A DNA stretch of 64,000 nucleotides, from the IMG/VR virus record IMGVR_UViG_3300045051_000720, positions 1 through 64,000 of that record. One strand, given 5' to 3'. Of this stretch, positions 1-64,000 are shown one piece after another; within the stretch, counting starts at the first letter, position 1, and the number at the start of each line of letters is the position of its first letter. The notes under the pieces are model-generated. The model worked only from the letters and a program-made list of their open reading frames with translations. It had not been told where the DNA came from and searched no databases. The position numbers were made by a program, and so were the translations under genes.

Positions 1-40
1 CGCGGTCGGACAACCGCGCTTTGACCTCGGCGCTGTTCAC
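1..40 (-). CDS. 5' fragment of a CDS running off the window edge (MNSAEVKARLSDR...), possibly primase/helicase
   Basis: GTG at 40-38 overlaps the TGA stop (37-39) of the replication gene; only 13 codons visible, product is a guess from position. Confidence 0.3.
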   Translation of the reverse strand, partial: MNSAEVKARLSDR

Positions 41-774
41 GAGCGCGTTCGTTTGACAGATTCGGCGTCGCCTAATTGCGGCAGCCGCAAAGGACGATCA
101 CAGCGATTCAGCCAATTGATGAATCGCCTTCGATTTGGCTGGCGATTATTTGCCGTGCACCACGCCGTCATCTTCGCCAACTCCCGCCGCACGTCGATTC
201 CGTAGTAGGCCACGTCGGATTCGAGTGATTTGAGCCATCCATCATCGTCAACCGGATCGGCAGCAGCCGATCGTTTTGGCTTCTTCACTTCTTCTGTATT
301 TGCGTCTGCGTCTGCTTCTGTCTCTGCTTGTGCTGACATTGCTGACAATGATTGACTGTGATTGACTGTAATTGACTTTTGCTGACACGACGTTGACGGA
401 TTAGCGCGGCGTTGTCTTTCTCTAAATTCCTGCTGCTTCAGTCGGTTATATTGTCGGCGCTCGTCCGCGGACATCTTTTCCCGGTATTTCGCGTGATTCA
501 GTATCACCCAGCCGCCGTCGACGACCTCAATACGCCGGCCCTCAAAATCCTTCGTCCGTGAAAAGCTATCCGGTGAGGATAGGATTTGAAGAGCCGTTTC
601 GGTTTCGGGCAACGAGACCCGGGCCATGTCAGCCAAGCCAGGGACCGACGCCTCAACAATCCCGTGTTTATTGGCCATCGCCAACATCGTGATCCACACG
701 ATCTTTGTCTCTTTCGACTCACGCCAGATTGTTGAAGCAATGATGGAGCCAAACAGTTTCGTGTAACCATTCAT
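37..774 (-). CDS. phage replication initiator-like protein
   Basis: N-terminal wHTH-like YTKLFGSIIASTIW...SRT..FEGRRI...GGW.ILNHAKYR, basic linker, C-terminal RRRFINWLNR domain; ATG 774 preferred over ORF-track start 840. Confidence 0.65.
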   Translation of the reverse strand: MNGYTKLFGSIIASTIWRESKETKIVWITMLAMANKHGIVEASVPGLADMARVSLPETETALQILSSPDSFSRTKDFEGRRIEVVDGGWVILNHAKYREKMSADERRQYNRLKQQEFRERQRRANPSTSCQQKSITVNHSQSLSAMSAQAETEADADANTEEVKKPKRSAAADPVDDDGWLKSLESDVAYYGIDVRRELAKMTAWCTANNRQPNRRRFINWLNRCDRPLRLPQLGDAESVKRTRS

Positions 775-918
775 GTCAACGCGATTGATGACGCCGAGTT
801 GACTGCGAAGAGTCAAGAAATCCTTAGGGACAATTCTCATGCCAGCGGGCGGAAAGTTACCGCTTCGCGCGGTCGAACAGCGCGAACAGCGCGGACGTGG
901 CTTCGGCGCCGAAGGAGG

Positions 919-1917
919 TCATACGCCGCACATGCCTTCGCACTCCGCGTTGAACCCGGCGAGAATACCCTGGCCGCGGTCTTCGTCGGTCGAAAGGTCA
1001 ACTTGGTCGAGTGGCACACAGGAGCGGTGAAGGAACGGTGTGCTGTTGAAGTTCTGCGAATGCAGCTTCTCTCTCTGCACCCCCTTCTCGAACTGCACCG
1101 CCTTCTCGAACTCGGCGGGCTCGCTATCACGAAGCCGTCGCCATTCCGAGTTTGAATGATGCGGGCAATAGACGCACGCGGAGCGCGGCGGCTCGGGAAA
1201 GTTATGCGCCGTCATCCACCGTTTACAGTCGTGCCGCGACATTTCTTTTTCGATGAGCGGCCACCGCGACCGCAGCCACGGATCGCGCGACGGCTTCATG
1301 CGCGCCATCTCGTCGAGCGAGATTCCGATCCACTGAATAGCCAAGCAGTCTGCCTGCATGGCATTCCATTCGGCTTTCGGAAACGCGGGCACCGCTGGAA
1401 TTGGTTTGCCTGCCTTGCGCGCGGCCTCCGCTGCGGCGGACAATTTCTTCCAAGCGGACCAGACACGAAGTTCGGTGCGCCATTTCTTGCGCCACTCACG
1501 CAACACAAGAATGCCGACAAGTTCAGCGGCCTTTGTCTTGATCGGGATGAGTTTGAAATCTCGCGTGCAGCCGCGAAGCTTCACCTTTCCCTTATCGCCA
1601 TTGGCGGCTTTCGCGAAAAATGGGATGTTTGTCGTTGTGAATCGCCGACCGTCCTTCGTGAACTTCATTTTCAGCGCCGATGCACTGAGGCTGCCCGCGG
1701 TGACGCGGTAGAGTGGAAAGCTATGCGCGCCCAATCCGTTTGATAGACGCGGCTCCAGCCAATCCAGCCAACGGTAAACGCTCGCCGGTTCGTCCTGCGT
1801 ATCGGCGAAGATTGCCGCGTTCGGCATCGGCGTGATTTCGCCGAATGCCGCCATCAACGCCATGGTTGAAGATTGCACGCCAGCCCCGAGGGAAATGATG
1901 TGGAGTGGTTCGCTCAT
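919..1917 (-). CDS. PAPS-reductase-like PP-loop (adenine nucleotide alpha hydrolase) protein
   Basis: ISLGAGVQSS PP-loop, FADTQDE, RSACVYCP and terminal ECEGMCG cysteine motifs. Confidence 0.7.
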   Translation of the reverse strand: MSEPLHIISLGAGVQSSTMALMAAFGEITPMPNAAIFADTQDEPASVYRWLDWLEPRLSNGLGAHSFPLYRVTAGSLSASALKMKFTKDGRRFTTTNIPFFAKAANGDKGKVKLRGCTRDFKLIPIKTKAAELVGILVLREWRKKWRTELRVWSAWKKLSAAAEAARKAGKPIPAVPAFPKAEWNAMQADCLAIQWIGISLDEMARMKPSRDPWLRSRWPLIEKEMSRHDCKRWMTAHNFPEPPRSACVYCPHHSNSEWRRLRDSEPAEFEKAVQFEKGVQREKLHSQNFNSTPFLHRSCVPLDQVDLSTDEDRGQGILAGFNAECEGMCGV

Positions 1918-1957
1918 AGTTTTCTCGTCTCAGTCGCCGCTTGGCCGAAGGGCGCGG

Positions 1958-2158
1958 TCATGGGGTGATGCGACGAATGACCCGTGCGTCCGGTGTGATG
2001 GGTTCGCCCTCGGCAATTTCCCAGTCGCCGCGATTGCCGATCCATGGAAACGGAGGACGCCACTTCAAATCCTCGCGGTCAAGGATGCGATCACCATTTC
2101 GGACTTGGCCGTAAATCACACGACGCCAGCCGGCGGGAATCTTGATTTGAGCGTTCAT
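1958..2158 (-). CDS. hypothetical protein
   Basis: 66 aa ORF, 4-nt overlap with upstream ORF. Confidence 0.5.
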   Translation of the reverse strand: MNAQIKIPAGWRRVIYGQVRNGDRILDREDLKWRPPFPWIGNRGDWEIAEGEPITPDARVIRRITP

Positions 2159-2355
2159 GGAAATCTGTCTCCGCGCATCGGCGACCAGTAGTAGACGGGT
2201 TCCTCTTTCGCGGCGATAAACGCGTCGCGCATCGGAATATATCGCGCGTCGGCAATCTCGGCGGCTTTGCGAAACTGCTCACGGCTGCGTTCGCGTCGAC
2301 GCTGATGCGCCTCGGTTAGCGGTCCGACGAAGTGTCGCGTTCCGGGGCCGGTCAT
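2155..2355 (-). CDS. hypothetical protein
   Basis: 66 aa ORF in chain of ATGA overlaps. Confidence 0.55.
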   Translation of the reverse strand: MTGPGTRHFVGPLTEAHQRRRERSREQFRKAAEIADARYIPMRDAFIAAKEEPVYYWSPMRGDRFP

Positions 2356-2546
2356 GTGCGTGGCTCCAATAGCTCCTTAGCGTCTTCGATGTTGTGTTCA
2401 CACTGGCCGCAAGAACACCAGTAATCGGGTTTCTCTGGTCGCTGCGTCGCGATTCGCCCAACGAACTCGCGTAACCGGGCGATCTCTGCGGCTTGTTCAG
2501 CAACAAGCTGCGCCTGTTGAGCAATGAAAGAAACCTCGCCTTTCAC
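2352..2546 (-). CDS. hypothetical protein (CxCxxC motif)
   Basis: GTG at 2546 overlaps upstream TGA; coiled coil followed by WCSCGQC. Confidence 0.55.
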   Translation of the reverse strand: MKGEVSFIAQQAQLVAEQAAEIARLREFVGRIATQRPEKPDYWCSCGQCEHNIEDAKELLEPRT

Positions 2547-2974
2547 GGCTCGCTCCTTTTGTCGGCGTCGCGCACCTCTTCCCATCGCGCCCGCCACGTC
2601 TTCCCGTCGGCGGTCTTGAGCGTGATCGTGACTTCCTCGGGCTTCTGCGGCGCGAGATACGGACGCTTCATTGGAAACAATGATTCATACACCTCTTGCC
2701 CTTGTGGGCAGCCGCTAATGGACAAAAATTCACCAAATCCATGCGCCCAAAGACGAACATCACCCCCGGATGCAAAGGTCATTATCGTCTCAATCTTTCC
2801 TTGTAAAATAACCAGCGGTGATGTGTTTAATACCGCCGTATCAGGCGGGTGGAATTGCGGTGTGCTCGATATGTTTCCGCCGTCGTAAAGGTCTGGTTTT
2901 TTGTCCTGCGCTGCGAGGAATATGGTAAACGCGAGCCCAATGGCGATGGCGATGATTGTGGTGATAGTTTTCAT
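2543..2974 (-). CDS. hypothetical membrane-anchored/secreted protein
   Basis: N-terminal hydrophobic stretch IIAIAIGLAFTIFLAA. Confidence 0.6.
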   Translation of the reverse strand: MKTITTIIAIAIGLAFTIFLAAQDKKPDLYDGGNISSTPQFHPPDTAVLNTSPLVILQGKIETIMTFASGGDVRLWAHGFGEFLSISGCPQGQEVYESLFPMKRPYLAPQKPEEVTITLKTADGKTWRARWEEVRDADKRSEP

Positions 2975-2978
2975 GGAT

Positions 2979-3074
2979 TCAGTGAGTCTTCTGCGCGTCG
3001 CGCACCAGCCACCCGACCAGCGCGCCGACCGCCGCTGCGATGCAGACCACGATGCAGATTGCCGTGGCGCTCAT
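2979..3074 (-). CDS. 31-aa single-pass membrane peptide (MSATAICIVVCIAAAVGALVGWLVRDAQKTH)
   Basis: hand-translated; ATG overlaps upstream stop; fills the gap between neighbours. Confidence 0.45.
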   Translation of the reverse strand: MSATAICIVVCIAAAVGALVGWLVRDAQKTH

Positions 3075-3256
3075 GGTAGTTGTCTGGATTCCAAGTCTGC
3101 GATCATCTCGTTGAGTTCGGCGTCTGACGGCGCATATCCGTTTTCCTCACGGAAAGCATCAGCCACACGCTGCCGCCGGTCCGCAATGTCCTGCCCGAGC
3201 CAGTCGTCTTGCTGCGCGTTCGCCCAGGAGTGGAGGTCGCGGTCGTGGTCGCTCAT
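3071..3256 (-). CDS. hypothetical protein
   Basis: ATGA overlap at 3253-3256. Confidence 0.55.
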   Translation of the reverse strand: MSDHDRDLHSWANAQQDDWLGQDIADRRQRVADAFREENGYAPSDAELNEMIADLESRQLP

Positions 3257-3573
3257 TTGATTTCTAGCCGCCATTTTTCGCCGCCGTCCTTGCGCATCAC
3301 GTCAATTGCGGCGCGTAACGGCAATTCCGTCACGATTGAATAGGCTTTCGCCGATGCGGGTAGGCCGTTGATGCTCGCCGCGCACGGATGCTGCTCAAGC
3401 CAGTCGAGCCGCTCGGTATCGCTCAGCGCACTACCAAGGAGCGCCCGCATCTGTGCGCCGTCGCTCAGCACGGTTTGCACGGCGCCAACCAACCCACTCC
3501 AGTCGCGGAACGGTTCGTTCGGATGGCTGATGTGCCATTCGAGAAAGCGGGTCAGGTATTCGTCGGCGGTCAT
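3253..3573 (-). CDS. hypothetical protein
   Basis: ATGA overlap at 3570-3573 with exonuclease stop. Confidence 0.55.
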   Translation of the reverse strand: MTADEYLTRFLEWHISHPNEPFRDWSGLVGAVQTVLSDGAQMRALLGSALSDTERLDWLEQHPCAASINGLPASAKAYSIVTELPLRAAIDVMRKDGGEKWRLEIK

Positions 3574-4439
3574 TGTGATTGCCTTAGTTTCCACTCCGAC
3601 AGCGACACAGGCCGCGGCTCGTTCGGTTCGCCCGGCCAAACTCCGCTCTCGTAGCAACGCGCCAGCAACTGCAAATCAGCCATCACCTCGCGCGTGCCGA
3701 CGTTCAACGACTCCGCATCCGGCAACCGAATGGAGCACTCGAAAGGCTCCTGCTTCTCCACCACGAGATTCACGCACTGCGGCACGAAAGTTTCCACGCC
3801 GAGCACGCGCGCAACGACAAGCCGGTAAAAAGCGTCGCTCTTGTAGTAGTTAAATTTCTCGTACTGGTGATCGAAATCGTCTAGGCATTCGATTGTCTTG
3901 ACGTTCATCAGCAGCGGGCCGGCGGTCGCCTTCGGATCGAACCAATCGACGCGCGCCTGTACGGCGAAACCAGGAAGCTGGTGGCGAAACGTAACCTCGG
4001 GTGTGCCGCAGTTCAGCAACTCGGCGGCAGCCGGTTTCTCCCGCACGGCGTCAACCATGCGCTCGGCGAGATCGACTGATTCGCGGGCGATGATTTCGCG
4101 GGAGCCGCGCTCCTTTTCAAAACCATCCCACCACGAAATTGAATCACAGGTTTTCTGTGACGGTTTGGCGGCACAACGGAATCGCCGCAAGTCCTCCGGC
4201 GCATCATCGGGAATCACGACGTACCGCTCCGCGAATACCTTCGGCCCCTCCAGCGCAAGGCAGTGGAAGGCGCGGCCAAATTGCAGCGCCTCCGTGTCTT
4301 TGGGTGGCGGCATAGTCCGCTGAATCCACCGCTTGAAGAAAATCAGCGGACGCGGGCGCAAGTCGTCGAGTTGGCCGGCGCGAACGGCATCGCTTGCGAG
4401 GTAGTCCGCGAAACTTTCGTTCAGGATTCCTGTGCTCAT
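3570..4439 (-). CDS. RecE/exonuclease VIII-like PD-(D/E)XK protein (DUF3799-like)
   Basis: ALQFGRAFHCLALE, PEVTF, ARVDW, NVKT, Y..SDAFY motifs; directly downstream of RecT-like gene. Confidence 0.8.
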   Translation of the reverse strand: MSTGILNESFADYLASDAVRAGQLDDLRPRPLIFFKRWIQRTMPPPKDTEALQFGRAFHCLALEGPKVFAERYVVIPDDAPEDLRRFRCAAKPSQKTCDSISWWDGFEKERGSREIIARESVDLAERMVDAVREKPAAAELLNCGTPEVTFRHQLPGFAVQARVDWFDPKATAGPLLMNVKTIECLDDFDHQYEKFNYYKSDAFYRLVVARVLGVETFVPQCVNLVVEKQEPFECSIRLPDAESLNVGTREVMADLQLLARCYESGVWPGEPNEPRPVSLSEWKLRQSQ

Positions 4440-5140
4440 GGTGCGGCGGTAGTCGCGGGTTTTTCCAAGTCGCTAAGACTCGGCGTGACGTTCTTCTCCG
4501 GCTCGGGATGGTCGCGCAGCTCTTCGATGGTCTTCAAGCCGCGCAGCAAATCTGGGAAAGCGTCCCGCAGGCAGAATGTGCGCGCCCGCATCAGCAACAT
4601 CCGGTCAGGATATTGGGACCACGGACCGGTTTTACCCCACAATCCAGCCCTCTTGGCCATCGCGACGGTGAACGATCGCACGATGGGTTCGGCGCGCTCC
4701 TTACGCTTGACGGTCACACGGAATCCCATCTCGTCGCCAGTCCCGATCATCTCGTCCTTGTATGAGTCGATGAGAGACTGACAAACCCCTGGAACAGCGT
4801 CACCCCAAAGCGCGGGGCGACCGTTGATAAGAGCGATGTTTTGGAGCGATGCCATCGGCCCAAGCCCCACCTCGGCGCCGAATTGAATAGCGACCAGCAC
4901 GGCCTCCGGCGTACCGAACCCCTTCGGCGCCATGCCAGAGGTAATGACCGCCTTCGCGAAAATAAAGGCGTCCGCCATGCTGCGCAGCGACACGCCGCGT
5001 TCGTCGTAGGGGATGAGTTCGCTGCGCTTTGGACCGCCGGCGATCGGCACGATCGGCGCGGGTGATGGCGTCGGTTGCTGGCCTGTGGACTCAGCCTGCG
5101 TAGCCAGCTCCAGCGTTTCGGATTCGGGATGTTTTGTCAT
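4436..5140 (-). CDS. recT: RecT/Bet-family single-strand annealing protein
   Basis: GAEVGLGPMASLQNIALINGRPALWGDA and GPWSQYPDRMLLMRARTFCLRDAFPDLLRG motifs. Confidence 0.85.
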   Translation of the reverse strand: MTKHPESETLELATQAESTGQQPTPSPAPIVPIAGGPKRSELIPYDERGVSLRSMADAFIFAKAVITSGMAPKGFGTPEAVLVAIQFGAEVGLGPMASLQNIALINGRPALWGDAVPGVCQSLIDSYKDEMIGTGDEMGFRVTVKRKERAEPIVRSFTVAMAKRAGLWGKTGPWSQYPDRMLLMRARTFCLRDAFPDLLRGLKTIEELRDHPEPEKNVTPSLSDLEKPATTAAP

Positions 5141-5150
5141 TGGAAAATGG

Positions 5151-5378
5151 TTACAGCACCACGACCGCCAGTTGCGACCCCTCCGGCATCTGCAGGTAGG
5201 CGACGCCGGGGTAGTACGGGTCTTTGTGGACGAACTCGACGCCGGGAACGGGAATGCCGTTCACGGCGAAACAGCGCGACGGTCTTGCGCTGACGACTTC
5301 GCGAATCGTCCCGTTGAGCACGAAGCACGCGCCGGCTCGCACCGTGCGCACGTCTTGGCGGATTATGGTCGGGTTCAT
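5151..5378 (-). CDS. hypothetical protein
   Basis: 75 aa ORF, coupled overlap. Confidence 0.5.
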   Translation of the reverse strand: MNPTIIRQDVRTVRAGACFVLNGTIREVVSARPSRCFAVNGIPVPGVEFVHKDPYYPGVAYLQMPEGSQLAVVVL

Positions 5379-5608
5379 GCGTGCTCCGTGGTGTAGTGCG
5401 GCGGGACCTCTTGCTCTTGGGCGGCGACGGCGCGATCTAGCGCCGCGCAGAGCCGTTCTCGCGACGGGCCTTCCTTGTCGTCTTGCTCACACATGACGCC
5501 GAGCGCGCCGAGAAGGCTGTGTAAAACTAACATCGCGCGATGGTCGTCGAGCGACGTAACCCGCCAGCGCAAGGCGGCGATTCGATGTGTGTAGTCTGGA
5601 CTGATCAT
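5375..5608 (-). CDS. hypothetical protein
   Basis: ATGA overlap at 5605-5608 (MISPDY...). Confidence 0.5.
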   Translation of the reverse strand: MISPDYTHRIAALRWRVTSLDDHRAMLVLHSLLGALGVMCEQDDKEGPSRERLCAALDRAVAAQEQEVPPHYTTEHA

Positions 5609-5850
5609 GGAATTGTCTTCGGCAAGTCCGCCGCCGCGATCGTCGTCTTCCCGTAGTTCGCGCCCGGTCGCATCTGCTTCGCCTCGCGGATGAGCTCCGT
5701 CGATTCGCGCATGATTTCCCGCGTCGCGTCGTCCGCGCGTTCCGAGTAGAGCGCGAGCTGTTGCACCGCGACGAAAAGCGCGTCGCACAGTCGGCTGTTC
5801 ATCAGCGCGAGGCGGTCGGCGTCAGTCTCCGGTGAATTCGCGTTTGGCAT
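5605..5850 (-). CDS. hypothetical protein
   Basis: 81 aa ORF. Confidence 0.5.
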   Translation of the reverse strand: MPNANSPETDADRLALMNSRLCDALFVAVQQLALYSERADDATREIMRESTELIREAKQMRPGANYGKTTIAAADLPKTIP

Positions 5851-6082
5851 AGCACTCCCGCAGGTATTCCGCGTCGCGAAACCGCACCGGGTACGACCGC
5901 CGCGCCTTCCCGCCCATCAGCGCCAGAATCGCCTCCGTCGCGCTCGGAAACGCCTCCGAGGATGAGCCGTCGGCCCACTCGATCCGGTAGCATCCTGGCG
6001 ACTCCATGCGCACGTCGGCGTCGGCGAGGGTCGCGATTTTGTCGGCGGGGAAAGTTGGTGCGGTGGTGATCATGCGCGTCAT
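5822..6082 (-). CDS. hypothetical protein
   Basis: TAATG overlap at 6080-6084 (MTRMITT...). Confidence 0.45.
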   Translation of the reverse strand: MTRMITTAPTFPADKIATLADADVRMESPGCYRIEWADGSSSEAFPSATEAILALMGGKARRSYPVRFRDAEYLRECYAKREFTGD

Positions 6083-6267
6083 TATTCGTCTTGCTTTGGC
6101 CATTCACCGGGCAATTCTTCGTCCGGTTGACTTACAGGCGGCGTCTCGGGGTTGTTACCGGGCGCCGCCTTCGTTTTTACGGTGTTCGTCAGAAGAAACT
6201 CGGCTCGCACGGCCTCATGCTGTTCCTCGTTGAATCGGTACGGTTTCCCTGACGGGTCGGTGGTCAT
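6082..6267 (-). CDS. hypothetical protein
   Basis: ATGA overlap with methyltransferase stop (MTTDPSG...). Confidence 0.5.
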   Translation of the reverse strand: MTTDPSGKPYRFNEEQHEAVRAEFLLTNTVKTKAAPGNNPETPPVSQPDEELPGEWPKQDE

Positions 6268-7214
6268 GGCGTGACAGGCCGATAGGTGGCGCCGATCCAT
6301 CGCGCGAGGACCAGCGGAATCTTGGCAATCGTGGCACTTGCGGCCTTGCGCGCCTTGCTCTTGCTGGCGGTGTGTTGCGCCACACCCCATCCGCTACATG
6401 CGCCGCGATAGGCAGCCCCGGCTTTCACCCCTTCGTGCTCGCCCGGATTCGTCAGGTGCTTGGTGTGGCCTTCACCGTCTCGGATGTGCGGCGCGCCGTC
6501 CGTCTTCCTCCCTTTCAAATTTCGTTCTGCGTGGCCGTTGAATGCGAGTCCGGCAACATGCTTTGGGTGGCCGGGTGGATACCAGCCCGCGCCCATCGTC
6601 GTCACCTTCACGCCTTCCACGCCTTCTCTGAATTGGTCGGGACGAATCGCGCTGAGTTGATTACCCGTTCCCGGTTTCGGCGCCTTGGTGCGAGATGCCG
6701 TGATGGGCATCAGCGCCGGCACGTCCCCCCAAAGATAAAATGAGCCGAAGTTCCACTTGGCCCTACCGACCCACGGCTGAGCCCCGCGCACGTTTTCGAC
6801 CACCATCGGAATGTGATGCCCCGCCGCCTCGCACGCCTCGCGCTGAATCCGAAAGCAGGCGTTGAAGAGCTGGTTCAGCTTGTCCAGCTTTTCGCCCGTC
6901 ATGTCGGCGCGAATTGCTGCGGCCTTCGCTTTACCCTTTTTCCACGGCATCGCCATGTAGCTGTACGCTTGGCACGGAGGGCTACAAACTATCAGACCAG
7001 CATCCCTGAATTGGCTTCCGTGCAATGTGAGCACGTCTTGGATTATCAACTCAACATGCGCCGGCCGCGCGACGTTGAATTGTGCGCACATATCCTCGAT
7101 GTCGAAACCCTTAACGCGCCAACCTTCCGCGACCAGCCCTTCAGCCCAGCCATGAAGGCCCGTGAACAGGTCAATCGCGAGCGGCCTTTCCCCAGATGAG
7201 ATTGAAGGCGTCAA
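6264..7214 (-). CDS. C5 DNA cytosine methyltransferase (compact phage type), TTG start inside upstream endonuclease gene
   Basis: motif I AIDLFTGLHGW, motif IV SPPCQ, motif VI ENV, motif X-like ATIAKIP. Confidence 0.8.
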   Translation of the reverse strand: MTPSISSGERPLAIDLFTGLHGWAEGLVAEGWRVKGFDIEDMCAQFNVARPAHVELIIQDVLTLHGSQFRDAGLIVCSPPCQAYSYMAMPWKKGKAKAAAIRADMTGEKLDKLNQLFNACFRIQREACEAAGHHIPMVVENVRGAQPWVGRAKWNFGSFYLWGDVPALMPITASRTKAPKPGTGNQLSAIRPDQFREGVEGVKVTTMGAGWYPPGHPKHVAGLAFNGHAERNLKGRKTDGAPHIRDGEGHTKHLTNPGEHEGVKAGAAYRGACSGWGVAQHTASKSKARKAASATIAKIPLVLARWIGATYRPVTP

Positions 7215-7833
7215 GAAATCGCTCCATTTCCGTTTCTCGATAGACGAGAAGTTTTGAACGATGCGGGAAGAGGCGAGGTGAACGATTTGTCACCGCCGAT
7301 GCAGGAATGACGTACAACGGCCCAACGAGCCCGGCGCAATGCACGATAAAGAAATCCACATCGCCGGGGTCGTAACCGGAGCGCACGCCGTTTCGTCGAT
7401 GTCGGTCGAAATTCACTCGGAAGCATTTCGTGCTGAGATCGTAAGTGCCCGATTTTACCTGCAAACGCTTTACGCCGTTTCTGCCAAGCACGATCAAATC
7501 CGTCCTGTGGTTTTGGCATGCTGGTTCCCAGACATCGAAACCCAGCTCGGACAATCTGGTCTTGGCGTAGTTTTCCGAGATAGTTCCTTTCACGGTTGAA
7601 TCGAGTTCGTCCCATTGAGCTTTGAACCGAACGAGGTCGGTATCCTCGATTGACGCCGTTGGAGCGGGGCGTTGCGGCTTCTCTCGGCTGAGCCGCATAG
7701 CCGAAACGATTTTGCTGATCGTTGTGAAGGACCATCCCGTTTGCAATCGGATCGCCTTGAATGTTGCACCTTGGCGATAGAGTTCTGCGACGACCGTTGC
7801 TTGTTGGGCCGTTGGGGATTTCTTTTTTGCCAT
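7171..7833 (-). mobile_element. free-standing PD-(D/E)XK homing endonuclease (I-Ssp6803I-like) with N-terminal HTH
   Basis: KGTISE...TDLIV...RLQVKS...GYDPGDVDFFIV...LYVIP; own promoter; sits between two copies of MTase motif I. Confidence 0.75.
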
Positions 7834-7840
7834 GAAGTGT

Positions 7841-7869
7841 GTTATATCTTAGCACCTGCGTTGTGCCAA
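7841..7869 (-). promoter_or_regulatory. sigma70-type promoter TTGGCA-17-TATAAC for the endonuclease
   Basis: exact 17-nt spacing, 7 nt upstream of ATG 7833. Confidence 0.6.
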
Positions 7870-7885
7870 GATGATTTACGCACGC

Positions 7886-7921
7886 CCCTCCGCAGAAAAG
7901 GTCTATCGCGATCGGTTTCAT
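7886..7921 (-). pseudogene. orphaned 5' end of a C5-MTase (MKPIAIDLFCGG)
   Basis: ATG-initiated motif I copy; frame continues as non-MTase sequence through the endonuclease. Confidence 0.65.
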
Positions 7922-8061
7922 GTCGGCGGCTTTCACTGCCGACACCATACCAAAGCCCAGCGCCGCCGCCTATGGAAAACCAAAACGGCGTTTGTAATCG
8001 GATTCGGACCGTCAGACCCGCTCGTGTTATCCGAAGTACGGATACACGGTGAAGCTCGTTG

Positions 8062-8280
8062 TCAGGTCATCGCCAGCAGCAGCCGCAGAAGCCAGATGAC
8101 CGCCGCGCACGCGAGGATTGCCAGGATGACCTTGCGGAACGGCTCCGGAATCCCGATGTAGCCGACGAGCCATGTCAGCAAAAAAAATACCAGGCCGATC
8201 ACGACGACCGTGATGACCAAGTGGATCATCGCGTCGGAGTTGATGGCGGGGACCGACGAGGCGAGGACGATGGGTTGCAC
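8062..8280 (-). CDS. small two-TM membrane protein
   Basis: two hydrophobic helices around IGIPEPFRK. Confidence 0.7.
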   Translation of the reverse strand: MQPIVLASSVPAINSDAMIHLVITVVVIGLVFFLLTWLVGYIGIPEPFRKVILAILACAAVIWLLRLLLAMT

Positions 8281-8317
8281 GCCGACACTGACCGTCTGCG
8301 GGCGAATAGGTTGCCGC

Positions 8318-8647
8318 CTACCTTGCCAGCATCGTATTCATCTTCGCATTCGTGTCCCGCGTCTGCGCGTTCGTGTCGCGCACAAGCCCACGAATATCTT
8401 CCATTTGCCGGTCCAGGCCTTCCATTCGCACCATGAACTCGGTGCGCGGAATAAAGACGAGCATCCGCTTATCCATCGGCATGATTTCTTCATGCAGGGC
8501 AACCAACCCCTGCTTCAGGTGCTCGATGTCCGCGCGCGTCGATCCAGTGAACGCCCCGTAGATGATGGCTTGGCCGATGAACGGACCAACGATTGCGACC
8601 GCCAACGGCAGCCATTTGAACACGCTTGCTCGTTGGGATTCGCTCAT
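8318..8647 (-). CDS. membrane-anchored coiled-coil protein (lysis cluster)
   Basis: N-terminal TM, helical C-terminus. Confidence 0.65.
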   Translation of the reverse strand: MSESQRASVFKWLPLAVAIVGPFIGQAIIYGAFTGSTRADIEHLKQGLVALHEEIMPMDKRMLVFIPRTEFMVRMEGLDRQMEDIRGLVRDTNAQTRDTNAKMNTMLAR

Positions 8648-8844
8648 TGGATTTGATTCAGACGTTCGCGCGCAGCCTGCACTCTGGCAAGATGCCGCGT
8701 GAACTGCCAGCGGTGCAAGCGCGGAAGCCCTTCCTTGCGCAGCGCGTCCTGAATATGCCGCTCCAAGGCCTCCAACCGGATTCGCTCGCTTTCCAGCAAT
8801 GCGGCGTTCTTGGCGTCCGCGTCATTTGGCGGTTCCCATTTCAC
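8644..8844 (-). CDS. hypothetical helical protein
   Basis: 66 aa, ATGA overlap with downstream gene. Confidence 0.5.
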   Translation of the reverse strand: MKWEPPNDADAKNAALLESERIRLEALERHIQDALRKEGLPRLHRWQFTRHLARVQAARERLNQIQ

Positions 8845-9238
8845 GCAATGCCCTCCGGTGCTGGGGCAGCGGGTCGGGATGGTGAAGTTTCCACGCGAAC
8901 TCGGACACGCCCATTAGGTCGCTCAGCACGTCCTGAAACTCCACGATTGCATTGCCGAGCACGACCGTCTGCCCGCCCTGCTGCACCAGGTCGAAGTTGA
9001 CCGGCACGATCGCGTAACGCGGCGTCTTCCCGTCGGGCCGCATTTCCTTCACGCGGAACTTCGCCGTGACATGGAACGACTCCAATTCGCCGGCGTCGCT
9101 GTAAAGTGGCGTCCCCGAGAACTCGATGAGCTGCGGCTTCTCCACCAGCGTCGGCCCCTGCGCTCCGAATAGCGCGCACGCGAGGACCACGAGGACGACC
9201 AGCACCACGCAAAGGATCGTGAGCCGGCGGGAGGTCAC
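8822..9238 (-). CDS. hypothetical secreted/membrane-anchored protein
   Basis: N-terminal LTILCVVLVVLVVLACALFG; GTGA overlap at 9235-9238. Confidence 0.6.
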   Translation of the reverse strand: MTSRRLTILCVVLVVLVVLACALFGAQGPTLVEKPQLIEFSGTPLYSDAGELESFHVTAKFRVKEMRPDGKTPRYAIVPVNFDLVQQGGQTVVLGNAIVEFQDVLSDLMGVSEFAWKLHHPDPLPQHRRALREMGTAK

Positions 9239-9438
9239 AGCGGCACGACTTTCCCGTCTACGATCTTCAGCCCGGCTGCGGTAAGCGAATCGGTCGAGCG
9301 GTACTGCGCGAGCTTCATGAGTTCAGCGAAATCATCAGCCGTAACCTCGGTTTTACCCGAGTGAATCCAGGTGAAAATCTGCTGAGTGAGTGGCAGCCCG
9401 AATTGTACGAGTAGCTGGGCAATAATCGCGGGGCTCAT
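9235..9438 (-). CDS. hypothetical protein (MSPAIIAQLLVQFG...)
   Basis: C-terminal part of ORF-track 9235..10068; ATG 9438 overlaps lipoprotein stop. Confidence 0.6.
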   Translation of the reverse strand: MSPAIIAQLLVQFGLPLTQQIFTWIHSGKTEVTADDFAELMKLAQYRSTDSLTAAGLKIVDGKVVPL

Positions 9439-9785
9439 TTTGTCGGTGGGGTTGTGAGTTGAGACACGAGGTTTGCGAAGTCGGTGGCGAGCGCGATCAA
9501 GTCGGGGCTGGCCAGCGTTGAAAGGTCGGCCCGTGCTGCGCCGACCGCGACGCTGAAGGCCGGCTGCCAGCGGGTATCGTAGAACAGCGCGACCCTCTGC
9601 CACTGCGTCACGGTGATTTGGCCGCGCTTCAGGAGGTCGGTCGCGGCGTCCATCCCGGCCTTTGCGGATGCGCCCAACACCTTCAGTGTCGTGACGACTT
9701 GGGTGCGTTGCGTCGGCGCAGTCTGGCAGCCGGTCTGAAATGCCGGCGCGAATGCCAGCGCGAGTACGAGCAGGATTGTTCTCAT
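9435..9785 (-). CDS. putative lipoprotein
   Basis: signal peptide ending FQTG-C. Confidence 0.65.
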   Translation of the reverse strand: MRTILLVLALAFAPAFQTGCQTAPTQRTQVVTTLKVLGASAKAGMDAATDLLKRGQITVTQWQRVALFYDTRWQPAFSVAVGAARADLSTLASPDLIALATDFANLVSQLTTPPTK

Positions 9786-10162
9786 TGGATTGATGGTTGC
9801 GTCGGGAACGGCGGCTTGGTTTCAAGTGCCTTCGCGTCGTCGGCAGTCGTGGTAATCTTCCCGTCTTTGATTTCGGTCGTGCTCGCGAAAGGTGGCGTTG
9901 TCTCAGGCAGTTTGTCGGGAAGCGGATTGTCTTTGAAGTAGCCGAGCGCGGAAATACTGAAGACAACGCAGAACGTGTATGCGATGGTTCGCCAATCCGG
10001 AATGTTAAAATGGGCCGGGTCGAGTCCGGCGCCCACCGCTTGACCGACGAACGCATACACGGCGGCAATCGCGCCGTTGAACGACTTTGAGAATAGCCCG
10101 TAGGCGTAATGCTTGATCGCGATCCAAACGGAATGCCTGGTTTTTTTTAGTCCGTTGTTCAC
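9782..10162 (-). CDS. holin-like membrane protein
   Basis: GTG start at 10162; 2-3 hydrophobic segments, Pro/Thr-rich tail. Confidence 0.5.
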   Translation of the reverse strand: MNNGLKKTRHSVWIAIKHYAYGLFSKSFNGAIAAVYAFVGQAVGAGLDPAHFNIPDWRTIAYTFCVVFSISALGYFKDNPLPDKLPETTPPFASTTEIKDGKITTTADDAKALETKPPFPTQPSIQ

Positions 10163-10247
10163 GGTAGCCTCGGGTAAGTCGCCGGCTGCGGATGCTGGTT
10201 TGGCGCAAGTTCGACCGGCGGCAGTGTTGGCGCCGTCTGGCAGCCGC

Positions 10248-10679
10248 TCAAAACCGCAAGAAAAAACGCGACGCAAATTGCTCGTCGGACATTGGCCATA
10301 GAGTGTTGTTTTGAGGTTCGATAAAAAGCAGCCCGCGATCCGTTATCGCCGGTACGATTCCGTGGTTGGGGTCAAAAGGATCGGCCGGGGTTGGATCGAA
10401 CCAGATTTCCCCGACGCTCAACCCATCGTCCTCGGAAACCACGCCATCGCTTGCACCCCAGCACTCGATTGCCGTTGCGCGATAGAGTGCCGCGAAGTCG
10501 CGACAGGCGAAACGCTTCTTCCATTTGTGCAGATTCTCGTCCCAAAGGCGCTTTCGGAAAACATCGTAGAATGGTCCCTGCAGCCATTTGAGCGTCGGAA
10601 CCGCGTAACTCCCCGCACCCAAATGCGTGACGCAGGCCAGGGTGGATGGACAAAAAGCGAGGAGTTCGGCGCGAGTCAT
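10248..10679 (-). CDS. papain/transglutaminase-like Cys-His-Glu enzyme (MOA agglutinin C-terminal domain-like)
   Basis: W....ACRDFA, NHG, FIEPQN motifs. Confidence 0.55.
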   Translation of the reverse strand: MTRAELLAFCPSTLACVTHLGAGSYAVPTLKWLQGPFYDVFRKRLWDENLHKWKKRFACRDFAALYRATAIECWGASDGVVSEDDGLSVGEIWFDPTPADPFDPNHGIVPAITDRGLLFIEPQNNTLWPMSDEQFASRFFLRF

Positions 10680-10736
10680 GTTTCGTATTGAACCGCGCTC
10701 GAAACTGCCATGCGGTGAAGACTCATCGCGCGACTA

Positions 10737-11108
10737 TCACGGAGCGATGCCCTGTCGCGTGGCCTCGTCGAGCGCGACCTGTCGGAGGAGCGCGGCGAGT
10801 TGCACGCCCGTCACCGTCTTGCCGGCGGCGGTGTAATTCGTCGTCGCAACCGGTGCGCCGATCAGATCGAAGCTGACCTTGACGCGGTGGTCCTGTCCGA
10901 CCGCCTGCGTGATGTCGCTATCGTTCGTGACCAGCGCCTCCAAGAAAGCGTCCATTCGGACAGCGGTCGCCGTCGCGCTGGTGTTGCTCGCAAACGTGGT
11001 GTCGGCCTGCAAGCGCCAGACCCGCGTGGAATTCTTGGTCCATGCAGCCAACGCGAGGGAAGCGCCGAGACAGAGGGCGATGAGAAAGAGGAGAGACTTG
11101 GTTTTCAT
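10737..11108 (-). CDS. hypothetical protein with signal peptide
   Basis: MKTKSLLFLIALCLGASLALA; follows tail fibre. Confidence 0.65.
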   Translation of the reverse strand: MKTKSLLFLIALCLGASLALAAWTKNSTRVWRLQADTTFASNTSATATAVRMDAFLEALVTNDSDITQAVGQDHRVKVSFDLIGAPVATTNYTAAGKTVTGVQLAALLRQVALDEATRQGIAP

Positions 11109-11115
11109 TGGGAGA

Positions 11116-12882
11116 TTATTTGCGGATGCTTGAAATGTTCGCGCGGATGCCGAGGATTAGCGCCGCGAGGGCGATCAGTTCGAAGATTCGGATTTCAACA
11201 GCCGATGGCCGGTCGGCCAATTCCTTCATGCCGTTCACGACTGCGGCGAGGATCGTCCGGTCAGAAAGCCCGCGCATTCCCATCGCGTCGGCGCTCACTG
11301 CCTCGGGAATTGCAGCCTGCACGTCCTGCGCGACGAACCCGCTGTATTCCTTCGCCGAGATGACGCCGCTTTCCGGCCGCCATGTGTATTTCGCAGGGTG
11401 AATCTTCACCACGTCGGCCAACCCGCGCGTGAAAGAGCCGGTGATGTTTTTCAGCCGCGCGTCCGACGAGGAAACTACAATGCCGGTCGCAACCGAGAGC
11501 GTGCCGTCTGCATACGTCGAAAGCGCCAGCTTCTTTTTTGCGAGGATGCCTCCTTCGGTGGCAATCGCGGCAGCCGTCGTTGTGGCCTCGGTCGTGCTCG
11601 ATGCGGTGAGGTTGCCGGCGAGGGTGGCGTTACCTGTGGTGCCTAACGAGAAAATGGATGAGCCGCCGTCAACCGTCATATACAGCGTGGTCGCGCCGCC
11701 GAAAATGTCCCAATCATGCGCCCCCGAACGGGTCAATCGGAGTTGACCGTCTGCGCTGGTTCGGAAGCTCTGGATGACGCCTGCGTTAGCGGTGGCGAAA
11801 TTGGTCGCTGTTCCGATTTGGCAGACGCCCCCGATATATGCCGCCCCCGCGTTCCCGAACCCACCGGCATTGATGAGGGAGCCGCTCGTCGTGCTGATCG
11901 CCGCCGTGGTACCACCCACACTAACGTCTCCCTTGTGGTAGGCGGCACCGTCGTCGCGCACCCAAAAAGTATCCACGCCTCCGCTATCGGTCACGTCTAG
12001 CCCGTATGTGGCTGACGTGGCACCCGTGCCCTTTATCTGTGCCCGCCCGAACACCTGAAGCCGCTGCCCACCATCGGTTGTGCCGCCGATGAGGAGGTTG
12101 CCGTTTGTAACGGTTAGGCGCATCTGTGCCGCCGCGCCGGCCGTCGAGAAGTCAAGATGCGGGTCGGCGCCTGCCGCGGAAGTTGTCAGCAAAACTGCCG
12201 GCGTGCCGGGTGTGATGCGAACGTCGAACACTTTGACCTGCCCGGCGGCATTGTTCTTTCTCCCGCTGAAAACAGTGCCGATTGCGTCGGAGTCCGTGCC
12301 TCCAAAGACCGCAGTGAGATAGCCCGTCCCCTTCGGCGTAATCGTCACCGCCCCATTCGCCCCCTGCCCGAGCACCAGCGAGGCACCGCTGGACCCTCCG
12401 GCCAAAGTCAAGTCCGTGGCGGCGGGGGCGGTCGCCGAGGTTAGCGCCGTCACCACCCCATTGGTGAACGTGATTGGCCCCAGTGTGTGAGCGGACGTGG
12501 ATGCCGCCGCGATGGCCCCGGCAAAAGTCGCGGCAAGTGTGCTGCTGGTCAGGGTCAGTGCCGTGCCCCCGGTACCTAGCGCGAGCACCAGATTCTGGCC
12601 GGCCGCGCTGGTGACGGAGTTGATGGACACGAGGGTTGTGGCCAACGACAGGGTCACTGCTCCAGTGCTCGCACTGGCCACAATCTGATTAGTGGTACCC
12701 GCGATGGAGTTAACTCCCTCCGAGGCGAGAGAGAAGAATCCTTTCACCCCCCCGCTGTCCGTACCGTAGTAGTAGTTCGCGCCGGGATTGACCGCGTCGT
12801 TGACAAGGGTCAGGGTCGTCCCCGTTACGACCAATGAGCCGCCGACAGTTAGAGATCCGAGCCCGAGTGAGATAACCGACAT
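11116..12882 (-). CDS. tail fibre with C-terminal peptidase S74 intramolecular chaperone
   Basis: Gly/Thr/Ala-rich beta repeats; SSDARLKN...GFVAQDVQAAIPEAV...AVVNGMKEL. Confidence 0.85.
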   Translation of the reverse strand: MSVISLGLGSLTVGGSLVVTGTTLTLVNDAVNPGANYYYGTDSGGVKGFFSLASEGVNSIAGTTNQIVASASTGAVTLSLATTLVSINSVTSAAGQNLVLALGTGGTALTLTSSTLAATFAGAIAAASTSAHTLGPITFTNGVVTALTSATAPAATDLTLAGGSSGASLVLGQGANGAVTITPKGTGYLTAVFGGTDSDAIGTVFSGRKNNAAGQVKVFDVRITPGTPAVLLTTSAAGADPHLDFSTAGAAAQMRLTVTNGNLLIGGTTDGGQRLQVFGRAQIKGTGATSATYGLDVTDSGGVDTFWVRDDGAAYHKGDVSVGGTTAAISTTSGSLINAGGFGNAGAAYIGGVCQIGTATNFATANAGVIQSFRTSADGQLRLTRSGAHDWDIFGGATTLYMTVDGGSSIFSLGTTGNATLAGNLTASSTTEATTTAAAIATEGGILAKKKLALSTYADGTLSVATGIVVSSSDARLKNITGSFTRGLADVVKIHPAKYTWRPESGVISAKEYSGFVAQDVQAAIPEAVSADAMGMRGLSDRTILAAVVNGMKELADRPSAVEIRIFELIALAALILGIRANISSIRK

Positions 12883-12905
12883 GTTAGTCCTTGGTCTACA
12901 AGGTC

Positions 12906-13142
12906 TTATGTCGAGTAAAACACCGTGACGCGATTGAGTGAGCCAGTGGTTCCAATCGCGATAGGTTGTCCGAGTATTACCTTGGAGTCAGGGGCCGCCC
13001 ACGACAATGCCTGTCCCGCGACGTATAAAGAGCCATTGACAAAGGCTGTGCCCGATACGACGTTAAACGAGAAGGCGCGTGTGCCTACGGGTACGATGAC
13101 TTGCGAGCCGGTGAAAGAGGCAAAGACGGGATTGGAGAACAT
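12906..13142 (-). CDS. small virion-associated hypothetical protein
   Basis: 78 aa beta-rich ORF downstream of GTGTATAG motif. Confidence 0.6.
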   Translation of the reverse strand: MFSNPVFASFTGSQVIVPVGTRAFSFNVVSGTAFVNGSLYVAGQALSWAAPDSKVILGQPIAIGTTGSLNRVTVFYST

Positions 13143-13162
13143 GGGACGAAAAGGCTGCTAGG

Positions 13163-13170
13163 CTATACAC
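13163..13170 (-). promoter_or_regulatory. putative late promoter GTGTATAG
   Basis: recurrent motif, 20 nt upstream of ATG 13142. Confidence 0.65.
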
Positions 13171-13233
13171 TTGGCAGGCCCCATCTGAGTACACTTCCCT
13201 TTCCCCCGTTGGTCAGAGGCGCGAGACGGTAGG

Positions 13234-13241
13234 TTATACAC
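13234..13241 (-). promoter_or_regulatory. putative late promoter GTGTATAA (tandem copy)
   Basis: recurrent motif in intergenic DNA. Confidence 0.5.
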
Positions 13242-13275
13242 GATCGTTGTGTGCTCCCCCACGCTCGCAAACACG

Positions 13276-13300
13276 AAAAAAGCGGCCCTTTTGAGGCCGC
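13276..13300 (-). terminator. rho-independent terminator
   Basis: GCGGCC/GGCCGC stem followed by U6 on minus strand. Confidence 0.65.
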
Positions 13301-13318
13301 CCGTGGGGTGCGAGATGG

Positions 13319-13735
13319 TTACTTGGTTGCCTTATCCACCTGTTCGGGGTCGATGCCGAAGACATCAATGATCTCCCCGAACACCGGGTTCGGCCCCAGC
13401 CCCTTCGCCTTAATCAGCTCCCCGATGAAGTGGAGGAAGGCCTTCTTGACCACGGCAGCTTGCTTCTCGGTTAGGGTCAGTTCGACGGGTTTCTCGCCCC
13501 ACGCCTTGTCAAAGGCCTGATAGGTCTTCAATTCATCTGCGCTCATAGCCTTCGCCTCAGCATCGGTCTTGACCCACGCCAGATCCAACGCGGGCAGGTA
13601 TTTCTCAACCATCTTGCCGCCGACATAGGCCTCGCCGAGGGTCTCGGCCCAGCCTTTGGCGTTGATGAGCTGTTTGAGGACGTTCAGGCACTGCTGCGTG
13701 ACGGTATAGGTGGTGGTAGGAGTCTCGGTAGCCAT
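13319..13735 (-). CDS. hypothetical protein
   Basis: MATETPTTT start lies just downstream of a consensus promoter. Confidence 0.7.
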   Translation of the reverse strand: MATETPTTTYTVTQQCLNVLKQLINAKGWAETLGEAYVGGKMVEKYLPALDLAWVKTDAEAKAMSADELKTYQAFDKAWGEKPVELTLTEKQAAVVKKAFLHFIGELIKAKGLGPNPVFGEIIDVFGIDPEQVDKATK

Positions 13736-13745
13736 ATGGTACCTC

Positions 13746-13774
13746 ATCATAGCCGCGCGCGAGGGTGTTGTCAA
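13746..13774 (-). promoter_or_regulatory. sigma70 promoter TTGACA-17-TATGAT
   Basis: near-perfect consensus. Confidence 0.75.
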
Positions 13775-13805
13775 CAATCGACCTCCATAATCCACCGCGC
13801 GCTGG

Positions 13806-13813
13806 GTGTATAA
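13806..13813 (+). promoter_or_regulatory. putative late promoter GTGTATAA
   Basis: recurrent motif, 26 nt upstream of ATG 13840. Confidence 0.65.
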
Positions 13814-13839
13814 CCAGCCCCGGGTGTGCCCCGGTCTCT

Positions 13840-14859
13840 ATGTGGCGACCCTTCTTGATTCTCACCCTCCTGCTTGCGACCGGATGCAGTCATTTTGACT
13901 ATACCGTGGCCCGGCGCTCGGCCATCGACAAGGAAATCGCGGAGGCGCGCGCCGAGACGACCAATCAGCTCAAGATCCTCAACGACCGCGAGTTGGGCCT
14001 GCTCAAAGACACCATCAAGCAGCTTCAGGCGCGCCAACAGGCGGCGTCGGACTACCTGTTCAAGGCGACCGTCACGTTCTCGACCCTCAAGACCCCCACC
14101 CGCCCCGAGATGGTGATGGGGCAGAGTGTCAATCAGACCGCCACCCAACTTCCCCCCGCCACGGCTGAGGCACAGGCCGCGACCTTGAAGGCCCTTCAGA
14201 CTGAACTGGACGAGACCAAGGTGTCCACCGAAGCCTTGCGCGCCCAATATGAAACCGAGCTGGGCAAAGCGCGCGCCGAGGGGGCGGCCAAAGCACAGGC
14301 CCTCAGCGATCTCGGGACGAAGCTGGCGGACGTGGACAAGGACCGCGTCAAGGCCCTCGAAGCGGCGCGCACCAAAGAGGCGGACCTCCAAGCCGCCAAG
14401 GACAAGGTACAGGACGCCGCGCTAGCGGCCAAGACCAAGGAGGCGGAGAACGCCAAGCACAACGAGCATGTCAAGATGTGGCTGATAGGCATTTTACTCA
14501 CTGCCGCTGCTGCCTGTGGCATAGGAGCAGCGTTCGTGCCTATTCCCACCCTCAAAACCAAGCTCATCATCGGCGCGGCGTTGTGTGGCGGGGCCGCGAT
14601 AGCGATTCCGTTCATAGAATGGTGGATGGTGATGGTCGCGATTGGGGGATGTCTTCTACTGGTCGCCGGGTGGGTAATCGTCGATTATCGACGCGAGCAT
14701 GGTGATGCTACAGACACTTATCGCGCCCTCAACGAGGTCAGGCAGAAGGCGACGGCTGAGTTCAAGGCGGTCGTGGCCCCCATCCTTGAGCAATGGCACA
14801 CCAACCCCGATACGAGCAAACGCATTGACGAGAGGCTCAAGCAGGTTGGGGACACCTAA
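13840..14859 (+). CDS. lipoprotein with long coiled coil and three C-terminal TM segments (unimolecular spanin candidate)
   Basis: MWRPFLILTLLLATG-C lipobox; Ala/Lys/Glu heptad region; three hydrophobic segments near C-terminus. Confidence 0.6.
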   Translation: MWRPFLILTLLLATGCSHFDYTVARRSAIDKEIAEARAETTNQLKILNDRELGLLKDTIKQLQARQQAASDYLFKATVTFSTLKTPTRPEMVMGQSVNQTATQLPPATAEAQAATLKALQTELDETKVSTEALRAQYETELGKARAEGAAKAQALSDLGTKLADVDKDRVKALEAARTKEADLQAAKDKVQDAALAAKTKEAENAKHNEHVKMWLIGILLTAAAACGIGAAFVPIPTLKTKLIIGAALCGGAAIAIPFIEWWMVMVAIGGCLLLVAGWVIVDYRREHGDATDTYRALNEVRQKATAEFKAVVAPILEQWHTNPDTSKRIDERLKQVGDT

Positions 14860-14869
14860 GTGACATTCG

Positions 14870-14898
14870 TTGACAATGCCCCCGCCACTGGCTAAGAT
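14870..14898 (+). promoter_or_regulatory. sigma70 promoter TTGACA-17-TAAGAT
   Basis: near-perfect consensus upstream of the sigma/terminase operon. Confidence 0.75.
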
Positions 14899-14920
14899 AG
14901 GGTAAAGCCCCTAGACACCC

Positions 14921-15442
14921 ATGCCCACCTACTACTGCCCGTTCGACCGCTGTGGGGCGGCGATTCAGTACACCATCACGAAACCCACCACCTGCCCGCG
15001 CTGCGAGCGGCGATTTGCGGATGCGTTCAAGGTGGCTGTGGCTCAAACACCCCCGCCGCCCGCGCCTGTTGTCGAGGAAGACGATGAACCGCGCCTTACT
15101 CGCTCGGCACTGGAAGCGCGGCGTAAGTCGCTCTCTACAACCTCCGTCAAGCCCCGCACTCGGCGCGAGCGTGATGATACCGCGGCCAATGTGATGACGC
15201 CAGTGGGGAGCAAAGCCCATCCTGCGCTGCCCGATCCCGAGCCCGAATCCGATATAGAGGACGATACCTACGACCCACGCGAGGCGCGGCGGCTGGCGCG
15301 TGAACTGGCGGCGTCCATCGACCCATCTACGATCGTCGTCGAGGACCAAGACGACGGCATCGTCCGATTCAGCCAGTTCGTCGAAGAAGCCAAGCGCAAT
15401 GGGGGCAAAGCCCCCAGCACCAAGACCAAGCGCCGCCGCTGA
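14921..15442 (+). CDS. zinc-ribbon protein with disordered charged C-terminus
   Basis: CPFDRC...CPRC motif. Confidence 0.7.
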   Translation: MPTYYCPFDRCGAAIQYTITKPTTCPRCERRFADAFKVAVAQTPPPPAPVVEEDDEPRLTRSALEARRKSLSTTSVKPRTRRERDDTAANVMTPVGSKAHPALPDPEPESDIEDDTYDPREARRLARELAASIDPSTIVVEDQDDGIVRFSQFVEEAKRNGGKAPSTKTKRRR

Positions 15443-16179
15443 TGGATGCCACTACGGAGGGCACCGCAAAGCCCGCCTTCGAGCACGCCTATCCCGAGAT
15501 CAAGCGTATCGTAGAGACCCGTCGTGGCTCGTGGACCTATACGAGTCTGATGGAGTGGACTGACGTATCGGCCATTATCGTAGAGCGGGCATGGCGCAAG
15601 TGGGATACCTTCGAGCCCGCGAAGGGGCCGCTAGAGAATTGGCTCAATCGTTTGATTAGCCACGCGCTTATCAATCTACGCCGCGACCTACTCCTTAGGT
15701 GGAGTCGTCCGTGCATAGGTGGTTGGAACGCAAGGGGGAAGACGTGCTTTCACAACCTCGGCGGCGAGACGTGCGCTATCACCAAATCGCATAAACAATG
15801 TGCTGAATGCCCCATCTATGCTGATTGGCAAAAGGCGCGCGAACATCAGCTTCACATCAAATCCACCGTCGCCCTCGAACACCACGCGCAGGAGGCGCAC
15901 AACATCCAAGGAGACTTCACTGACGCCGCCGAGATCAAGGACAAACTCGACGCCGCGATGAAGGAGGAGCTAACCCCGGGCGAGTGGCGCGTCTGGTATT
16001 GTCTTTACGTCAAACACATGAAGCCGAGCGAGGCCAGCACACACCTCGAAGCCCTTGTCAAGACATGGAAGCGCCTGCCGCGACCTGATGAGATCTATGG
16101 CTATCAATCCATCCTTCAGACCTCGCGCCGCCTTAAGGAGATCGCGATGGAGTGGCTGCGCCGGGAGGACCATATATGA
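15442..16179 (+). CDS. phage sigma70-family (ECF-like) sigma factor with Cys-rich insert
   Basis: region-2-like WRKWDTFEPAKGPLENWLNRLISHALINLRR; region-4-like LTPGEWRVWYCLY; five-Cys insert between them. Confidence 0.7.
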   Translation: MDATTEGTAKPAFEHAYPEIKRIVETRRGSWTYTSLMEWTDVSAIIVERAWRKWDTFEPAKGPLENWLNRLISHALINLRRDLLLRWSRPCIGGWNARGKTCFHNLGGETCAITKSHKQCAECPIYADWQKAREHQLHIKSTVALEHHAQEAHNIQGDFTDAAEIKDKLDAAMKEELTPGEWRVWYCLYVKHMKPSEASTHLEALVKTWKRLPRPDEIYGYQSILQTSRRLKEIAMEWLRREDHI

Positions 16180-17288
16180 TCACACTGACCGACGACCAGA
16201 AGAAGACCGCACTAGAGCTATGCGCCAAGATGACCATTGGCGAGTTGGTCACCCGTCTGTGGCCTGACGCCAAGCCCGACCCGCGCAGCCCGCAGGGTAA
16301 GGCCCTCAAGGAGTTTTTGGCCGGCGAGGATGTGAAGGTGAAAACCGTCACCGCACAGCCCGTCACCAAGGGCCTGATTGAACTGACCGAGGAGCAGAAA
16401 CGGGTCGTGGACCAGCTCGTCACCAGTGAGCGGTGCAAGACCAGCATGGAAATCGCGCGGCTGGTGTTTCCCGACCGCAAGGTTAAGAGCCTGTCCAGCG
16501 AGTGGCGCGCGGTATACGCCTACATGAAGGAGGTCTACCCCGACTCGTTCAGCACGACCGAGGAGCCCGTGGACGGACAATGGAGCCCGCCCGACAAGAT
16601 GCAGGGTCTGATTGCCCTTGTCAACACCTACGTGATGACGGGTGATTCGACGCGCAAGGCCTATAACTCCGCCACGCTCAAGGTCTCTGAAGACCGCCAG
16701 CTCAAGGCTCTCATGGGCTACCTGCGTGAGTACACGGTCAAGTACATCGCCGATACGTACGAGCTGCGCGTGGACCGCGATCTGTTTCTCTCCACCTTCA
16801 TCCGATGGACCCACGACAAGGCGGACCTCACCGAAATGGAGCGCGACCAGATGGCGCAGGCCGCCGCCGAGAAGGTCAACGTTGCCCAATTGGGCCGCGA
16901 AATCGAGGAGATCAAGGCCTATCACCGCTCCATCATGGCGGGTGATGAAGTCGACGCTAATGGCAAAGCCAAACGGTTTGGCATGGCCGAGGTCGAGCAG
17001 ATCAGTCAGACTCGCCTGCGCCAAGACGCTGCCAAGGCTCGTCTCAAGACCCTGATGGAGGGACTGGAGGAAGCACGCTCCAAGCGGCTAGGTGCGATGA
17101 AGGACCGCAACGCGTCCATCCTCAACCTATTCGAGGCGTGGCGCGGCGATCCTGTTTGGCGCGAGTCTTTACACGCCCTCGCCAAGCGCGAGAAAGCCGA
17201 CGACGCGGCCGAGGTGAAACGGCTGTATGACATGGATGACGTGACAGCCCTCATCTCGGGGATGACCATCGAGGAGGCCTCCGCATGA
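16176..17288 (+). CDS. conserved-looking hypothetical protein, tandem HTH-like N-terminal repeats plus coiled coil (possible small terminase)
   Basis: LTDDQKK...LWPD and LTEEQKR...VFPD repeats; coupled to sigma and nuclease genes. Confidence 0.55.
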   Translation: MITLTDDQKKTALELCAKMTIGELVTRLWPDAKPDPRSPQGKALKEFLAGEDVKVKTVTAQPVTKGLIELTEEQKRVVDQLVTSERCKTSMEIARLVFPDRKVKSLSSEWRAVYAYMKEVYPDSFSTTEEPVDGQWSPPDKMQGLIALVNTYVMTGDSTRKAYNSATLKVSEDRQLKALMGYLREYTVKYIADTYELRVDRDLFLSTFIRWTHDKADLTEMERDQMAQAAAEKVNVAQLGREIEEIKAYHRSIMAGDEVDANGKAKRFGMAEVEQISQTRLRQDAAKARLKTLMEGLEEARSKRLGAMKDRNASILNLFEAWRGDPVWRESLHALAKREKADDAAEVKRLYDMDDVTALISGMTIEEASA

Positions 17289-17458
17289 CCGCTCATACCA
17301 TCAAGTGTACATGTTGTGGGGATGATACCGACGAGGCCAAGGCCTATACCGATCCTGACCTTCGGACACCCGTCTGCGAGGAATGCAAACTGGCGTTGAG
17401 ATGGGCTCAAGCACGCCTCAAGGAAGCCAACATCGTCGCGCCGCCGCGCGAGCCATGA
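17285..17458 (+). CDS. small zinc-finger protein
   Basis: hand-translated MTAHTIKCTCCGD...VCEEC; ATGA overlaps at both ends. Confidence 0.6.
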   Translation: MTAHTIKCTCCGDDTDEAKAYTDPDLRTPVCEECKLALRWAQARLKEANIVAPPREP

Positions 17459-18429
17459 TCAAGTGTCTGATCGATGATTCGGAGCACCCCTCCTATGCCG
17501 CTCTCCACACCTATGTGTGGAGGACGTATCACATGGGCAAGGAGTCGTATTATCGCACCTATCTCCCGCGCCACGATCTGCTTACGGGACAACCCATTCC
17601 CTTCAAGGATGCCGAGCAGTATCTGGGCGCTGACTTCGCCAACCGCGTCAACCTGAAGAAATGGCTTGCCACTCAGCCGCGCGAGGTGGGGTTGGCGTGG
17701 GCCAAGGAGTGGTTGGCCAAGCGCAAGGTCTCCAAGGGTCTGATCTATGCCCCGTCGCAGGCCGAGTTGCGCACCCTATGCACGCCCACGATGCCCTATT
17801 ACGAGGCAGTGGCCGCGGACGAGGGGGGCTACTATGGAATCACCACCGCAATGGGATTCAAGCTGCGCTATGTAAAGGGTCTGGTGGGTCAGACGCTACC
17901 CGCCGGAGTGTCGGTCATACAAGACACTCGCGAGCAGGCTCCTGTCAAGCTGGACCTTCCAACCCGTATCGATACCCTAGATGTAGGCGACTATGCTCTT
18001 GCATCGCCACATGACCAAGGCGTCCGCATCGAGCGCAAGTCTCTCGGTGATTTTTGTGGCACGCTCAGCGCGCGCAAACAGGTGCGCGAAGGTAAGACCA
18101 AGACGACCGAGTGGACAGCCTACGAACGCTTTGACCGTGAACTCACGCGCGCCAGTGAGGCAGGTCTCTACGTTGTCATGATGGTCGAGGCCAATATCAA
18201 TGACGCCCAACGATTCGACTACCTTCCTCAGACCAAATGGGTGAAGGCCACGCCCGCGCACATCCTGCACAACCTGCGCACGCTGTTGACCAAGTATCCC
18301 CTCTCGTTTCAGGTCGTGTTCTGCGATGGGCGAAAGGAGCTGGCAGACAAGATGACGCGCGTGCTGGCGTTGGGCGCGGCGGTGAGGTCGTACGACCTTC
18401 AGTACCACCATGAGGAGGGTCTCCTGTGA
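17455..18429 (+). CDS. ERCC4/XPF-family nuclease
   Basis: QDTREQ, LDVGDY, IERKSLGDF motifs. Confidence 0.85.
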   Translation: MIKCLIDDSEHPSYAALHTYVWRTYHMGKESYYRTYLPRHDLLTGQPIPFKDAEQYLGADFANRVNLKKWLATQPREVGLAWAKEWLAKRKVSKGLIYAPSQAELRTLCTPTMPYYEAVAADEGGYYGITTAMGFKLRYVKGLVGQTLPAGVSVIQDTREQAPVKLDLPTRIDTLDVGDYALASPHDQGVRIERKSLGDFCGTLSARKQVREGKTKTTEWTAYERFDRELTRASEAGLYVVMMVEANINDAQRFDYLPQTKWVKATPAHILHNLRTLLTKYPLSFQVVFCDGRKELADKMTRVLALGAAVRSYDLQYHHEEGLL

Positions 18430-20405
18430 GCTGGAAGGGCAACGGAAACAACCCCCCGCCCGACCCGATCACGGACTGGAACGCCGAGTTCGAGTGCCTG
18501 CTTGACTACAACGAGCTGCCCGAGGACATGGCGCGCAAGACCCTTGGGCGCTTCCTGATGACCAATATCGGGATGCTAGTCGAGATCCTCACACGCAAGA
18601 TGCTGGAGCCTTACCAGCGCATCGTGCTGAAGGGTTGGCTGAACAAAAATTTCTCACTCACCATCGCGGGCCGTGCGTGGGGTAAGAGCACCGTTGCGTC
18701 GCATTTCTGCTATCTCTATTGCCTGCTCAACCCGGGCCACCATATCTTGATCTGCGCCGCGACCTTCAGGTCCAGCCGTCAGATTGTTGAACGCATCGAT
18801 GAATGGGCCAACGCCGCGGGTGGTGAGTTATTGCGTGAGACGCTCAAAGCAACCCCGACCGGTGGTACCATCATCAAGAAGCAGGACCTGTATCGCATCT
18901 GGTTCAAGAACGGTTCATCGGTCACAGCAGTACCTCTGGGCGATCCCGACAATCTGCGCGGCTTTCGGTGCAACGTACTGATGATCGACGAAGGCCTGCT
19001 CATCCCACAGCACACCATCAACATGGTGCTCAAGCCGTTCCTCGCAGGCGGCGCCGACGCGACCAAAAAGCAACGCATCCGCCGCCGCGAGGCGCGCCTC
19101 ATCGAGATGGGCAAGATGCAGGCCAAGGACAAGGTCAAGTTCAAGGCCGACAGCAAGATGATCATCATCTCGTCCGCCTCCTACCAGTGGGAGGAGCTAT
19201 ACAAAGACATCTACAAACCCTACCGCGCCATCATCGAGGCAACGGATGTCGAGCGTCCGCGCGCCGAGGAGAACGAGAAGGGGGCATCCAGTTACCTCGT
19301 CCATCAGCTCTCCTACAAGATGGTCAACCCCGACCTGATGGACACCAGCATCCTTGAGGAAATCCGCGAGAAGCGCATCCCCGAGAGCGTCATCAAGCGC
19401 GAATACGAGGCACAGTTTGTCAACGAGTCGGGAGGCTTCTTCAGCGCGCGCCAGATGGCAGATTGCACTATCCCACTTGGCCAGCGGCCTTGTATCGAAA
19501 TCGTGGGCGAGCGTAACGCCGAATACATCCTCGCCGTCGACCCGGCGGGTGGCAGCATCGGTAACGATGCGGCGGGTGACCATTTCGCGATGTGTGTCAT
19601 CAAGATCATCCAGCGCGCCAAGGATGGCAAGAAGATCGGGTTAGTGGTACACCAATACGCGTGCGCGGGCAAGGACATGAAGCACCACCTAGCTTACATG
19701 TACTACCTGCTCAAGCGGTTCAACGTGGTCTATGTCGTGATGGACTCAACCGGTGGCGAGAACATGAGCTTTTTGACGATGTGCAACGAAAGCGAGTACT
19801 TCAAATCGCGCAAGATGGAGTTGAAGGCTATCGAGGCGGACTTCGCCAAGGAAGGGTTTGACGACACCGTCGCCGCGGTGCGCCGCTCGTACAACGCCGA
19901 CAGCAGTTTGCGGCGCATCGTGCATAACCAGTATTTCTCCTCCAGCATCATCAAGGCCGGTAACGACCACCTACGCGCCTGTTTTGAGCAGAAGACCATC
20001 ATGTTCGCGTCCAAGGCAGCGTCAGTGGACGGCGCAGTGGCTCAGATGTGCCAATGTGATATACTCGACATTCACAAGACCCATCCCGAATACTATGATC
20101 CTGAGTTGGAGGGCAGCGCCTCCATGCACGAGTTCGTCATCTATCAGGATGCCATGATGGACCTCGTCAAGACCGAGTGTGCGCTGATCGAGGTGAAGGC
20201 GAGCCCGCTGGGGCATCTGACCTATGATTTGCCCCAGCACATGACGCGTAACCGGAAGGATGAGAGGCGCTCCAGAAAGGACTCATATTCAGCACTTTGG
20301 CTAGGTGTCTGGGGCCTTAAGATATATCTTGCTATGTTGGAGATGCCCCCGCCCGAGGATGACACCTTCGTCCCTGTAGCTATCCCGATGCCGGGGGTGG
20401 GATAA
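18426..20405 (+). CDS. terL: terminase large subunit
   Basis: Walker A AGRAWGKST, RGFRCN + Walker B LMIDEG, RNaseH-like ILAVDP and C-terminal KDSYSAL. Confidence 0.92.
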   Translation: MSWKGNGNNPPPDPITDWNAEFECLLDYNELPEDMARKTLGRFLMTNIGMLVEILTRKMLEPYQRIVLKGWLNKNFSLTIAGRAWGKSTVASHFCYLYCLLNPGHHILICAATFRSSRQIVERIDEWANAAGGELLRETLKATPTGGTIIKKQDLYRIWFKNGSSVTAVPLGDPDNLRGFRCNVLMIDEGLLIPQHTINMVLKPFLAGGADATKKQRIRRREARLIEMGKMQAKDKVKFKADSKMIIISSASYQWEELYKDIYKPYRAIIEATDVERPRAEENEKGASSYLVHQLSYKMVNPDLMDTSILEEIREKRIPESVIKREYEAQFVNESGGFFSARQMADCTIPLGQRPCIEIVGERNAEYILAVDPAGGSIGNDAAGDHFAMCVIKIIQRAKDGKKIGLVVHQYACAGKDMKHHLAYMYYLLKRFNVVYVVMDSTGGENMSFLTMCNESEYFKSRKMELKAIEADFAKEGFDDTVAAVRRSYNADSSLRRIVHNQYFSSSIIKAGNDHLRACFEQKTIMFASKAASVDGAVAQMCQCDILDIHKTHPEYYDPELEGSASMHEFVIYQDAMMDLVKTECALIEVKASPLGHLTYDLPQHMTRNRKDERRSRKDSYSALWLGVWGLKIYLAMLEMPPPEDDTFVPVAIPMPGVG

Positions 20406-20420
20406 TTGGAGCGAGATTGG

Positions 20421-20428
20421 GTGTATAA
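20421..20428 (+). promoter_or_regulatory. putative late promoter GTGTATAA
   Basis: recurrent motif between terL and HNH/portal. Confidence 0.6.
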
Positions 20429-21217
20429 GTGAGAATCAAAGTCATTTCTGTGCCAAATCAAACCACTTCTAAGCAATGCCCTAGATGTCAAATTGTAAAA
20501 GAGTTGACAGATTTTCGCGTTGACCGCTCGAAAATATCTGGATACGGATCACATTGTAAAGCATGTGAGGCGGCTCGACGACGCGAGTGGTATGCGTCTC
20601 ATCGTGAAGAAAGCGCGGCCAATCACGCCGATTGGGTAGACGAAAATCGAGAGTATCTAAATGCATATCGGCGCGCTAGACAGTCTAAGGACACAGAATT
20701 TGTTGGTAAAAATAAATCTCGCACTAGACAAACACACGAAGAATGTGTTGAGAAAAGAAAAAATCAAGCAAGGGCATATTATCGCCGTACAGCCGATCAA
20801 CAGAAGGCCTATCGAAAAGAATATAACGCCACGCATAAGAAAGAAAATGCGCAACGCAAGGCAAGACAAGAAAGAGAGCATATCAATTACAAAATAGCTA
20901 ACCGTCTTCGAGCGAGAACAAGACTAGCTTTACGCGCCCAATCTAGCCAGAAACAATATACTCTAAACGAATTTTTGGGTTGTACACCTGAATTTCTGCG
21001 ACACTGGATTGAACAGCAATTTCGTGATGGAATGACTTGGGATAATTGGGGGTTGGGGGATGGCAAGTGGCATATCGATCACATCCGTCCCTGCGCATCG
21101 TTTGACCTCACCGATCCCGAACAACAGAAGCAGTGTTTCCATTATACTAATCTCCGCCCACTCTGGGCGATAGAAAATCTATCCAAAGGTGGTAAACTAT
21201 GTCACGAAAATACGTAA
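20429..21217 (+). mobile_element. free-standing HNH homing endonuclease
   Basis: N-terminal CPRC...CKAC Zn motif, WHIDHIRPCASFDL...HYTNLRPLWAIENLSKG; AT-rich. Confidence 0.85.
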
Positions 21218-23238
21218 AAAAATCCGAATACTGGTCCCAACCTCGGAAGCCTATTATGGTTCCGGCTATAGCGGCCCCCAGCACACCATCTAATACGCAA
21301 GTACCATTTGGAGATGTAGAGGCGGCATTTGATGGCCACGCGCATTATTCCGCTACAGCCGCATGTGGAGGGGGTGATGTCATAAATACTTCCTATCGAG
21401 ATAGTGCGGCTCCGTCCGTATTAGATGTCAATCGTTACCGAAACATTAGACAAGGGATTGTGCCGATTTCAGAAATCGAAGGTAATTATTCAGTATTCGG
21501 GGCCATCGATCTTGTTTATAGAGCTTATTACAATTTCGCGCTTTTGCGAAACGCCATTTCGATGCTTACTGATTTCAGTTCAGGAAAGATCAATGTCAAG
21601 ACCTCTAATAAACGAGTAAAAACCTTCATTGAAACGTGGCTTGATGCTATTGGCATCAATGATCTTCAGCAGAAAGCTTTTCTTGAATACTATCGTTCGG
21701 GTAATGTCTGGTTTTACAAATTTAGCGGTAAAATTAGCGACGATGGGTTGAACATGCTTAGGCGTGCCTATGCTAAAGAAACGGTCAGAGGTCAACAAGC
21801 ATTTTCGAGTCGGCAGAGCAAGATTGTTCCCATTCGGTATATCATACTGAATCCAATGCAAGTCTATTTAATGCGTGGGGCGTCCTATACCTATGGCTAC
21901 GTGCGCATGCTATCGACCTACGAGATCGAGCGGCTCAAGAACCCCCAGACCGACGAAGACAAGCAGATCTTCGACTCGTTCCCAAAGGACATCCAGCGCC
22001 AGATCAAGCAAGGCGGCGCATGGAGGTACCTGTTCGTGCCACTCGACCAAAACCGGCTCTACTACGTGTTCTATCGCAAGACCGACTACGAGCCCCTTGC
22101 GGTACCGATGGCCTTTCCTCTGCTGAACGACATCGAGTTCAAGCTGGAGCTGCGACGCATCGACATGACGCTCGCGCGCACGATGGAGCAAGTCGTGTTG
22201 CTCGTCACGGCGGGACAGAAGGCCGATCAGTTCAATCAGGCCCCCGGCAACAAGCAGCTGGTTGCTCTCCAGAATATCTTCCAGAATCAAACCATCGGGC
22301 GGGTGCTGGTCGCCGACTACACGACCAAGCTGGAGTGGTGCATCCCCGATCTCAAGGAGCTGCTCGGTCCCGCCAAGTACGAGCGCGTCGACAAGGACAT
22401 CAAGGAGGGCCTCCAGTACATGTTTTTTGGCGAGGAGAAATTCGCCAACGCCGCCATCAAGATCCGCATCTTCATCGAGTCGCTCAAGGAGGGCCGTCGC
22501 GCCTTCTTAGAGGGATTCCTCATCCCCGAGGTCAAGAAAGTCTGCGAGCAGATGGGCTTCCGCGATGTTCCCACGCTGGAGTACGAGGACATCGTTCTCC
22601 AAGACGAGGCTCTGATGAACCGGCTGTATGTCCAGATGGGCCAGCTGGGTTTCCTCACCCCCGACGAGGTGTTTACGGCGGTCAAGACAGGGGATTTGCC
22701 GACGACGGAGGAGTCCCTAGACCATCAAGAAGCGCACAAGGCCGCGCGCAAGAAGGGGTTGTACGAACCCGTTGCGCCCGCACTAGCCGGCGGCAAGGGT
22801 CGTCCTGACGGCACTCCCGGTACACCTGCGACGCGCCATGTGTCCACCCCGATCGGCCAGACCAAGGCCAGCGAAGACATCGTGCGCGGCGATCATCACT
22901 TCGGCATGGTACGAATCGCCGAGAACCTCGTCGCGATGGACAAGGTACGCGCGGCAGTGGAGGCAACCCTCCTCAAGCAGCACAAGCTAGATGAGCTGAA
23001 CGATGCCCAGCAGATCGTCGCCGCGCAGGTGGCGCAGTCGATTTGCTTCAACGAGCCCGAGGGTCAGTGGCTGAAGGCGGTCAAGCGGTACGTCAAGGAG
23101 CCGCGAGACCCGCCCAAGACCGTGACCGACGAGATCGCCGAGATTCGTGCGGCGTATCACGAGGATGAACACCCGATCAGTCAGTGGCTTGGGGGGGTGT
23201 TGGTGCGCAGCAAGGTGGATTTCACGCCACGGGCGTGA
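21199..23238 (+). CDS. portal protein
   Basis: position between TerL and protease; EYYRSGNVWFY, DYEPLAVPMAFP, DYTTKLEW motifs; 679 aa. Confidence 0.8.
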   Translation: MSRKYVKKSEYWSQPRKPIMVPAIAAPSTPSNTQVPFGDVEAAFDGHAHYSATAACGGGDVINTSYRDSAAPSVLDVNRYRNIRQGIVPISEIEGNYSVFGAIDLVYRAYYNFALLRNAISMLTDFSSGKINVKTSNKRVKTFIETWLDAIGINDLQQKAFLEYYRSGNVWFYKFSGKISDDGLNMLRRAYAKETVRGQQAFSSRQSKIVPIRYIILNPMQVYLMRGASYTYGYVRMLSTYEIERLKNPQTDEDKQIFDSFPKDIQRQIKQGGAWRYLFVPLDQNRLYYVFYRKTDYEPLAVPMAFPLLNDIEFKLELRRIDMTLARTMEQVVLLVTAGQKADQFNQAPGNKQLVALQNIFQNQTIGRVLVADYTTKLEWCIPDLKELLGPAKYERVDKDIKEGLQYMFFGEEKFANAAIKIRIFIESLKEGRRAFLEGFLIPEVKKVCEQMGFRDVPTLEYEDIVLQDEALMNRLYVQMGQLGFLTPDEVFTAVKTGDLPTTEESLDHQEAHKAARKKGLYEPVAPALAGGKGRPDGTPGTPATRHVSTPIGQTKASEDIVRGDHHFGMVRIAENLVAMDKVRAAVEATLLKQHKLDELNDAQQIVAAQVAQSICFNEPEGQWLKAVKRYVKEPRDPPKTVTDEIAEIRAAYHEDEHPISQWLGGVLVRSKVDFTPRA

Positions 23239-23246
23239 GTGTATAG
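23239..23246 (+). promoter_or_regulatory. putative late promoter GTGTATAG
   Basis: 9 nt upstream of ATG 23256. Confidence 0.7.
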
Positions 23247-23255
23247 CCAAGGGCA

Positions 23256-25775
23256 ATGGCCCCAACGCCCCGCCACAAGGCCCGCTTCGTAGCGACGGCC
23301 CATCTATACACGCCGCCTGCGAGTGAGCAGATGGAGGCCTGTGCGTCGCTGGACAAGCTGCGCGCGCTGTTGCCTTCGGACATCGATCCTTCTACGCGTC
23401 CCACCCTGCTGTTCGCTGCGGGCAATCTGGCAGTGGCAAATTTGGCCAACCTTAACGACGACGCCGTCACGCTCGAAGACACCTTGCGCACCTATCGCCA
23501 GTTCGAGTGGCAGCTAGTGGATGTGGAGCACAACCGTGGCACAGTCGTCGGGTTCATCGTCAAGGCCGGGCTGAGCGAGTTCGGCACCGATCGTCTGATC
23601 ACCGAGGACGAGGCCCGCGCCGCGGGCAAGCCAGTGAATGTCGCCATTGTTATTGCGCTATGGCGCGTAGTGGACCCCGAGCTGGCGAGCTGGCTGGAGC
23701 GCGCCGACGCTCCCGGCAGCCCCGACAAGGGTAAGCTCAGCCTTTCGTTCGAGGTCGGGTTTGACGACTACGACGTAGTCTTGCTGCCCAAAGACGCATC
23801 CAACTTAGCCCTCGCCACCGCGCGCATCACACCCGACTCGCCCGAGTTCGAGCACTACAGCAAGATGCTGCGCTGCTACGGTGGCAAAGGTGTGTACAAG
23901 GACCAGCGGGTCGCGCGCATCATCATGGGTAATATAGTACCGCTCGGCGCGGGCATCGTGACGGTTCCAGCGGCGGACGTGAAGGGTTTGACGACCATCA
24001 CGGAGAGCCCCCATGCAGCGGACCCAGCCGCGGCGGCGGTAGTGAATGTGAACGCCGAAACTGATGCGGGCCTGTATAAATACAGCTCCACCCAATGCAC
24101 CCTCGCCGAGGCTGACGCCGCGCCGTTCAAGGCGTTTGCAGCATCTATTCCTGACGAGCACGTGCATACAGACGAGAAGGACTCGACGTTGGGACGGGAG
24201 ATGTCCACGCACTGCACCGTCCTCTACGGTATCAAAACCGCCGATGCCGAGGCCATCAAAACCATCCTCGCGGGATTCGGCCCCATCAAGATGACGCTGG
24301 GCAAGGTGTCCATGTTCGAGCGGGACGCCTACGATGTGCTCAAAGTGGACGTGGACAGCCCCGACCTGCACCGCGCGCACGCGCTCATCAAGACGGCCAC
24401 GGAGACCGAGACCAAGTGGCCGACCTATTCGCCGCACGCAACGATTGCCTATATGCGCAAGGGTCACGCGCGCGGCTACGTAGGCGACAGCCGCTTTGAG
24501 GGGATGTCGTTCACGTTCAACAGCGTCACGTTTTCTCCTCACACTGGCGACCGTGTCGAGATCCCTCTTGTACAAACCACCACCGCGGCGGTGTATATAG
24601 ACAACGACATGGCCACCCCCTCCCGTTTGATCAAGCTCCCCCAAGGCTGGCAGGAGCGTCTCAATTCCATTGCCAACTGGTCCGCCTCACCAGAGGGCGT
24701 GGTCACCGCTGCGAGTCTTCCGCATGGCGTGACGATTACCCTCTCCGATGGCCGCAAGATCGTTGCTAAAGTCGTTGATGGTCAGACACTTGAGGCAGCG
24801 ACGGAGGTCTCGATGGCCGGAGTGGTCATCACCGACATGACGCCGGGTGTGGGTCCGCAAGCCGACGATCCTGCTAACGAGCATCCCGCCAAGGCCAATG
24901 TCTATCCCACCAAGACGCCCGAGAAGGTTGCCGCAGAACAGGCCGAGCTGGAGAAGCAGCGCGCGGGTCAACAGGCGGGGTATAGCGGAGCCTCGGTTGC
25001 CCAAGTCACTAGCCTTCTTCAGTCGGTCGCTGTTAGCACCGCAGATCTCGCTGATGCTGTCTCTCGCATAAACACTGCCTCCGCAAGTGTATCATCCATC
25101 ACGACCCCATCTTCCCCCATGAACCTCTCTGATCTCAAGCAATCCCTCGCCAGCGTCAAGACTATCGAAGAGCTGCCCACCGTCGTTGCCAACGTTGGCC
25201 TGTTCGCCGACGAGATTGCCAAGGCCAGCGAGAAAATCGCCGCCGAGCGCAAGGCTGCCGTTGAAGCACAAGCCGCCGCCGAGAAGACCCTCGCCGAGGT
25301 CAAGGCCCAGCTCGACCAGATCTCCAAGGCTCACAATGACATGGTCGCCGCACAACAGGCCGCCGCCGCTGAGGCTGCGTTCCAAGCGCGCATGACCGCC
25401 GTGGCCGATACGTTCGACCTTGACGACGAAGTGCGCGCCGATGTGACCGAAGAGGTCAAGGCGTGTGCTGACGATGCTGCGTTCGCCAAGTGGATGACCA
25501 AGGCGAAGAAGACGATGAAGGGCTGGCTCAAGGCCGCGAAGCCGGCGAAAAAGGACGATGACGGCGACGATGATGACGCGCAGGCCAAGGCCGCCGCGAA
25601 AACGGCCCTTGCTTCCGCCAAAGCCAACATCGTCGATCCCAACATTCCGAATACGCTTGAGGTCAACGCCAAGACGCTGCGTGAGCAGTACGCGGAGACC
25701 TTCGCCAAGGGTATCCGCATCGGCGGCGAGAGTGTCGCTGACATCACCGCGCGTGCCAAGCCCGCGAAGAAATAA
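23256..25775 (+). CDS. prohead protease - 2H phosphoesterase - scaffold polyprotein
   Basis: HK97/herpes-type protease motifs (VEH, SLSFEV, GAGIVTVPA); HCT and HAT 2H motifs; acidic Ala-rich coiled-coil C-terminus; located between portal and MCP. Confidence 0.8.
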   Translation: MAPTPRHKARFVATAHLYTPPASEQMEACASLDKLRALLPSDIDPSTRPTLLFAAGNLAVANLANLNDDAVTLEDTLRTYRQFEWQLVDVEHNRGTVVGFIVKAGLSEFGTDRLITEDEARAAGKPVNVAIVIALWRVVDPELASWLERADAPGSPDKGKLSLSFEVGFDDYDVVLLPKDASNLALATARITPDSPEFEHYSKMLRCYGGKGVYKDQRVARIIMGNIVPLGAGIVTVPAADVKGLTTITESPHAADPAAAAVVNVNAETDAGLYKYSSTQCTLAEADAAPFKAFAASIPDEHVHTDEKDSTLGREMSTHCTVLYGIKTADAEAIKTILAGFGPIKMTLGKVSMFERDAYDVLKVDVDSPDLHRAHALIKTATETETKWPTYSPHATIAYMRKGHARGYVGDSRFEGMSFTFNSVTFSPHTGDRVEIPLVQTTTAAVYIDNDMATPSRLIKLPQGWQERLNSIANWSASPEGVVTAASLPHGVTITLSDGRKIVAKVVDGQTLEAATEVSMAGVVITDMTPGVGPQADDPANEHPAKANVYPTKTPEKVAAEQAELEKQRAGQQAGYSGASVAQVTSLLQSVAVSTADLADAVSRINTASASVSSITTPSSPMNLSDLKQSLASVKTIEELPTVVANVGLFADEIAKASEKIAAERKAAVEAQAAAEKTLAEVKAQLDQISKAHNDMVAAQQAAAAEAAFQARMTAVADTFDLDDEVRADVTEEVKACADDAAFAKWMTKAKKTMKGWLKAAKPAKKDDDGDDDDAQAKAAAKTALASAKANIVDPNIPNTLEVNAKTLREQYAETFAKGIRIGGESVADITARAKPAKK
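24591..24598 (+). promoter_or_regulatory. internal late-promoter motif GTGTATAT before in-frame ATG 24609
   Basis: GC-rich upstream flank and spacing match the intergenic copies. Confidence 0.45.
25119..25775 (+). CDS. putative nested in-frame scaffold protein (MNLSDLKQ...)
   Basis: GTGTATC at 25087, C-rich leader TCTTCCCCC-ATG, in frame with the protease; coiled-coil domain starts here. Confidence 0.5.
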   Translation: MNLSDLKQSLASVKTIEELPTVVANVGLFADEIAKASEKIAAERKAAVEAQAAAEKTLAEVKAQLDQISKAHNDMVAAQQAAAAEAAFQARMTAVADTFDLDDEVRADVTEEVKACADDAAFAKWMTKAKKTMKGWLKAAKPAKKDDDGDDDDAQAKAAAKTALASAKANIVDPNIPNTLEVNAKTLREQYAETFAKGIRIGGESVADITARAKPAKK

Positions 25776-25803
25776 CTCACGCATATAAATCGCGCTACAC
25801 TGA

Positions 25804-25811
25804 GTGTATAG
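25804..25811 (+). promoter_or_regulatory. putative late promoter GTGTATAG
   Basis: upstream of decoration/MCP genes. Confidence 0.7.
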
Positions 25812-25845
25812 ACCTTCAACCCCCCTCTTACCATAGGACCACCCC

Positions 25846-26445
25846 ATGAGCGTTCTCACCAATAGTGCCCTCCTTCCCTTCCGCCAGTACGCCGATGCCG
25901 AAGTGATTCAGCTGTATTCGGCTGACTTCACTGGTCAGGCCGGTACGCTGGTTACCCTCCAGACGGCCAACCAAGAACCCTCACAGGGTGCAGGTGCCTA
26001 CACGACTTCCGCCCCGCTGACGGCCTTCACGAACGTCGGCAACTACGCCTACAACAACCCCCGCAAGGTTCGTCCGGCGACGACCGACGACAACAAGTTC
26101 CAGATGCTGGGCTTGACCCTGTACACGGTCGCCACTCACGACGAAAACGGTATCCCGCTGCGCGGCCTGCCCTACGACAAGACCCTTGAGCGTGGTTTCG
26201 TACAGACCGGCTTCACGGTTCCCGTCCTCGCACGCGGTATCGTGACCATCAAGCAGTCGCAGGTTGCCGGTACGGTCGCCGCTGGCTCCATCGCCATCGC
26301 GGGCACCAACGGCACCATCACGGCCCTCGCCAACAGCGCGGCCAACACCATCGTAGTCGGCACGGGCGCGTACGCCATCGGCAAGTTCCTGAGCACCTCG
26401 GGTCTGGCCTTCGGCGGCTACTACCAGCTCAAGCTGGAGCTGTAA
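25846..26445 (+). CDS. capsid decoration/cement-like protein
   Basis: 199 aa beta-rich protein immediately before MCP; VPVLARGIVTI motif. Confidence 0.6.
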   Translation: MSVLTNSALLPFRQYADAEVIQLYSADFTGQAGTLVTLQTANQEPSQGAGAYTTSAPLTAFTNVGNYAYNNPRKVRPATTDDNKFQMLGLTLYTVATHDENGIPLRGLPYDKTLERGFVQTGFTVPVLARGIVTIKQSQVAGTVAAGSIAIAGTNGTITALANSAANTIVVGTGAYAIGKFLSTSGLAFGGYYQLKLEL

Positions 26446-26492
26446 TCCCTTCCTCTCCCATCAACCCCTATTAGGCACCCCCTATCCTCTCC

Positions 26493-27668
26493 ATGAATCC
26501 CCGCAAGAGAAACCTCAAGGTTACATTCGAGCGCACGCCCGAGCAGATCGAACTCGTCCAGCGCATGGGCTCGAAGAACAAGACCGAGTCGATGGCCGCC
26601 GCCGAGGCTCTCGCGGCAGTAATGACGCGCCCCATCCTGCAAGTCATCGAGCAGGCTCCCGTCATCAGCAACCTCTACCAGACGCTGACCTTCAGCGCCG
26701 GTACGCCGTCCACCATCCCGCTCGACCCGTACTTCGATGTGCGCGCGCGCAACTTCCTCAACGTCTGGACCCAGAGCCAGCCGGGTGGCAATGCGCAGAA
26801 CTTCAACGTCGGCGCGACCGAGTTGTACGTCCAGACCTACCCGCTGTTCAGCGAGGTCTCGATGAACAAGAACCAGCTGCGCGCTGGCAACCTTGACTAT
26901 CTCGCTGCGTACCTCACCCGCCTCGTGCAGGAGGTCCTGCTGGTTCAGGAAACCAACGGCGCGTTCGTGCTGTTCAATTCGGCGGCTGGTGCTCGCATCG
27001 ACGGTGACGGCACCAACAATGCGACCAACAACCTCACGGTTGCGCGTTCGGCAACGGCTGGCGTCTTCCAGCTGGACGACTGGAACACGATCGAAATCGG
27101 TTACGACCGCACCACGGCGTCGTGGGTCGGTGGTACGCCGGTCAATGATCGCCGCTCCATCACCGATCTGCTCGGTTCGCCCGAGTGGATGGGCCAGATC
27201 CGCGCTATCGCCTATCAGCCGCAGAACACCCGTCAGGGTGCAGTCACGGTTCAGGGTGGCAGCTCCATCGCGGCTCCCGAGTCCCTGCGCGAAGAAATCT
27301 TCCGCGGCGGTGGCATCCCCACCCTGTTCGGCGTCGACCTGCACAAGGTCTACGAAATGGGCGTCGGGCGCAATTACAACACGGTGTATGACACCGCGGT
27401 TGGTGCGACGGCTCTCCCCGTCAACGGTGGCGGCTTCGGCGGCACGGCTGGTGCGGCCTTCAACGGCGCGACCGAGCAGGTGGTTGTTGGTCTTAACAGC
27501 GAGATGTTCGACCTTGCCCGCCTCCGCATGACGGAGATGGGCAGTGAGTTCAGCCTCGTGGCGGACGATCAGTTCACCCTGCGGCAGGACAGATTAGGGA
27601 TGTTCGGCGGTTTGGTCGAGGGCTACGTTTCCGTAGAGTCCCGCAGCAAGTTCCTGCTGGTGTACTAA
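26493..27668 (+). CDS. major capsid protein
   Basis: 391 aa, strongly biased codons, follows protease/decoration genes, ends in strong terminator. Confidence 0.85.
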   Translation: MNPRKRNLKVTFERTPEQIELVQRMGSKNKTESMAAAEALAAVMTRPILQVIEQAPVISNLYQTLTFSAGTPSTIPLDPYFDVRARNFLNVWTQSQPGGNAQNFNVGATELYVQTYPLFSEVSMNKNQLRAGNLDYLAAYLTRLVQEVLLVQETNGAFVLFNSAAGARIDGDGTNNATNNLTVARSATAGVFQLDDWNTIEIGYDRTTASWVGGTPVNDRRSITDLLGSPEWMGQIRAIAYQPQNTRQGAVTVQGGSSIAAPESLREEIFRGGGIPTLFGVDLHKVYEMGVGRNYNTVYDTAVGATALPVNGGGFGGTAGAAFNGATEQVVVGLNSEMFDLARLRMTEMGSEFSLVADDQFTLRQDRLGMFGGLVEGYVSVESRSKFLLVY

Positions 27669-27688
27669 TCATACAGATACACTTCTTC

Positions 27689-27713
27689 AAGCCCGCCTCG
27701 TGCGGGCTTTTTC
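27689..27713 (+). terminator. rho-independent terminator
   Basis: AAGCCCGC-CTCGT-GCGGGCTT stem-loop plus U tract. Confidence 0.85.
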
Positions 27714-27748
27714 TTCATCTCCTACCCTCAAGAGCCTATTTGTTTCTC

Positions 27749-28726
27749 ATGATAACCACCCCATGGACCTCTCAAGAAGACGCTATCCTGCGTGAACGCT
27801 TTGCTTCGTGTTCTAGCATCGAAGAAGTGGTGCCTTATTTACCCGGACGCACCTATAACGCGATACGCACACGCGCTAACGCATATCTTGGTGTCAAAAT
27901 AAAAAAACTTCCCGTCCACGATACCCACTGTTTTGACGTGCCCGATGAGATCAACTGTTCGTGGGCGGGTTATCTGGCAGCAGACGGATGTGTATCTGAC
28001 AAAGGCCGCTTAACGTTAGGTATTGCGAGTAAAGACCGTGCTCATATTGAAGCGTTAGTACTGTATATGGGATTCACAGGGCGGATTTGGGACTATACCA
28101 AATCCTATACCGACCTCAAGGTGAAAAAATACGGCAAGGTCAGTACCTACTCGGGTACTTGCCATATCTCCACCCTTCAAATCCAATGTCCAGCCGTCTG
28201 TGTACAACTAGCTAGACACTGGAACATCACGCCTCGCAAAACGCGCACTCTGCAACCTCCTAATCTGACTGATGACCGCCTTATCATGGCTTACCTCTCG
28301 GGTTTTATTGACGGCGATGGATGGATTATCGAGGACAAAAGCACAAAGCACCCCCAGTACAGCATTGCCGTCATGGGTACTAAGGAGATGATGGAATGGA
28401 CCAAGGCTGTATTTGATCGTCTGACGCCTTACCTTATCACTGCTAAGCTACAGCCCACTGAATCGGACAACATATACGATTACAAGGTCAGCGGGGTCAA
28501 GGCTTTCTGGTTGGCTAAATTATTTTTGACGCTGGATATTCCTCGTCTTGACCGGAAATGGGACAAAATGCGACGATTGATTGCGGAGGTAGAGGCAGGC
28601 ACTCCGTCCCAACGTTTTTTAACCACTATGGTAAATGGTCGCCCTAGCGATACCATCCTTACGCAGTTCGGACTCCTTGATTACGCAAATGCCTTATGCA
28701 CAACGGTTAGACCAAGTGTAGCATAA
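27749..28726 (+). mobile_element. free-standing double-motif LAGLIDADG homing endonuclease
   Basis: WAGYLAADGC and YLSGFIDGDG motifs; AT-richer than flanks. Confidence 0.85.
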
Positions 28727-28741
28727 TCTCCCCCCCCTCGG

Positions 28742-28780
28742 GTGTATGGTATCCTGCTTACCTTACCCCATTGGGTAAGG
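28742..28780 (+). promoter_or_regulatory. late-promoter variant GTGTATGG plus perfect 8-bp hairpin CCTTACCC-CATT-GGGTAAGG
   Basis: direct reading of the intergenic sequence. Confidence 0.45.
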
Positions 28781-28800
28781 AACGGTCCAAGGCCCCTTTT

Positions 28801-29313
28801 ATGTCTACCCGCAAGAAAGCCCTCATTCCAGCCCAGTCCACGACTGGGGCTACCTCCACCCCCACCACGGTCAAATCCACCGTTAAAACGCAACAGGCGG
28901 CGGCTGTATGCCCCGCCGCGCCGCGTCGTAGTCCGGCGATGGGTCATCAAACCCATGGGGCTTTCACCCCTCTCACCGGCCCTATCACCAATGTGTCCCA
29001 GCTGATGAATGGCGGACGCAATATCGCCAAGGGTTCAGCCGGGTCCTTCGAGACACTGGGCGAATACTCAACCTATCTGAAAGGCCTCTCCCTTCACGAC
29101 CTCCACCGCCACGCCGTCGAAGACGCGCGCATTGTGCCAATCGACGATCGCGACCGTTTGATCCGCCGTCTGGAGACCGAATGGACCAGCACCGCATCGC
29201 GCTATCCGGGTCGCAACCCCGCCAATAACAAGATCCCCCAGCGCGCGCCTTTTACTGCCGCGCAGATGGAGGCGCAGGCCGAATTGCGCCGCAAGGCTCT
29301 GCGTCAGACCTAA
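28801..29313 (+). CDS. hypothetical protein (head morphogenesis region)
   Basis: ATG after pyrimidine leader; helical C-terminal domain. Confidence 0.65.
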   Translation: MSTRKKALIPAQSTTGATSTPTTVKSTVKTQQAAAVCPAAPRRSPAMGHQTHGAFTPLTGPITNVSQLMNGGRNIAKGSAGSFETLGEYSTYLKGLSLHDLHRHAVEDARIVPIDDRDRLIRRLETEWTSTASRYPGRNPANNKIPQRAPFTAAQMEAQAELRRKALRQT

Positions 29314-29326
29314 CGAGCGGCGCGGG

Positions 29327-29334
29327 GTGTATAA
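29327..29334 (+). promoter_or_regulatory. putative late promoter GTGTATAA
   Basis: 9 nt upstream of ATG 29344. Confidence 0.7.
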
Positions 29335-29343
29335 CCCTACGCC

Positions 29344-29862
29344 ATGGATGATCCTACTCTCATAGGTGGTTGGGCTTCGGGCGTCTGGCTAGAACTAGGC
29401 GCTCCTTCTACCGTTGCTGCTTCCACTATCTCCGGCTACGCCGTACAGGAGAGTACGCTCGGCCGCCTCAACAGCCTAATCGGCACCTGCTTCAGCGGGT
29501 CTGGTTACCTCGGCACAGGTACCTCCAACTATCAGATCGGCCCCTTCGTGACCAATACTGAGCTGGCGCTCATCGGAGCGATGTACACGGTTAGCTACTA
29601 CCGCAACCTTGCGCAGGCCATGATGGGGGCAACAACAGCCGGTATCCCGTGGACTACAATCAAGGAGGAGGGCAGCACTATCCAGCGCGCGAACGGCGCG
29701 AATATCGGTGAGATCTACCTCAAGGAGGCCAAGACCGCGAACGATCAGCTCAATTATCTGGTCAACGCCTATAGGCAAGGATCACAGGGCGGTAACATGG
29801 CCCGCAGCATTGACTATTACGATCTCAGTGGTCCCACCTACGGCGCGACGGTGTGGCCGTAG
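29344..29862 (+). CDS. putative head-tail adaptor
   Basis: 172 aa, position after MCP, WTTIKEEGSTIQR adaptor-like segment. Confidence 0.5.
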   Translation: MDDPTLIGGWASGVWLELGAPSTVAASTISGYAVQESTLGRLNSLIGTCFSGSGYLGTGTSNYQIGPFVTNTELALIGAMYTVSYYRNLAQAMMGATTAGIPWTTIKEEGSTIQRANGANIGEIYLKEAKTANDQLNYLVNAYRQGSQGGNMARSIDYYDLSGPTYGATVWP

Positions 29863-29871
29863 AGGGCATCC

Positions 29872-31008
29872 ATGGGCGAGTACACAGTCAACCGTACCCA
29901 GACATATGAGGCAAAGGCGGTCTTTGTCTCCAGCGGCGCGTACGATAGCGATCAAACGGTCAGTGGAAGCCTGCGCCAACTCTCACGCGTTCAGGGCGTA
30001 GATTGGTCAATCAACTATCCGGTCGAGCAGGTCACCTACCTTGACGTGGGCGACGAGGCCTATTTGAGCAGCCACAATCCCGTCGATGTGACCATCCAAT
30101 GGATGCACTCGAACGGACGCAATGAGCAGGCCTTGGGACTCGTTGACACAGTCGGGCTGAGTGGCACTGCCGCGCTCAATCTCGACCAAGAGAAGAACCT
30201 CTACATCACCATCGAGAACACCCCCGGTCGCGATGCCATCGGTGCGGCGCCGGGTTCGCCCAAGTCTATTATTGGGATGGGACAAGCACTGATGACTTCC
30301 TACGACCTCAGCGCGCAGGTCGGCGGCTATGTGCATTCACGCGCCACGATGAACTGCTTGACGGCATTCGTATACACGGGTACGTCGGGTAACGCGGTAC
30401 CAGCAGTGCAATATCAAAACGGCGCACAACTCACTGGCCAGTTTGTCCTCCAACAGGCCTTCATCCAGTACGATCCCAACATCACGGGTTTTGACAATCC
30501 CATCGCTGCGCCCGCAGTCGGCGCACGAGATATGTTTCTGACCTTCCCCGAGGGTACACCCTTCGGCGCGATTTTCTCTGGCGCGCAATCGTGGTACCTG
30601 CAAGGTTTCAGCCTTGGCCTCGACATCGCGCGGCGTGAGCTAAAACCCTTGGGGAGCGTCTACCCTCCCGTCCGTGCCACCCACTATCCAATCGTGGTGA
30701 GTTTGAGTACCGACGCCATTGTCAATCGCTATCAGCGCGATCAACTCGATCGCATCGATTGTCTTGCCACCGGTCAGAGTGTGTACCTCATCGTCAAGCA
30801 GCCCTGTTCGTCGGACGTGCTATTCGGCATCTATCTGGACCACCTTCAGATCCAATCGCAGTCCTTCACGACCGACATTGGAAACGCCGATCGGGCAACC
30901 GTTCAATGGCGCGGGCTGATTACAAACCCCAACGCCTTCTTCATCAATCCGTGGGTTGCCTCTCTGGTCAATCTGGACACCCAAAGCGGAATTGGCGACA
31001 CGTGGTAA
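29872..31008 (+). CDS. tail-tube-like protein (paralogue 3)
   Basis: SRVQGVDWS and LQGFSLGLDIARRELKPLG..YP..R segments shared with 48561..49712 and 49848..50804. Confidence 0.55.
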   Translation: MGEYTVNRTQTYEAKAVFVSSGAYDSDQTVSGSLRQLSRVQGVDWSINYPVEQVTYLDVGDEAYLSSHNPVDVTIQWMHSNGRNEQALGLVDTVGLSGTAALNLDQEKNLYITIENTPGRDAIGAAPGSPKSIIGMGQALMTSYDLSAQVGGYVHSRATMNCLTAFVYTGTSGNAVPAVQYQNGAQLTGQFVLQQAFIQYDPNITGFDNPIAAPAVGARDMFLTFPEGTPFGAIFSGAQSWYLQGFSLGLDIARRELKPLGSVYPPVRATHYPIVVSLSTDAIVNRYQRDQLDRIDCLATGQSVYLIVKQPCSSDVLFGIYLDHLQIQSQSFTTDIGNADRATVQWRGLITNPNAFFINPWVASLVNLDTQSGIGDTW

Positions 31009-31224
31009 TCAGGGTGGCGCGACTTCGGCGGCCTTGATGGCGATGATTTGCTTTTGGATGGCATCAGTCAGGCTGGCGATATACGACAGCGCGCCGCGAT
31101 GTTGTTCAATCTGATTATTCAGGTCGTGAACTTGCGCGAGCTTGGCATTGGCAGCTTCTTGTAGACGTGTCGCGTCTTGTTGTAGAGCGACAAGCTGGGC
31201 TTGGAGGGTAAGGGGGTCTAACAT
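31009..31224 (-). CDS. small coiled-coil protein (tail fibre chaperone-like)
   Basis: 71 aa heptad pattern after gpJ-like gene. Confidence 0.55.
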   Translation of the reverse strand: MLDPLTLQAQLVALQQDATRLQEAANAKLAQVHDLNNQIEQHRGALSYIASLTDAIQKQIIAIKAAEVAPP

Positions 31225-31227
31225 AGA

Positions 31228-34200
31228 TTAGGGGTTCGGGATAGTACCCTGACGAGAGCCATCAACATAGACCTCAACGTTAGCACCATTCCAGTTAAGC
31301 GAAATGTTATTAGAGCCTGTATACTGAATCCCATTACCTTTTACCTGAAAGGGGACCTGAAAAGTTGCTTTACCGTCAAAATTAGATGTAGTGTCTACAT
31401 CAAGGATATCGCAGTTGATGGAGCCATTCTGGCCGTTTAACGTAATAGTGCCGGCCGCCGATTCGTTAGATAATAATAGAACCCCGGGAAATTGTCCACC
31501 AATGTTCTGTGCTCCTAGGGCGACTACTAAATTATTAGACGTATTAAATGAGCGAAATAGTTTATTTCCGGCTGCCCCTAGGAACATTTCCAATCGCTCT
31601 CCAGCAGGATCTCCTACTAACGCCCCTTGAGTATTTAATACTGCGAGTGAAGATCCGGCTCCTCCAGTAAAAGCCCCACGCGCCGAGACGTTGTTAAACT
31701 CTGCATCGCCGTTTGCTCTAATTCTCCATCCCGCGCTGCCCGCGCTGAATGTACTACTTTCAAGATCGAGATTGCCAAACACAGCAGTTCCGTACGACTG
31801 GAATGAATTGACCGTCGCTTTCATGGACGCGATCTTGCCATCTGCTCCAATCTCAAATCCCCATCGCGCCTGAGCCGCACCACCAATTCCATTCACGCTA
31901 CCGGTCACTGCCGCGTCCATGTAAAGACGGGCAGTGGCATTATTACCTGTAGTGACGGTGCTGAGCTGGGTCAGATAGGCCGCATAAGCACCTCCTGACG
32001 CTGCCAATGCATCCATGATGGTACCCGCCAGCGCGTAGTTAATCGCGCCAGTTGTCACTAGCCGCGCGCTGACCGCATTGATCTGCGTAGACTGTGCGCC
32101 GCTTGCGTTGACAACAGCTGTCTGGATGGATGCATTAAGTGCAGTGCTGATCGCACCCACTCCAGTGATCGATCCACTCAGACCAATCACTGTAGTGAGA
32201 AGCGTAGATCCAGTCTGATAGAGCGCGGTTTGAAACAGGTTGAGGTCACCCGTTAGGAGGTTAAACGCGCCCGACAGCCGATCACTGATGTCATAGAAGA
32301 ACGTCCCGAACAATTGTTCGGCATTACCCGAGATGGGACCATAGATCGGAGCATTGTAATCACCGTTAGCCGCGAGCGATCCGCTATAGCCAAACGTATC
32401 GACCAGCGAGAACCACGTGTAGAAAGACCCTACCTGTGGCGCAATGTTGGCGTTTCCCGCTAGATTAGTCGAGGTGAAGTTGACATTATCGTAGGTTGGC
32501 GTGAACGATGGACTGGCATTGCACCACAGATAGATCCCACTGATATCACTCTGGGGGCGTGGTGTGATGTTGTACACAACACCGCCGTTATACCCCACGA
32601 ATCCGCTGTTCAAAGGCGGTGGAGGCTGGGGGTTGTTGACCGCAAGTCGCGCGCCTGATACCACGTTGTTAAACTCATCTACCGAATCTACCGCGAAGGT
32701 AAACCCGCGCAGGGGTTTCACGGTCGTGCCGGTGAACAGATACTGAGGATCGATATTCCACGTCGTGTTGCTCCCGCCGCTGATCGAGATGTCGGTGGAC
32801 GACAGAATCGTGCTTTCGGCGCCCAGCTTGAGCAGTCGCGCCCGGTATCCCGTTACGAACTGTGCGGTCGGCGTTTCGTTATCATTCGAATCAAGGTTAA
32901 CATGCCAGCCAAACGATGGCGAGCGGCCCATATAACCCGTGTAGCGCGCATCGCTCGGGCGAATGTAGTACATGTCTTCATTGGCCGCGATGAACACACC
33001 AGACAGTGCTGCGGTCGTACCCAACGGATTTGTGGACGCGTTGGTATAGAGGATACGGCAGAACGGAGACTGATATCCATTGGCGTTGTTAGCCGCTACT
33101 GAGAAGGTATAAACGCCGTATCGATCGGGGGTGTAGTTGATTCCTGTCGTCTGTGGTTGACCAATCAGGAAGGGTGTACCCCCAAACGACCCTGACTGGG
33201 TATAGTAGGCCACATTGGACGATGTGGACCCCGACCACGACAGGTAGAGATACGAGTAAAAGCTGTTATCCACTTCCAACCCCGTCACGCGCGTCGCGAC
33301 CAATCCGGTTGGCGGAGCGGGTGGGGTAGTATCGCCCGCGACTGGGGGATTAGTCACCACCGAGTAGTTGTTGTTGACGAGGTAGTTGACACCAGTGTTA
33401 TATTTGACCCCGAGGATCTCGATTGTCCCCTGCCGCGGCTCGGAGGTCGCCAAACATTTGTATTGCGTGGCTTGGTCAAACACCGTGACCGATGTACCAC
33501 TGGCGGTCAGAGTCCACGTCGATCCTTTGAACAGCGCGCTAGAGAAGCCGCTATTCAGCGTCAGCAATGTCGTACTGTTGGTCGGGGCGGTAGTGACCGT
33601 GCGCGTCTCGATCTGAGAGTTGCGAATCAGTCCCACCTGATTGGACCCCGTGATTCCGGTCGCATCCACCGTCGCGGGCACGATGGCGGCCATGAAATAG
33701 GTGAAACCGTTGGTGAGCTTGACGGATTTGTCCAGCGTGATCGCCTCTCGGCCCGTGCTGAAGTCCATGATCTTACCGCCCTGCTGCTGGTTGTTGCGGT
33801 AGTTGTCGTAGACGTTGAACACGTCACCCGGACGCAGGTATAATCCCTCCACATCGGTCGCGAAAGCAATGGTCTCCGTCAACAGCTGTTCAACCGTCAA
33901 TATCCAGTTGGCCGCACGGATGGCTTGCCCGCGTGAGGTGGTCGCGAAGGCAGTGATCTGCTTCTCGACATAACCGAATCGGGCGATGCCTTGGGTGTCT
34001 TCGACGCGCTCAGGGGTCGTACGAAACAGATTGTCTGGGTCCGTCCATTTGACTACGCACACTGTCGAACGCGTGTTGCGCGGCGTGTCCGAGTACGTAA
34101 ACGCACCGTTGACGACGTTGGCGTTGGAGAAATTGAACACCGGGTCGCGCAACTCGCTACCTACCGGGAAGATTCGCCCATTGGCGTAGTACAACATGCC

Positions 34201-35397
34201 GCGAAACACCGAGACGAGGTTGTTGAGCAGGGTGTAGGCATCCTGCGGCTGTTGGATAGCCACGTTGCACGTGAAGCGGGGTTCGAGGCCGCCATTGCCG
34301 TCATCCACCATCTCGTCGCAGAACTGGGCAATCTGGTACAACGTCCACTTGTCCAGCCACTCGGGACGGATGTAGCGCCCCAAACCGTACCGCTTGTTCG
34401 TGACGATGTCGTAGAAGATCCATGCGGGGTTGTCGGTCCACTTGCGCGTACTCAGCCCGCCCGTCCAGATGCCCGGATACACCGCCGCCGTGATTGTCCC
34501 ATCAACGTTATACGCAGTGGGCGTATAGCCATCCGGTACAAGCACCTCGATGCCCTTGCAATCAATCGCGCGCGTTGGGATACCGGCGAACTGGTCTGCG
34601 CTCAGTTCAATCCCCACCATAGCCGACATTGGGTATCGGTACTGGTTAGAGGACACCACCGCCATGGTATCGACATAGAGATCGTTGGCGGTGTTGACCG
34701 AGAGGATGTTGTTGTCCAATCGGCTGACGCGCACCTTCCATGAGTAAAAATCGGCTCCGGCAGGGGTCTTGGGCAGCGGGATGACGTGGGTCTTGTAGTA
34801 GGCCGACGTACACTTACCCTTGATCTCGTAAACCGTGCTGGGATTGCCATCACCATCCGGCCCGAGAATCTGGGGCGTAAACGGGCCGTTGTTGGTCGAG
34901 ATGGCAATCTCGTAGAACAAGCTGAACTGGTTGGTATTGCCGTTGGACGTGTCGACTGTGTAAAGCGCCGGGACGCGAGTAGTGACCTTCAGGCCCTCGC
35001 CATCAGGGTACTGAGTGGTATTAAACGATGCAATGACGCTCTTGGGGTAGCCAGCATTGACGTTCGGGAAGGCGGCGTTGAGCGGGGGATTTGTGACGCG
35101 GGTGTTGTACGGAAGCGGGATGAGTGCCTCGACCTTGTCAAAGCCCGTGATGGCGTACTCACCCGACGCACCGCTTTTCCAGCCAAAGCTGAAACCCTGT
35201 CCTGACAGATTGAAGTTGGGCGACCCATCGCCGTTCAGCAACGGCACCCCATCAAAATAGATGGAACACATCGGGTTCGATCCCGACACACCCGACTGCG
35301 GCCAGAATATGGGCGATGGCCCCTCCGTCACCAGATCAAGAATCTTGATCCGGGTGTTGGAGATGAGGGTATTGGGGGATTCGACGGAGCCGGCCAT
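31228..35397 (-). CDS. lambda gpJ-like central tail fibre / tip attachment protein
   Basis: KWTDNPAWIFYD, EPRFTCN, FATTSRGQAIRAANW, FN3-like segment, C-terminal GWRIRANGDAEFNNV. Confidence 0.92.
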   Translation of the reverse strand: MAGSVESPNTLISNTRIKILDLVTEGPSPIFWPQSGVSGSNPMCSIYFDGVPLLNGDGSPNFNLSGQGFSFGWKSGASGEYAITGFDKVEALIPLPYNTRVTNPPLNAAFPNVNAGYPKSVIASFNTTQYPDGEGLKVTTRVPALYTVDTSNGNTNQFSLFYEIAISTNNGPFTPQILGPDGDGNPSTVYEIKGKCTSAYYKTHVIPLPKTPAGADFYSWKVRVSRLDNNILSVNTANDLYVDTMAVVSSNQYRYPMSAMVGIELSADQFAGIPTRAIDCKGIEVLVPDGYTPTAYNVDGTITAAVYPGIWTGGLSTRKWTDNPAWIFYDIVTNKRYGLGRYIRPEWLDKWTLYQIAQFCDEMVDDGNGGLEPRFTCNVAIQQPQDAYTLLNNLVSVFRGMLYYANGRIFPVGSELRDPVFNFSNANVVNGAFTYSDTPRNTRSTVCVVKWTDPDNLFRTTPERVEDTQGIARFGYVEKQITAFATTSRGQAIRAANWILTVEQLLTETIAFATDVEGLYLRPGDVFNVYDNYRNNQQQGGKIMDFSTGREAITLDKSVKLTNGFTYFMAAIVPATVDATGITGSNQVGLIRNSQIETRTVTTAPTNSTTLLTLNSGFSSALFKGSTWTLTASGTSVTVFDQATQYKCLATSEPRQGTIEILGVKYNTGVNYLVNNNYSVVTNPPVAGDTTPPAPPTGLVATRVTGLEVDNSFYSYLYLSWSGSTSSNVAYYTQSGSFGGTPFLIGQPQTTGINYTPDRYGVYTFSVAANNANGYQSPFCRILYTNASTNPLGTTAALSGVFIAANEDMYYIRPSDARYTGYMGRSPSFGWHVNLDSNDNETPTAQFVTGYRARLLKLGAESTILSSTDISISGGSNTTWNIDPQYLFTGTTVKPLRGFTFAVDSVDEFNNVVSGARLAVNNPQPPPPLNSGFVGYNGGVVYNITPRPQSDISGIYLWCNASPSFTPTYDNVNFTSTNLAGNANIAPQVGSFYTWFSLVDTFGYSGSLAANGDYNAPIYGPISGNAEQLFGTFFYDISDRLSGAFNLLTGDLNLFQTALYQTGSTLLTTVIGLSGSITGVGAISTALNASIQTAVVNASGAQSTQINAVSARLVTTGAINYALAGTIMDALAASGGAYAAYLTQLSTVTTGNNATARLYMDAAVTGSVNGIGGAAQARWGFEIGADGKIASMKATVNSFQSYGTAVFGNLDLESSTFSAGSAGWRIRANGDAEFNNVSARGAFTGGAGSSLAVLNTQGALVGDPAGERLEMFLGAAGNKLFRSFNTSNNLVVALGAQNIGGQFPGVLLLSNESAAGTITLNGQNGSINCDILDVDTTSNFDGKATFQVPFQVKGNGIQYTGSNNISLNWNGANVEVYVDGSRQGTIPNP

Positions 35398-35400
35398 GGT

Positions 35401-36111
35401 CTAGGCGGGATTGAGGTTGGGATCAGGTTGGTATTGACTACCACCACCCGGCAATGGAGTCGTCGTTACGCCACCAGTGGTACCGGCCTCGCTGGTGCTC
35501 ACATCATTGTTCGTGGTCGTCATGCAGACGGGAATGGGCGACACCAACGCGCGGCCATAGACGAGGGGCACGCAGCCGCCCTGAGTAACCGCCCCGGCGG
35601 TACCGGGAAAGGCGGTGGACTGAGCCTGATCGGGGTTCGCGCTGGCTCCTTGCGGGGTAGGAGTCAGCATTTGGGTGATGCCACCAAGGACCAGCGAAAT
35701 ACCAAACCCCGCGATGACCGTAGTCGCGGCAGTGAATCCAGCCGTGCCGACGAAGCTCCATGTGTACGGCAACAGACCGGGGTTGATGAATGACAACGCG
35801 ATCAACGCAACGCCCGCGATGACCTTGGCCGCACCACTATTACGCCCGCGAATCGTGGGCATGAAGAAGATGGTCGAGAGGCCCGACCGGTGCGTCCCCT
35901 CGCTGGGGTCAATCACATTGGACCGTTTTTGGAGAGCGATACGATACAGCTTGTCGCGCGCGGGGCCTGTCAAGTAGCGCGTCAACGCGCCACGGGTATT
36001 GATGTCAATCGCGCGCAACGCTTCGGCAGGCGACCGCACATCAAGCTGCCATTCGGATTGGCCAATGGCCTTGCCAAGAGACCCGACGAGATGAATGGTG
36101 GTCAGTTGCAT
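35401..36111 (-). CDS. lambda gpI-like tail assembly protein
   Basis: IHLVGSLG...SPAEALRAI, QGGCVPLVYG. Confidence 0.85.
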   Translation of the reverse strand: MQLTTIHLVGSLGKAIGQSEWQLDVRSPAEALRAIDINTRGALTRYLTGPARDKLYRIALQKRSNVIDPSEGTHRSGLSTIFFMPTIRGRNSGAAKVIAGVALIALSFINPGLLPYTWSFVGTAGFTAATTVIAGFGISLVLGGITQMLTPTPQGASANPDQAQSTAFPGTAGAVTQGGCVPLVYGRALVSPIPVCMTTTNNDVSTSEAGTTGGVTTTPLPGGGSQYQPDPNLNPA

Positions 36112-36815
36112 TGGTAACGGAGAACCCCAACGAGCCGACGCAGCCACGCGCCGTCGATTGGATCGATGGACGAGAGGTGATGACGGCGGTGATGGAGCAT
36201 TTGGTTAGGCCCGGTCACGACCGCGAGGTGGTGGGGGTAAGCGGACCCATAGGTGCGGAACAACAGCACGTCATCCGTGACAATAGGCTGGTCTTTGGGG
36301 ACGTAGACAAAGCCCTCGTCGGCGATGTGGCGCGTGATGGCTGACTCCTCGGCGTGCTCGAAGGACTCGTCACGATCGTAGTCGGTGAGGTAGATCCCAT
36401 GGGTTTGGCGGTAGTGAAGACGAATCGTTTCGTAGCAATCCCACTGTCCCCAGATCCAGACGAGTCCCGTGGGCTCTACGCGGTATGTCTCGGGCACATA
36501 GGTAGCCCATTTGCCCGACGCCGCGCACAGATGGAGTGGCAAACACATCTCGCGCGCGGTCTCAAGGTCTGCCTCACTGAACCCCTCGTTGGTATGGCTC
36601 GATCCGCCATGGTAGATGGCGCAAACTCGCCCGAGGCCCGCGGCAGTGGCGTAATCCGATGGGTCAATCTCGAAGGAGTCGTGGGGTTCTGGACTGACAT
36701 TGCGGCATGGGAAGGCGTGAACCGAAGACTCGGTGTGATAAACCAGCCCACACACTTCCTCGCCCGGCATGGCGTGGGTGTGAGCGACAATATCGGCTTT
36801 GACGCGCGTGTTCAT
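36102..36815 (-). CDS. lambda gpK-like protein (JAB-like + NlpC/P60)
   Basis: EEVCGL, WGQWDCY, PHHLAV motifs; ATGA overlap with gpL stop. Confidence 0.85.
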   Translation of the reverse strand: MNTRVKADIVAHTHAMPGEEVCGLVYHTESSVHAFPCRNVSPEPHDSFEIDPSDYATAAGLGRVCAIYHGGSSHTNEGFSEADLETAREMCLPLHLCAASGKWATYVPETYRVEPTGLVWIWGQWDCYETIRLHYRQTHGIYLTDYDRDESFEHAEESAITRHIADEGFVYVPKDQPIVTDDVLLFRTYGSAYPHHLAVVTGPNQMLHHRRHHLSSIDPIDGAWLRRLVGVLRYQCN

Positions 36816-37729
36816 ACGTAGCTGGCCCGACTCAAACCGGGGTAGGCCAGTAGCGGAAGCTGGGCGGGCAATGGGAAGTGGGCAGTGCATCCCAAGAGGT
36901 TGTGCGGACAGGCGTCCGCCACCCAGTTGGTTTCGTTGAACTGGGGGTTGTTGATCGCCCCTGTAGTGCCTGCCTGCCCACATACGTAGACCAATAGCTC
37001 GCCAAAAGTGAAGTCGCTCGCGCTGACGATGGTCACCCAATCGCCTACCGCATAGGTGTTACCAGCCGCCCACGTGCCGCGCGCGTTGAGGGTATATCCA
37101 TACCCAGCTGGCGCGGCGGCGGCGAAAAGCTTGCCAAAACGGTCAGACACAGGGACGCCAACATACCCGCAGGTCTCGCCATCCCGATAGACAGCCGAAC
37201 ACACCGTAGCCAAGGCGGGCCGGCGCGGGAGCTGGACGTTATCGATTTCCCAAGGCGAAGTAAGCTCCATCTCCACGACCTCGGGGGTCTCGACCACCTT
37301 GCGATTGACGAAGAAAATGTCAGGCTCATAAGCCGCGCTGGGGTCAGGCGTACCGTAGGGATTGACGTTGTTGGTAAAGTTGGCGGCATCAATGAAGCGA
37401 GCGAACACCCGCGTGCGCGTGAGTTTTGCCCCGACGAGATCACCTTGGGTCAGCAAGAACTGGCTGACGTAGCCATTGATATTGCTCGCACGCAGCTTTG
37501 GGCGAACGGGGTTACCTTTGCCATCCGTGCCCCAATCGGTTAGCTCAATCGGGAAGGCGGTATACGTAACACCGTTGAAGATGAGCGGTTGGTAAAGACC
37601 ATTCACGCCCGGATGCCAGAAATATTGGTTTCCGTTCACGCTGATATACCGTGAATCGAGCGTGAACAAATCTAAAAGACAGCCCGGGTCGGGTATGTAG
37701 CTCTGAGCGTTGGTACTAATTAAGGCCAT
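36812..37729 (-). CDS. lambda gpL-like minor tail protein
   Basis: YTAFPIE, DLVGAKLTRTRVFARFID, CSAVYRDGETCGY and C-terminal Cys. Confidence 0.88.
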   Translation of the reverse strand: MALISTNAQSYIPDPGCLLDLFTLDSRYISVNGNQYFWHPGVNGLYQPLIFNGVTYTAFPIELTDWGTDGKGNPVRPKLRASNINGYVSQFLLTQGDLVGAKLTRTRVFARFIDAANFTNNVNPYGTPDPSAAYEPDIFFVNRKVVETPEVVEMELTSPWEIDNVQLPRRPALATVCSAVYRDGETCGYVGVPVSDRFGKLFAAAAPAGYGYTLNARGTWAAGNTYAVGDWVTIVSASDFTFGELLVYVCGQAGTTGAINNPQFNETNWVADACPHNLLGCTAHFPLPAQLPLLAYPGLSRASYV

Positions 37730-38549
37730 GTTTTTGTTTCCACGCGTCCTGTTGACGACGATGTGACGCGTCGATAGCAACAGGATCGGTTACAAAGCTC
37801 CAACGATACCCTCCAGCGGTTTGAATTTTACCGTAGCATACGTGCCGCACGCTATCGGGGTGCAGACCGACTGATTCAGCAGCCAACCGAGGACTATCCC
37901 ACATGCGAAGGACTTGTCCATCTAAGTCATGTTGCCATACCGGGCGGGCAGCAGCGTTACCGCCGCGAGGCTTTCGTTGACGCAACTGATACGTCGCGGG
38001 ATCGTAGTTTTCTTTGAAACACCAGTGATAGCCACCTGCGGTGACGCCAACTCCACAACACACTTTGTGAATGGGTCTACCCGCAATACCAGTGGCCTGT
38101 GTTGCCAATCCAGTAGACCGATATTCGGCTATGAATACTCCTGATACGGGGTCGAGTTGAACAACTGCTCGTCCATTCTGCCCCATACATGCTTTAGATA
38201 GCTTGAGGCGCGTTTCGGAAGTATGTACAATCCCCAGACATGAGTAAGCAAGCGGGGCCACATTATACCCTATGGGGTCCCACGGTTGTAAAGTGTCTAG
38301 ATAGTGCTGCTCACGCGTGATGAGCATAGTAACGTCATCTACCCATTCGAGCACGGAAAACGTGAAATTCTCAAAGCCGTGCTTACGAATGGCTCGTGCC
38401 ATAGGTCGGTCTTCTCGACCCCCTAGCTTACGGTACTGACCGTATCGGTGGTAAAAGTTTTGCGCGCTGCCGACATAGATCTTGCCGTTCACCATGTTTG
38501 TGGCGAGGTAGACAGCGGGCTTGGAATGCTCTTGTTTCGTGGGGACCAT
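37716..38549 (-). mobile_element. free-standing GIY-YIG homing endonuclease with NUMOD repeats
   Basis: AVYLATNMVNGKIYVGS; two ...TAGGY.W.F repeats. Confidence 0.88.
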
Positions 38550-38586
38550 GACCTTGGACCTAGACTGAACCGGAACCTACCCTATC

Positions 38587-38594
38587 CTATACAC
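38587..38594 (-). promoter_or_regulatory. putative late promoter GTGTATAG
   Basis: recurrent motif upstream of GIY-YIG/L-K-I-J. Confidence 0.65.
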
Positions 38595-38600
38595 CCACCG

Positions 38601-39350
38601 CTATGGAATATCCCATACTTGGCTCACTGGGACCGTCACCGCATTCAGTCCATAAGCTGTCAACCCGTGCCGTGGTGGCCCAGACACGTATTGTAAATCT
38701 GCGCGATTGTAAAGGTTACCTACTGGAAACGCCAGTTTGAACGGCGTGGCTCCTCCATAGTTTTGGAGGAAGTTGAGCATCGAGGCAATCTCCTTGTCCG
38801 ATCGCTCGGCAAACACAAGGTTCCACGCGAGGGAGTTGGAGTTGATGGTGGTCGTTTGGCGCTGTGAATAACCCTCCCCGAGCTGAGTTTTGATGACCGC
38901 CATTTCATGCGTCACGTCGGTGGTCCAGCTGGGTATCCAGTAAAATCCCGTCGTCCAGTACGGGTGTATAGGTGCTCTCACGCCGCCGGCCGTGACGACA
39001 TTCGACACGTTGAGTCCGGGGTTGAGATAATCCACATATCCCGATCCTGCCGCGAGGACCACCCCGGTATAGTTGCAACTTGGATCGGGTTGGATGCCCG
39101 AGACGACCACCACACTGCCCGGCTGGAAAAAAATCGCGCCGGTTTGGTTGAAGGTGACGCGGTTGACGTTATCGGTTCGTGACAACGTCAATGGGCTGAA
39201 CACATATTGACCCAACGGGTCCGCGCCGTAGCTGGCAATCGTCGCGTAGAAATATCGAGTGTCCGACACAGACGACCCATAGATGACATCCCACTTGGAG
39301 TAGTTGTAGTTCGCGTTCCACGAGGGAAAATTATAGGTGGTGACAGTCAT
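38601..39350 (-). CDS. lambda gpM-like distal tail protein with N-terminal extension
   Basis: KTQLGEGYSQR...INSNSLAWNLVFAERSDKE...NFL motif. Confidence 0.8.
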   Translation of the reverse strand: MTVTTYNFPSWNANYNYSKWDVIYGSSVSDTRYFYATIASYGADPLGQYVFSPLTLSRTDNVNRVTFNQTGAIFFQPGSVVVVSGIQPDPSCNYTGVVLAAGSGYVDYLNPGLNVSNVVTAGGVRAPIHPYWTTGFYWIPSWTTDVTHEMAVIKTQLGEGYSQRQTTTINSNSLAWNLVFAERSDKEIASMLNFLQNYGGATPFKLAFPVGNLYNRADLQYVSGPPRHGLTAYGLNAVTVPVSQVWDIP

Positions 39351-42300
39351 TAAGATGACCTCAGGTTAGACTGCGGGCGGAGCATGCCGCCCAGACGTTT
39401 CTGTTCCTCAATGGTCTGAAGCACGACCTGCTTGACCCGTGCGCCCATCGACTCGGCGAAGTGGCGATCCATGCCACCTCCACCCTGCGTGTTGGACGAG
39501 GTCGAGGTAGTGGAGTTGTCGTTGATCGTGACCCCAATACTGACGGCGGTGCCGCCACCACCAGAGATCGTGCCCATTGGGGTGGGCGTAGCCATCATGC
39601 TGGACACCGCGCCGCCCGTGTCGAGGCGGACTGATGTGAGTGGAGCATCCGGTTCTCCACCGAGAGACAGAGAAGCCAATGTCCCCGCCCCATATCGCTC
39701 GACCATCGGCTTGCGGATGACATACGAACCGGGCGAGAGACCCGCAAAGACATCATCGCGCACACCAGATCCGCCGCGCACCAGCCCGCCCGGCGCGAAC
39801 CGCGCCACGCCCGAGTTGATGGCACTGAGGTTGCGCTGGCCGATGCGTGACGCCTGCCGCGGGGGGAACACATACTCACCACCAGTCAGGAGGGTGGGAA
39901 TGGAACCTCCACCTGCGCGACCGATAGGGCCACCGTTGGCGTGGCCGGGAGATGGTGCAACACCCGGGGTCAATGGAGAGACAGAGGTCGTTCCGATGTT
40001 ACCGAGAAACATCCCCAACAAACTGACCACTGCCTTAGTAGCGAACGCGCGCGCTGATTCGCTGAGCACGCTCAGGATGAAGTCGCGGAACGCATCCTTG
40101 GCTTTCTTTGCGCCCGTGACGAAGTTGCCAAAGGCGTCCGAGAAACTGGTCGCCAAGCTATTCGCTACGTTGCGTCCCACGTCGGCGAAGTTACTGATCT
40201 CTTGACGTGCGCCCGCAAACACCGACTTGAATCCGCCTTGGAAGCTGTTAACGCTCTCTCCATACATGCCTTGGCGATCAGCTTGGCCAAAAACCGCTCC
40301 ACTCAGCATATCGCCTCGTACAAGGCGACCATTTGGTCCTCTTGCCACATCAATCGTCGCTTGGTCTGCGATGCGTGATTCATCAAACCCTTGACGTAAT
40401 GCTCCGGTCAAATAGGCCGCGGCCCCCGTAGGAGTCTTACGATAGTTCAGCTGGTCGACAAGCAGTTTATTCGTCGTATCGTTGACCTCAATCGCCTTCT
40501 GCTCAGTCTCGTCAAGGATCATCATCTGACGAATCAGCCCCTCCAATGCCTCGATGGTTTGCTTGCGCGTGTTATCGGCATCCTTGGCACCGCCGAACAT
40601 GTCGCCGCCCTTGCGGGCCTCTTCTAGCACCGACTGGAGGTCACCGATACTCTGCACTCCTACCAGCTTATCCTCGAAGAACGAGCGGTTCTTGACCCCA
40701 GCGCGACCGAGCATATCAATGATCGAACCCGTTCCCTCTTCCAGCGCGGAGGTGCGCTGCGCTCCATATTGGGCGCGGATGTTTTGTCGCCCAAACACGC
40801 CTTCGCGCATCAACCGCCCTACGTCCGTTACACCCGGCGCTTCCAGTGCAATCTGCTGGCGCGTCTGCATGATGCGCATCGCGGCCTCGGCATCGACCGA
40901 TTTGAGTTGGCCGCTCAGCTTGAATGATGCGCCCAGTGCAATGGACTCGGGGGCCAGCATCGGGCGCGGACCAGCCTTCTTCAGCCGCATGTCCTCGAAC
41001 GCCTTCATCGCTTGACGATCAGCAATCTCGCGGCTGATGGCGCCCCGCACCATGTCAGGGGTGCCAAACCCCTCGGTACCCGCGCGCTTGGAGAGGTCCA
41101 ACAGCTCAGTGTTTGACAGCCCCGCTATCTGCGCGCGATAGGCGTCGCGCCCCTTGCCGATGTTCTCAGAATCGCCGAACACCGTGCGCTGGCTGAACTC
41201 CGACGTGCTGGCGAAGGGGTTGAACAGCGAGAGGTACGTACCAAACCCTGTGCGCTTCTCCTGCGCGCCAGTCATGGCGATGCGCATGGCGCCTTGCGCA
41301 GACTCTTCTTCGGCGCGGTCGGACAGGATGCGAGTGGCTTCGGCACGGTTACCGTTCAAGATGAGACTACGGATCTGCGGGTCCGTGACTTTGCCAAGGC
41401 TAGCTTGTGATCGCTGTTGGAGGCGCAGAAGCTGTTTAGCGTTCAACCCACTCGCTTTGCCCTCGTTGAAGGTATCGATGTCCTCGAAGGCCTGAACCGT
41501 CGCGTCCATCTGTTCCTTGATCTTGGCGGTCTGTTTATTGACCTCCTCCGCGACTTCAGCGAGGCTCTTTTCGGCACGACTCAAAAACCCACTAATCGCA
41601 CCAGTCAGCCCACCGACCCCAGCTCCAACAAAAGTACCTATCGGACCAAACACACTACCAATCGACGCACCAATAGCTGCACCTTGTAGACCTCCACCAA
41701 TTGCGCCTGAAACTTGACCGGAGGCAGTACCCCCCTCACCTTGAGGAATAAACCCACTAGCGAGAGAACCAATTAATAGACCATTTTGGAGAGAGGAGGC
41801 GCGCCCAGCGCGACGCGAAGCGCGTGCGGCAATAGCATTATCAGCTAATACTTGTGCCTGTTCGGCTGCGCGGGTAGCCAAGGCCGCGTCCATCGCGGCT
41901 CGTTGGCGAGCACGGACTTCACCTTGGTGTAGGCCCGGAGTATTCTCATCAGGCGTGGAAGTCATTGGACGACCTCTTAGGTCCGTCATAACATAAGGCT
42001 GACCGCTCCACGGGCGTGATTCAATAATCGAACCCGGGCCACCCGCACGACGGGTAGAATCGGTAATGATCTTGAGAGCGTTGGCGCCCCTCGCTGTGTC
42101 AGCTTTAGCAAGGGCACTAGTCAGCGCCACGATGCTCTCAACGGTTTTGGCAATCTGCGCAGAGTTCCCGGTATATGCCCCAAGAAATTGACCAAACCCT
42201 TGACCCGTCGCGCTAGCGGTTGGCGTACTTGGTACTGCCGGGCTCATTGGCGCCCCCCACGGCTGACCCATTATCAATGGCGGATTGGGTCTGATGCGAT

Positions 42301-44293
42301 ATGATGGAGGGACGTTGTAATTGTTCGCCGCGTTGGGCAGGTATCCTTCTGCCGCCACAGGCGTACTGCCCGGCGGCAACCCGTGCCGCGTGATCATGTC
42401 GCGGTTGAGGATAGCTGGTCCCTTGGGTGTCGGAGCTACCCACTCGCTGCTGTTAGCCACGATGCCGCGCCCATCGCCACGCGCGAAGTTGGGCAGGTAT
42501 ACTGGTCGTGCGCCCGCAGGAGCACCACCGATTCCTCGCGCAATGGCTGATGCTTCCTCTCCAATCGGGATATACCCTCCTGCCGCCGAACCGGGGCGAT
42601 AAGCTGTACGTGTAGCCGCAGCGCCTAATTTAGCTTCTTGGGCAAGAATTGAAGCCTGTGCACCGCGTTTAATTCCAGCGATTTCAGCAACAAGGACCGC
42701 TTGTCGTTGTAATATCTCAAGGATGATCTTTTCCTGATCGGCTACCGTGCGCGCGGCCATATACCGCTTCTGTTCTTCCTCGGTTCCTTTCGTGAGCAAC
42801 TGATTGGTTCGCGAGATCGCTTCCGCCTCACCCACTGGTTGGAGCAGGCGCGATCCGACGTTGGACCGCGTCCCAATAGGCATCATCATGGTACCGGGCA
42901 TGAACATGTTGGCCCCAGCCTTGATGTCACCAGCGACTTCGGGTATGGTCTTGCGCAACAAACCCATTGCAGTGCGCAGAATAAATATCAAACCGGGACC
43001 CGCGAGAACGTTTCCTATACCCTTGAGGATGCTTTCACCGACATAAGCACCAAAATCCTTGGCGGGGTCGGTATCGCCCGTCGCTTTAGCATTCTTGAAC
43101 AGGTTAGCGACAATGTTACCCGTGCTAATACCCTCCATCAGAAGGGGCTTGAGCGAGAGACTCCCCACCACCGCCGCCATCTGTGTCGCGCTGGTCTTGA
43201 GGTTCTGTACCGACGTGGCGAGGGTGTCATTCAGCGCGGCGTTGCGGATGATGGCCTCGTTGGTCTGGTTGGCGGCAACCGCCGTGGCCTGATCCTTGAT
43301 GCCACTATTGCGACCCAGATCCTGCATCAGGGCCTTGAACTGGTTGATCTGGAACACACCCGCGCCGAGCTGCGCGACCTGCTGCTGGTTCTCGCGCGTC
43401 ATGTTCTTGTACGCGTCGGCGAGTGCGTTGAACACCTGCCCGGCGGACTTGGCGTTGCCCTCGGCGTCACGGATGCCCACGCCCAGTGCCTCTAGCTGAT
43501 CGAGGGTTGACGACCGCTCCAGCCGCGTGAAGATGGTCTTGAACGCGTTCGAGATGACCGCACCACCGCGCTGGGTGATTTGCTGCGCCGCCGTGATGTA
43601 GCCGATGAACTCGTCGATCGACAGCCCTGCGTCCGCCGCCACCGAGCCTGCACGCTGGAAAGCCTCGGCGAGATCTCGCGCCGACACGGCGAACCGCTGG
43701 TCCACCGCGACGAGCTTGTTGATGATGGTGGTCGTGTCCTCGCCCGCGCGCCCGTAGGTATTGACGGCGGCGGTGAGTGTTTCAACGGACTTGGCGGTGT
43801 CGAGTCCTGTCAAACGGGTCAGAATCATCGCGTCGCGCGTGCGTTTGAGGGTCTCCTGCACACCCAAACCCTGCCGCGACAGCTCCTCGGCAGCCTTGGC
43901 GACCTCATCGAAGGACTGACCCGTCTCGCGCGCGACGTTGAAGAGGGATTTGGAGAAGCTGTCTAGATTGCGGGCCGAGAGGGTGAAGATCGAGTTGATG
44001 CTGGCCATCCGTTTCTCGACGTTCACTGTCGCCTTGACCAGCTCGTTGAAGGCCCGTACGGTACCGTACACGATGCTGGCCGACGTGCCGAACGCGATGA
44101 CCCGGCGGTTGGAAAAGTCGAGGGACTGCTCGAACCGGCGCAGGTTGCCCGTCATCCCGCCCAGCGCGGCGTTGAAGGCTTTGTCGTTGATCGGGATCTT
44201 GAGCCCGCCCGTCCCCGTCGCGGCACGAATCTGCTTCTCCAGCGAGCTGGACAAGCCGACGAACTCCGCACTGATCTTGACGGTGGATGGCAT
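39350..44293 (-). CDS. tape measure protein
   Basis: 1647 aa; TP901-type core (TGQSFDEVAKAAEELSRQG), helical body, C-terminal ANGG/GEYV segments. Confidence 0.92.
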   Translation of the reverse strand: MPSTVKISAEFVGLSSSLEKQIRAATGTGGLKIPINDKAFNAALGGMTGNLRRFEQSLDFSNRRVIAFGTSASIVYGTVRAFNELVKATVNVEKRMASINSIFTLSARNLDSFSKSLFNVARETGQSFDEVAKAAEELSRQGLGVQETLKRTRDAMILTRLTGLDTAKSVETLTAAVNTYGRAGEDTTTIINKLVAVDQRFAVSARDLAEAFQRAGSVAADAGLSIDEFIGYITAAQQITQRGGAVISNAFKTIFTRLERSSTLDQLEALGVGIRDAEGNAKSAGQVFNALADAYKNMTRENQQQVAQLGAGVFQINQFKALMQDLGRNSGIKDQATAVAANQTNEAIIRNAALNDTLATSVQNLKTSATQMAAVVGSLSLKPLLMEGISTGNIVANLFKNAKATGDTDPAKDFGAYVGESILKGIGNVLAGPGLIFILRTAMGLLRKTIPEVAGDIKAGANMFMPGTMMMPIGTRSNVGSRLLQPVGEAEAISRTNQLLTKGTEEEQKRYMAARTVADQEKIILEILQRQAVLVAEIAGIKRGAQASILAQEAKLGAAATRTAYRPGSAAGGYIPIGEEASAIARGIGGAPAGARPVYLPNFARGDGRGIVANSSEWVAPTPKGPAILNRDMITRHGLPPGSTPVAAEGYLPNAANNYNVPPSYRIRPNPPLIMGQPWGAPMSPAVPSTPTASATGQGFGQFLGAYTGNSAQIAKTVESIVALTSALAKADTARGANALKIITDSTRRAGGPGSIIESRPWSGQPYVMTDLRGRPMTSTPDENTPGLHQGEVRARQRAAMDAALATRAAEQAQVLADNAIAARASRRAGRASSLQNGLLIGSLASGFIPQGEGGTASGQVSGAIGGGLQGAAIGASIGSVFGPIGTFVGAGVGGLTGAISGFLSRAEKSLAEVAEEVNKQTAKIKEQMDATVQAFEDIDTFNEGKASGLNAKQLLRLQQRSQASLGKVTDPQIRSLILNGNRAEATRILSDRAEEESAQGAMRIAMTGAQEKRTGFGTYLSLFNPFASTSEFSQRTVFGDSENIGKGRDAYRAQIAGLSNTELLDLSKRAGTEGFGTPDMVRGAISREIADRQAMKAFEDMRLKKAGPRPMLAPESIALGASFKLSGQLKSVDAEAAMRIMQTRQQIALEAPGVTDVGRLMREGVFGRQNIRAQYGAQRTSALEEGTGSIIDMLGRAGVKNRSFFEDKLVGVQSIGDLQSVLEEARKGGDMFGGAKDADNTRKQTIEALEGLIRQMMILDETEQKAIEVNDTTNKLLVDQLNYRKTPTGAAAYLTGALRQGFDESRIADQATIDVARGPNGRLVRGDMLSGAVFGQADRQGMYGESVNSFQGGFKSVFAGARQEISNFADVGRNVANSLATSFSDAFGNFVTGAKKAKDAFRDFILSVLSESARAFATKAVVSLLGMFLGNIGTTSVSPLTPGVAPSPGHANGGPIGRAGGGSIPTLLTGGEYVFPPRQASRIGQRNLSAINSGVARFAPGGLVRGGSGVRDDVFAGLSPGSYVIRKPMVERYGAGTLASLSLGGEPDAPLTSVRLDTGGAVSSMMATPTPMGTISGGGGTAVSIGVTINDNSTTSTSSNTQGGGGMDRHFAESMGARVKQVVLQTIEEQKRLGGMLRPQSNLRSS

Positions 44294-44330
44294 GACCTTG
44301 GACGGCGACTGACGCCTTAAACCTGCCTAG

Positions 44331-44338
44331 CTATACAC
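44331..44338 (-). promoter_or_regulatory. putative late promoter GTGTATAG
   Basis: upstream of TMP. Confidence 0.7.
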
Positions 44339-44346
44339 CCCGCCGA

Positions 44347-45306
44347 CTAGCCCGAACGGTTGTTCTTGACCAGCCAGCGGGCCAGTTCCACGCCACTGAG
44401 GTCGGATGGCGGGAGGGCAGTCATCTTCTGCTTCATCCCCATCTCCTTGATGTCGGTCGAGGTGAGCCCCACAGGTGACCTTCCCTCCATCGAGGCCTGA
44501 TTCTTCTGCATGATATACGCCTGCTCCAGCGCATCGGGGTCCACGCGTTTGTTGGGTGCGAGCTTGTTCAGGTCAGTGTGGTCAATCACCCCCTTCATGT
44601 AGCGCGCGATGTTCGCCAGCTTGACCTGATAGTAGGTCAGCTCACAGATGGGGCGCCCATAGAAGGCGTGGGCGTTGTCGGCGCAGAGGGTGTAGTACGA
44701 CACGAAGAAATCCTGCACCGCGAGGCGCCGCAGATTGGCGTCGGCACAGGGTTCGATGGCCGCGCGGTAGGCGTCGTGTAGCTTGTCCACTTGCGCGTCC
44801 TCAAGGTCCTCAAAGGCTTCCATCGACACCAACGGCTCGCGGAACGTGCTATCCGCGAATAGGTTATGGACAATGGAGTAGTCCTCGGCGCGCCGCCGAG
44901 CGTACAGCTCGACGGTCATACCGATCGCTGTGGCGCGCTCCATCAGCATCTGGGTCAGCTTCTTGCGCTCCTCGGCAGTCTGCTGGTCGTGGGACCGCAG
45001 CACCGAGGGGATACCAATGGTCTGCCGCCCCGCCTCAAGGCGCGCGATGTAGTCGCGCTGGGTGTCTATCGCCTTCTCACGGGCCTGATCCCACTGGCCC
45101 TTGGCGAACAGATAGGCTAGTCTCTGGGCCTCGGTCTGGGCACCCATCGCCGCCGCCTCGGCCTCGAAGCGATGCTGGATTAGGTCGAAATCGACGTGTT
45201 CGGCGTGGCCGAGGTGACGCACATAGAAGGGACGATCCGCATGGCCCAGCGAGTACCCGCGACACACATCGACGAACGCGCGGCGGAGTGTGTTGACATC
45301 AGTCAC
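44347..45306 (-). CDS. putative tail assembly chaperone (second)
   Basis: position directly upstream of TMP; helical. Confidence 0.55.
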   Translation of the reverse strand: MTDVNTLRRAFVDVCRGYSLGHADRPFYVRHLGHAEHVDFDLIQHRFEAEAAAMGAQTEAQRLAYLFAKGQWDQAREKAIDTQRDYIARLEAGRQTIGIPSVLRSHDQQTAEERKKLTQMLMERATAIGMTVELYARRRAEDYSIVHNLFADSTFREPLVSMEAFEDLEDAQVDKLHDAYRAAIEPCADANLRRLAVQDFFVSYYTLCADNAHAFYGRPICELTYYQVKLANIARYMKGVIDHTDLNKLAPNKRVDPDALEQAYIMQKNQASMEGRSPVGLTSTDIKEMGMKQKMTALPPSDLSGVELARWLVKNNRSG

Positions 45307-45307
45307 G

Positions 45308-46129
45308 TCAAGCGATCGGGGCGGCCGGAGGCGCCTCGGCCTTCGCCTCTTCCTTCATCTTCTCGGCGGCCTCGACTTGCTTGCGCCACTGGTCCTCGAT
45401 CTCGACGAAGTCTTCGGCCTTGTTCGCGCGGCCAAACAGGTACAGTTGCCAATAGAGACTCAGCTTCCCTCCATCCATGACCGCCTTGTACAGGTCATCA
45501 CCCGCGTCCTCCATATCTGCCGCGCGCTGCTCCTTCGCCGCGAAATCAGCACCTGTGAACAGAGGCTCGGGCTTGGCGTCGGGCGCGGCCTTGATGTAGG
45601 TCAGGAACAGCATCAGCCACGACAGGGCCTTCACCTGCATGTGGTTCTCGGCGGTGTACGCATACACCGACTGGTAAGCGGTGTTCAGGTCCTCCACCCG
45701 CTTCGCAAGGATGCTATACTCCAGCGCGAGCTTCGCCTTGCGCGCTTTCAATTCGTCGGTTTCTGGCTCATGATTGGCCGACAGACGCATATAGTCGTTG
45801 CTCAGCTCTTGGAGGCGCTGGTTCATCGCCGCGATGTTCTTGTCTTCGTCGCCCGAGAGAGGACTGTTCGCGTCCTTGGCCAGCTTCTGCTGCATGATCA
45901 CCTTGGGCAGGAGACCCAGCGTAATGGCCTCGTTGTAGGTGACCTGCTGGAACAGCGCGAGCGCCTGCTTTTCGGGGCGCGTGGGCTCCTTCAGCACGAC
46001 GGTGTGAGGAACGGGCTTGGTGACCTTCTTGGAGGTCGTGACGGTCTGGCCGTCCTCTTCGCGGGTGGATGTCTCGGTGACCTCGCGGTCGAGGTTGACG
46101 GTAAAGGAATGAAGGGTCTTGAAGGACAT
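45308..46129 (-). CDS. putative tail assembly chaperone (first)
   Basis: position; acidic helical protein. Confidence 0.55.
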   Translation of the reverse strand: MSFKTLHSFTVNLDREVTETSTREEDGQTVTTSKKVTKPVPHTVVLKEPTRPEKQALALFQQVTYNEAITLGLLPKVIMQQKLAKDANSPLSGDEDKNIAAMNQRLQELSNDYMRLSANHEPETDELKARKAKLALEYSILAKRVEDLNTAYQSVYAYTAENHMQVKALSWLMLFLTYIKAAPDAKPEPLFTGADFAAKEQRAADMEDAGDDLYKAVMDGGKLSLYWQLYLFGRANKAEDFVEIEDQWRKQVEAAEKMKEEAKAEAPPAAPIA

Positions 46130-46131
46130 GG

Positions 46132-46605
46132 TTAGGAGGTGTGCCGCATCGCGGCATAGGCTTGGCAGTAGATACCGTGGGGGTTGGTTAAGTCGCGCAG
46201 CAGAGCCGTGACAAGGAAGATCATAAATACTCCCCCTACTGCCTCAGCGATACGTTGACGTTTGGTTGGGGATGCGCGCCCATAAACCTTGGCGACATCT
46301 TTGAGTACCGCCAAAGTTGCGCGAGGACGCCCCTTGCGTGTATACCCACTGACCCCCGCTACCGCTAAGACATTGGCGCGCCGGATGCGTGAGAACACGG
46401 TCTTGAGGACATTGCCAATCACCACGCCATTTCGCGAAGTGGCTTGTTTTGTAGCAGCAATGCAGGCGATTAGTTGGTCGACTGACACCCTTGCGTCATC
46501 GGCCGTAGATCCGATACGTCGTATGGCCTGAGCGAGGTCACGAGAAGACATGGCGAACCGCGCGTCTATAGCCGCCAATTTGTTGGTAATGTGTGAGGGA
46601 GGCAT
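46132..46605 (-). CDS. free-standing paralogue of the TMP core domain
   Basis: NKLAAIDARFAMSSRDLAQAIRRIGS aligns with TMP NKLVAVDQRFAVSARDLAEAFQRAGS. Confidence 0.7.
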   Translation of the reverse strand: MPPSHITNKLAAIDARFAMSSRDLAQAIRRIGSTADDARVSVDQLIACIAATKQATSRNGVVIGNVLKTVFSRIRRANVLAVAGVSGYTRKGRPRATLAVLKDVAKVYGRASPTKRQRIAEAVGGVFMIFLVTALLRDLTNPHGIYCQAYAAMRHTS

Positions 46606-46607
46606 GG

Positions 46608-46964
46608 TCAGGAGAGACGTTTGAAGAGGTTACGGGCGACGCGGCGTAGCTTGGCCCAATAGTAGGTCGCGACCCAGACCACAGGATGACCCCACGGACG
46701 CACCTTGACCGTGGTGTGTTCCATCAGAGCGACCAGATCCGCGGGCGTGGCGATGGTCTCGACGACACAGCGCGAGCCAACGTCGCCGATCGATAATGAC
46801 CATGTTACGCTCTGCACCGCGCCGAGGCTGGTGCCATCCGACAGATGGACTTGGGTACTATAGGGACGACCATCCGCCGTGGACTGGATGAAGATATAGG
46901 ATTGGCCATTCGCCTTAACGGCGCTGGTGACATCGTTAGTGGGGGTGGGTGGGCGGGTGATCAT
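46608..46964 (-). CDS. hypothetical protein
   Basis: 118 aa, ATGA overlap. Confidence 0.6.
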   Translation of the reverse strand: MITRPPTPTNDVTSAVKANGQSYIFIQSTADGRPYSTQVHLSDGTSLGAVQSVTWSLSIGDVGSRCVVETIATPADLVALMEHTTVKVRPWGHPVVWVATYYWAKLRRVARNLFKRLS

Positions 46965-47290
46965 TTGAAGGAAAGAGTGTATTGGTCAAGCTCTTGACAC
47001 ACGGCCCGCGTGCAGTCATTCCCGCGCCGAAGAATCGCGCGCCGGATGCGCTCGCCCTTCTCGTCCGTGAAGTGGTCAGCCAGTCCAACATGGACGTGGT
47101 ACTCGGGCGGCAGTGCCGCGTAGAGCTTCTCCAATGCTTCGTCATGTTCCTCGGCAAGCTGCTCGACGATCATCAGACACTCCTTGAACAGGGTCGTGAT
47201 GTGACGGCTGATCGTGAATTGCGCAGAGGCGCGCAGATCGAGCGTAGTGGGAACACCAACGGCGGCGTGAACGATTGTGGACTGAGACAT
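46961..47290 (-). CDS. hypothetical helical protein
   Basis: 109 aa downstream of late motif. Confidence 0.65.
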   Translation of the reverse strand: MSQSTIVHAAVGVPTTLDLRASAQFTISRHITTLFKECLMIVEQLAEEHDEALEKLYAALPPEYHVHVGLADHFTDEKGERIRRAILRRGNDCTRAVCQELDQYTLSFK

Positions 47291-47340
47291 ACCGGAACCT
47301 TGGACTGACCTGAGACCCGAGGGGTGGCCCTCGTGTAGGG

Positions 47341-47348
47341 CTATACAC
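47341..47348 (-). promoter_or_regulatory. putative late promoter GTGTATAG
   Basis: recurrent motif. Confidence 0.65.
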
Positions 47349-47363
47349 TTACGGCGGGTGGGA

Positions 47364-48488
47364 TTATGCGGCGTAGGTTTTGCCTACGGTCCCAGCTGCG
47401 TGTGCAGAGGCGACTTCCTCGGGAGAGACAGCGACCCAATCAGGGTGATCCATTGTGGATGAAAGGATACGCGCAAGGCTATCACTACCCAACCCTACCA
47501 TCTCCTCAAAACGTCGCTTACCTTCGACCTCACATATCATCCCATCGGAGCGGCGTTTGATGTAGAAGACCGTTCCGGTACCTTTACGAGGACGCGCCAT
47601 AGCTTGTCTTCGGCGATCTTCGCGTTCGCGCTGAACGCGCGTTTCGTACTGCTCTATCAATCGGATGAGGTCCTGCCATTTAACCCACTTGCGTTCCATG
47701 CGAAAGGTACACCCCGAGTAGAGGTAGGCCATAACCTTCAAGATCTGTTGGTTGCCTAGTATCTTGAGGGTGTAATTGTTGTTCGCCCGCGTCTTGTGGC
47801 GTTTGACCAAGCGGTAGGTAATCCCACACACTCGTTTGAGGACTTCTCCATATCCCTCGCACAATTCGTGCGTACTAGTGATGGAGAACTCAGCGTTTCC
47901 AACAATACGGTCGTGGTCGGTACTGGGTTGAGCAATGTATAGACAACCATCACCCTCAAAATAGCCGAGGAGAAAGGAAGAAAGGTATTCGGGCGGGACC
48001 TGAGTAGAGGTAGGAAACTGGAGCGTGAACGTTTTGCGAGGAGTACAACCCAATGCGATGAGATCGGTGGCGAGTTGCTGACTAGTCATACGCAAAGTAC
48101 ATACGTCTTGCGCCGCCGCGGTGTTCCTATCTCGATAGGTGAAAGGATTAGTGCAACCCATTCGTTGGCGCAATATCTCCAAATAGTCCTTGTCTTGTTT
48201 TGCGAGAGATATCGTAGTGGTATGTTGACCGGCGTGACTGATATGCACGCAACCGTCTGCATATAAAAAGCCAAGAAGCTGCGCCTTATCATGAGAGTCA
48301 ATCCGCGCGAAATATGTTTCATCAAGCATGTACTGGCGTCGCGCCTCGGACGTAGATCTAGTCACTCCTGCCGACTTCAGTAGAGCAAACATACGATTGC
48401 GTGGTATTCCCGTCAGGCGAGCTAATACCTCCCCGTTCATATGGCGATGGACATAGAGGTCAATGATATCGGAGGTGCTGTATGACAT
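47364..48488 (-). mobile_element. free-standing double-motif LAGLIDADG homing endonuclease
   Basis: LLGFLYADGC and FLLGYFEGDGC motifs; ATG 48488 follows own promoter. Confidence 0.85.
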
Positions 48489-48495
48489 AGGGAGT

Positions 48496-48524
48496 AGTAT
48501 AATGACGTTGACCGAACTAGACAA
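48496..48524 (-). promoter_or_regulatory. sigma70-type promoter TTGTCT-17-TATACT
   Basis: 17-nt spacing; overlaps U tract of upstream terminator. Confidence 0.6.
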
Positions 48525-48551
48525 GAAAAGACGGCTCCGTGAAGAGCCGTC
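48523..48551 (-). terminator. rho-independent terminator after major tail gene
   Basis: GACGGCTC-TTCACG-GAGCCGTC stem plus UUUUCUU. Confidence 0.8.
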
Positions 48552-48560
48552 TAGTGAAAA

Positions 48561-49712
48561 TCAGAGAGTGGGTACTCTGCCGTATGTGCCGTTGAACACG
48601 ATTCCTCGTCCAGCATAGCCGGCGGTGATCCCCGCGAGTTGATTTGTGAATGTATACCGTACCGTCGAACTCTGACCGATAGATGAGGTATAATCGCGGC
48701 TGACAAACTTGGCCTGATTGAAATTAACCGTAATAGCCGAGGGACCAGTACGAGTGCAGCTGGGGTTATCAAGCGTTACGATGATGTTAATCGGATCGTC
48801 ACTGCAAAAGACCGACGCAAGATTATCTTCTGCAATATCCCCCTGCATCGCATCAACCGATAACGTACAATTGACTGGGAAACGAATCCTCTTTGCAATC
48901 GGGTACGGCGATCCCAGTTGATTGATATAGTCAAGTGCGATGGGTACCGACATCGTGACGCCCTGCACAATGAACTGGCCAATGCCCGACGTATAGTCAG
49001 TGAATCCACCCGTGCGTGGCATCCCAATTCGCACGTCTCCCGGCCTAAGGGCGGGTTGCACCGACGCGCCCGTATACCCCGACATCGTCGGTAGTGTCCA
49101 CAATGGGCCGACAACCTGAAGCGACGTGTTGGGATCGATGGCGGGCGACGCTTTGCCGGTCGAGCCATTATAGGCCTGCTGGTTGGTCCCCTCGATGGTC
49201 ACCGATGCACGCGGAATCTGCCCGACCTGAAGTGTCATCGTGTAGTTGGACACTACCCCGTTACCAATGCCGATGACATTGAGGTTGTTGGCACTGGAGG
49301 GACTCGAACCGATCAAGTCCACGCCCTCGGGCGCGACACCGAGGAAGTAGTTCTTTTCCGACTGCGTGCCATCAATCAGGCCCGAAACGAATGACTGCTG
49401 GCCAGATGCCGCGAAGCCGAGGAGGCTTTCGGCGTAGCCGTCGAGCAGGTAGTAGTCGAAGTTGAGCGTGGTGGTTGGCGGCGTGGTGATCAGTGTATCG
49501 ATGCGATCCAGCTGACCGTATTGATTCACATCTTCACGCGCGATGTTGGTTGCGATGCTGACCGACTGGACGCGCGGGATGAAGTTGAGCAGGTTCTGAC
49601 CTGACGTAGGCGCCGAAGCGCCCCCGGCGAACATGTAACCCGTTGCGGGAGAGGGAGAGACGGCGAGGCCGAGGACATTACTGATCTGGCGCACCACTTG
49701 TACGTTAGCCAT
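48561..49712 (-). CDS. major tail tube protein (paralogue 1)
   Basis: own late motif and terminator; IPRVQSVSI and LDYINQLGSPYPIAKRIRFPVNCTL segments. Confidence 0.65.
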   Translation of the reverse strand: MANVQVVRQISNVLGLAVSPSPATGYMFAGGASAPTSGQNLLNFIPRVQSVSIATNIAREDVNQYGQLDRIDTLITTPPTTTLNFDYYLLDGYAESLLGFAASGQQSFVSGLIDGTQSEKNYFLGVAPEGVDLIGSSPSSANNLNVIGIGNGVVSNYTMTLQVGQIPRASVTIEGTNQQAYNGSTGKASPAIDPNTSLQVVGPLWTLPTMSGYTGASVQPALRPGDVRIGMPRTGGFTDYTSGIGQFIVQGVTMSVPIALDYINQLGSPYPIAKRIRFPVNCTLSVDAMQGDIAEDNLASVFCSDDPINIIVTLDNPSCTRTGPSAITVNFNQAKFVSRDYTSSIGQSSTVRYTFTNQLAGITAGYAGRGIVFNGTYGRVPTL

Positions 49713-49770
49713 GGAGAGAGGGGGTTAGGAGGAAAGGGGGTGCTGTAAAGCGAGGGGGGTTGGTGCGTTG

Positions 49771-49778
49771 CTATACAC
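49771..49778 (-). promoter_or_regulatory. putative late promoter GTGTATAG
   Basis: recurrent motif. Confidence 0.7.
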
Positions 49779-49847
49779 CCGCCGCGACCGTCAGTTGTGA
49801 TTCAAACGCCGGTCGCTGGTAGTCATAGCGGTAGTGATAGGGCACGT

Positions 49848-50804
49848 CTACGTAATGATCACGTTGGACCCTATCGCCGCTTCAGCTGCAACCGTGGTCA
49901 GAGGAATCGAGAAACCCAACTCTACGCTCGTGTACGAGCCCACCTGAGTCCCGACCGTCTGCCGCTCCACATACGGCTGTACCAACGTGATCGTGGTCGG
50001 CTGTTCGTTGCCGCACGACGGCTGTAGGCTCAAAACGTAGGTACCTGACACCGGCAAGCCGCCATCATAGATGCTTAGCCCCGTCACGGTATTTGTCACC
50101 CCTTCCATGAATCCCACCAGCTGGAGGGTAGCAGTCCCCTCGGTAATGCGCCGTTCGGGGTACTTGGTACCAATGCGAAACGTCGCCGCGTGGTTGATGT
50201 TGAGACCAAAGTTGAACGACTGCACCGTCAATCCCGAGAAGCCGAGGCCGGTGAAGTTGATCCCTGTGAGGGTGATGTTCTCGCTCTTAATAACCTGACC
50301 CGAGTACTGCGGCGTTGTCTTGATGCCATTGTTCGCAGCTTGTTGTAGATCAAGGGCTTCCACACTAAACGACCCATCGACCACACCCCCAACTGAACCC
50401 CCCAGCGAGAATGACTTGAGCACGCCGGTCACGATGTTCCACTGGCCAGCGTAGTTGGTAGCGTTGATGGGGGCATTATAGATACGGAACGAACGCGCAC
50501 CCCAGTTGGTGACATCGGTGTTTTGACCGATCTGACAAAGCACGCCAGTTGTGTTGAGGAGGCCAAGGTTGCGTTCTACGTCCCGATTACCTTCGGTATA
50601 ATTGACGCTCAGGCTGACGGGGGTGTAATTGACGACATACCGCTCGTTGAGAGGCTTGAAACGCCCAATCACGCGCGTTTCCGTGCGCGGGATCTGGTAA
50701 GACACATCGACGTTGCTGACACGCTGGACGAGGGCATAGGCCTCGTTCGCCACGCCAGTTGACATCGCCAGTTCCGCGCCTTGGAAAAATAGTGTAGTAG
50801 CCAT
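49848..50804 (-). CDS. tail-tube-like protein (paralogue 2)
   Basis: VQRVSNVDVS and VQSFNFGLNI...IGTKYP segments. Confidence 0.55.
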   Translation of the reverse strand: MATTLFFQGAELAMSTGVANEAYALVQRVSNVDVSYQIPRTETRVIGRFKPLNERYVVNYTPVSLSVNYTEGNRDVERNLGLLNTTGVLCQIGQNTDVTNWGARSFRIYNAPINATNYAGQWNIVTGVLKSFSLGGSVGGVVDGSFSVEALDLQQAANNGIKTTPQYSGQVIKSENITLTGINFTGLGFSGLTVQSFNFGLNINHAATFRIGTKYPERRITEGTATLQLVGFMEGVTNTVTGLSIYDGGLPVSGTYVLSLQPSCGNEQPTTITLVQPYVERQTVGTQVGSYTSVELGFSIPLTTVAAEAAIGSNVIIT

Positions 50805-50822
50805 ACCTGAGACCGCGCCTAG

Positions 50823-50830
50823 CTATACAC
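50823..50830 (-). promoter_or_regulatory. putative late promoter GTGTATAG
   Basis: 18 nt upstream of ATG 50804. Confidence 0.7.
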
Positions 50831-50839
50831 CGCGCCGCG

Positions 50840-51709
50840 CTACGCGAACAGGTTGGGAGCCTGTCGGATGTAGCTCAGGTCCAAATCGATCATGCCCGCG
50901 AACTGGGTGGGGCTCAGTTTGAGCCGATCCGACACCTTGGCCGTGCGTACGTCCTCGATGTAAATCAGATTGCCAACCGTGCCGAATTGCGAGATATAGG
51001 TCTGGTAGTTGTAACCCGTCCCGCCTTTCACGTCACCCCACTCATCAACGGGGTCATTCGTGACGTTGAGCATTGGGATGTACTCGTAGCGCATATCACG
51101 GAACGTCGACAACAGTGTGTTGAGCTGGTAGCTGGACTCCGCCAGCACGGTCAGGGTGATGGTGTCGCGGGAGTTGACCAGCCCACCCAACTGGTAGGCC
51201 TCATTGCGCGACGAAAGGGTGTTTACGAACACGGCGGGCGTCGCCATGACATAGGGAGGAACCCCCGAGGTTGGCGTGCCGTTGTAGCGGGGGTTGATGA
51301 AGTACTTGCCTTGGGTCAGCAGCGCGTCTTGAGACTCGTTCGCAATGTAGGTGTTGACCTCCTTGAGAGAGTAGGTGCCTGTGAGAGTCAGGGTCGAGCC
51401 AAACGAGGCGGGTACCACGATGCGCCCATTGTCGTAGTCGAAGTGAACGCCACTCGCGCGCGTCAGAGGGTAGTTCGTGAAGGCGTCTCCGCTGGCGGCA
51501 TTGATGATATAAGCCCCGCTAATGCCACTGTCGTACACCCATTGTTTGAATGGCGCACTGTAACTCACCCACCCGGTGCCCAGCTGGGGGTCAGCAGTAG
51601 GGTATAGTCGCGTCGTGACTGTCTGGTAGGCCTGAAGCCCCTGACAGATGGAGTATTCGGCCCAGAGGAAGGTCGACGCGAGGAGGTTGTTGGAGTGAGA
51701 GGCTAACAC
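50840..51709 (-). CDS. putative tail completion/terminator protein
   Basis: position before tube genes; TPAVFVN...RDTITLTVLAE segment. Confidence 0.5.
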   Translation of the reverse strand: MLASHSNNLLASTFLWAEYSICQGLQAYQTVTTRLYPTADPQLGTGWVSYSAPFKQWVYDSGISGAYIINAASGDAFTNYPLTRASGVHFDYDNGRIVVPASFGSTLTLTGTYSLKEVNTYIANESQDALLTQGKYFINPRYNGTPTSGVPPYVMATPAVFVNTLSSRNEAYQLGGLVNSRDTITLTVLAESSYQLNTLLSTFRDMRYEYIPMLNVTNDPVDEWGDVKGGTGYNYQTYISQFGTVGNLIYIEDVRTAKVSDRLKLSPTQFAGMIDLDLSYIRQAPNLFA

Positions 51710-51718
51710 CGCCCTAGG

Positions 51719-51726
51719 CTATACAC
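51719..51726 (-). promoter_or_regulatory. putative late promoter GTGTATAG
   Basis: 9 nt upstream of GTG 51709. Confidence 0.7.
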
Positions 51727-51729
51727 CCC

Positions 51730-52398
51730 TCAGATGGTCCGACCATTGTCGGATCTGCCTACCACCCGCCGTAGGAAGTTGTTCAGGATGCGAGTGAGGT
51801 ACGAGGTTGGTCGGTACCTACCTGTTCTGAGTGTTCCCTCGATTTGAATGCCACCGCCGCTACGCGAAGACGGGCGACCATATACGTTGAGAAAGTGGGC
51901 GATGCCCGGTATCCCGGCTTCTATCCGCTTTACCCAGCTGATATCGCCTTCCAACCAGCTGTCTGGGAAGGGAGTCTCGTTGTAGATGGCTCCTTCGTCC
52001 GGAGCCACGACCTCGAAGACGTACTCCAGCCTGTCCTTGGACCGGCTCTTGTAGACCAGCTTCGGCCCCTCCTCATGGCGCGGGTCAAGGCGCTGAAGGA
52101 TCGGTGCTATCACCTGTTCGGGTGGCGCATCAAAGCCGATGAAAGAAGTTAGGTTGGCAGGGCTATCCCCCTCTGCATCACGAAACTTACCCTCTAGGGT
52201 CGCGCTGGTGTTGGAGGCGTTCACGCCACCGAGAATCTCTTTCGTCACCTCGTGCTCCATGAACTCGCGTTTCATCTCCGCCACTGCTGGCTCGAAATAC
52301 TGCTGACGCATGATCACCTCAGCCTCGCGCTTGAGCAGAGGGTCAGACGCCTCCAGTTCGACCATCAGCTGGCGGGGGTCTATGCTATACCCAGCCAT
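51730..52398 (-). CDS. putative neck protein
   Basis: position in head-tail joining cluster; WVKRIEAGIPG segment. Confidence 0.5.
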   Translation of the reverse strand: MAGYSIDPRQLMVELEASDPLLKREAEVIMRQQYFEPAVAEMKREFMEHEVTKEILGGVNASNTSATLEGKFRDAEGDSPANLTSFIGFDAPPEQVIAPILQRLDPRHEEGPKLVYKSRSKDRLEYVFEVVAPDEGAIYNETPFPDSWLEGDISWVKRIEAGIPGIAHFLNVYGRPSSRSGGGIQIEGTLRTGRYRPTSYLTRILNNFLRRVVGRSDNGRTI

Positions 52399-52865
52399 TA
52401 GTCCACCTTCTGCAATATATGCGTCCAGCGAGTCGGCGTCACCAACCCATGCGGTCGCGGCGTGGAGACCTGCTCGAAGTTGAAGCCGTCAAGGGTGACT
52501 TGCTTGGCCGTGGCCAACAGCGCGTTGCCTGTCGCGTCGACTTGTATCTTTACTACCCCAAACGACTCCCTGAGCTTGTTCTGCTGGTAATCCCGCCGCG
52601 TGCCGGGCTCGACATAATCCCACGGCTGCTTGTTCCCGTAGGTGATACAACCGCTGATGACGTAGGACTGGGGGGTCACTGCGGGGTTATCAGCTCCAAT
52701 CGCTGCCATCTGATCGTGCTGACCGAAGCGTGAGTAGGTCGGGGACGTGCTGATGGTCGTGCGCGCGGCCTCGATGTACACCGTCATCGGGCGTCGGAAC
52801 GCTTCGAACAGGCTGTACAGAGCATCGTCATACTCGCTCTTCTGTGCGGTGGTGAGAAGGGACAT
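52398..52865 (-). CDS. putative head closure/stopper protein
   Basis: 155 aa beta-rich, first gene of tail operon. Confidence 0.5.
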   Translation of the reverse strand: MSLLTTAQKSEYDDALYSLFEAFRRPMTVYIEAARTTISTSPTYSRFGQHDQMAAIGADNPAVTPQSYVISGCITYGNKQPWDYVEPGTRRDYQQNKLRESFGVVKIQVDATGNALLATAKQVTLDGFNFEQVSTPRPHGLVTPTRWTHILQKVD

Positions 52866-52877
52866 GGGGTCCCTATG

Positions 52878-52885
52878 CTATACAC
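52878..52885 (-). promoter_or_regulatory. putative late promoter GTGTATAG
   Basis: 12 nt upstream of ATG 52865. Confidence 0.7.
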
Positions 52886-52887
52886 CC

Positions 52888-53181
52888 CTAGGTGGCCTCG
52901 GCGAGGGCGATGAGGGTCATGCCGTGGCACCTCTGGCTACCACACCAACACCCTAACACCTGACCCCTCAGCTCGGGTAAGCGTCTCAGGATCTCCTCCC
53001 GCCGCGCCGCTGTGGCCTCGGGATGACCAAAATCGCGCCCGGTGCGCAGCCACTGATCATATCGGTCACAGACCTCGTCGCGCGTGCCATCAGGGCCGAT
53101 GACCCATGGGTTGCCCCATAGGGAAGGCCGACCGATGTAGGTGTCAAACGGTGCCCGTTTGCAGTGGACTATCCGGCTCAA
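52888..53181 (-). CDS. DUF4326-family protein
   Basis: YIGRPSLWGNPW...LRGQVLGCWC...CHG. Confidence 0.85.
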   Translation of the reverse strand: MSRIVHCKRAPFDTYIGRPSLWGNPWVIGPDGTRDEVCDRYDQWLRTGRDFGHPEATAARREEILRRLPELRGQVLGCWCGSQRCHGMTLIALAEAT

Positions 53182-53500
53182 TGGTCGTCTCCTTCAGCTC
53201 ACGCATGATGCGGTTCAGGTCCTCCATCCACATCGCGCGGCAACAGCCAAATGAGACGGGATGGAACGCCCTCCCCTCATCTGACTCCTCCTCGCGGTCC
53301 AGATAGCCAAACAGCTCTGCCGCCAACCGGCGGGCCTTGTCCCATTCCTCCAGCTTGGCCCCCACCAGCGCGGCGCTGTCATCTATGGACACACCTGCGC
53401 CCAAGGCCAATCCCATGATCTCCTTGGCGCGTTCGAGGTAGAGCGGATGCACCGCACCGCGCGCGGCTGTGGCGGCAATCTTGGCGTCGGCGGCGGTCAT
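53144..53500 (-). CDS. hypothetical protein
   Basis: ATGA overlap at 53497-53500. Confidence 0.55.
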   Translation of the reverse strand: MTAADAKIAATAARGAVHPLYLERAKEIMGLALGAGVSIDDSAALVGAKLEEWDKARRLAAELFGYLDREEESDEGRAFHPVSFGCCRAMWMEDLNRIMRELKETTIEPDSPLQTGTV

Positions 53501-53823
53501 CGTAAGACTAACCCCGTAGCCCCGAGAGGGGCATACTGTGTAAACGTGTGTTCGATCCAAAACCCCCACAAGGACGGCTGTTTTCCACTTCCGCATTCAA
53601 TCCACTGTCCCGGTCGTTCGACGGCGGGACGATAGACAGTGTAGGCGATGTAGGGATAGGTCACGTCTGTTATCCGCTCGCGCGTTTCTGGAGCCCACGA
53701 TGGAGAGTAGACATTACCAGCTTTAAACCCAAGCGCGATAGCTTCAAGCCCAAATATAAAACGGGCTTCCGCATCCCAGAAGCCACTGTTAAGCCGCCCG
53801 ATAAAACGTAGCAACCGTTTCAT
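53497..53823 (-). CDS. hypothetical protein
   Basis: 108 aa, ATGA overlaps. Confidence 0.55.
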   Translation of the reverse strand: MKRLLRFIGRLNSGFWDAEARFIFGLEAIALGFKAGNVYSPSWAPETRERITDVTYPYIAYTVYRPAVERPGQWIECGSGKQPSLWGFWIEHTFTQYAPLGATGLVLR

Positions 53824-54011
53824 GCTTTTCCCAACAGGTCATCAAACACCGGGTCCAATCCGCGCGCCTCGGGCTGAGTGTCCCAATCGCACTCCTCCAA
53901 CGCGCGAATCAAAGCGCGGTATATCGGTCTCCGCTTCTGCACGGGCAGGTCGGCCTCGACAATGGCCTTGACCACCTCGCGCGCTACGTCACTGCCCGCG
54001 GCCCACCCCAT
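53820..54011 (-). CDS. hypothetical protein
   Basis: MGW..GS..A.E...W pattern; TAATG overlap. Confidence 0.6.
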   Translation of the reverse strand: MGWAAGSDVAREVVKAIVEADLPVQKRRPIYRALIRALEECDWDTQPEARGLDPVFDDLLGKA

Positions 54012-54832
54012 TACTTCGCCCCCTTCTTGGCTACCTCATCGGCCTTCTTGATGAGCCCGACAAGCAGCCACGCGTCGATGGGTTGAACGCTATCAAACCC
54101 CGTCCACGTTGATGGGTCCCCTTGAATCCTCTCGTTCTGCCGGTCGGGAGTCAATTCCGCATTATGCTTCACCGCCCGCGCTTTGAGCGCCTCAAAGGCA
54201 ATCGGATGCTTACGTTTGGTACAGACCTCCTCAAGCCGTCGCCACGCATCGGCGCTGGCTGGTTGTGCAGACGGAGTATCCTCCTCCTCTTGCTTCAGGG
54301 CCTCGGCGTCAACCTCATCCTCGGAGAGAATGTTGATCTGAAGCGCGCGCTTGACGCACCGCGCGAACGAGCGATTCTCGGCGAAGGCCTCAAGGTATGG
54401 TAGCATCTGCTTGTCCATACTCCGGGTAGAGGCAGAGGCTACGCCAGACGCGATGACCGGGAGCCCATCGGTTTCGTAATTGCCTATCAGCTCAATCTCA
54501 CACACCACCGCGGCGCGCGAGTCGGATGTCTGGAGAGAGTGATACTGGATGGAGCGGTAACCCCTCACATTGAGGAGATAGTTGAACCCCGCCTGCCGGA
54601 TGCGCAGCCATTTCTCAGGAACCAGACTGAGATCGCACTCTCCAATCGGCTTGCCTTGCGTCTTGGCGACCTCCGGTTCCTTGGTGCGGATGACGAAGAG
54701 ATAGGGGGTGGTCAACGCGATGGCGAGCCAGTCAACCCGTCCTTCGGGGGTGAATTTGTAAGGGAAGCCGGGGATGAGACCGTCTTCGTCGCGCTTGAAG
54801 GAGGGGCGGGTGGACTTGGGAGAATCGCTCAT
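54011..54832 (-). CDS. Rad52/Erf-like single-strand annealing protein (putative)
   Basis: VVCEIELIG...IASGVASAS...AFAENRSFARCVKRALQINI topology. Confidence 0.45.
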   Translation of the reverse strand: MSDSPKSTRPSFKRDEDGLIPGFPYKFTPEGRVDWLAIALTTPYLFVIRTKEPEVAKTQGKPIGECDLSLVPEKWLRIRQAGFNYLLNVRGYRSIQYHSLQTSDSRAAVVCEIELIGNYETDGLPVIASGVASASTRSMDKQMLPYLEAFAENRSFARCVKRALQINILSEDEVDAEALKQEEEDTPSAQPASADAWRRLEEVCTKRKHPIAFEALKARAVKHNAELTPDRQNERIQGDPSTWTGFDSVQPIDAWLLVGLIKKADEVAKKGAK

Positions 54833-56484
54833 GGGTTCAGTCGGTTATAGAGAGTGACGAAAGCCTTGGCAACGACATCGGGGTCAACCCCGTTTCCGAG
54901 GAGTCGGAGTTCATCAACACGACTATCCACGGTCTCGCACAGCTTGGTGTAGTCCAGCCAATCGGGAGCCCCATCAGGGTCTCCACCCAGCGTGGGTTGA
55001 GCTGACCCGTTTTCAGGTTGCGTGGTCCCTCTATCTGGGCAGGCAGGTCGTTGGCTGTCTCCTTGTATGCTCGCCCCTGCTGCCCCTTCCAGTCGCGAGC
55101 TTGGGGTGTGTTCCACTGGTCGCTCACCTGCTTGCTCAGAGCCACATAGCCGTCTTGACTGTTGGTCTGCTGGCGTTCCTCCGCACGGGGCGTGGACCAT
55201 TTCAACTTGGCTGATGGTAGTTGACGTACCTCCGCATCCAGCTGGTTGATCCCCGGACGGTTTGAGTCTTGGTGACTGTATCCCCGAGGAGTCGGCCACT
55301 GTTGGTTGACTGCACTCGGTAGCATCAGATCCCCCTTGCTGCCCGATTGGTTCGGACCGCCCTTCTCGCCGTCTGTTGCTCGTGCTGTCGGCCACATCAC
55401 TTGACCCACTTGGGTCTCCAGATTGGGGAAGCGGTCCTTGTCCCAGACTGACTCGGGCGTTATCGTCGCTGCCATGACCGAGCACACTCGCGGCGTTGCC
55501 CACTGTTTGGCTTCCGCCTCTAGTATCTTGCCCCCGTTCAGATTGGGGCGACTCCCCGGATTCCCCGCCCTTGGCGTCGGCCACAAACCGTTTGTGCCGA
55601 TTGGCGATGCGGGTGTGGTTGTGGATGACTCGGGCTGGCTCCCACCACCATTGGTCGGGTCCGGGCGGGAGGGGGCGGCATAAACGAACGTCCCGAGGTG
55701 ATGGACCCATTCCCTCAGGTTGGAGCAACCCCCTTTGGTTCTCGCTTGGTCTAGCGCCGCTTGGTCTTTCGGCTCCATCACATCCATCACCTGAGGCGTT
55801 GGCCACTGCTTGTTCTCCACCATCCAAACCACCCGAGGTAGCACATCCTTCCTGACCTTGCCGTCCCTCCGTATCATGGAGGTCCCCAAGTCGCCCGTAT
55901 CCCGATAGTCTCTGGTGGTGGTGGGCCATTGCGAGGATGAAGACCCGCTTGCGCTGGTGGCTCGCGCCGATTTCAGCCGAACTGAATACTCCCGCCGTTG
56001 CTCGGTAACCCACTCGTTCCAGCTCTCGGAGGACATGGAGCAGAACGGGCGTTCCTGCGGGGTCTCGCCAACTTGCTCCAGCGAGCTTGGCACTGATGAT
56101 ACCCTCGACGTTTTCGAGGAACACGAGGTCTGGCTGGCACTCGGTGATGCCGCGCAGGATGTGGGGGAAGAGGTGTCGTGGGTCGTCGTCCCCCCCCCGC
56201 TTGCCCGCTGAGCTGAAGGGTTGACAAGGAAAGCCCCCAGAGAGGAGACCCACTCGGTCACGAAACGCTCCCCATGGGAAGGTCTTAACATCCGTCCAGA
56301 TAGGTGCTGTGTCCAAGAGTCCCGACTCCATTTTCGCGACCAGATTCGCACAGGCGAAGGCTTCGATCTCACTAACAGCGACCGCGCGCAAGCCTCGGAT
56401 GACTCGGCTGAGTCCAAGGTCAATGCCTCCGTAACCTGCGCAGAGGGAGATATGGTTGATAGGATGGGTTGGGGTAGAATCCAC
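54829..56484 (-). CDS. C5 DNA methyltransferase, catalytic (alpha) frame
   Basis: motif I SLCAGYGG, IV GGFPCQPFS, VI FLENV, VIII HQRKRVF, X LRLLGNGV; GTG at 56484. Confidence 0.88.
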   Translation of the reverse strand: MDSTPTHPINHISLCAGYGGIDLGLSRVIRGLRAVAVSEIEAFACANLVAKMESGLLDTAPIWTDVKTFPWGAFRDRVGLLSGGFPCQPFSSAGKRGGDDDPRHLFPHILRGITECQPDLVFLENVEGIISAKLAGASWRDPAGTPVLLHVLRELERVGYRATAGVFSSAEIGASHQRKRVFILAMAHHHQRLSGYGRLGDLHDTEGRQGQEGCATSGGLDGGEQAVANASGDGCDGAERPSGARPSENQRGLLQPEGMGPSPRDVRLCRPLPPGPDQWWWEPARVIHNHTRIANRHKRFVADAKGGESGESPQSERGQDTRGGSQTVGNAASVLGHGSDDNARVSLGQGPLPQSGDPSGSSDVADSTSNRRREGRSEPIGQQGGSDATECSQPTVADSSGIQSPRLKPSGDQPAGCGGTSTTISQVEMVHAPCGGTPADQQSRRLCGSEQAGERPVEHTPSSRLEGAAGASIQGDSQRPACPDRGTTQPENGSAQPTLGGDPDGAPDWLDYTKLCETVDSRVDELRLLGNGVDPDVVAKAFVTLYNRLNP

Positions 56485-56486
56485 AT
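54837..56486 (-). CDS. C5 DNA methyltransferase overlapping (beta) frame: W-x-T repeats plus motif IX
   Basis: 549-codon open frame; eight W[PASN]T[PTA] repeats; LNPRWVETLMGLPIGWT. Confidence 0.7.
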   Translation of the reverse strand: MWILPQPILSTISPSAQVTEALTLDSAESSEACARSLLVRSKPSPVRIWSRKWSRDSWTQHLSGRMLRPSHGERFVTEWVSSLGAFLVNPSAQRASGGGTTTHDTSSPTSCAASPSASQTSCSSKTSRVSSVPSSLEQVGETPQERPFCSMSSESWNEWVTEQRREYSVRLKSARATSASGSSSSQWPTTTRDYRDTGDLGTSMIRRDGKVRKDVLPRVVWMVENKQWPTPQVMDVMEPKDQAALDQARTKGGCSNLREWVHHLGTFVYAAPSRPDPTNGGGSQPESSTTTPASPIGTNGLWPTPRAGNPGSRPNLNGGKILEAEAKQWATPRVCSVMAATITPESVWDKDRFPNLETQVGQVMWPTARATDGEKGGPNQSGSKGDLMLPSAVNQQWPTPRGYSHQDSNRPGINQLDAEVRQLPSAKLKWSTPRAEERQQTNSQDGYVALSKQVSDQWNTPQARDWKGQQGRAYKETANDLPAQIEGPRNLKTGQLNPRWVETLMGLPIGWTTPSCARPWIVVLMNSDSSETGLTPMSLPRLSSLSITD

Positions 56487-56489
56487 TCG

Positions 56490-57740
56490 TCAAGGGGTCG
56501 GGTGTAGGGTACAAAGCATGTGTTGCTGGTCCCGCCACAGCGCGGGGTCGTCAATCAGATCGGCAGTGTTCGCGGCGAGGGAGTCGATGAACTGCCCAGC
56601 GGCGAGGTGGGCATATGAGATCGCAACCTTCCCACCCGACAAGATGTATTTGTTCGTCTTGAACCTCACTCTCCCATTCTGGGCGAGTTGACCAACGATG
56701 TCAAGCCTGTTCTCGGGGGTGTCGGGGCGGTTGGTATAGGTCAGGACAGACCCTATCCAGTCATCGCGCGTGGGGTCGCGCTGGACCCCCACAGTGACAT
56801 GATCGAAGTACCGGAACCGGATGTCCGCGATTTTCTTCTCGTCAGTCTCCCGCGTGTAAAACGCATGATTCGCCGCGAACAGCGCGCGGATGGAGTCTGC
56901 GTATCCTACCTCTACCTCACCCAGTTCGTGGCTATAGGTCAGGATGGACGGGCGCGCTTGCTGGAGCAGGCCGAGGTCAATCGGAGCCTTGGTGACGATG
57001 TGGATCTTGCGGCCCGTCTGGAGAACCTGTACCAGCACGTCCATGTTGTGCTCGTGGTCCATGCGGACCGTGATGGGCAGGTCGGGGAGAAATGAAGGCG
57101 CGGGTACCGTATTGGGCACCAGCTCAAGCAGCGTGTGGGAGTAGAGTGGGCCGATGGAGAGAGTCGAGAAGGGGAACTGCTCACCGATGCCAAGGAGGCG
57201 CAACACCGCGTTGGCGACTTGTTCGGGGGGGATCAAATCGATGGTCTTCGGCACCTCCTGCTGGACAAAGGTGGGTCGCCCTCCGTTGCGGTGCGAGACC
57301 AGCAACACGGTCTTGCTCACGTCACACCAGTAGGGGCCGTGGGCCGAGGGGTCCGTGGACCCATACAGGGCGACCAAAGGACGATGAAACGCGCCTGCCA
57401 AGTGTGCGAGCCAGCTGTCGGTTCCCATATGGCACAGCGCGCGCTTGAGGATGAAGGCAGACTGGAGGTACGTCGTCTTGCCGCGCAGGTCGTGGGTGCC
57501 GTTCACCATGGGGTCATCATTCCCGCCCAACAACACGATCCCAATCCGGTTAGCATCCAGCATGGGTTTGAGCAGGCTAACGACCTCCAGCCAGTACGTG
57601 TACATCTTCGCCCCTTGCTTCGAGCCCGTCTGGAGCGTGATGTAGCGGTCGTGCGGCTGGGGGTAGAAGGCCTCCATGATAGAGGGTTGGTCGAGGAGGA
57701 GGCCCGTGCTGCGGGCATAGGTGGAGGCGAGCTTCGTCAT
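56490..57740 (-). CDS. GT9 (heptosyltransferase-like) C-terminal half plus unknown domain
   Basis: YITLQTGS...K.Y..W, LRGKTT, GTDSWLAHLAGAF..PLVALYG. Confidence 0.75.
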   Translation of the reverse strand: MTKLASTYARSTGLLLDQPSIMEAFYPQPHDRYITLQTGSKQGAKMYTYWLEVVSLLKPMLDANRIGIVLLGGNDDPMVNGTHDLRGKTTYLQSAFILKRALCHMGTDSWLAHLAGAFHRPLVALYGSTDPSAHGPYWCDVSKTVLLVSHRNGGRPTFVQQEVPKTIDLIPPEQVANAVLRLLGIGEQFPFSTLSIGPLYSHTLLELVPNTVPAPSFLPDLPITVRMDHEHNMDVLVQVLQTGRKIHIVTKAPIDLGLLQQARPSILTYSHELGEVEVGYADSIRALFAANHAFYTRETDEKKIADIRFRYFDHVTVGVQRDPTRDDWIGSVLTYTNRPDTPENRLDIVGQLAQNGRVRFKTNKYILSGGKVAISYAHLAAGQFIDSLAANTADLIDDPALWRDQQHMLCTLHPTP

Positions 57741-59701
57741 AAGACCTCCTTTATCGTCACATCAAACGCTGGCTCAGGCTGGCTGAGGTAGGTGAGGGGC
57801 ATGCGTTGAGTCTGTGAGGCCGTGTGGTAGAACACATCGAACAGCCGCTGGCCTTGACCCTGTCCGATCATCAGCAGCTCGTTCTCCATCGGCGGGATGT
57901 AGGGAAGGACCTTATAGACGTGCTCGTTGCCAGCAAGCAGCTCGTGATACTGAGGGTCAGTGGCGACATACAGGTCGGTGTCGGGGTGTTGCTGATGGAA
58001 CGATTTGAACAGCGCCGTGCAGATGAGCACGTCGCCCGCGCTTTCCTTGATGACCATCAGCCCGCGTTTGCGGCCGGTATTGTCAAGGAGCGAGGCGAAA
58101 TCCGTGTTTCCCGCGCCAGTCCATCCGTTCTTCTGATTCTCCTGCTGGGCGACCTGTCGGAAGTAGGCGTAGATCTGGTCGCGGGGCATACCGGCTTTCA
58201 GTTTATCTTCCCAATGGCGCTGGCCCTCCCCGTCCAGCCGCTCGTCCATCAGCAGGATGCCCTTGTAGAGGGCCTGTACGAAATCGGCATCGTTGCCACC
58301 CACAGGCATCGGTAACGCGTCGTTCTTGCGCGCCGGGCGGGTGATGTCAATCGATGACCAGTCCGGCATGGGGAGACTATCAAACAGCTTCTCCCACTGC
58401 GCACCGATTGCTTCGATCCCAAAGGTCTTGATGGCCCAGTCGCGCCCGCGCTCGCCCGCCATTTCCAACGCGCGTTTGGGTTGACGTACGTGTGACCGCA
58501 TGAAGGCGGTGATGTCACTCACCTTGTTCGCGGCCTTGATGAAGTTGGTGCCCGGCTCGTCGTAGGGAGCCCAGCCGATGGGTGTGACGAACCCCTGCGT
58601 TTCGTCGGTACAGAAATCCTCGCCGCAGGAGTAGTTGGTACAGGCCAGTGGTTTGCCGCACAGGAGGGACTGAACCGAATGGTACTCCTGCCCGCCGCTG
58701 GTGAACACGCTCAAGCAGGCGTCGCTCAGTCCATATATCAACCGCATCTGGTCACTCGGCACGCCGTTCGTGATGGTGGCCGTAGACACGGCCTTGTCTG
58801 TGCCGCACGCCGGGCACTTGAGATCCTCACCGCCGAACGGGGCCACATACCACGATCCGCACGCACGGCACACGTAGGTACAGAGCATCTCGCTGGGGGG
58901 TACCCCATAAAACGCTGCCATCTTGGGCAGGTCCCACCCGACCTGTTTCTCGCTGAACGAGGTGTGAAAATGCAGCGCCGCGCGGATGTTGGGATGGTCG
59001 GCACGGAATCGCGCGTAGGCTTCGAGCACGCGGCTGGCGGACTTCCGCAACTGGTTGCGGAAGACGAAGAGGAAGATGACGGTCTCGGGTGGGATGCCAA
59101 ACCGCTTGCGCAGATCGATACGCTCCGCCTCAGTGATGGGTGAGAACAGCTGCGTGTCCATCGCGCCGTAGATGGAATCGACATGATTCATCGCCGCGCC
59201 GCCAGCTCGCCGCATCTCGCGCGCTGCGAACTTGGCCCACGTCAGATAGGTTTTCGACCGCTTAGCCTGCTCATAGGCCTGCTCAAGCACCGGCACCGAA
59301 TCGACGGTGGTGTGGTGAATGGAATTGATGCGGCTGTACCACGGCTTGTCGGCATAGTGCGCGAGGGAATGACTCCATACGTCGTCCGACCCAATCCAGA
59401 TCGTCGGCTTCCACTCCTTGACTACCGCGTCGATGTTAACCGATCCATACGATGCATCCCGCGCGAGCGCGGGGTCGGCATTGATCTGGGCTACCAGATT
59501 GGGGTCGGGCGGGATGCATCCGAACGATCGCCACGGGGTGAGTCCCAGCTGTGGGTGGTTCGTCGGCGTACCTTGGGTGCAGTAGTGGGCTATGGTATGG
59601 CCGCGCTTGTGGAGGTAGCTGAGCAACGTACGGGCATTCTCAGCCAATCCGGTTTTGAGCCAGCACGGATTGGTCTGAAGCAGGATGCGGTGCGAGGCCA
59701 T
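57737..59701 (-). CDS. multidomain glycosyltransferase (GT-B/GT4-like + Zn ribbon + GT9 N-terminal half)
   Basis: KTGLAENARTLL, FLFVFRNQLRK, GGQEYHSVQSLLCGKP, CRAC..CPAC, ESAGDVLICTALFK. Confidence 0.8.
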   Translation of the reverse strand: MASHRILLQTNPCWLKTGLAENARTLLSYLHKRGHTIAHYCTQGTPTNHPQLGLTPWRSFGCIPPDPNLVAQINADPALARDASYGSVNIDAVVKEWKPTIWIGSDDVWSHSLAHYADKPWYSRINSIHHTTVDSVPVLEQAYEQAKRSKTYLTWAKFAAREMRRAGGAAMNHVDSIYGAMDTQLFSPITEAERIDLRKRFGIPPETVIFLFVFRNQLRKSASRVLEAYARFRADHPNIRAALHFHTSFSEKQVGWDLPKMAAFYGVPPSEMLCTYVCRACGSWYVAPFGGEDLKCPACGTDKAVSTATITNGVPSDQMRLIYGLSDACLSVFTSGGQEYHSVQSLLCGKPLACTNYSCGEDFCTDETQGFVTPIGWAPYDEPGTNFIKAANKVSDITAFMRSHVRQPKRALEMAGERGRDWAIKTFGIEAIGAQWEKLFDSLPMPDWSSIDITRPARKNDALPMPVGGNDADFVQALYKGILLMDERLDGEGQRHWEDKLKAGMPRDQIYAYFRQVAQQENQKNGWTGAGNTDFASLLDNTGRKRGLMVIKESAGDVLICTALFKSFHQQHPDTDLYVATDPQYHELLAGNEHVYKVLPYIPPMENELLMIGQGQGQRLFDVFYHTASQTQRMPLTYLSQPEPAFDVTIKEVL

Positions 59702-59712
59702 AGGGTAGCCCC

Positions 59713-59741
59713 ATCCTAGCCTCCCCACAGCGTCGCGTCAA
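59713..59741 (-). promoter_or_regulatory. sigma70 promoter TTGACG-17-TAGGAT
   Basis: 17-nt spacing, 11 nt before ATG 59701. Confidence 0.65.
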
Positions 59742-59752
59742 CGACTAGACAC

Positions 59753-59778
59753 AAAAAAGCCCACCGCGCGGGTGGGCT
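59753..59778 (-). terminator. rho-independent terminator
   Basis: AGCCCACC/GGTGGGCT stem plus U tract. Confidence 0.8.
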
Positions 59779-59803
59779 AGTGTGGGTTAGGTGGGTTAGT
59801 CGA

Positions 59804-60493
59804 TTAGAACGGCGGGGTGTTATCGGGTACCTCTTCGCCGCCTTCGGCACCCTCGGAAGAGGGTTCACTAGCAGTTTCCTGCGCTGCGGGAGCAGAGGCC
59901 GTAACCCGTTTCGGTGCGGCGGCGTTGACCACCTTGCAGAAGCCCTTCAACTTCTCCTCAAAGAACTCATCGATCGCGCCTGTGTCGCTCACGTCCTTCC
60001 CCTTCAGCTTGACCTTGGGGATGGGCGGGAGGTCTTTCTTGGGGTCGAACAATCCGCGCACCAGCTCGTTGTGTTGTCGCAGGGCAACCGAGGCAAAGCC
60101 ACGCTTGTCCACCGCATCGGGTTTCGGCTTGCTCTGATACAGCCCGATCTCGATGTCATCAAACGACTTGAGCGCGAGGAGGGCGTTGAACAGATTACGC
60201 CCGAGGAACGTGTAACCCACCGAGACGAAGTACACATCGTCGCCGTCTTGGATGGTCAGGTTGAGCGACTTGATCAGCTCGCCGTTGTGCGTGTGCTCCT
60301 TGAGCCGGGCGTCAATCAGATTGCCTGAGACGCGCTGGGCGGTGGCATCCTTGCCCTTGAGCACGGCGTACTTGCCGTCTTCGCCCTTCTTGGAGACCTC
60401 GAAAATCGGGGCGGGGAGGTCTTTGGTTTTGATCTTGAAGCTGTAAAGGACCGAGTTAGGTCCGAAGGAACGTGAGCCGGAGCCGAACGCCAT
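59804..60493 (-). CDS. single-stranded DNA-binding protein-like
   Basis: beta-rich core and acidic tail ending DNTPPF. Confidence 0.55.
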   Translation of the reverse strand: MAFGSGSRSFGPNSVLYSFKIKTKDLPAPIFEVSKKGEDGKYAVLKGKDATAQRVSGNLIDARLKEHTHNGELIKSLNLTIQDGDDVYFVSVGYTFLGRNLFNALLALKSFDDIEIGLYQSKPKPDAVDKRGFASVALRQHNELVRGLFDPKKDLPPIPKVKLKGKDVSDTGAIDEFFEEKLKGFCKVVNAAAPKRVTASAPAAQETASEPSSEGAEGGEEVPDNTPPF

Positions 60494-60549
60494 GGTAGTA
60501 GGGGATTAGGTGTGGTTGATGGTGACGATGAGGCGGGATGCCTCCCAAG

Positions 60550-60557
60550 GTGTATTC
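60550..60557 (+). promoter_or_regulatory. late-promoter variant GTGTATTC within a CCAAGGTGT direct repeat
   Basis: upstream of the only plus-strand gene in this block. Confidence 0.35.
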
Positions 60558-60572
60558 CAAGGTGTCAACCAC

Positions 60573-60601
60573 ATCATAGTCGGGTTGACTAGGCTTGTCA
60601 A
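60573..60601 (-). promoter_or_regulatory. sigma70 promoter TTGACA-17-TATGAT
   Basis: near-perfect consensus upstream of SSB-like gene. Confidence 0.75.
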
Positions 60602-60804
60602 CTCCTTTTCCTATAGAGCAGTCAGACTACTTGAGGCAGCACCAAGCAGAACACGCTGCCGTTGAGGTACACAAATGGTACCTCAGCGAGCGCGCTGGTC
60701 GGGACGTAGGGTGGGAATACGCCAACTGGAGCTGGGTTATGCACGGCCACCGTTCGCGTTGGCGTCGTGTTTACCAACAGAGTGGCAGCCAAACCCACGC
60801 CTGA
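60595..60804 (+). CDS. DUF4032-like small protein
   Basis: AE...HKWYLSERAGRDVGWEYA..W...HRSRWR pattern. Confidence 0.6.
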   Translation: MSTPFPIEQSDYLRQHQAEHAAVEVHKWYLSERAGRDVGWEYANWSWVMHGHRSRWRRVYQQSGSQTHA

Positions 60805-60861
60805 GTATCGCTGACCAGATAAGCAACCCGCACGTAGCTCGCACGGAGGATGGCGCGTAGC

Positions 60862-61272
60862 TTAGTCATCATTGCCCCAATCCACTTTTATTCCCTTTGC
60901 GGCGAGTGTCTTCACGCTTTCCTCGCGCTGCTGCTCGGGGTGCTTTTTACCATGGCGGCGTTTGGAATAGCGGTCGAAATAGGCTTGTCGCACGGGGTCG
61001 GTGCCATCCTTATCCTGCCGCTTGAGCGATAGCTCCTTGGCGCGATCCCAAAGGTCCCCAACGCACCCGCCCTTGCCCGTCGCCTTGACGAAATCCTTGG
61101 CCGAATAAGGGTCGACCTTCGTATCGACCATCGCGCGCGGCTTGGTCCATTCGCGCTTCCACTGACCTTTCTGGTCACCCTTAGGCCCGGCGTAGACCTT
61201 GTCGTCGTTCATATGAAACACGACTTCGTGTACCTCGCCGGTCTTGACGTGGGAGAATAGATAGATGGGCAT
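60862..61272 (-). CDS. FmdB-like regulatory protein lacking Cys ligands
   Basis: MPIYLF...TGEVHEV start. Confidence 0.55.
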   Translation of the reverse strand: MPIYLFSHVKTGEVHEVVFHMNDDKVYAGPKGDQKGQWKREWTKPRAMVDTKVDPYSAKDFVKATGKGGCVGDLWDRAKELSLKRQDKDGTDPVRQAYFDRYSKRRHGKKHPEQQREESVKTLAAKGIKVDWGNDD

Positions 61273-61469
61273 CAGAAAAGCAGAACCTCACCCTTGCTCG
61301 TGGCGATGGACACGAGGCTTTGACCCTTCGCCTTGGACCACATGCGCTCCGCCAACACCCGCCGTTTGGTCGGCGTGGGGTAGTTTGACCTCACTGCCGG
61401 GTCGCGATCCAACCGCACGAGATACGCAGCCTTGTGTTCACTATCGCGCGGCGTGGGGTAAGACGACAT
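61272..61469 (-). CDS. hypothetical protein
   Basis: 65 aa downstream of consensus promoter. Confidence 0.55.
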   Translation of the reverse strand: MSSYPTPRDSEHKAAYLVRLDRDPAVRSNYPTPTKRRVLAERMWSKAKGQSLVSIATSKGEVLLF

Positions 61470-61476
61470 CTAATCT

Positions 61477-61505
61477 ATGGTAGCCTCAGCGCGGGCTGGT
61501 GTCAA
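61477..61505 (-). promoter_or_regulatory. sigma70 promoter TTGACA-17-TACCAT
   Basis: 17-nt spacing, 7 nt before ATG 61469. Confidence 0.65.
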
Positions 61506-61999
61506 CAAGCCATAGGGGGTTGGTCGTTGACCTTGGGAGCCGGAGCGGCGTCGCCGCCCTTGTTGGGCCGCTTGGTGTCCTTCTCGACCTTTCTGAACGA
61601 CAGAGGCCATTTGGCGAGGCCAGTCTGAGGGTCCGTCACCACCTCTATCTCGCCCATCATCCATGGCATCTCGTCGAGCGGGGGTTTCTTCCCATTGTCC
61701 ATCGAATCGGGGTTGGGCGACGAGGCGGGGCCTCCCTTGTCAGGATTCGGGAGAGGCGGGTCACCCGCCTGCTTCTCGCGCTTCTTGATGTCGCTATCGA
61801 TGGGTTCTTTGACGATAGCATACTCGTCATCACCCGCGCGCACGATATAGGCGGCCTTGGCTTTGTGATCACGCCAAGTGGACATGCAGATAGCAACGGC
61901 CTGACCCTCGTGGTCCTTATACTCGTCGTAGATGGTCGAAACACATCTCGATACAAAGGCCTTCTTCGACTCGTCCTTACGCGGTGATGGAATAGGCAT
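61502..61999 (-). CDS. hypothetical protein (MPIP.P...E....FVSRC N-terminal phage motif)
   Basis: small N-terminal two-Cys helical motif, Pro-rich tail. Confidence 0.6.
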   Translation of the reverse strand: MPIPSPRKDESKKAFVSRCVSTIYDEYKDHEGQAVAICMSTWRDHKAKAAYIVRAGDDEYAIVKEPIDSDIKKREKQAGDPPLPNPDKGGPASSPNPDSMDNGKKPPLDEMPWMMGEIEVVTDPQTGLAKWPLSFRKVEKDTKRPNKGGDAAPAPKVNDQPPMAC

Positions 62000-62059
62000 A
62001 TAAAAAGCCCCCGCTCGGCGCGGGCCAAGAGGGGGCGAAGGAGTTAGGTTGGGTCAACC

Positions 62060-62626
62060 TTAGATCGCACCAAACGCATGGTCGGTCGAGTACCAACGCG
62101 CGCCATAGGCGAGGAAGTTGAATGTCATGCCGCCCGTGAGGGTCGACGCGACAGACACACCTACCGAAGACGCCGCCGTCGCGCCTGCGTTAACAATCAG
62201 GTCAGCCGCGTTGGCACAGCGGATGGTCGCCGTACCAGTCGTGGCCGTCTTGATCGTAACCGTCTTGCCCTGCATGTTGGCGGTCGGAGGAAGCGTGTAG
62301 ATGACCGGCGCGAACCCGGACAGCAGCACGAAGTTTTCCGCGATGCCAGTGAAGTTGCTCGTCAGCGGGCCGACGCCGCTGAAGGAGGGCAGCGCGGCAA
62401 TCCAGCGGCCCGTTGTGGGCGTAGAGAGGACGTTGATGTTATCTACCGTCGCAGTCGACGATGCCGAGAAGTAGTAAAGGTTGGCGCCACCGTCGTTGGG
62501 GGTGTTCGTTCCAAGGGTGCGAACCACAGCGTTCTCACCAAGGGTTGCAACACTGATGGCGGCTAGGGCGGCATTGGTGGCAACCGCGCCATTGGGGAGA
62601 GCAGAGATGGGGACGATAGTAGCCAT
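62060..62626 (-). CDS. virion accessory protein with tailspike N-terminal-type domain
   Basis: VRTLG...NDGGANLYYF...D...TGRW; late motif upstream. Confidence 0.55.
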   Translation of the reverse strand: MATIVPISALPNGAVATNAALAAISVATLGENAVVRTLGTNTPNDGGANLYYFSASSTATVDNINVLSTPTTGRWIAALPSFSGVGPLTSNFTGIAENFVLLSGFAPVIYTLPPTANMQGKTVTIKTATTGTATIRCANAADLIVNAGATAASSVGVSVASTLTGGMTFNFLAYGARWYSTDHAFGAI

Positions 62627-62650
62627 GGAAGTAAGAGGGGTTGTCCATCG

Positions 62651-62658
62651 CTATACAC
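62651..62658 (-). promoter_or_regulatory. putative late promoter GTGTATAG
   Basis: 24 nt upstream of ATG 62626. Confidence 0.7.
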
Positions 62659-62681
62659 CCGCGCTCGCGCGGTTTATGCCG

Positions 62682-62969
62682 CTAGGGATAGAGTTCTATC
62701 CCGTAGGGTAGCTCGACTACGTAGGATGCATGGAACCGCTCCTTGCCATCCGCCGCGAAATAGATGCACTCCTGATTGTTGTGGAAGGTCTCAAACCCCT
62801 TCTGGCTACCCCGACTCCACCACGTGTTGCTATTAGCCTTTAGCCACGCCTCGAAGGCGTTTGCTGCCGCCTTGTAGTCGGGAGTTAAAAGCAAGGTATC
62901 GCCGTCCCCACCCTCGGCTAGGCAGGCCTGTTCGAGGGCGAGGAAGATGGTGGGGAGGGTGGTTGACAT
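62682..62969 (-). CDS. hypothetical protein
   Basis: MSTTLP start overlapping endonuclease 3' end. Confidence 0.55.
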   Translation of the reverse strand: MSTTLPTIFLALEQACLAEGGDGDTLLLTPDYKAAANAFEAWLKANSNTWWSRGSQKGFETFHNNQECIYFAADGKERFHASYVVELPYGIELYP

Positions 62970-63847
62970 GGGGTTGAATTGAGCCATTTGTCTCTGATGG
63001 CGAGAACGGTTTCTGTTGTAAAAGCCACCCCACCTACATTGGTTGGGTTGTATTGCCTAAGATAGGCTATAAATTTATCGTATTTCCTTGACATTCTGAT
63101 AGTTGCATCAGAGTAAAGATAGTCTAAAAACACTATGGACCCTCGGGTTGACAGTTTTATATCTTTAGCTCGGCTATGGGAGTAACCATGCAAACGGGGT
63201 TTGACCCCTAATCGTTGTTCAATAAATGTTTGAACTCCTTCACAAAAATATGGAGAACCCGTAATTGAAACCCCTATTTTTCTATCTTTGGTATTAAAAT
63301 ATACGCTTCCATCTCCGTCGAATACTCCTCTTAAAAAATGAGACATCAAATCTCTAGGTACCTGCTGTTCGCTTGGAAACTGGAGAATGAGTGACTTGGC
63401 CGGTACGCATCCTAATTTACTAAGAGCATCGCTAATTTTTCGGCTGTAAATAGCCAGTACATACTTTTGCTTATGGAAAGGTTTACGTTTTGCCGGTTGA
63501 TGTAAATTTTGTGGAGAACCCATGGCACGCGCCATTTCAATAAGTAGGTATTGGTCGGGTTCGCACAACTGAAGTGTCAATCCCTCACGATTATTACATC
63601 CGTCCGAATACATCAGCCCTAAAAAATAAGCCTTTTCCGGATCGTCAATACGATCAAAATACGTTTCATTACACGATCTAAACCTAGAAGTGCGACTAAC
63701 ATATGAATCATATTTCTTGAGGATATTTCTTATCTGATCTTCGGTCACGCCATAGTCTTTCGCTATGTCAGACGGCTTCCTATGTCCGTTGACATGAGCA
63801 TCTATGATTCTTGGATGCTGCGATGGAAGTATTTTGACGTTTGGCAA
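62918..63847 (-). mobile_element. free-standing double-motif LAGLIDADG homing endonuclease
   Basis: FLGLMYSDGC and FLRGVFDGDG motifs; very AT-rich. Confidence 0.88.
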
Positions 63848-63848
63848 G

Positions 63849-64000
63849 TTACAAATCTTTTAGCAAAATGTCTACGGCTTGTGCATAGGTGTGGTTTTGC
63901 AGTTCCAAACCTGCCTTGTTTAATCCCGTTTTCGCCCGTCGTTCAGCCTCCTCAAAACCCGCTATGATGTCGTCATCACCCGCTACGAATAAGTTGCCTA
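63849..64000 (-). CDS. 3' end of a gene entering from the right edge (possibly glycosyltransferase)
   Basis: hand-translated GNLFVAGDDDIIAGFEEAERRAKTGLNKAGLELQNHTYAQAVDILLKDL*. Confidence 0.4.
   Translation of the reverse strand, partial: GNLFVAGDDDIIAGFEEAERRAKTGLNKAGLELQNHTYAQAVDILLKDL

What the first reader, a model, noticed from the sequence alone, without database searches (positions are those of the whole stretch)
6264..7921. Homing endonuclease inserted at motif I of a methyltransferase, with a diverged target duplication that rebuilds the gene
Seen: an orphan start ATG AAA CCG ATC GCG ATA GAC CTT TTC TGC GGA (MKPIAIDLFCG, 7921-7889) is followed by a TTGGCA-17-TATAAC promoter and a PD-(D/E)XK endonuclease, whose TGA stop falls inside a second copy CCG CTC GCG ATT GAC CTG TTC ACG GGC (PLAIDLFTG, 7184-7158). 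The copies match at 18 of the first 21 nt and differ mostly at wobble positions. The intact MTase has no ATG of its own and can only start at TTG 7214 inside the endonuclease gene. There is no room for a ribozyme core. Inference: intron-less homing into a conserved motif-I site, where the element supplies a recoded, cleavage-resistant N-terminus and puts the MTase under its own promoter, giving a nuclease-MTase pair resembling a nascent restriction-modification unit.
Basis: partly seen in the sequence, partly recalled or inferred. Interest (0 to 1): 0.6.

Follow-up and report, generated by a model that had tools for sequence, protein, structure and literature searches.

The report
Homing endonuclease replaces methyltransferase gene start
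A selfish nuclease gene in a giant phage sits in a DNA-methylase gene together with its own replacement front end for that gene, leaving the old front end as a 12-codon stump; the same scar recurs in a dozen unrelated phage fragments, which suggests these nucleases carry gene pieces between viruses.

Summary
On the minus strand lie an orphan methylase start (7921-7886), a promoter-like spacer, an intact I-Ssp6803I-family PD-(D/E)XK endonuclease (7833-7171) and a complete C5-methyltransferase (7214-6264). TTG 7214 is the methyltransferase's only usable start. There is no intron or intein.

The arrangement recurs. All 14 distinct endonuclease loci with upstream sequence have nuclease overlapping methylase, across three methylase families. 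Eleven have a clear 5' stub; 12 endonuclease-free loci have none.

The reading needs correcting:
- Stubs vary from 8 to 66 codons, so motif I is not a fixed insertion site.
- Stubs resemble ordinary family members more than the neighbouring full gene, so they are remnants of a displaced allele, not a target duplication.
- Every linked methylase is altered at the Ala codon just before the catalytic SPPCQ (98% Ala elsewhere).
- The longest stub breaks in that codon, and the window's methylase switches parentage within ten codons of it.

Best reading: intronless homing into motif IV. The mobile unit is promoter, endonuclease and a roughly 75-codon cleavage-resistant methylase 5' module. This is a phage mirror image of fungal mitochondrial mORF elements. 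Cleavage itself is untested.

The parts
7886..7921 (-). Orphan 5' stub of a displaced C5-methyltransferase allele (MKPIAIDLFCGG), with its own ATG at 7921
   Evidence: Read directly. Family HMM hit on profile positions 5-20. 11 of 11 residues identical to the N-termini of P0003 and P0097, and closer to those than to the neighbouring full gene. Analogous stubs found in 10 other loci.
7834..7885 (-). Left end of the mobile unit: spacer with promoter-like TTGGCA (7869-7864), 17 nt, TATAAC (7846-7841), ending 7 nt before the nuclease ATG with no Shine-Dalgarno (leaderless-like)
   Evidence: DNA shared with L002 and L068 starts about 42-44 nt before the ATG. A TTGNNN-17-TATA(A/C)N block 6-9 nt before the ATG recurs in L002, L003, L004, L007, L009, L015 and L018. 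The strict scanner does not call it. Function is inferred.
7171..7833 (-). Intact free-standing PD-(D/E)XK homing-type endonuclease gene (220 aa) with an N-terminal helix-turn-helix-like region
   Evidence: PF11645, E 6e-13. PADLOC 'HEase' model, E 4.5e-7. PDB 2OST (I-Ssp6803I), E 0.0015, with the D...QVK region aligned. All invariant residues of the 23-member alignment are present. Single copy in the 219-kb genome.
7222..7225 (-). GGAG ribosome-binding site for the methyltransferase, inside the nuclease coding sequence
   Evidence: Read: 7 nt upstream of TTG 7214. Function is inferred.
6264..7214 (-). Complete C5-cytosine methyltransferase (316 aa from TTG 7214), overlapping the nuclease 3' end by 44 nt in another frame
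   Evidence: Full-length matches to more than 8000 relatives. Motifs I (DLFTGLHGW), IV (SPPCQ) and VI (ENV) are present. L002 has the same TTG, and L003 has an ATG one codon later. The public gene call (P0001, 230 aa) starts at ATG 6956 and omits motifs I and IV.
6984..7187 (-). Cassette-derived 5' module of the methyltransferase (residues 1-68, T-type motif I through Cys-68, which is family column 75)
   Evidence: 95-100% identical to L068 and 70-95% to L002, but only 17-70% to P0002, P0003 and P0094 over residues 21-50.
6969..6995 (-). Motif IV region carrying the inferred cleavage-resistant variant (CTG ATA GTT TGT AGC CCT CCG TGC CAA). The crossover interval is 6983-6957.
   Evidence: Endonuclease-free alleles share an invariant AT.GTCGC here. 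All 10 linked alleles are changed at the Ala codon, plus nearby synonymous sites. Column 75 is Ala in 98% of unlinked members and non-Ala in 9 of 9 linked ones. The L009 stub breaks in this codon.
6264..6956 (-). Resident-type body of the methyltransferase (from residue 78 on)
   Evidence: 95-100% identical to P0002, P0003 and P0094 in the conserved parts, against 33-90% to L002 and L003, which also carry a deletion here. P0003's contig has no endonuclease.

Best explanation
This is an intronless homing cassette that targets phage C5-methyltransferase genes.

The mobile unit has three parts: a short promoter-bearing spacer, an I-Ssp6803I-family PD-(D/E)XK endonuclease gene, and the first ~75 codons (motifs I to IV) of a methyltransferase. 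That 5' module carries an altered, presumably uncleavable, version of the DNA encoding '...IVA-SPPCQ'.

Inferred mechanism:
1. The nuclease cuts the conserved motif-IV DNA of endonuclease-free methylase genes in co-infecting phages.
2. The break is repaired from a cassette-bearing genome.
3. On the right, repair uses homology starting at motif IV, so the new gene is a hybrid of cassette 5' module and resident body.
4. On the left there is no homology beyond the gene. The resident 5' end is therefore joined to the cassette's left end illegitimately or through a pre-existing stub, after variable loss. This leaves an 8-66-codon stub.
5. Nuclease and hybrid methylase are then expressed as an overlapping two-gene unit from the cassette's promoter. 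The methylase is translated from an internal start (TTG 7214, GGAG 7 nt upstream).

Shown: the architecture, its recurrence, the allele relationships, the column-75 signature and the mosaic.
Inferred: cleavage at motif IV, immunity of the variant, the repair route and promoter activity.
For: 1. Nuclease identity: PF11645, PADLOC HEase, PDB 2OST.
2. Sporadic distribution: 22 nuclease clusters against more than 8000 methylase hits.
3. All 14 distinct nuclease loci with upstream sequence, at 34-89% nuclease identity and across three C5-methylase families, have the nuclease overlapping or abutting a complete methylase.
4. Eleven of the 14 have a clear 5' stub. HMM E-values are 2e-39 (L009), 4e-9 (L006), 1e-9 (L011), 9e-8 (L015), 3e-5 (L007) and 5e-3 (L014). 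L012 and L013 stubs were read. None of 12 endonuclease-free loci has a stub.
5. Stubs match ordinary members better than their own full copy: L009 89-91% against 78%, L015 83% against 56%.
6. Column 75 is the only highly conserved column among the first 150 where all 9 linked methylases deviate, with C, M or F. Fisher p = 3.6e-12, not corrected for phylogeny. Within the T-type flavour, the unlinked members carry Ala almost without exception and all 4 linked ones carry Cys.
7. At the DNA level, every linked allele is changed at the Ala codon, with clustered synonymous changes nearby. The L009 stub ends in that codon.
8. Prediction test: non-Ala P0110 proved to be nuclease-linked. Ala-type P0004, P0003 and 11 viral loci are nuclease-free.
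9. The window's methylase is a mosaic with its crossover in the ten codons after column 75.
10. Nuclease and methylase 5' parts co-diverge (Spearman 0.69).
11. The 5' module flavour is uncoupled from the gene body family-wide.
12. There is no intron RNA, and the frames differ, so it is not an intein.
Against: - No cleavage or homing data exist, so the target site is inferred from comparative patterns only.
- The column-75 statistic is not phylogenetically corrected. The linked alleles fall in a few clades, although they use three different residues and are scattered on the tree.
- The general mosaic test has low power. The whole family shows weak 5'/3' correlation (median rho 0.11), and linked members are only marginally lower (p 0.03-0.05).
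- L068 shares the window's right-hand junction but has a different stub. The window's stub and body therefore need not come from one event. The stub's 'PIAIDLF' occurs in 9 of 119 members, so the match to P0003 has about an 8% chance expectation.
- In clade A the cassette's left edge is constant (about -42) while stubs differ. Simple resection plus end-joining does not obviously predict this.
- L018 has no clear stub, and L002 has only an internal fragment.
- P0097 has Cys-75 without this nuclease, although an HNH gene lies next to it.
- No syntenic empty site in a close relative of this phage could be found.
Confidence: 0.68

Rival explanations
1. The endonuclease homed precisely into the motif-I coding sequence, carrying only a short recoded N-terminus. 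The two motif-I copies are a diverged target-site duplication, and motif I is the cleavage site.
For: In the window, L003 and L007 the stubs end close together, just after motif I. The copies share 18 of 21 nt. The element does supply the N-terminus and a promoter-like sequence.
Against: Other stubs end at about codon 8, 24, 38, 41, 46 and 66. Stubs are closer to other alleles than to the adjacent copy. Cassette-type sequence continues to residue 68 and switches at motif IV. Clade-B linked methylases keep a canonical motif I (CGLGGW, or CGVGGW in L018), while all deviate at column 75. T-type motif I is common without the nuclease.
Confidence: 0.1
2. The nuclease is a passive passenger. A stable nuclease-methylase operon is moved between phages by ordinary illegitimate or modular recombination (for example RecT-mediated), and the stubs and the column-75 change are by-products unrelated to nuclease cleavage.
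For: The whole methylase family shows 5'/3' module shuffling even among unlinked members. A RecT-like gene lies 1.1 kb away. No cleavage data exist.
Against: This does not explain why stubs occur only at nuclease-bearing loci (11 of 14 against 0 of 12). It does not explain why all stub ends lie 5' of motif IV, or why the one conserved codon altered in all linked alleles is where the longest stub breaks and the window's mosaic switches. The protein family is a characterised homing endonuclease family.
Confidence: 0.12
3. The pair is a restriction-modification-like unit. The PD-(D/E)XK enzyme restricts unmethylated DNA and the adjacent methylase protects the phage genome.
For: Co-oriented, overlapping nuclease and C5-methylase genes, conserved as a pair at 34-89% nuclease identity. 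The fold is PD-(D/E)XK, and an N-terminal HTH could act like a controller protein (weak Trp-repressor-like hit).
Against: The nuclease matches the homing-endonuclease model and no restriction-enzyme model. Its only solved relative is I-Ssp6803I. The methylase family is more than 99% solitary. Restriction-modification logic does not explain methylase 5' stubs, the column-75 signature or the mosaic.
Confidence: 0.06
4. An intron, an intein or translational bypass joins the orphan start to the downstream gene.
For: I-Ssp6803I itself is intron-encoded (PMC3384342). An orphan start lies upstream of an interrupted-looking gene.
Against: No Rfam match at E up to 10. Only 52 nt lie before the nuclease ORF and none after it. 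The downstream copy is complete with its own start, so nothing needs joining. The stub and the full gene are in different frames (731 nt apart). Stub lengths vary between loci.
Confidence: 0.02

Closest known systems
Fungal mitochondrial mobile ORF (mORF) elements: Allomyces macrogynus atp6; Glomus atp6, atp9, cox2, nad3 (PMC3630166)
   Same: A free-standing endonuclease ORF travels with a foreign copy of one end of the host gene. This creates an expressed hybrid gene and leaves the native gene end as a nearby remnant. The remnant resembles close relatives more than it resembles the inserted copy.
   Different: There the replaced end is the C-terminus, the nucleases are LAGLIDADG or GIY-YIG, and the hosts are mitochondrial genomes. 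Here the replaced end is the 5' ~75 codons, the nuclease is PD-(D/E)XK, and the hosts are phages. The hybrid gene start overlaps the nuclease gene, and the remnants are trimmed to variable lengths.
Intronless homing by free-standing phage endonucleases (T4 SegB, MobE and relatives; PMC2330249, PMC2790892, PMC2988022)
   Same: The nuclease gene lies beside, not inside, a resistant allele of its target gene. It cleaves the sensitive allele in a co-infecting phage, and the nuclease gene and flanking markers are co-converted.
   Different: Those move between closely related genomes using homology on both sides and leave no gene stub. They belong to the GIY-YIG or HNH families. Here the contexts are unrelated, and the left junction lies inside the target gene.
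I-Ssp6803I (PDB 2OST; PMC3384342)
   Same: Same Pfam family (PF11645), with the catalytic D...QxK region aligned. It is the only solved relative.
   Different: I-Ssp6803I is about 150 aa, encoded in a cyanobacterial tRNA-fMet group I intron, and its close homologues are described as mainly cyanobacterial. The window's protein is 220 aa with an extra N-terminal HTH-like region, is free-standing, is phage-borne and is tied to C5-methylase genes. Identity is low (E 0.0015).
ShiLan-type out-of-frame HNH insertion in actinophage DNA methylase genes (PMC11855218)
   Same: A homing-type endonuclease associated with a phage DNA methylase gene, with overlapping reading frames, that is neither an intron nor an intein.
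   Different: ShiLan is an in-frame-readable insertion retained inside the methylase protein, with a hidden HNH in another frame. There is no replacement module and no stub. [quoted passage not shown]

Membership tests
PF11645 PDDEXK_5 / I-Ssp6803I-type endonuclease | Profile match above the curated threshold | tested here: met
   49.4 bits against a cutoff of 26.1, E 6.4e-13, residues 81-182. PADLOC HEase, E 4.5e-7.
PF11645 PDDEXK_5 / I-Ssp6803I-type endonuclease | Conserved PD-(D/E)XK-type catalytic core alignable to the solved structure | tested here: met
   2OST aligns over residues 80-180, with T-D-L and Q-V-K matched. D112, Q125 and K127 are invariant in 23 relatives.
PF11645 PDDEXK_5 / I-Ssp6803I-type endonuclease | Site-specific cleavage of a long target | not testable with these tools
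   Needs the purified protein and substrate DNA.
Homing endonuclease gene (functional class) | Sporadic presence: alleles of the same host gene exist with and without the nuclease gene | tested here: met
   22 nuclease clusters against more than 8000 methylases. Nuclease-free alleles: P0003, P0004 and 11 viral loci.
Homing endonuclease gene (functional class) | The nuclease-bearing allele differs from empty alleles at the target site | tested here: inconclusive
   A sharp signature exists at column 75 (9 of 9 against 2 of 116), but it is not shown that this is the target.
Homing endonuclease gene (functional class) | Nuclease-dependent unidirectional conversion of empty alleles | not testable with these tools
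   Needs co-infection or plasmid-to-phage assays.
mORF-type gene-end replacement element | Endonuclease ORF, plus a foreign copy of a gene end forming a hybrid gene, plus a native remnant | tested here: met
   Stub, nuclease and mosaic methylase in the window. The arrangement recurs in other loci. It is at the 5' end rather than the 3' end.
mORF-type gene-end replacement element | The native remnant is closer to related genomes' genes than to the inserted copy | tested here: met
   L009 stub 89-91% against 78%. L015 83% against 56%. Window stub 11 of 11 to P0003.
Group I intron | Ribozyme core detectable and room for it | tested here: not met
   No Rfam match at E up to 10. There are 52 nt before the ORF and 0 nt after it.
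Intein | In-frame insertion with splicing blocks | tested here: not met
   The stub and the downstream copy are 731 nt apart, so they are out of frame. The nuclease has its own start and stop, and there are no intein families in Pfam.
Type II restriction-modification system | The nuclease belongs to a restriction endonuclease family, paired with a methylase of the same specificity | tested here: not met
   The only PADLOC hit is the HEase model, and there is no NCBIfam hit. Matching specificity cannot be tested.
C5-cytosine DNA methyltransferase (PF00145) | Profile match and catalytic motifs I, IV (PCQ) and VI (ENV) | tested here: inconclusive
   All three motifs are present, and most relatives carry PF00145. 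The window protein itself scores 20.5 bits, just under the 22-bit cutoff. Motif I is the T-type variant FTGLHGW.

The most novel reading that the evidence does not exclude
This endonuclease lineage is a general engine of gene-module exchange in phage C5-methyltransferases. The stub acts as a portable left homology arm and the gene body as the right arm, so the cassette can home into any genome that carries the methylase, whatever its flanks. Repeated invasion and loss would then explain why the 5' module (columns 11-52, T-type or C-type) is completely uncoupled from the gene body across thousands of phage methylases. A further possibility is that methylation by the linked enzyme modulates cleavage.
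Probability: 0.3. Interest if true: 0.75.

Novelty: new variant of a known kind. Interest (0 to 1): 0.62.

Why it matters
It would extend the PD-(D/E)XK homing endonuclease family, so far known from one cyanobacterial intron enzyme, to free-standing phage elements specialised on C5-methyltransferase genes. It would also give phages a counterpart of the mitochondrial mORF mechanism, in which a nuclease spreads by carrying a resistant piece of its own target gene.

The comparative data yield a concrete, cheap experiment. One predicted target is the DNA encoding IVA-SPPCQ, and one predicted immunity change is the Ala codon.

Practically, it explains a mis-annotation. The public gene call for this methylase starts at ATG 6956 and lacks the catalytic cysteine. 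It also shows that short orphan gene starts next to nuclease genes can be read as scars that record the recipient allele.

The family-wide uncoupling of the methylase 5' module from its body suggests that such elements may shape the evolution of a very large phage gene family.

Tried and rejected
- Intron or other RNA: Rfam at E up to 10 found nothing.
- Strict sigma-70 and terminator scan: no promoter was called at the claimed site, and the only terminator-like site lies inside an ORF. I considered a sigma-54 reading of TTGGCAC...TGC and dropped it, because the GG-to-GC spacing is 14 rather than 12 and L003 lacks it.
- Nuclease relatives in viral contigs and genome contigs: none found. GenBank phages hold only distant partial PDDEXK_5 matches in T7-like phages.
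- Syntenic empty site in a close relative of the jumbo phage: homologs of the flanking RecT-like gene are below 50% identity and sit in small phages, so this was not informative.
- DNA of the P0003 empty allele: not held. P0124 and P0136 contigs also came without DNA.
I did not attempt it another way, and read laying was not used.
- Generic mosaic test across all linked loci: low power, because the whole family is weakly structured. My first windowed comparison was biased by comparator choice, and I do not rely on it.
- Own-genome search for an intact target-like site: none within 3 mismatches, but absence is expected by chance.
- An own-genome search for a leftover 3' part of the displaced allele found none.
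- The large representative protein search, structure prediction and complex prediction were not needed and were not run.
Full report
WHAT IS THERE

The window is the first 64 kb of a 219-kb viral (IMG/VR) record estimated 96% complete, a jumbo phage. On the minus strand I read the following:
- An orphan start, MKPIAIDLFCGG (7921-7886), follows a 140-nt intergenic gap.
- A 52-nt spacer holds TTGGCA (7869-7864), 17 nt and TATAAC (7846-7841).
- A 220-aa ORF runs from 7833 to 7171.
- A 316-aa ORF runs from TTG 7214 to 6264. Its codons for PLAIDLFTG (7184-7158) enclose the first ORF's TGA.

The two motif-I stretches share 18 of their first 21 nt. TTG 7214 is the only ATG/GTG/TTG in frame upstream of motif I, and GGAG lies 7 nt before it. 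The one caveat is that the strict sigma-70 scanner does not accept TATAAC.

IDENTITIES

The 220-aa protein is PF11645 PDDEXK_5 (E 6e-13, above threshold). It hits PADLOC's homing-endonuclease model and no restriction-enzyme model. Its only solved relative is 2OST, the I-Ssp6803I structure, with the D...QVK catalytic stretch aligned (PMC3384342 for the enzyme's properties). It is a single copy in the genome and keeps every invariant residue of its 23-member alignment.

The 316-aa protein belongs to a very large family of small phage C5-methyltransferases, with more than 8000 hits at E below 1e-3. It has motifs I, IV (SPPCQ) and VI (ENV). Its own Pfam score is just under threshold (20.5 against 22 bits).

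The public gene call for this protein (P0001) starts at ATG 6956 and lacks motifs I and IV. Rfam finds no RNA family in the region. The stub and the full gene are out of frame (731 nt apart), which excludes an intein.

THE ARRANGEMENT RECURS

The nuclease has only 22 relatives in the 5.8-billion-protein collection. I obtained DNA for 14 distinct nuclease loci with upstream sequence:
- the window;
- L068, L002, L003, L004/L005, L006, L007, L009/L010, L011, L015 and L018, which belong to the same methylase family;
- L012 and L013, which belong to a classical Dcm-type family;
- L014, which belongs to a third family.

In every one, the nuclease gene is directly followed by a complete methylase gene on the same strand. 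The two genes overlap or touch at stop and start. L002 has the same TTG as the window, L003 has an ATG one codon later, and L004 has an ATGA overlap.

In 11 of the 14 loci, a 5' fragment of a methylase gene of the matching family lies immediately upstream of the nuclease's spacer, beginning at its start codon. A family HMM scores these stubs at 2e-39 (L009), 4e-9 (L006), 1e-9 (L011), 9e-8 (L015), 3e-5 (L007), 5e-3 (L014), 0.1 (window) and 0.85 (L003), against 2221 ORF pieces. The L004, L012 and L013 stubs are plain on reading.

L068 has a possible 8-codon stub, L002 has only an internal fragment, and L018 has none that is clear. Twelve endonuclease-free loci of the same family carry no stub. 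The window's stub is therefore not a chance motif. It is one instance of a recurrent scar.

(a) Stub length is not fixed. Stubs end after about codon 8 (L004), 10-13 (L003), 12-15 (window, L007), 20 (L012), 24 (L011), 38 (L006), 41 (L014), 46 (L013), about 45 (L002, L015) and 66 (L009). Motif I is therefore not a defined insertion point.

(b) The stub is not a copy of the neighbouring gene. The 66-aa L009 stub is 89-91% identical to ordinary family members but only 78% to its own full copy, which ranks 70th. The L015 stub is 83% against 56%. The window's stub is 11 of 11 to P0003 and P0097. The long stubs are undecayed. The pair thus represents two alleles brought together, not a duplication that diverged.

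(c) I searched column by column for conserved positions at which nuclease-linked methylases depart from the family. Exactly one turned up in the first 150 columns: column 75, the Ala immediately before SPPCQ. It is Ala in 98% of 116 unlinked members and Cys, Met or Phe in all 9 linked ones. Fisher p is 3.6e-12, uncorrected for relatedness. Columns 71-73 and 81-82 are also disturbed.

At the DNA level, endonuclease-free alleles share an invariant AT.GTCGC here. All ten linked alleles are changed in the Ala codon, mostly with extra synonymous changes beside it. The L009 stub breaks inside that very codon.

I used this as a prediction. Among the few other non-Ala members, P0110 proved to be nuclease-linked. 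P0097 lacks this nuclease but has an HNH endonuclease gene immediately downstream. The Ala-type relatives P0004, P0003 and eleven viral loci are nuclease-free.

(d) The window's methylase is a mosaic. Residues 1-68 (T-type motif I through Cys-68) are 95-100% identical to L068 and 70-95% to L002, but only 17-70% to P0002, P0003 and P0094. From residue 78 on, it is 95-100% identical to those three proteins, while L002 and L003 diverge and carry a deletion. The crossover lies within the shared SPPCQAYSY stretch (6983-6957).

P0002, P0003 and P0094 begin with the same ...PIAIDLFCG... as the orphan stub, and P0003's contig has no nuclease. This fits a stub and body that derive from one resident allele. 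However, that N-terminal variant occurs in 9 of 119 members, and L068 shares the right junction with a different stub. This link is therefore suggestive, not proven.

MECHANISM PROPOSED

The mobile unit is spacer/promoter, nuclease and methylase codons 1 to about 75, with a variant motif-IV flank.

I infer that the nuclease cuts the conserved motif-IV DNA of empty alleles, which is typical of homing enzymes that choose the most constrained part of a gene. Repair from a cassette donor uses homology to the right of the cut, producing the hybrid gene. To the left there is no homology beyond the gene in an unrelated phage. The resident 5' end, shortened to a variable degree, therefore ends up joined to the cassette's left edge.

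L009, with a stub reaching exactly to the putative cut, would be the untrimmed state. Once a stub exists, it can serve as a left homology arm for later, fully homologous homing into any methylase-bearing genome. The window phage itself encodes a RecT-like annealing protein 1.1 kb away.

The spacer carries a TTGNNN-17-TATA(A/C)N block that ends 6-9 nt before the nuclease ATG, with no Shine-Dalgarno. It is conserved in position in eight loci. This suggests a leaderless transcript that also serves the methylase through the internal GGAG/TTG.

Nuclease and methylase 5' parts co-diverge (Spearman 0.69), as expected if they travel together. On a tree of the methylase, the linked alleles are scattered among Ala-type relatives, needing 6 parsimony changes. 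That is expected if bodies are resident and only the 5' part is imported.

CAVEATS

- Nothing here shows cleavage.
- The column-75 statistic is not phylogeny-corrected.
- A fair control for mosaicism showed that the whole family has almost no correlation between 5' and 3' similarity (median rho 0.11). Linked members are only marginally more mosaic (p 0.03-0.05), and my earlier windowed comparison was biased by how I chose comparators.
- In clade A the cassette's left edge is constant (about -42) while stubs differ. In clade B it varies: -44 in L009, -65 in L004, and -280 with an extra 71-aa ORF in L015. Whether stubs are shortened at insertion or afterwards is open.

A FAMILY-WIDE OBSERVATION

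The two N-terminal flavours are C-type (FCGLGGW...ERH.YG..RYP) and T-type (FTGLHGW...EDMCAQF...). They differ only in columns 11-52. Beyond column 59, T-T, C-C and T-C pairs are equally similar, at 74.0, 75.1 and 74.3%. The 5' module is thus in linkage equilibrium with the gene body across the family. This is what recurrent 5'-end replacement would produce, although ordinary recombination could also do it.

COMPARISON WITH WHAT IS KNOWN

The closest described mechanism is the fungal mitochondrial mORF. There, an endonuclease ORF arrives with a foreign C-terminal gene portion, forms an expressed hybrid, and leaves the native C-terminus as a remnant that resembles close relatives (Allomyces atp6; Glomus atp6, atp9, cox2, nad3; PMC3630166). 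The present case mirrors it at the 5' end, in phages, with a different nuclease fold.

It also fits the logic of intronless homing by free-standing T4 nucleases (PMC2330249, PMC2790892, PMC2988022). Those move between near-identical genomes and leave no stub.

A different nuclease-in-methylase arrangement, an out-of-frame HNH in the ShiLan insertion, has been described in actinophages. Its authors note no strong known association of such nucleases with methylases (PMC11855218). I-Ssp6803I relatives are described as mainly cyanobacterial and intron-borne (PMC3384342).

My four literature searches found no description of this element. That is limited evidence of novelty.

VERDICT

It is wrong on the site (motif IV, not motif I), on the size of the imported piece (about 75 codons), on the nature of the repeat (two alleles, not a duplication), and on the restriction-modification analogy. 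I rate it a new variant of a known kind, interest about 0.6.

Noticed in passing
L016:1318-1881 (contig of P0097): A 187-aa HNH endonuclease gene lies immediately downstream of a methylase of the same family. That methylase carries the rare Cys at column 75 (LIVCSPPC) but has no PDDEXK_5 gene. It may be a second, unrelated nuclease exploiting the same site.
   Followed up: partly
window 6264-6956 vs 6264-7214 (minus strand): The public gene call for the methylase (P0001, 230 aa) starts at ATG 6956 and omits motif I and the catalytic SPPCQ. The full protein needs the TTG at 7214.
   Followed up: yes
window 7211-7948 (minus strand): A 245-aa open frame continues from the stub's frame right through the nuclease gene in another frame. 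It has no family match and is probably not a gene, but translation from the stub's ATG would run into it.
   Followed up: partly
window 7849-7869 (minus strand): The promoter-like region contains an imperfect inverted repeat, TTGGCAC, 7 nt, GTGCTAA, also present in L002 and L068. It could be an operator for the nuclease's N-terminal HTH-like region.
   Followed up: no
window 4436-5140 (minus strand): A RecT-like single-strand annealing protein (phrog_561, E 3e-34) lies 1.1 kb downstream of the methylase. It is relevant to recombination on short homologies such as the stub.
   Followed up: partly
L014:2962-4144: In a third methylase family, a 41-codon stub is fused in frame to a nuclease core that has lost its N-terminal HTH region. 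This is probably a degenerating copy. An N6/N4 methylase, ParA and an integrase lie nearby.
   Followed up: partly
L015:115-467: A decayed stub is followed by an extra 71-aa ORF of unknown function before the nuclease, so the imported left flank is about 280 nt here rather than about 45 nt.
   Followed up: partly
methylase family alignment, columns 11-52 vs 59-150: The T-type and C-type N-terminal modules are completely uncoupled from the rest of the gene across 116 family members (T-T, C-C and T-C identities are equal beyond column 59).
   Followed up: partly
P0124 contigs (no DNA held): A 198-aa nuclease lacking its first ~22 residues is followed by a gene of only 166 aa where the methylase should be. 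This may be another decaying copy, sitting beside NinB, YbcO and terminase genes.
   Followed up: no

What the first reader, a model, noticed from the sequence alone, without database searches (positions are those of the whole stretch)
13163..62658. GTGTATA(G/A) late-promoter regulon
Seen: R-R-GTGTATA-R occurs on the coding strand within ~60 nt of a start at 13163, 13806, 20421, 23239, 25804, 29327, 38587, 44331, 47341, 49771, 50823, 51719, 52878 and 62651 (plus a tandem copy at 13234 and an internal one at 24591), often with a GC-rich 5' flank and no -35 box; three copies inside genes on the antisense strand look incidental. Non-structural genes instead have TTGACA-17-TANNAT promoters. Known: T4 gp55 reads a single-element late promoter. 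Inference: a phage-specific single-element late promoter class, different from T4 TATAAATA; several copies are only 9-12 nt from the start codon, implying near-leaderless mRNAs.
Basis: partly seen in the sequence, partly recalled or inferred. Interest (0 to 1): 0.7.

Follow-up and report, generated by a model that had tools for sequence, protein, structure and literature searches.

The report
Phage late-promoter motif GTGTATA regulon
An uncultured 219-kb soil phage marks its head, tail and homing-endonuclease genes with a conserved GTGTATA signal that is most likely a promoter read by one of the phage's own sigma factors; this is a known strategy with a new sequence and several unusual details.

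Summary
GTGTATA occurs 20 times in the window against 2.65 expected. It is the most non-coding-enriched 7-mer of the whole 219,464-bp phage genome: 31 of 39 copies lie in the 15.7% that is non-coding. Sixteen window copies point at a start codon 1-59 nt downstream; four antisense copies fit chance. In eight loci from related uncultured phages it is again the top non-coding 7-mer (52 copies; 43 sense and within 110 nt of a called start). It sits at orthologous positions while the flanks diverge.

ORF 15442-16179 is a two-domain ECF-like sigma factor. It has its own conserved host-type promoter and a GTGTATA copy heads its operon. The genome shows no RNA polymerase genes.

Best reading: a phage-specific late promoter class read by host core polymerase plus this sigma.

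- About a fifth of copies carry a -35-like (C)ATAAAC element exactly 13 bp upstream, so the class is not purely single-element.
- A second phage sigma (genome 64951-65622) is an untested rival reader.
- Leaderless mRNAs are also the rule at the early TTGACA-N17-TAnnnT promoters.

The closest analogue is phiEco32 gp36 (tAATGTATAtA), with no detectable sigma homology. No transcript data exist, so function and timing are inferred.

The parts
13164..13170 (-). GTGTATA copy 21 nt upstream of the 78-aa ORF 12906-13142. The 588-aa tail-fibre-like ORF 11116-12882 follows.
   Evidence: Orthologous copies precede the 78-80-aa gene in L014, L016, L017 and L019.
13235..13241 (-). Tandem upstream copy with poor flanks (TC before the motif). 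Possibly a remnant of the bidirectional palindromic copy GTGTATACAC seen in relatives.
13787..13812 (+). Bipartite copy ATAATC-N13-GTGTATA, 27 nt upstream of ORF 13840-14859, the first gene of the block that contains the sigma gene. Candidate autoregulatory promoter.
   Evidence: L016 has the motif 10 nt before the orthologous ATG.
14870..14898 (+). Host-type promoter TTGACA-N17-TAAGAT ahead of ORF 14921-15442 and the sigma gene. Conserved in all four relatives.
15442..16179 (+). Sigma-1, a 245-aa ECF-like sigma factor. It has a sigma2 domain (residues 8-89), an invariant Cys-rich linker and a sigma4 domain (residues 160-245). Its start overlaps the stop of the upstream 173-aa ORF.
   Evidence: Pfam Sigma70_r2 at 28.1 bits against a cut-off of 24. 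TIGR02937 E 7e-8, below its cut-off. Alignment. Model and fold matches.
20402..20427 (+). ATAATT-N13-GTGTATA directly after the terminase stop. It precedes the HNH/EndoVII homing endonuclease 20429-21217 and the putative portal gene 21199-23238 (assigned by position after the terminase; no family match).
   Evidence: The orthologous copy after the terminase is present in L014, L016 and L017, where no endonuclease intervenes in L016 and L017.
23239..23245 (+). Copy 10 nt upstream of the ATG of the 839-aa head-module ORF 23256-25775.
   Evidence: The 10-nt spacing is identical in L014, L016 and L017 although the intervening bases differ.
24591..24611 (+). Internal copy plus the in-frame ATG at 24609, 11 nt downstream. 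It would give a nested 388-aa C-terminal product.
   Evidence: Frame computed from coordinates: (24609-23256)/3 = 451. Conserved in L016, L014 and L017. In L014 a GIY-YIG endonuclease splits the gene at this point.
25785..25810 (+). ATAAAT-N13-GTGTATA, 35 nt upstream of the 199-aa gene 25846-26445. The probable major capsid gene 26493-27668 follows.
   Evidence: Alignment A3 shows that only the two elements and the region near the start codon are conserved.
28723..28748 (+). One-mismatch variant ATAATC-N13-GTGTATG upstream of ORF 28771-29313.
29327..29333 (+). Copy 10 nt upstream of ORF 29344-29862.
38588..38594 (-). Copy 38 nt upstream of the GIY-YIG homing endonuclease 37716-38549, inside the tail module.
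44332..44338 (-). Copy 38 nt upstream of the 1647-aa tape-measure gene 39350-44293.
   Evidence: Orthologous copies in L025, L026 and L027.
47342..47367 (-). ATAATC-N13-GTGTATA, 51 nt upstream of ORF 46961-47290 (tail chaperone position). In relatives it lies directly behind a terminator hairpin and T-run.
49772..49778 (-). Copy 59 nt upstream of the 383-aa ORF 48561-49712 (major tail protein position).
50824..50830 (-). Copy 19 nt upstream of the 318-aa ORF 49848-50804.
51720..51726 (-). Copy 10 nt upstream of the GTG start of the 289-aa ORF 50840-51709.
   Evidence: Full-length homologues support the long form. GTG at 10 nt also occurs in L027 and L028.
52879..52885 (-). Copy 13 nt upstream of the 155-aa ORF 52398-52865.
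   Evidence: In relatives the distance is 7-10 nt.
62652..62677 (-). ATAAAC-N13-GTGTATA, 25 nt upstream of the 188-aa ORF 62060-62626.
   Evidence: Both elements are conserved in L025 and L026.
23305..23311 (-). Antisense in-gene copy, judged incidental. The same applies to 30371-30377(-), 38964-38970(+) and 46338-46344(+).
   Evidence: Four copies against 2.65 expected by chance.

Best explanation
(R)(G)GTGTATA(G/T) is the core, -10-like element of a phage-specific promoter class.

Proposed mechanism:
- Host core RNA polymerase carries the phage's ECF-like sigma factor (ORF 15442-16179), which is first made from its own conserved host-type promoter at 14870.
- This holoenzyme binds and melts the TGTATA core and starts transcription about 7-10 nt downstream of the motif.
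- At sites that begin a transcription unit, the sigma4 domain additionally contacts a -35-like (C)ATAAAC element 13 bp upstream. Examples are the sites behind a terminator, ahead of the capsid operon and ahead of the sigma block.
- Most other sites work with the core alone.

Targets and consequences:
- The class drives the packaging, head and tail genes.
- It feeds back on the sigma block.
- Homing endonucleases and a TnpB gene have adopted it.
- Where the start codon lies 7-13 nt from the motif, the mRNA has a leader of roughly 0-6 nt.

Shown: the motif, its strand and position bias, its conservation at orthologous sites, the sigma fold, and the lack of polymerase genes.

For: Enrichment, strand and position bias.

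Conservation in relatives with diverged flanks:
- 52 copies in 140 kb; 42 lie in the 4.4% non-coding fraction and 43 are sense and within 110 nt of an independently called start.
- It is the top non-coding 7-mer there too.
- Orthologous sites.
- The motif persists next to a sigma homologue of only 38% identity.

The motif must itself be the promoter in several places:
- Single genes on the opposite strand at 90981, 121205, 128582 and 150812 have the motif 7-9 nt from the start. They have no TTGAC-N16-18-TAnnnT match upstream.
- In L026 and L027 the motif follows a terminator hairpin.
- The L027 tail module has no sigma70-like sites against 3.4 expected, but seven motif copies.

Lower bound of spacing:
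- Four copies in this genome have 7 nt between motif and start, two more are at 7 nt in relatives, and none is convincingly shorter.
- A second mode lies at 10 nt.
- For comparison, the sigma70-type promoters of this phage have the start codon 5-8 nt after the -10 hexamer in 21 of 39 cases.

Sigma-1 is a sigma factor:
- Pfam region 2 scores above its cut-off.
- Sigma2 and sigma4 domain fold matches have rmsd 1.9-2.3 A over whole domains, and all top hits are sigma factors.

ECF-like logic (features as described in PMC5758882):
- AAC in the -35-like element.
- A 14-bp spacer to TGTA.
- A motif copy ahead of the sigma's own gene block.

Analogy: phiEco32 gp36 reads tAATGTATAtA / AATGTA centred at -11.5 (PMC4281155, PMC12276001).

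No T7-type or beta/beta' polymerase domains are found in the genome.
Against: - There is no transcript 5'-end evidence. The phage is known only from metagenomes, and no RNA run holds it.
- Metatranscriptome contigs of relatives cover the capsid operon but do not define 5' ends. One contig runs 306 nt upstream of the start codon.
- A second, equally conserved sigma factor exists, and nothing computational ties sigma-1 rather than sigma-2 to the motif.
- Some copies (genome 69841, 214339) sit inside ordinary TTGACA-N17-TAnnnT promoters, so host sigma70 may read at least those.
- The motif also precedes a ribonucleotide reductase gene, which is not a typical late function.
- The 13-14-bp spacer is at the short end of the range for ECF promoters.
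- Sigma-1 scores below the curated TIGR02937 cut-off.
Confidence: 0.6

Rival explanations
1. The motif is a promoter, but it is read by a different factor. Candidates are the second phage sigma (genome 64951-65622, minus strand), or host sigma70 helped by a phage co-factor acting on a -10-only promoter.
For: - Sigma-2 is a real sigma fold, with region 2 up to 24% identical to primary sigmas.
- Sigma-2 is conserved in the clade and lies on the same 93.6-kb contig as L014.
- Two copies of the motif overlap canonical TTGACA-N17-TAnnnT promoters.
- TATA inside the motif resembles a -10 hexamer.
Against: - No motif copy precedes the sigma-2 operon, whereas one precedes the sigma-1 block in this genome and in L016.
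- The AAC / (C/T)GTA architecture is ECF-like, and sigma-1 is the ECF-like one (PMC5758882).
- At 7-nt spacing, a TAnnnT hexamer starting at the motif's last TA would leave only 3 nt before the start codon.
- Sigma-2 may instead serve the TTGACA or ACTAGACA classes.
Confidence: 0.2
2. The motif acts in RNA, not DNA. It would be a processing site or translation signal within long late transcripts that creates short-leader mRNAs.
For: - It is strand-specific, intercistronic and close to start codons.
- It has a high density inside co-oriented gene blocks.
- An RNA contig of a relative extends upstream of the capsid-operon start.
Against: - The distance to the start varies from 7 to 59 nt.
- It occurs ahead of lone opposite-strand genes and behind terminators, where no upstream transcript is expected.
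- It is coupled at a fixed distance to an upstream DNA element.
- No conserved sequence or structure lies around it.
Confidence: 0.07
3. The motif is the binding site of a phage DNA-binding regulator (activator or repressor) rather than the element contacted by sigma.
For: A short invariant 7-mer with little tolerance of mismatches is also typical of operator half-sites.
Against: - It is asymmetric and strictly oriented.
- In several genes there is no room for a separate -10 element between it and the start codon.
- No repeat or dyad partner is seen.
Confidence: 0.06
4. Chance, base composition, or remnants of a repeated mobile element.
For: Non-coding DNA is more A+T-rich than coding DNA in this genome.
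Against: - Shuffles and same-composition permutations exclude composition as the cause.
- The flanks carry no information beyond about 2 nt on either side.
- The motif is conserved at orthologous sites across genomes of 51-62% G+C.
Confidence: 0.01

Closest known systems
Escherichia phage phiEco32 middle/late promoters read by the phage ECF-like sigma gp36
   Same: - The phage-encoded small sigma is made from a host-type promoter.
- The promoter is defined mainly by a single -10-region element with the same TGTATA core: tAATGTATAtA, or AATGTA centred at -11.5 (PMC4281155, PMC12276001).
- The sigma C-terminal domain can contact the -35 region.
   Different: - There is no detectable sequence homology between sigma-1 and gp36 (hhalign probability 0.2%).
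- The upstream flank is GG rather than AA.
- A subset of sites has an AAC-type -35 element.
- Sigma-1 has a Cys-rich 70-residue linker.
- The host and phage lineage are unrelated, and there are no matches to any of 50,697 GenBank phage records.
- Whether a gp79-like co-factor exists is unknown.
T4 late promoters (TATAAATA at -10) read by gp55 with gp33 and the sliding clamp
   Same: - A single A+T-rich -10 element without an obligatory -35.
- Many promoters are scattered in front of individual late genes.
- Homing endonuclease genes also use the phage's regulated promoters (established T4 knowledge, from memory).
   Different: - The sequence is different.
- Sigma-1 has both sigma2 and sigma4 domains, whereas gp55 is a region-2-only protein.
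- An optional -35-like element is present.
- There is no evidence for clamp dependence.
Bacterial ECF sigma promoters, for example Bacillus subtilis sigmaW (TGAAAC ... CGTA)
   Same: - AAC in the -35 element.
- A (C/T)GTA-type -10.
- Spacer within the quoted 14-17 bp range.
- A motif copy ahead of the sigma's own gene block, as in autoregulation (PMC5758882).
   Different: - Only about a fifth of the sites have the -35 element. ECF promoters normally need both elements and keep close to consensus.
- The -10 core is longer (7 invariant bases).
- No anti-sigma partner has been identified.
- Sigma-1 falls below the TIGR02937 cut-off.
Bacillus phage SPO1 sigma cascade (gp28 for middle genes, gp33/gp34 for late genes)
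   Same: More than one phage sigma factor is present in one genome, and there are several promoter classes. The SPO1 cascade itself is recalled from memory and from the abstract of PMC13401047.
   Different: The assignment of the two sigmas to classes is unknown here. The promoter sequences are unrelated.

Membership tests
Sigma-70 family, group 4 (ECF-like): ORF 15442-16179 | Region 2 (sigma2) domain | tested here: met
   Pfam PF04542 scores 28.1 bits against a cut-off of 24. Fold matches to sigmaE, SigC and RpoE sigma2 domains give rmsd 2.0-2.3 A over 70-78 residues.
Sigma-70 family, group 4 (ECF-like): ORF 15442-16179 | Region 4 (sigma4) domain with helix-turn-helix | tested here: met
   There is no Pfam hit. 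The predicted C-terminal domain (residues 160-245, pLDDT 86-95) superposes on the SigD, SigR and SigL sigma4 domains with rmsd 1.9-2.6 A over whole domains, Z 7.8-7.9. This rests on a predicted model.
Sigma-70 family, group 4 (ECF-like): ORF 15442-16179 | Score above the curated family model cut-off (TIGR02937) | tested here: not met
   32.2 bits against a cut-off of 42.9, E 7e-8. It is a divergent member: 354 cluster representatives form its own family.
Sigma-70 family, group 4 (ECF-like): ORF 15442-16179 | Binds core RNA polymerase and directs initiation | not testable with these tools
ECF-type promoter | [quoted passage not shown] | tested here: inconclusive
   Present at a fixed offset in 13 of 77 sense sites under the strict pattern, with a few more shifted by 1-2 nt, against about 1 expected. 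Absent from the majority.
ECF-type promoter | The sigma's own operon carries the target promoter (autoregulation) | tested here: met
   Window 13787-13812 lies ahead of the gene block that contains the sigma gene. L016 has the motif 10 nt before the orthologous first gene. Whether transcription reads through to the sigma gene is inferred.
phiEco32 gp36-type system | Promoter core TGTATA in the -10 region | tested here: met
   GTGTATA compared with tAATGTATAtA (PMC4281155). The position relative to the transcription start is not known here.
phiEco32 gp36-type system | Sigma homologous to gp36 | tested here: not met
   hhalign of the sigma-1 alignment against gp36 gives probability 0.2% and E 0.32. 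tblastn of sigma-1 against 50,697 phage records finds nothing.
T4-type late promoter | TATAAATA element and a gp55-type region-2-only sigma | tested here: not met
   The motif differs, and sigma-1 has a sigma4 domain.
Promoter (generic) | Primary transcript 5' ends a few nt downstream | not testable with these tools
   No RNA run holds this phage. Contigs of relatives give no 5' ends.

The most novel reading that the evidence does not exclude
A large, so far uncultured family of soil and rhizosphere siphovirus-like phages of about 200 kb uses a private ECF-like sigma factor with an invariant five-cysteine (possibly zinc- or redox-sensing) linker. This sigma reads a 7-bp -10-only promoter with an optional AAC -35 element. 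It gives late mRNAs with almost no leader, a conserved internal promoter that makes a nested head protein, and a promoter 'currency' that homing endonucleases and TnpB have adopted. Together with a second phage sigma and three promoter classes, this would be a complete sigma cascade that arose independently of T4, SPO1 and phiEco32.
Probability: 0.35. Interest if true: 0.6.

Novelty: new member of a known kind. Interest (0 to 1): 0.45.

Why it matters
Phage-encoded sigma factors with private late promoters are a classic theme (T4, SPO1, phiEco32), but they are known from very few cultured phages.

This regulon can be read directly from metagenomic sequence. It is conserved across a clade that has no cultured relative. 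It also shares its TGTATA core with an unrelated coliphage system, which hints at a constraint on how small sigmas melt DNA.

In practice:
- The motif gives operon boundaries and corrected start codons for these genomes. Examples are the 289-aa form of 50840-51709 and the nested start at 24609.
- It flags which mobile genes ride on late transcription.
- It offers a compact orthogonal sigma/promoter pair for synthetic biology, if the pairing is confirmed.

Tried and rejected
- Nucleotide and protein searches of 50,697 GenBank phage records found only remote terminase matches of 23-25% identity. The sigma and capsid proteins found nothing.
- A literature search for the motif itself returned nothing relevant.
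- Eleven low-G+C IMG/VR relatives of the 289-aa protein (29-43% identity, 31-42% G+C) show no GTGTATA enrichment. They were uninformative.
- RNA evidence: no RNA run holds the phage. Laying four metatranscriptomes at 80% likeness showed a relative's capsid operon in a peat sample (1969-nt contig, depth 30) but no usable 5' ends. One contig extends 306 nt upstream of the start codon.
- phmmer and a profile search of sigma-1 against PDB sequences gave only a weak hit to RpoE region 2 (E 0.14).
- A crude 'ORF within 100 nt' control was useless, because random positions score 40-55% in this G+C-rich DNA. It was replaced by gene-call-based tests.
- The genome search could not reach the records behind the relatives' loci.
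- I considered a phage RNA polymerase promoter and rejected it. No T7-type, beta or beta' domains were found. The T7-type search had a silent control, and very divergent jumbo-phage polymerases could still be missed.
- I did not run the complex predictor, because I make no binding claim that it could settle.

Full report
CONTEXT

The window is the first 64 kb of a 219,464-bp IMG/VR virus record (59% G+C, CheckV 96% complete, linear). It was assembled from a rhizosphere metagenome.

Gene content is that of a large siphovirus-like phage.
- Plus strand: terminase 18426-20405; a probable portal 21199-23238, assigned by position only, with no family match; an 839-aa head-module protein; and a weak major-head match for 26493-27668.
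- Minus strand: lambda-type tail genes, with tail assembly and minor tail proteins at 35-39 kb and a 1647-aa tape measure at 39350-44293.
- Several homing endonucleases are interspersed among these genes.
- The terminase has only remote matches among 50,697 GenBank phage records. The sigma and capsid proteins have none.

THE OBSERVATION

GTGTATA occurs 20 times in the window against 2.65 +/- 1.71 in dinucleotide shuffles, and 39 times in the genome.
- With my own codon-usage gene calls (357 genes, 85% coding), 31 of the 39 copies lie in the 15.7% non-coding DNA. The binomial P is about 2e-18.
- An unbiased comparison of all 7-mers and 8-mers between non-coding and coding DNA puts GTGTATA first, with 31 against 8 copies, a 20-fold enrichment. 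Its one-base shifts come next.
- Among the 210 permutations of the same seven letters, the median non-coding count is 2.
- One-mismatch variants are at most 3-5-fold enriched, so the seven bases are tightly constrained.
- Sixteen window copies are sense to a start codon 1-59 nt downstream.
- Four copies are antisense inside genes, which is what chance predicts.
- Flank preferences over 77 sense sites from this and related genomes: G or A at -2 in 65, G or A at -1 in 73, and G, T or A after the motif in 43, 20 and 11.
- The 13 nt upstream are 70% G+C against 55% further upstream.

AN UPSTREAM ELEMENT

About a fifth of the sites carry (C)ATA(A/T)A(A/T)C ending exactly 13 nt before the motif.
- The strict pattern matches 13 of 77 sites at that one offset. 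It matches 0-1 at all other offsets except the ATATAA form, which is shifted by two.
- Window copies with the element are 13806, 20421, 25804, 47348 and 62658, plus the variant GTGTATG at 28742.
- The element hardly occurs in a consistent context on its own. It therefore depends on the core and is not a second promoter.
- Alignment of the capsid-operon region from three genomes shows that ATATAAA and GTGTATA are conserved while the 13-nt spacer varies.

COMPARATIVE EVIDENCE

I found relatives in two ways.
- Homologues of the sigma protein (16 clusters, 49-70% identity) led to contigs L014, L016, L017/L018 and L019.
- Homologues of the 289-aa tail-module protein led to L025-L028.

These eight loci total 140,272 bp, with 51-62% G+C and only 4.4% non-coding DNA by the collection's own gene calls.
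- GTGTATA occurs 52 times.
- 42 copies are non-coding, and 43 are sense and within 110 nt of a called start.
- It is again the top non-coding 7-mer: 40 non-coding against 10 coding copies, present in all eight loci.

The copies sit at orthologous positions:
- after the terminase stop;
- after the probable portal gene, with exactly 10 nt to the ATG in all four genomes although the ten bases differ;
- inside the 839-aa gene, just before an in-frame ATG (see below);
- ahead of the 199-aa plus capsid genes;
- ahead of the 78-aa, 155-aa, 289-aa, 318-aa, 383-aa and 109-aa genes, the tape-measure gene and the 188-aa gene.

In L026 and L027 the bipartite copy follows a terminator hairpin and T-run directly. 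The L027 tail module has seven motif copies and no sigma70-like site, where 3.4 are expected. A contig carrying a sigma homologue of only 38% identity still has two sense intergenic copies. Distant low-G+C relatives do not show the motif.

WHY A PROMOTER

- Outside the window the motif stands 7-9 nt before the start of single genes that lie on the strand opposite to their neighbours. These are a LAGLIDADG endonuclease at 90981, small genes at 121205 and 128582, and a TnpB gene at 150812. None has a TTGAC-N16-18-TAnnnT match upstream.
- At 7-nt spacing there is no room for a separate -10 element, so the motif itself must occupy the -10 region.
- The phage's own sigma70-type promoters calibrate the geometry. 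There are 39 non-coding matches to TTGACN-N16-18-TAnnnT, at 14 times the coding density. The -10 reads (C)TAnnnT. From memory, this resembles alphaproteobacterial promoters.
- In 21 of those 39 the start codon lies 5-8 nt after the hexamer, with a mode of 6. Leaderless mRNAs are therefore normal for this phage.
- For GTGTATA the smallest spacing is 7 nt. It occurs four times here and twice in relatives, and a second mode lies at 10 nt.
- If TGTATA occupies -12 to -7, as the phiEco32 element does (AATGTA centred at -11.5, PMC12276001), a 7-nt spacing puts the ATG at +2 and a 10-nt spacing at +5.

THE FACTOR

ORF 15442-16179 (sigma-1):
- It matches Pfam Sigma70_r2 above its cut-off. It matches TIGR02937 (ECF sigma) at E 7e-8, which is below that model's cut-off.
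- An AlphaFold model built from 16 homologues has mean pLDDT 76, with both domains mostly above 90.
- Every top structural hit is a sigma factor. Residues 8-89 superpose on sigma2 domains and residues 160-245 on sigma4 domains, with rmsd 1.9-2.3 A.
- The roughly 70-residue linker between the domains carries five invariant cysteines.
- The family has 354 cluster representatives in 1.8 billion proteins.

How it is expressed:
- Its gene is translationally coupled to a 173-aa ORF.
- The pair has a TTGACA-N17-TAnnnT promoter that is conserved in all four relatives.
- A GTGTATA copy heads the block. It lies 27 nt before the first gene here and 10 nt before it in L016.
- Host-driven synthesis followed by self-reinforcement, an AAC-type -35, a (C/T)GTA-type -10 and a 14-bp spacer all fit what is described for ECF sigmas (PMC5758882).

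Other polymerase components:
- The genome has no detectable T7-type, beta or beta' polymerase domains.
- It does encode a second sigma at 64951-65622 on the minus strand. Pfam hits to regions 2 and 4 are weak, but the fold is clearly that of a sigma factor: Z 10.8, sigma2 rmsd 2.8 A over 91 residues, sigma4 rmsd 1.8 A over 62 residues.
- The second sigma is conserved in the clade, and no GTGTATA precedes its operon.

COMPARISON WITH KNOWN SYSTEMS

- The nearest analogue is phiEco32. Its ECF-like sigma gp36 reads tAATGTATAtA at middle and late promoters (PMC4281155, PMC12276001). The TGTATA core is shared, but sigma-1 and gp36 show no detectable homology.
- T4 gp55 with TATAAATA shares the single-element logic but not the sequence or the sigma architecture.
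- The finding is a new member of a known kind of system. Its unusual details are a mixed core-only and bipartite architecture, very short leaders, an internal promoter, and use of the motif by selfish genes.

INTERNAL COPY

The copy at 24591 is followed 11 nt later by the ATG at 24609, which is in frame with the 839-aa ORF 23256-25775. The motif and start are conserved in L016, L017 and L014. In L014 a GIY-YIG endonuclease splits the gene at this point, so the C-terminal part is a separate gene. This suggests a nested 388-aa product, as in phage protease/scaffold gene pairs (an analogy from memory).

LIMITS

- There is no cultured host and no RNA data for this phage.
- Timing ('late') rests on the function of downstream genes.
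- My gene calls are home-made, but the relatives' statistics use independent calls.
- The structural conclusions rest on predicted models.

Noticed in passing
genome 64951-65622 (-), just outside the window (L020:951-1622): A second phage sigma factor of 223 aa. Its Pfam region 2 and region 4 hits are weak, but its fold is clearly that of a sigma factor and is closest to sigB, sigS and sigA. It is conserved in the clade and sits under a TTGACA-type promoter at 66892. Its target promoters are unknown.
   Followed up: partly
whole genome; in the window 13746(-), 14870(+), 59713(-), 60573(-), 61477(-): The early-type promoters TTGACA-N17-(C)TAnnnT have the start codon 5-8 nt after the -10 hexamer in 21 of 39 cases, so early mRNAs are mostly leaderless. 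The spacer often carries TC(N)AAC, which forms an inverted repeat with TTGAC and could be an operator.
   Followed up: partly
genome 187-202 kb (for example 192581, 194330, 195706, 197192, 199850, 201807): A third promoter-like class: TAGGGT-N5-CCC-ACTAGACA, about 13 nt, CTGCTATCCT, then about 6 nt to the ATG. It is repeated ahead of a series of small genes.
   Followed up: no
genome 70.5-75.6 kb (L020:6578-11572): An array of 14 tRNA genes, 13 of them on the minus strand. Upstream at 77644(-) lies ATATAAAC-N13-GTGTATA, with a TTGACG-N17-TATGAT promoter directly before it, so the array may be transcribed both early and late.
   Followed up: partly
window 20429-21217, 27740-28726, 37716-38549, 47364-48524; genome 90040-90981, 149571-150812, 216194-216901: Many selfish genes: EndoVII/HNH, two phrog_4645/HNH endonucleases, two GIY-YIG, one LAGLIDADG and one TnpB (IS605 OrfB). 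Five of them stand directly behind a GTGTATA copy. Relatives carry different endonucleases at other sites, also behind the motif.
   Followed up: partly
window 23256-25775 (+), residues 317-402: The 839-aa head-module protein carries a 2H phosphoesterase domain (2'-5' RNA ligase-like, E 4e-8; Acb1 anti-CBASS family, E 2e-5). This could be a packaged or late-made anti-defence enzyme.
   Followed up: no
window 15442-16179, residues 91-123: Five invariant cysteines (C91, C102, C111, C120, C123) lie in the low-confidence linker between the sigma2 and sigma4 domains of sigma-1. They could form a metal-binding or redox-sensitive insert, which is unusual for a sigma factor.
   Followed up: no
window 50840-51709 (-): The protein on record for this genome is 232 aa, but homologues of 290-294 aa align over the whole 289-aa form. 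That form starts at the GTG 10 nt after the motif. The motif helps to correct start codons.
   Followed up: yes
L014:6659-6668 and L016:8372-8381: In relatives the divergent region ahead of the sigma block holds a palindromic GTGTATACAC that presents the motif on both strands, a possible bidirectional promoter. The window instead has an extra early gene (13319-13735) inserted there.
   Followed up: no
window 25844-27381: A peat metatranscriptome (run X4) contains a 1969-nt contig at depth 30 that is about 80% identical to the 199-aa gene plus the capsid gene. Relatives of this phage are therefore transcriptionally active in nature.
   Followed up: partly
window 38964-38970 (+): One of the four antisense in-gene copies has the full GG...G flanks. 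It could be a genuine antisense promoter inside the minor tail gene 38601-39350.
   Followed up: no

What the first reader, a model, noticed from the sequence alone, without database searches (positions are those of the whole stretch)
13840..14859. Coiled-coil unimolecular spanin candidate with three inner-membrane helices
Seen: lipobox LATG-C16 with Ser at +2, ~190 aa of coiled coil, three hydrophobic segments whose charge pattern (TLKTK and DYRREH inside) puts the tail in the cytoplasm, and a late-promoter motif upstream. Known: u-spanins such as T1 gp11 combine an outer-membrane lipoyl N-terminus with a single C-terminal TM and a beta-rich body; two-component spanins use coiled coils. Inference: a hybrid single-chain spanin architecture that bridges both membranes.
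Basis: partly seen in the sequence, partly recalled or inferred. Interest (0 to 1): 0.65.

Follow-up and report, generated by a model that had tools for sequence, protein, structure and literature searches.

The report
Lipoprotein-to-inner-membrane helical tether of jumbo phages
This gene of an uncultured 219-kb soil phage encodes a protein with a lipid anchor at one end, a long helical rod in the middle and three membrane helices at the other; it founds a large unnamed phage family that may be a new all-helical single-chain spanin, but no function has been shown.

Summary
ORF 13840-14859 (+) encodes a 339-aa protein with these parts:
- a canonical lipoprotein signal (L-A-T-G-Cys16, Ser at +2)
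- about 195 helical periplasmic residues
- three hydrophobic helices (213-281)
- a 58-aa cytoplasmic tail

A phage promoter-like motif, GGTGTATA, lies 27 nt upstream. It is about 18-fold over-represented and also precedes the tape-measure and other tail-region genes.

The protein has no Pfam, PHROG or PADLOC match, and only sub-threshold NCBIfam matches. It nevertheless defines a large unnamed family: 310 clusters at 50% identity, nearly all about 350 aa. In that family:
- the lipobox Cys is almost universal
- Asp at +2 occurs once in 108 sequences
- the Cys-to-membrane distance is fixed at about 198 residues

The AlphaFold2 model is all-helical. Its periplasmic part folds as an antiparallel hairpin, so the lipid anchor and the membrane helices sit at the same end and the most conserved residues sit at the tip.

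A lambda-J-like tail tip points to a proteobacterial, two-membrane host.

The spanin reading is only partly supported. The topology fits, but:
- the gene never lies beside recognisable lysis genes
- it is not related to T1 gp11
- its membrane block and cytoplasmic tail are conserved more than a mere anchor would need

My best guess, at about 0.4, is a new all-helical single-chain spanin-like tether.

The parts
13805..13812 (+). Phage promoter-like motif GGTGTATA, 27 nt upstream of the ATG
   Evidence: 12 copies in the window against 0.68 expected and 26 in the genome. The copies are co-oriented with the genes and lie upstream of the tape-measure gene and other genes of the tail-gene region. 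The motif is conserved upstream of the homologues in L002, L003 and L007.
13840..14859 (+). CDS of the 339-aa protein P0001 (stop codon 14857-14859)
   Evidence: GC3 is 0.77. There are 52 homologues and 310 clusters at 50% identity.
13840..13887 (+). Lipoprotein signal peptide, residues 1-16, ending in the lipobox L-A-T-G-Cys16 (Cys codon 13885-13887)
   Evidence: Cys16 is invariant in A3. A lipobox is present in 108 of 117 full-length family representatives, and Asp at +2 occurs once in 108.
13900..14082 (+). Periplasmic helix 1, residues 21-81 (first arm of the hairpin)
   Evidence: AF2 helix H21-81, pLDDT 80-96. About 100 residues spanning model positions 16/22-192 superpose on antiparallel helical hairpins.
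14083..14226 (+). Conserved tip segment, residues 82-129, with two short helices and the invariant residues R88, E122, L123 and D124
14227..14475 (+). Periplasmic helix 2, residues 130-212 (second arm plus the stalk next to the membrane)
   Evidence: AF2 helix H130-232 runs without a break into the first membrane helix.
14476..14682 (+). Block of three membrane helices, residues 213-281, with the short cytoplasmic loop TLKTK and a one-residue periplasmic turn (E260)
   Evidence: Hydropathy and AF2 helices H236-258 and H261-303. P234 is invariant; K212, A230, K239 and W262 are 90% or more conserved. The block is 64-78 residues long across the family.
14683..14856 (+). Cytoplasmic C-terminal tail, residues 282-339, helical, with invariant W319
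   Evidence: Tail length is 43-111 residues (median 67) in the family.

Best explanation
P0001 is the founding example of a large, so far unnamed family of envelope proteins of uncultured large phages.

Proposed pathway:
1. The precursor is exported, lipidated on Cys16 and cleaved. This is inferred from a canonical, almost universally conserved lipobox.
2. The family avoids Asp at +2, so the lipid end is most likely passed to the outer membrane by the host Lol system (inferred).
3. The three C-terminal helices stay in the inner membrane, with the tail in the cytoplasm.
4. The mature protein would then be a single-chain tether across the periplasm.

Geometry: laid end to end, its helices total about 27 nm (about 180 helical residues at 0.15 nm each).

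Proposed action: the two long helices can also pack on each other as an antiparallel hairpin, as in the AF2 model. In that state the lipid anchor and the membrane helices lie at one end. I propose the protein acts late in infection like a unimolecular spanin. It would be held extended by the cell wall, and once the wall is degraded it would collapse into the hairpin and pull the outer membrane onto the inner membrane. This is the geometry of class I viral fusion proteins and of the model for lambda Rz/Rz1.

The conserved three-helix block and cytoplasmic tail suggest an added role, in regulation or in disturbing the inner membrane, that known spanins lack.

Shown here: the sequence architecture, its conservation, the promoter motif, and the helical hairpin model.
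Inferred: lipidation, outer-membrane sorting, the extended state, the collapse, and any role in lysis.
For: - Lipobox and three membrane helices.
- Cys16 invariant; the residue before it is always G, S or A.
- Lipobox in 108 of 117 representatives at 50% identity, with Asp at +2 only once.
- No periplasmic Cys in P0001, and in only 6 of 108 relatives. Kongari et al. report the same for all 58 known u-spanins (PMC6139136).
- The Cys-to-membrane distance is held at a median of 198 residues (5-95% range 193-205) in 150 sequences that diverge to about 20% identity. This looks like a ruler constraint.
- All-helical AF2 model, pLDDT 82. Its residues 16/22-192 superpose on antiparallel helical hairpins.
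- The promoter-like motif is shared with the tape-measure and other genes of the tail-gene region, so expression is probably late.
- The downstream sigma-factor genes have their own sigma70-like promoter at 14870-14898, so P0001 is regulated on its own.
- Host probably has two membranes: the J-like tail tip matches phrog_31 at E 4.5e-149, and its relatives are found only in phages of Proteobacteria.
- No canonical adjacent i-spanin/o-spanin pair was found in the genome.
- Lysis genes of large phages can be scattered. This is my own knowledge of T4; the 'separated' spanin architecture is described in PMC6139136.
Against: - The gene is never next to a recognisable holin or endolysin. In high-GC relatives it heads the block Zn-ribbon / sigma factor / ERCC4 nuclease / large terminase / probable portal. 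In low-GC relatives it lies among nucleotide-metabolism and replication genes.
- No homology to T1 gp11 or to any spanin family model.
- Known u-spanins are small, beta-rich, and have one membrane helix and almost no tail (PMC6139136). Here there are three conserved membrane helices and a conserved tail of 43-111 aa.
- The best-conserved residues are at the hairpin tip. That suggests a specific binding partner rather than simple tethering.
- The AF2 hairpin could equally be the resting state of a protein anchored only in the inner membrane.
- One distant relative (P0206) appears to have an uncleaved N-terminal hydrophobic anchor instead of a lipobox.
- The window holds another small Pro-rich lipoprotein gene (10159-10299, minus strand) with a weak LysC/Rz1-like hit. 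It might supply the outer-membrane function.
- No endolysin was identified, so the lysis system of this phage is unknown.
Confidence: 0.4

Rival explanations
1. The protein lives on the inner membrane, and the helical hairpin is its native state. The lipidated N-terminus and the three helices both sit in or near the inner membrane. The conserved tip, about 11-12 nm out, binds a periplasmic or outer-membrane component: the cell wall, an outer-membrane lipoprotein such as the 46-aa Pro-rich one, or a channel. The geometry resembles an i-spanin or the alpha-hairpin of an efflux adaptor protein. The purpose could be lysis as the inner partner of a two-part system, envelope remodelling, or blocking entry of other phages.
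For: - The AF2 hairpin puts Cys16 next to residue ~192, about 20 residues from the first membrane helix.
- The strongest conservation is at the tip (R88, E122-L123-D124).
- The EmrA adaptor hairpin is among the structural matches (Z 10.2), though this lies in the generic range for helical rods.
- P0206 seems to have a plain hydrophobic N-terminal anchor.
- An o-spanin-like 46-aa lipoprotein gene lies 3.5 kb away.
Against: - The invariant lipobox Cys and the near absence of Asp at +2 (1 of 108) point to outer-membrane sorting under the E. coli rule.
- The 46-aa lipoprotein cluster is absent from the 10-kb flanks of the relatives, so it is not a conserved partner.
- The gene carries the late-type promoter motif, whereas superinfection-exclusion genes are usually early (my own knowledge).
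- No PADLOC hit.
- An AF2 monomer often folds long helices back on themselves.
Confidence: 0.27
2. A holin-like or lysis-timing protein. The three helices (N-terminus out, C-terminus in, charged cytoplasmic tail) would form the lethal or regulatory inner-membrane module, as in class I holins. The periplasmic rod would then be a sensor or tether.
For: - Topology of three helices with a charged cytoplasmic tail.
- The membrane block and tail are conserved across the family, unlike spanin anchors, which Kongari et al. describe as needed for anchoring only (PMC6139136).
- Late-type promoter.
- No other clear holin is identified in the genome.
Against: - No match to any holin family in Pfam or PHROGs.
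- At 339 aa it is far larger than class I holins.
- It is not next to an endolysin.
- Several small proteins with two or three membrane helices elsewhere in the genome are better holin candidates (for example 8062-8280, 9782-10165 and 184601-184909).
Confidence: 0.1
3. A membrane scaffold for virion assembly or DNA packaging. The argument is that in the high-GC lineage the gene always heads the block containing the large terminase and the probable portal.
For: - Conserved gene order with the Zn-ribbon, sigma factor, ERCC4 nuclease, large terminase and ~680-aa protein genes in L002, L003, L005 and L009.
- Promoter shared with morphogenesis genes.
Against: - This gene order is lost in the low-GC and gp25-containing relatives.
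- The downstream genes have their own sigma70-like promoter.
- A lipidated 200-residue periplasmic rod has no obvious role in packaging, which happens in the cytoplasm.
Confidence: 0.08

Closest known systems
Unimolecular spanin gp11 of phage T1 (and the 13 u-spanin families of Kongari et al. 2018, PMC6139136)
   Same: Both have an N-terminal lipoprotein signal with Ser at +2 (T1: L-S-G-C-S; here L-A-T-G-C-S), a C-terminal inner-membrane anchor, no periplasmic Cys, and a single chain that could link both membranes.
   Different: - Size: gp11 is 133 aa, against 339 aa here.
- Periplasmic body: about 85 residues and beta-rich in gp11; about 195 residues and all-helical here.
- Anchor: one membrane helix and an 8-aa tail in gp11; three conserved helices and a conserved 58-aa tail here.
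- Context: gp11 ends a holin-endolysin-spanin cassette; this gene is never beside lysis genes.
- No sequence similarity (hhalign probability 1.2%).
Two-component spanin lambda Rz/Rz1 (and P2 LysB/LysC, phiKZ gp141/gp141.1)
   Same: A helical periplasmic rod made of two long helices joined by a linker, proposed to collapse into a hairpin and bring the membranes together. A lipid anchor is at one end and an inner-membrane helix at the other (PMC6139136, PMC12894885).
   Different: - Here both anchors are on one chain and in the opposite order: lipid at the N-terminus, membrane helices at the C-terminus.
- There is no N-terminal type II membrane helix.
- There are no intermolecular disulfide Cys.
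- No o-spanin gene lies immediately downstream, which is described as invariable for i-spanins in PMC12894885.
Class I viral fusion proteins (e.g. coronavirus S2 core)
   Same: The order is membrane-inserting end, long helix, loop, long helix, membrane anchor. In the hairpin both membrane-binding ends lie together. S2 fusion cores are among the structural matches (2ieq Z 9.6, 5zhy Z 9.2).
   Different: The matches are in the generic range for helical hairpins, and there is no homology. The outer end is a lipid anchor, not a fusion peptide. A trimeric state is not shown.
Alpha-hairpin of periplasmic adaptor proteins (EmrA, AcrA)
   Same: A membrane-anchored (lipoprotein or membrane-helix) periplasmic protein whose long antiparallel helical hairpin carries a conserved tip that docks on an outer-membrane partner (EmrA 4tko Z 10.2, 116 residues, rmsd 3.1 A).
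   Different: There are no lipoyl or beta-barrel domains and no Pfam HlyD-type match. Three C-terminal membrane helices are present. The Z score is in the generic range.
Class I holins (lambda S105)
   Same: Three membrane helices with the N-terminus out and the C-terminus in, a charged cytoplasmic tail, and late expression.
   Different: Holins are about 100 aa and lack a lipoprotein signal and a large periplasmic domain. No family match.

Membership tests
Unimolecular spanin (topological class, Kongari et al. 2018) | N-terminal outer-membrane lipoprotein signal (lipobox, no inner-membrane retention residue at +2) | tested here: met
   L-A-T-G-Cys16-Ser17. Cys is invariant. Lipobox in 108 of 117 representatives, with Asp at +2 once in 108. 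Lipidation and sorting themselves were not tested.
Unimolecular spanin (topological class, Kongari et al. 2018) | C-terminal transmembrane domain anchoring the same chain in the inner membrane | tested here: met
   Hydrophobic helices at 213-236, 241-259 and 261-281. There are three rather than one, followed by a 58-aa tail.
Unimolecular spanin (topological class, Kongari et al. 2018) | Gene lies in or beside the lysis cassette (holin, endolysin) | tested here: not met
   Neighbours are a 138-aa unknown, tail fibres, a Zn-ribbon protein, a sigma factor, an ERCC4 nuclease and the large terminase. The same or other non-lysis contexts are seen in relatives.
Unimolecular spanin (topological class, Kongari et al. 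2018) | No periplasmic cysteine | tested here: met
   None in residues 17-212. Present in only 6 of 108 relatives.
Unimolecular spanin (topological class, Kongari et al. 2018) | Beta-rich periplasmic domain (T1 gp11 type) | tested here: not met
   The AF2 model is entirely helical.
Unimolecular spanin (topological class, Kongari et al. 2018) | Complements a lambda Rz/Rz1 lysis defect; required for outer-membrane disruption | not testable with these tools
   Needs an experiment.
T1 gp11 sequence family | Detectable sequence similarity to gp11 | tested here: not met
   hhalign of A3 against gp11: probability 1.2%, with only G-C-S aligned. tblastn against 50,697 phage records found no match.
i-spanin (Rz-like) | N-terminal type II membrane helix with the o-spanin gene overlapping or immediately downstream | tested here: not met
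   The N-terminus is a lipoprotein signal and the membrane helices are C-terminal. The next gene is a cytoplasmic Zn-ribbon protein.
Class I holin | Small (about 70-150 aa) protein with three membrane helices, N-out/C-in, next to the endolysin, matching a holin family | tested here: not met
   Only the topology of the C-terminal block fits. The protein is 339 aa, has no holin family match and has no adjacent endolysin.
TIGR04211 (SH3 domain protein with membrane anchor, YgiM-like) | Score above the curated cut-off of 65 bits | tested here: not met
   21.3 bits, E 1.7e-4, over the coiled coil plus first membrane helix only. I treat this as compositional similarity.

The most novel reading that the evidence does not exclude
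This is a new class of phage membrane-fusion machine: an all-helical single-chain spanin built like a class I viral fusion protein (lipid anchor, helix, conserved loop, helix, membrane anchor). Its conserved three-helix inner-membrane block and cytoplasmic tail would add a holin-like or regulatory function. One polypeptide would then couple inner-membrane triggering to outer-membrane disruption. The family is widespread (at least 310 clusters at 50% identity) in uncultured large phages of two-membrane bacteria.
Probability: 0.3. Interest if true: 0.8.

Novelty: new variant of a known kind. Interest (0 to 1): 0.58.

Why it matters
[quoted passage not shown] This family is large, well conserved and easy to recognise: a lipobox, a helical segment of about 198 residues, three membrane helices and a tail.

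If it is a spanin, it would:
- fill part of that gap
- show that single-chain spanins can be helical, like class I fusion proteins
- give a compact, genetically tractable model for fusion between the two bacterial membranes

If it is not a spanin, it is still a conserved envelope-spanning or envelope-probing device of a major phage lineage with no known counterpart. Either way it deserves a family name and an experiment.

Tried and rejected
- Family scans of P0001. Pfam, PHROGs and PADLOC gave nothing. NCBIfam gave only sub-threshold coiled-coil-type hits: TIGR04211 at 21 bits against a cut-off of 65, plus SMC and sigma-factor noise.
- Structure searches of the AF2 model. Foldseek against PDB and BFVD found nothing at E <= 0.001. 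The ESM Atlas returned only unnamed viral clusters. VIA-align returned only generic helical hairpins with Z up to 11.2, inside the range the tool itself calls common for helical rods. I use these hits for geometry only, not for homology.
- Cultured relatives. tblastn of P0001 and of two distant homologues against 50,697 phage records found no match. A scan of GTDB genomes found no relative. No named or cultured carrier was found.
- Search for an endolysin in the whole 219-kb record. Pfam PF00959, PF01464, PF01510, PF01471, PF00182, PF05838, PF13539 and PF07486 were all negative. The controls for PF00182 and PF05838 did not ring anywhere, so those two results say nothing.
- The only enzyme-like lysis candidate is the 143-aa Cys-His protein at 10248-10679 (minus strand). 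Its model is of low confidence (pLDDT 58), so its papain/transglutaminase-like fold assignment (best Z 9.2) is tentative.
- Canonical two-component spanin. Genome-wide scans for lipobox ORFs, including embedded and overlapped ones, found no adjacent i-spanin/o-spanin pair.
- The longer ORF from GTG 13765. Rejected because the extension is not conserved and starts upstream of the promoter motif.
- The minus-strand ORFs overlapping the gene (13771-14391 and 14196-14615). Treated as shadows of the high-GC coding frame.
- Not used: complex prediction, because I make no binding claim; read laying, because the only full holder is a DNA run that may be the source sample and no RNA run exists.
Full report
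WHERE THE WINDOW COMES FROM

The window is the first 64 kb of a 219,464-bp IMG/VR virus record, estimated 96% complete, with about 60% GC. The only run holding the region in full is a rhizosphere metagenome.

It has no close cultured relative. The large terminase reaches only about 25% identity to Bacillus and Clostridium phages.

The tail module is siphovirus-like and lambda-like:
- a 1,647-aa tape-measure protein at 39350-44293
- a 1,389-aa tail-tip protein at 31228-35397 that matches 'central tail fiber J' (phrog_31, E 4.5e-149)

The J-like protein's relatives among cultured phages are all from phages of Proteobacteria, such as Stenotrophomonas, Acinetobacter, Xanthomonas, Ralstonia and E. 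coli. A host with an outer membrane is therefore likely, though not shown.

THE OBSERVATION

The ORF 13840-14859 (+) gives a 339-aa protein, P0001.

- Residues 1-16 are a textbook lipoprotein signal: a basic start, a hydrophobic core and L-A-T-G-Cys16, with Ser at +2.
- Hydropathy gives three hydrophobic segments at 213-236, 241-259 and 261-281.
- The short loop TLKTK and the tail starting DYRREH carry the positive charges. The predicted path is periplasm, in, out, in, with a 58-aa cytoplasmic tail.
- The longer frame from GTG 13765 is not conserved in homologues.
- The overlapping minus-strand ORFs are shadows of a frame with GC3 of 0.77.

The body is helical but is not one continuous coiled coil (see the structure section below).

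A LARGE, UNNAMED FAMILY

P0001 matches nothing in Pfam, PHROGs or PADLOC. In NCBIfam it gives only sub-threshold coiled-coil noise.

- The word search found 52 unnamed metagenomic homologues of 41-86% identity.
- IMG/VR holds relatives of 25-31% identity in phages of 38-51% GC.
- A profile of 23 sequences found 310 clusters at 50% identity at E <= 0.001, and 127 at E <= 1e-30. Nearly all are 340-370 aa and aligned end to end, with no domain fusions.

Across this range the architecture does not change:
- The lipobox Cys is invariant in alignment A3.
- A lipobox was recognised in 108 of 117 full-length representatives. Most of the other nine look like truncated gene calls or fell just under my threshold.
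- The residue before the Cys is G, S or A.
- The +2 residue is Q, S, N, T, A, G or E, and is Asp only once in 108.
- The distance from the Cys to the membrane block has a median of 198 residues (5-95% range 193-205).
- The membrane block is 64-78 residues long.
- The tail is 43-111 residues long.
- Apart from Cys16, the invariant residues are Y21, L73, R88, E122-L123-D124, L133, P234 and W319.

Conservation is therefore strongest in three places: the lipidation site, the segment between the two long helices, and parts of the membrane block and tail.

STRUCTURE

The AlphaFold2 model built on the 48-sequence alignment is confident (mean pLDDT 82) and all-helical. Its helices are:
- 21-81
- 88-103
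- 109-122
- 130-232, which runs straight into the first membrane helix
- 236-258
- 261-303
- two tail helices

An exhaustive structural search aligns about 100 residues spanning model positions 16/22 to 192 onto antiparallel helical hairpins:
- a designed hairpin, Z 11.2 at 1.9 A
- EmrA, Z 10.2
- PspA
- the dynein stalk
- coronavirus S2 fusion cores, Z 9.2-9.6

These scores lie in the range the tool calls common for helical rods, so they say nothing about ancestry. They do show the geometry of the model. Helix 21-~75 packs antiparallel on helix ~140-192, the conserved segment 76-135 forms the tip, and Cys16 lies next to residue ~192. That is only about 20 residues from the membrane surface.

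A monomer prediction can fold long helices back artificially. The hairpin is a model, not a fact.

EXPRESSION SIGNALS

GGTGTATA at 13805-13812 lies 27 nt upstream of the ATG.
- The octamer occurs 12 times in the window against 0.68 expected and 26 times in the genome.
- Almost every copy is co-oriented with the local genes and lies 10-70 nt upstream of a start. This includes the tape-measure gene and several genes of the tail-gene region.
- It is also present upstream of the homologues in L002, L003 and L007.

The phage encodes its own sigma-70-region-2 protein at 15442-16179. I take the motif to be a phage-specific, probably late, promoter.

Sigma70-type promoters flank the gene:
- TTGACA-17-TATGAT on the minus strand (13774-13746) drives the divergent 138-aa gene, which ends in a terminator.
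- TTGACA-17-TAAGAT (14870-14898) lies just after the stop of P0001 and ahead of the Zn-ribbon and sigma genes.

P0001 is therefore its own regulatory unit, and not simply the first gene of the sigma/terminase operon.

GENOMIC CONTEXT

In the high-GC relatives the gene always heads the same block: Zn-ribbon protein, sigma factor, a ~380-aa unknown, ERCC4 nuclease, large terminase, and a ~680-aa probable portal. Tail-fibre-like genes or a homing endonuclease lie upstream.

In low-GC relatives it lies among glycosyltransferase, dUTPase and other nucleotide-metabolism genes. In one of these there is also a clamp loader and a gp25-type baseplate gene, which indicates a myovirus.

No recognisable holin or endolysin is adjacent anywhere. 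This is the main argument against a lysis role. The argument is weakened because large phages such as T4 scatter their lysis genes (my own knowledge).

OTHER ENVELOPE GENES IN THE WINDOW

Eight common endolysin Pfam families are absent from the whole record. Two of those searches had silent controls, so they say nothing.

The minus strand at 8062-11108, just downstream of the tail fibre with a Peptidase_S74 chaperone domain, holds a run of exported or membrane proteins with no family match:
- a signal-peptide protein, 10737-11108
- a 143-aa protein with invariant Cys59 and His106, 10248-10679. Its low-confidence model (pLDDT 58) resembles papain/transglutaminase-fold enzymes: best match the MOA protease domain at Z 9.2, then N-acetyltransferases, transglutaminases, NlpC/P60 and PeiW.
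- a 46-aa ORF, 10159-10299, that overlaps the end of the 143-aa gene in another frame. It encodes a lipobox (L-S-G-C) followed by a Pro-rich 26-residue tail.
- a protein with two membrane helices, 9782-10165
- a 116-aa lipoprotein, 9435-9785
- a 138-aa protein with an N-terminal hydrophobic helix, 8822-9238
- a 109-aa protein with an N-terminal membrane helix followed by helical sequence, 8318-8647
- a 72-aa protein with two membrane helices, 8062-8280

The 46-aa ORF is conserved, with the same overlap, in an unrelated contig, L017. It gives a weak hit to the P2 LysC (Rz1-like) model: E 0.072, 13 bits against a cut-off of 27.

This could be the real lysis cassette. Alternatively the small lipoprotein could be a receptor-masking protein of the Llp/Cor kind, which also lie beside tail-fibre genes (my own knowledge).

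The cluster is not present in the 10-kb flanks of the P0001 relatives. It is therefore not a conserved partner of the family.

COMPARISON WITH KNOWN SPANINS

T1 gp11 is 133 aa. It has the lipobox L-S-G-C-S, about 85 periplasmic residues, one C-terminal membrane helix and an 8-residue tail. It closes a holin-endolysin-spanin cassette.

P0001 shares the two topogenic signals and the lack of periplasmic Cys. Kongari et al. report that lack for all 58 u-spanins (PMC6139136). Nothing else is shared, and hhalign gives 1.2% probability.

The helical two-arm rod recalls lambda Rz. P0001, however, lacks the N-terminal type II helix and the downstream o-spanin gene, which is described as invariable for i-spanins (PMC12894885).

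It is therefore not a member of any known spanin sequence family. It can only be called a u-spanin in the topological sense, and one of the defining contextual features fails.

MECHANISM AND ODDS

The most economical reading of an invariant lipobox that avoids Asp at +2, a fixed-length helical rod and a C-terminal inner-membrane anchor, expressed with the late genes of a phage of a two-membrane host, is a single-chain tether between the two membranes.

- Laid end to end, the helices span about 27 nm. This is enough to cross a periplasm.
- Folded as in the model, the two anchors come together.
- That is the geometry proposed for spanin-mediated fusion and seen in class I viral fusion proteins.

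I give this spanin-like reading about 0.4.

The rivals are:
- about 0.27: the hairpin is the resting state of an inner-membrane protein whose conserved tip binds an envelope partner
- about 0.1: a holin-like role for the three-helix block
- about 0.08: an assembly scaffold
- remainder: something not yet imagined

NOVELTY AND SCORE

Nothing in the papers or libraries searched describes this family. If it is a spanin, it is a clearly new variant: helical, three membrane helices, a conserved tail, and a gene outside any cassette. If not, it is a new kind of phage envelope protein.

The family is large and easy to test. Function is unproven and the context is unhelpful, so interest is moderate to high (0.58).

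HOUSEKEEPING

Noticed in passing
window 13805, 20420, 24590, 29326, 38963 (+); 38595, 44339, 49779, 50831, 51727, 52886, 62659 (-): The octamer GGTGTATA (often GGGTGTATAG) occurs 12 times against 0.68 expected in the window and 26 times in the genome. It is mostly intergenic, co-oriented with the genes and 10-70 nt upstream of starts. It is probably the promoter read by the phage's own sigma factor. Leaders are very short and Shine-Dalgarno sequences are not evident.
   Followed up: partly
window 10159-10299 (-), overlapping the 3' end of 10248-10679 (-): An unannotated-looking 46-aa ORF encodes a lipobox (L-S-G-C) followed by a Pro-rich 26-residue mature part. The same overlapped arrangement, with a shared P-P-V-E-L-A-P-N-Q-H-P motif, is found in contig L017. 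It gives a weak P2 LysC/Rz1-like hit (E 0.072). It resembles either an o-spanin or an Llp/Cor-like receptor-masking lipoprotein.
   Followed up: partly
window 10248-10679 (-): A 143-aa protein with invariant Cys59 (C-R-D-F-A) and His106. Its low-confidence model has a papain/transglutaminase-like fold (best Z 9.2 to the MOA protease domain). In three phage contigs it directly follows tail-fibre genes. It may be an endopeptidase-type endolysin or a tail-associated enzyme.
   Followed up: partly
window 8062-9785 (-): A run of small envelope proteins without family matches: a 116-aa lipoprotein (9435-9785) whose mature N-terminus C-Q-T-A-P-T is identical to that of the 46-aa lipoprotein; a 138-aa protein with an N-terminal hydrophobic helix; a 109-aa protein with an N-terminal membrane helix plus helical domain (i-spanin-like); and a 72-aa protein with two membrane helices (holin-like).
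   Followed up: partly
window 13746-13774 (-) and 14870-14898 (+); terminator 13280-13302 (-): Near-consensus sigma70 promoters flank the gene: TTGACA-17-TATGAT drives the divergent 138-aa gene (almost leaderless, followed by a terminator), and TTGACA-17-TAAGAT drives the Zn-ribbon and sigma-factor genes. These suggest host-polymerase (early) transcription of the phage sigma factor.
   Followed up: partly
window 14921-16179 (+): A Zn-ribbon protein (173 aa) is followed, with overlapping stop and start codons, by a 245-aa protein in which only sigma-70 region 2 is detectable. The pair is conserved in relatives and is a candidate regulator of the GGTGTATA promoters.
   Followed up: no
window 20001-22000; gene 20429-21217 (+): GC content drops to 0.47 around an endonuclease VII/HNH-type gene inserted between the large terminase and the probable portal gene. 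It is probably a homing endonuclease. In relative L003 the terminase gene itself carries a LAGLIDADG intein, and GIY-YIG genes lie upstream of the homologue in L003 and L005.
   Followed up: no
window 17383-18429 (+) and 23256-25775 (+): An ERCC4-type nuclease lies immediately upstream of the large terminase, and this position is conserved in relatives. An 839-aa protein with an RNA-ligase/2'-5' ligase-like segment follows the probable portal.
   Followed up: no
window 31228-44293 (-): A lambda-like tail-tip module (J-like 1,389-aa protein, tape measure of 1,647 aa) sits in a 219-kb genome. This suggests a jumbo siphovirus of a proteobacterial host.
   Followed up: partly
P0206 (distant family member): One distant relative seems to carry an uncleaved hydrophobic N-terminal anchor instead of a lipobox. 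If real, the family's function may tolerate an N-terminus anchored in the inner membrane.
   Followed up: no
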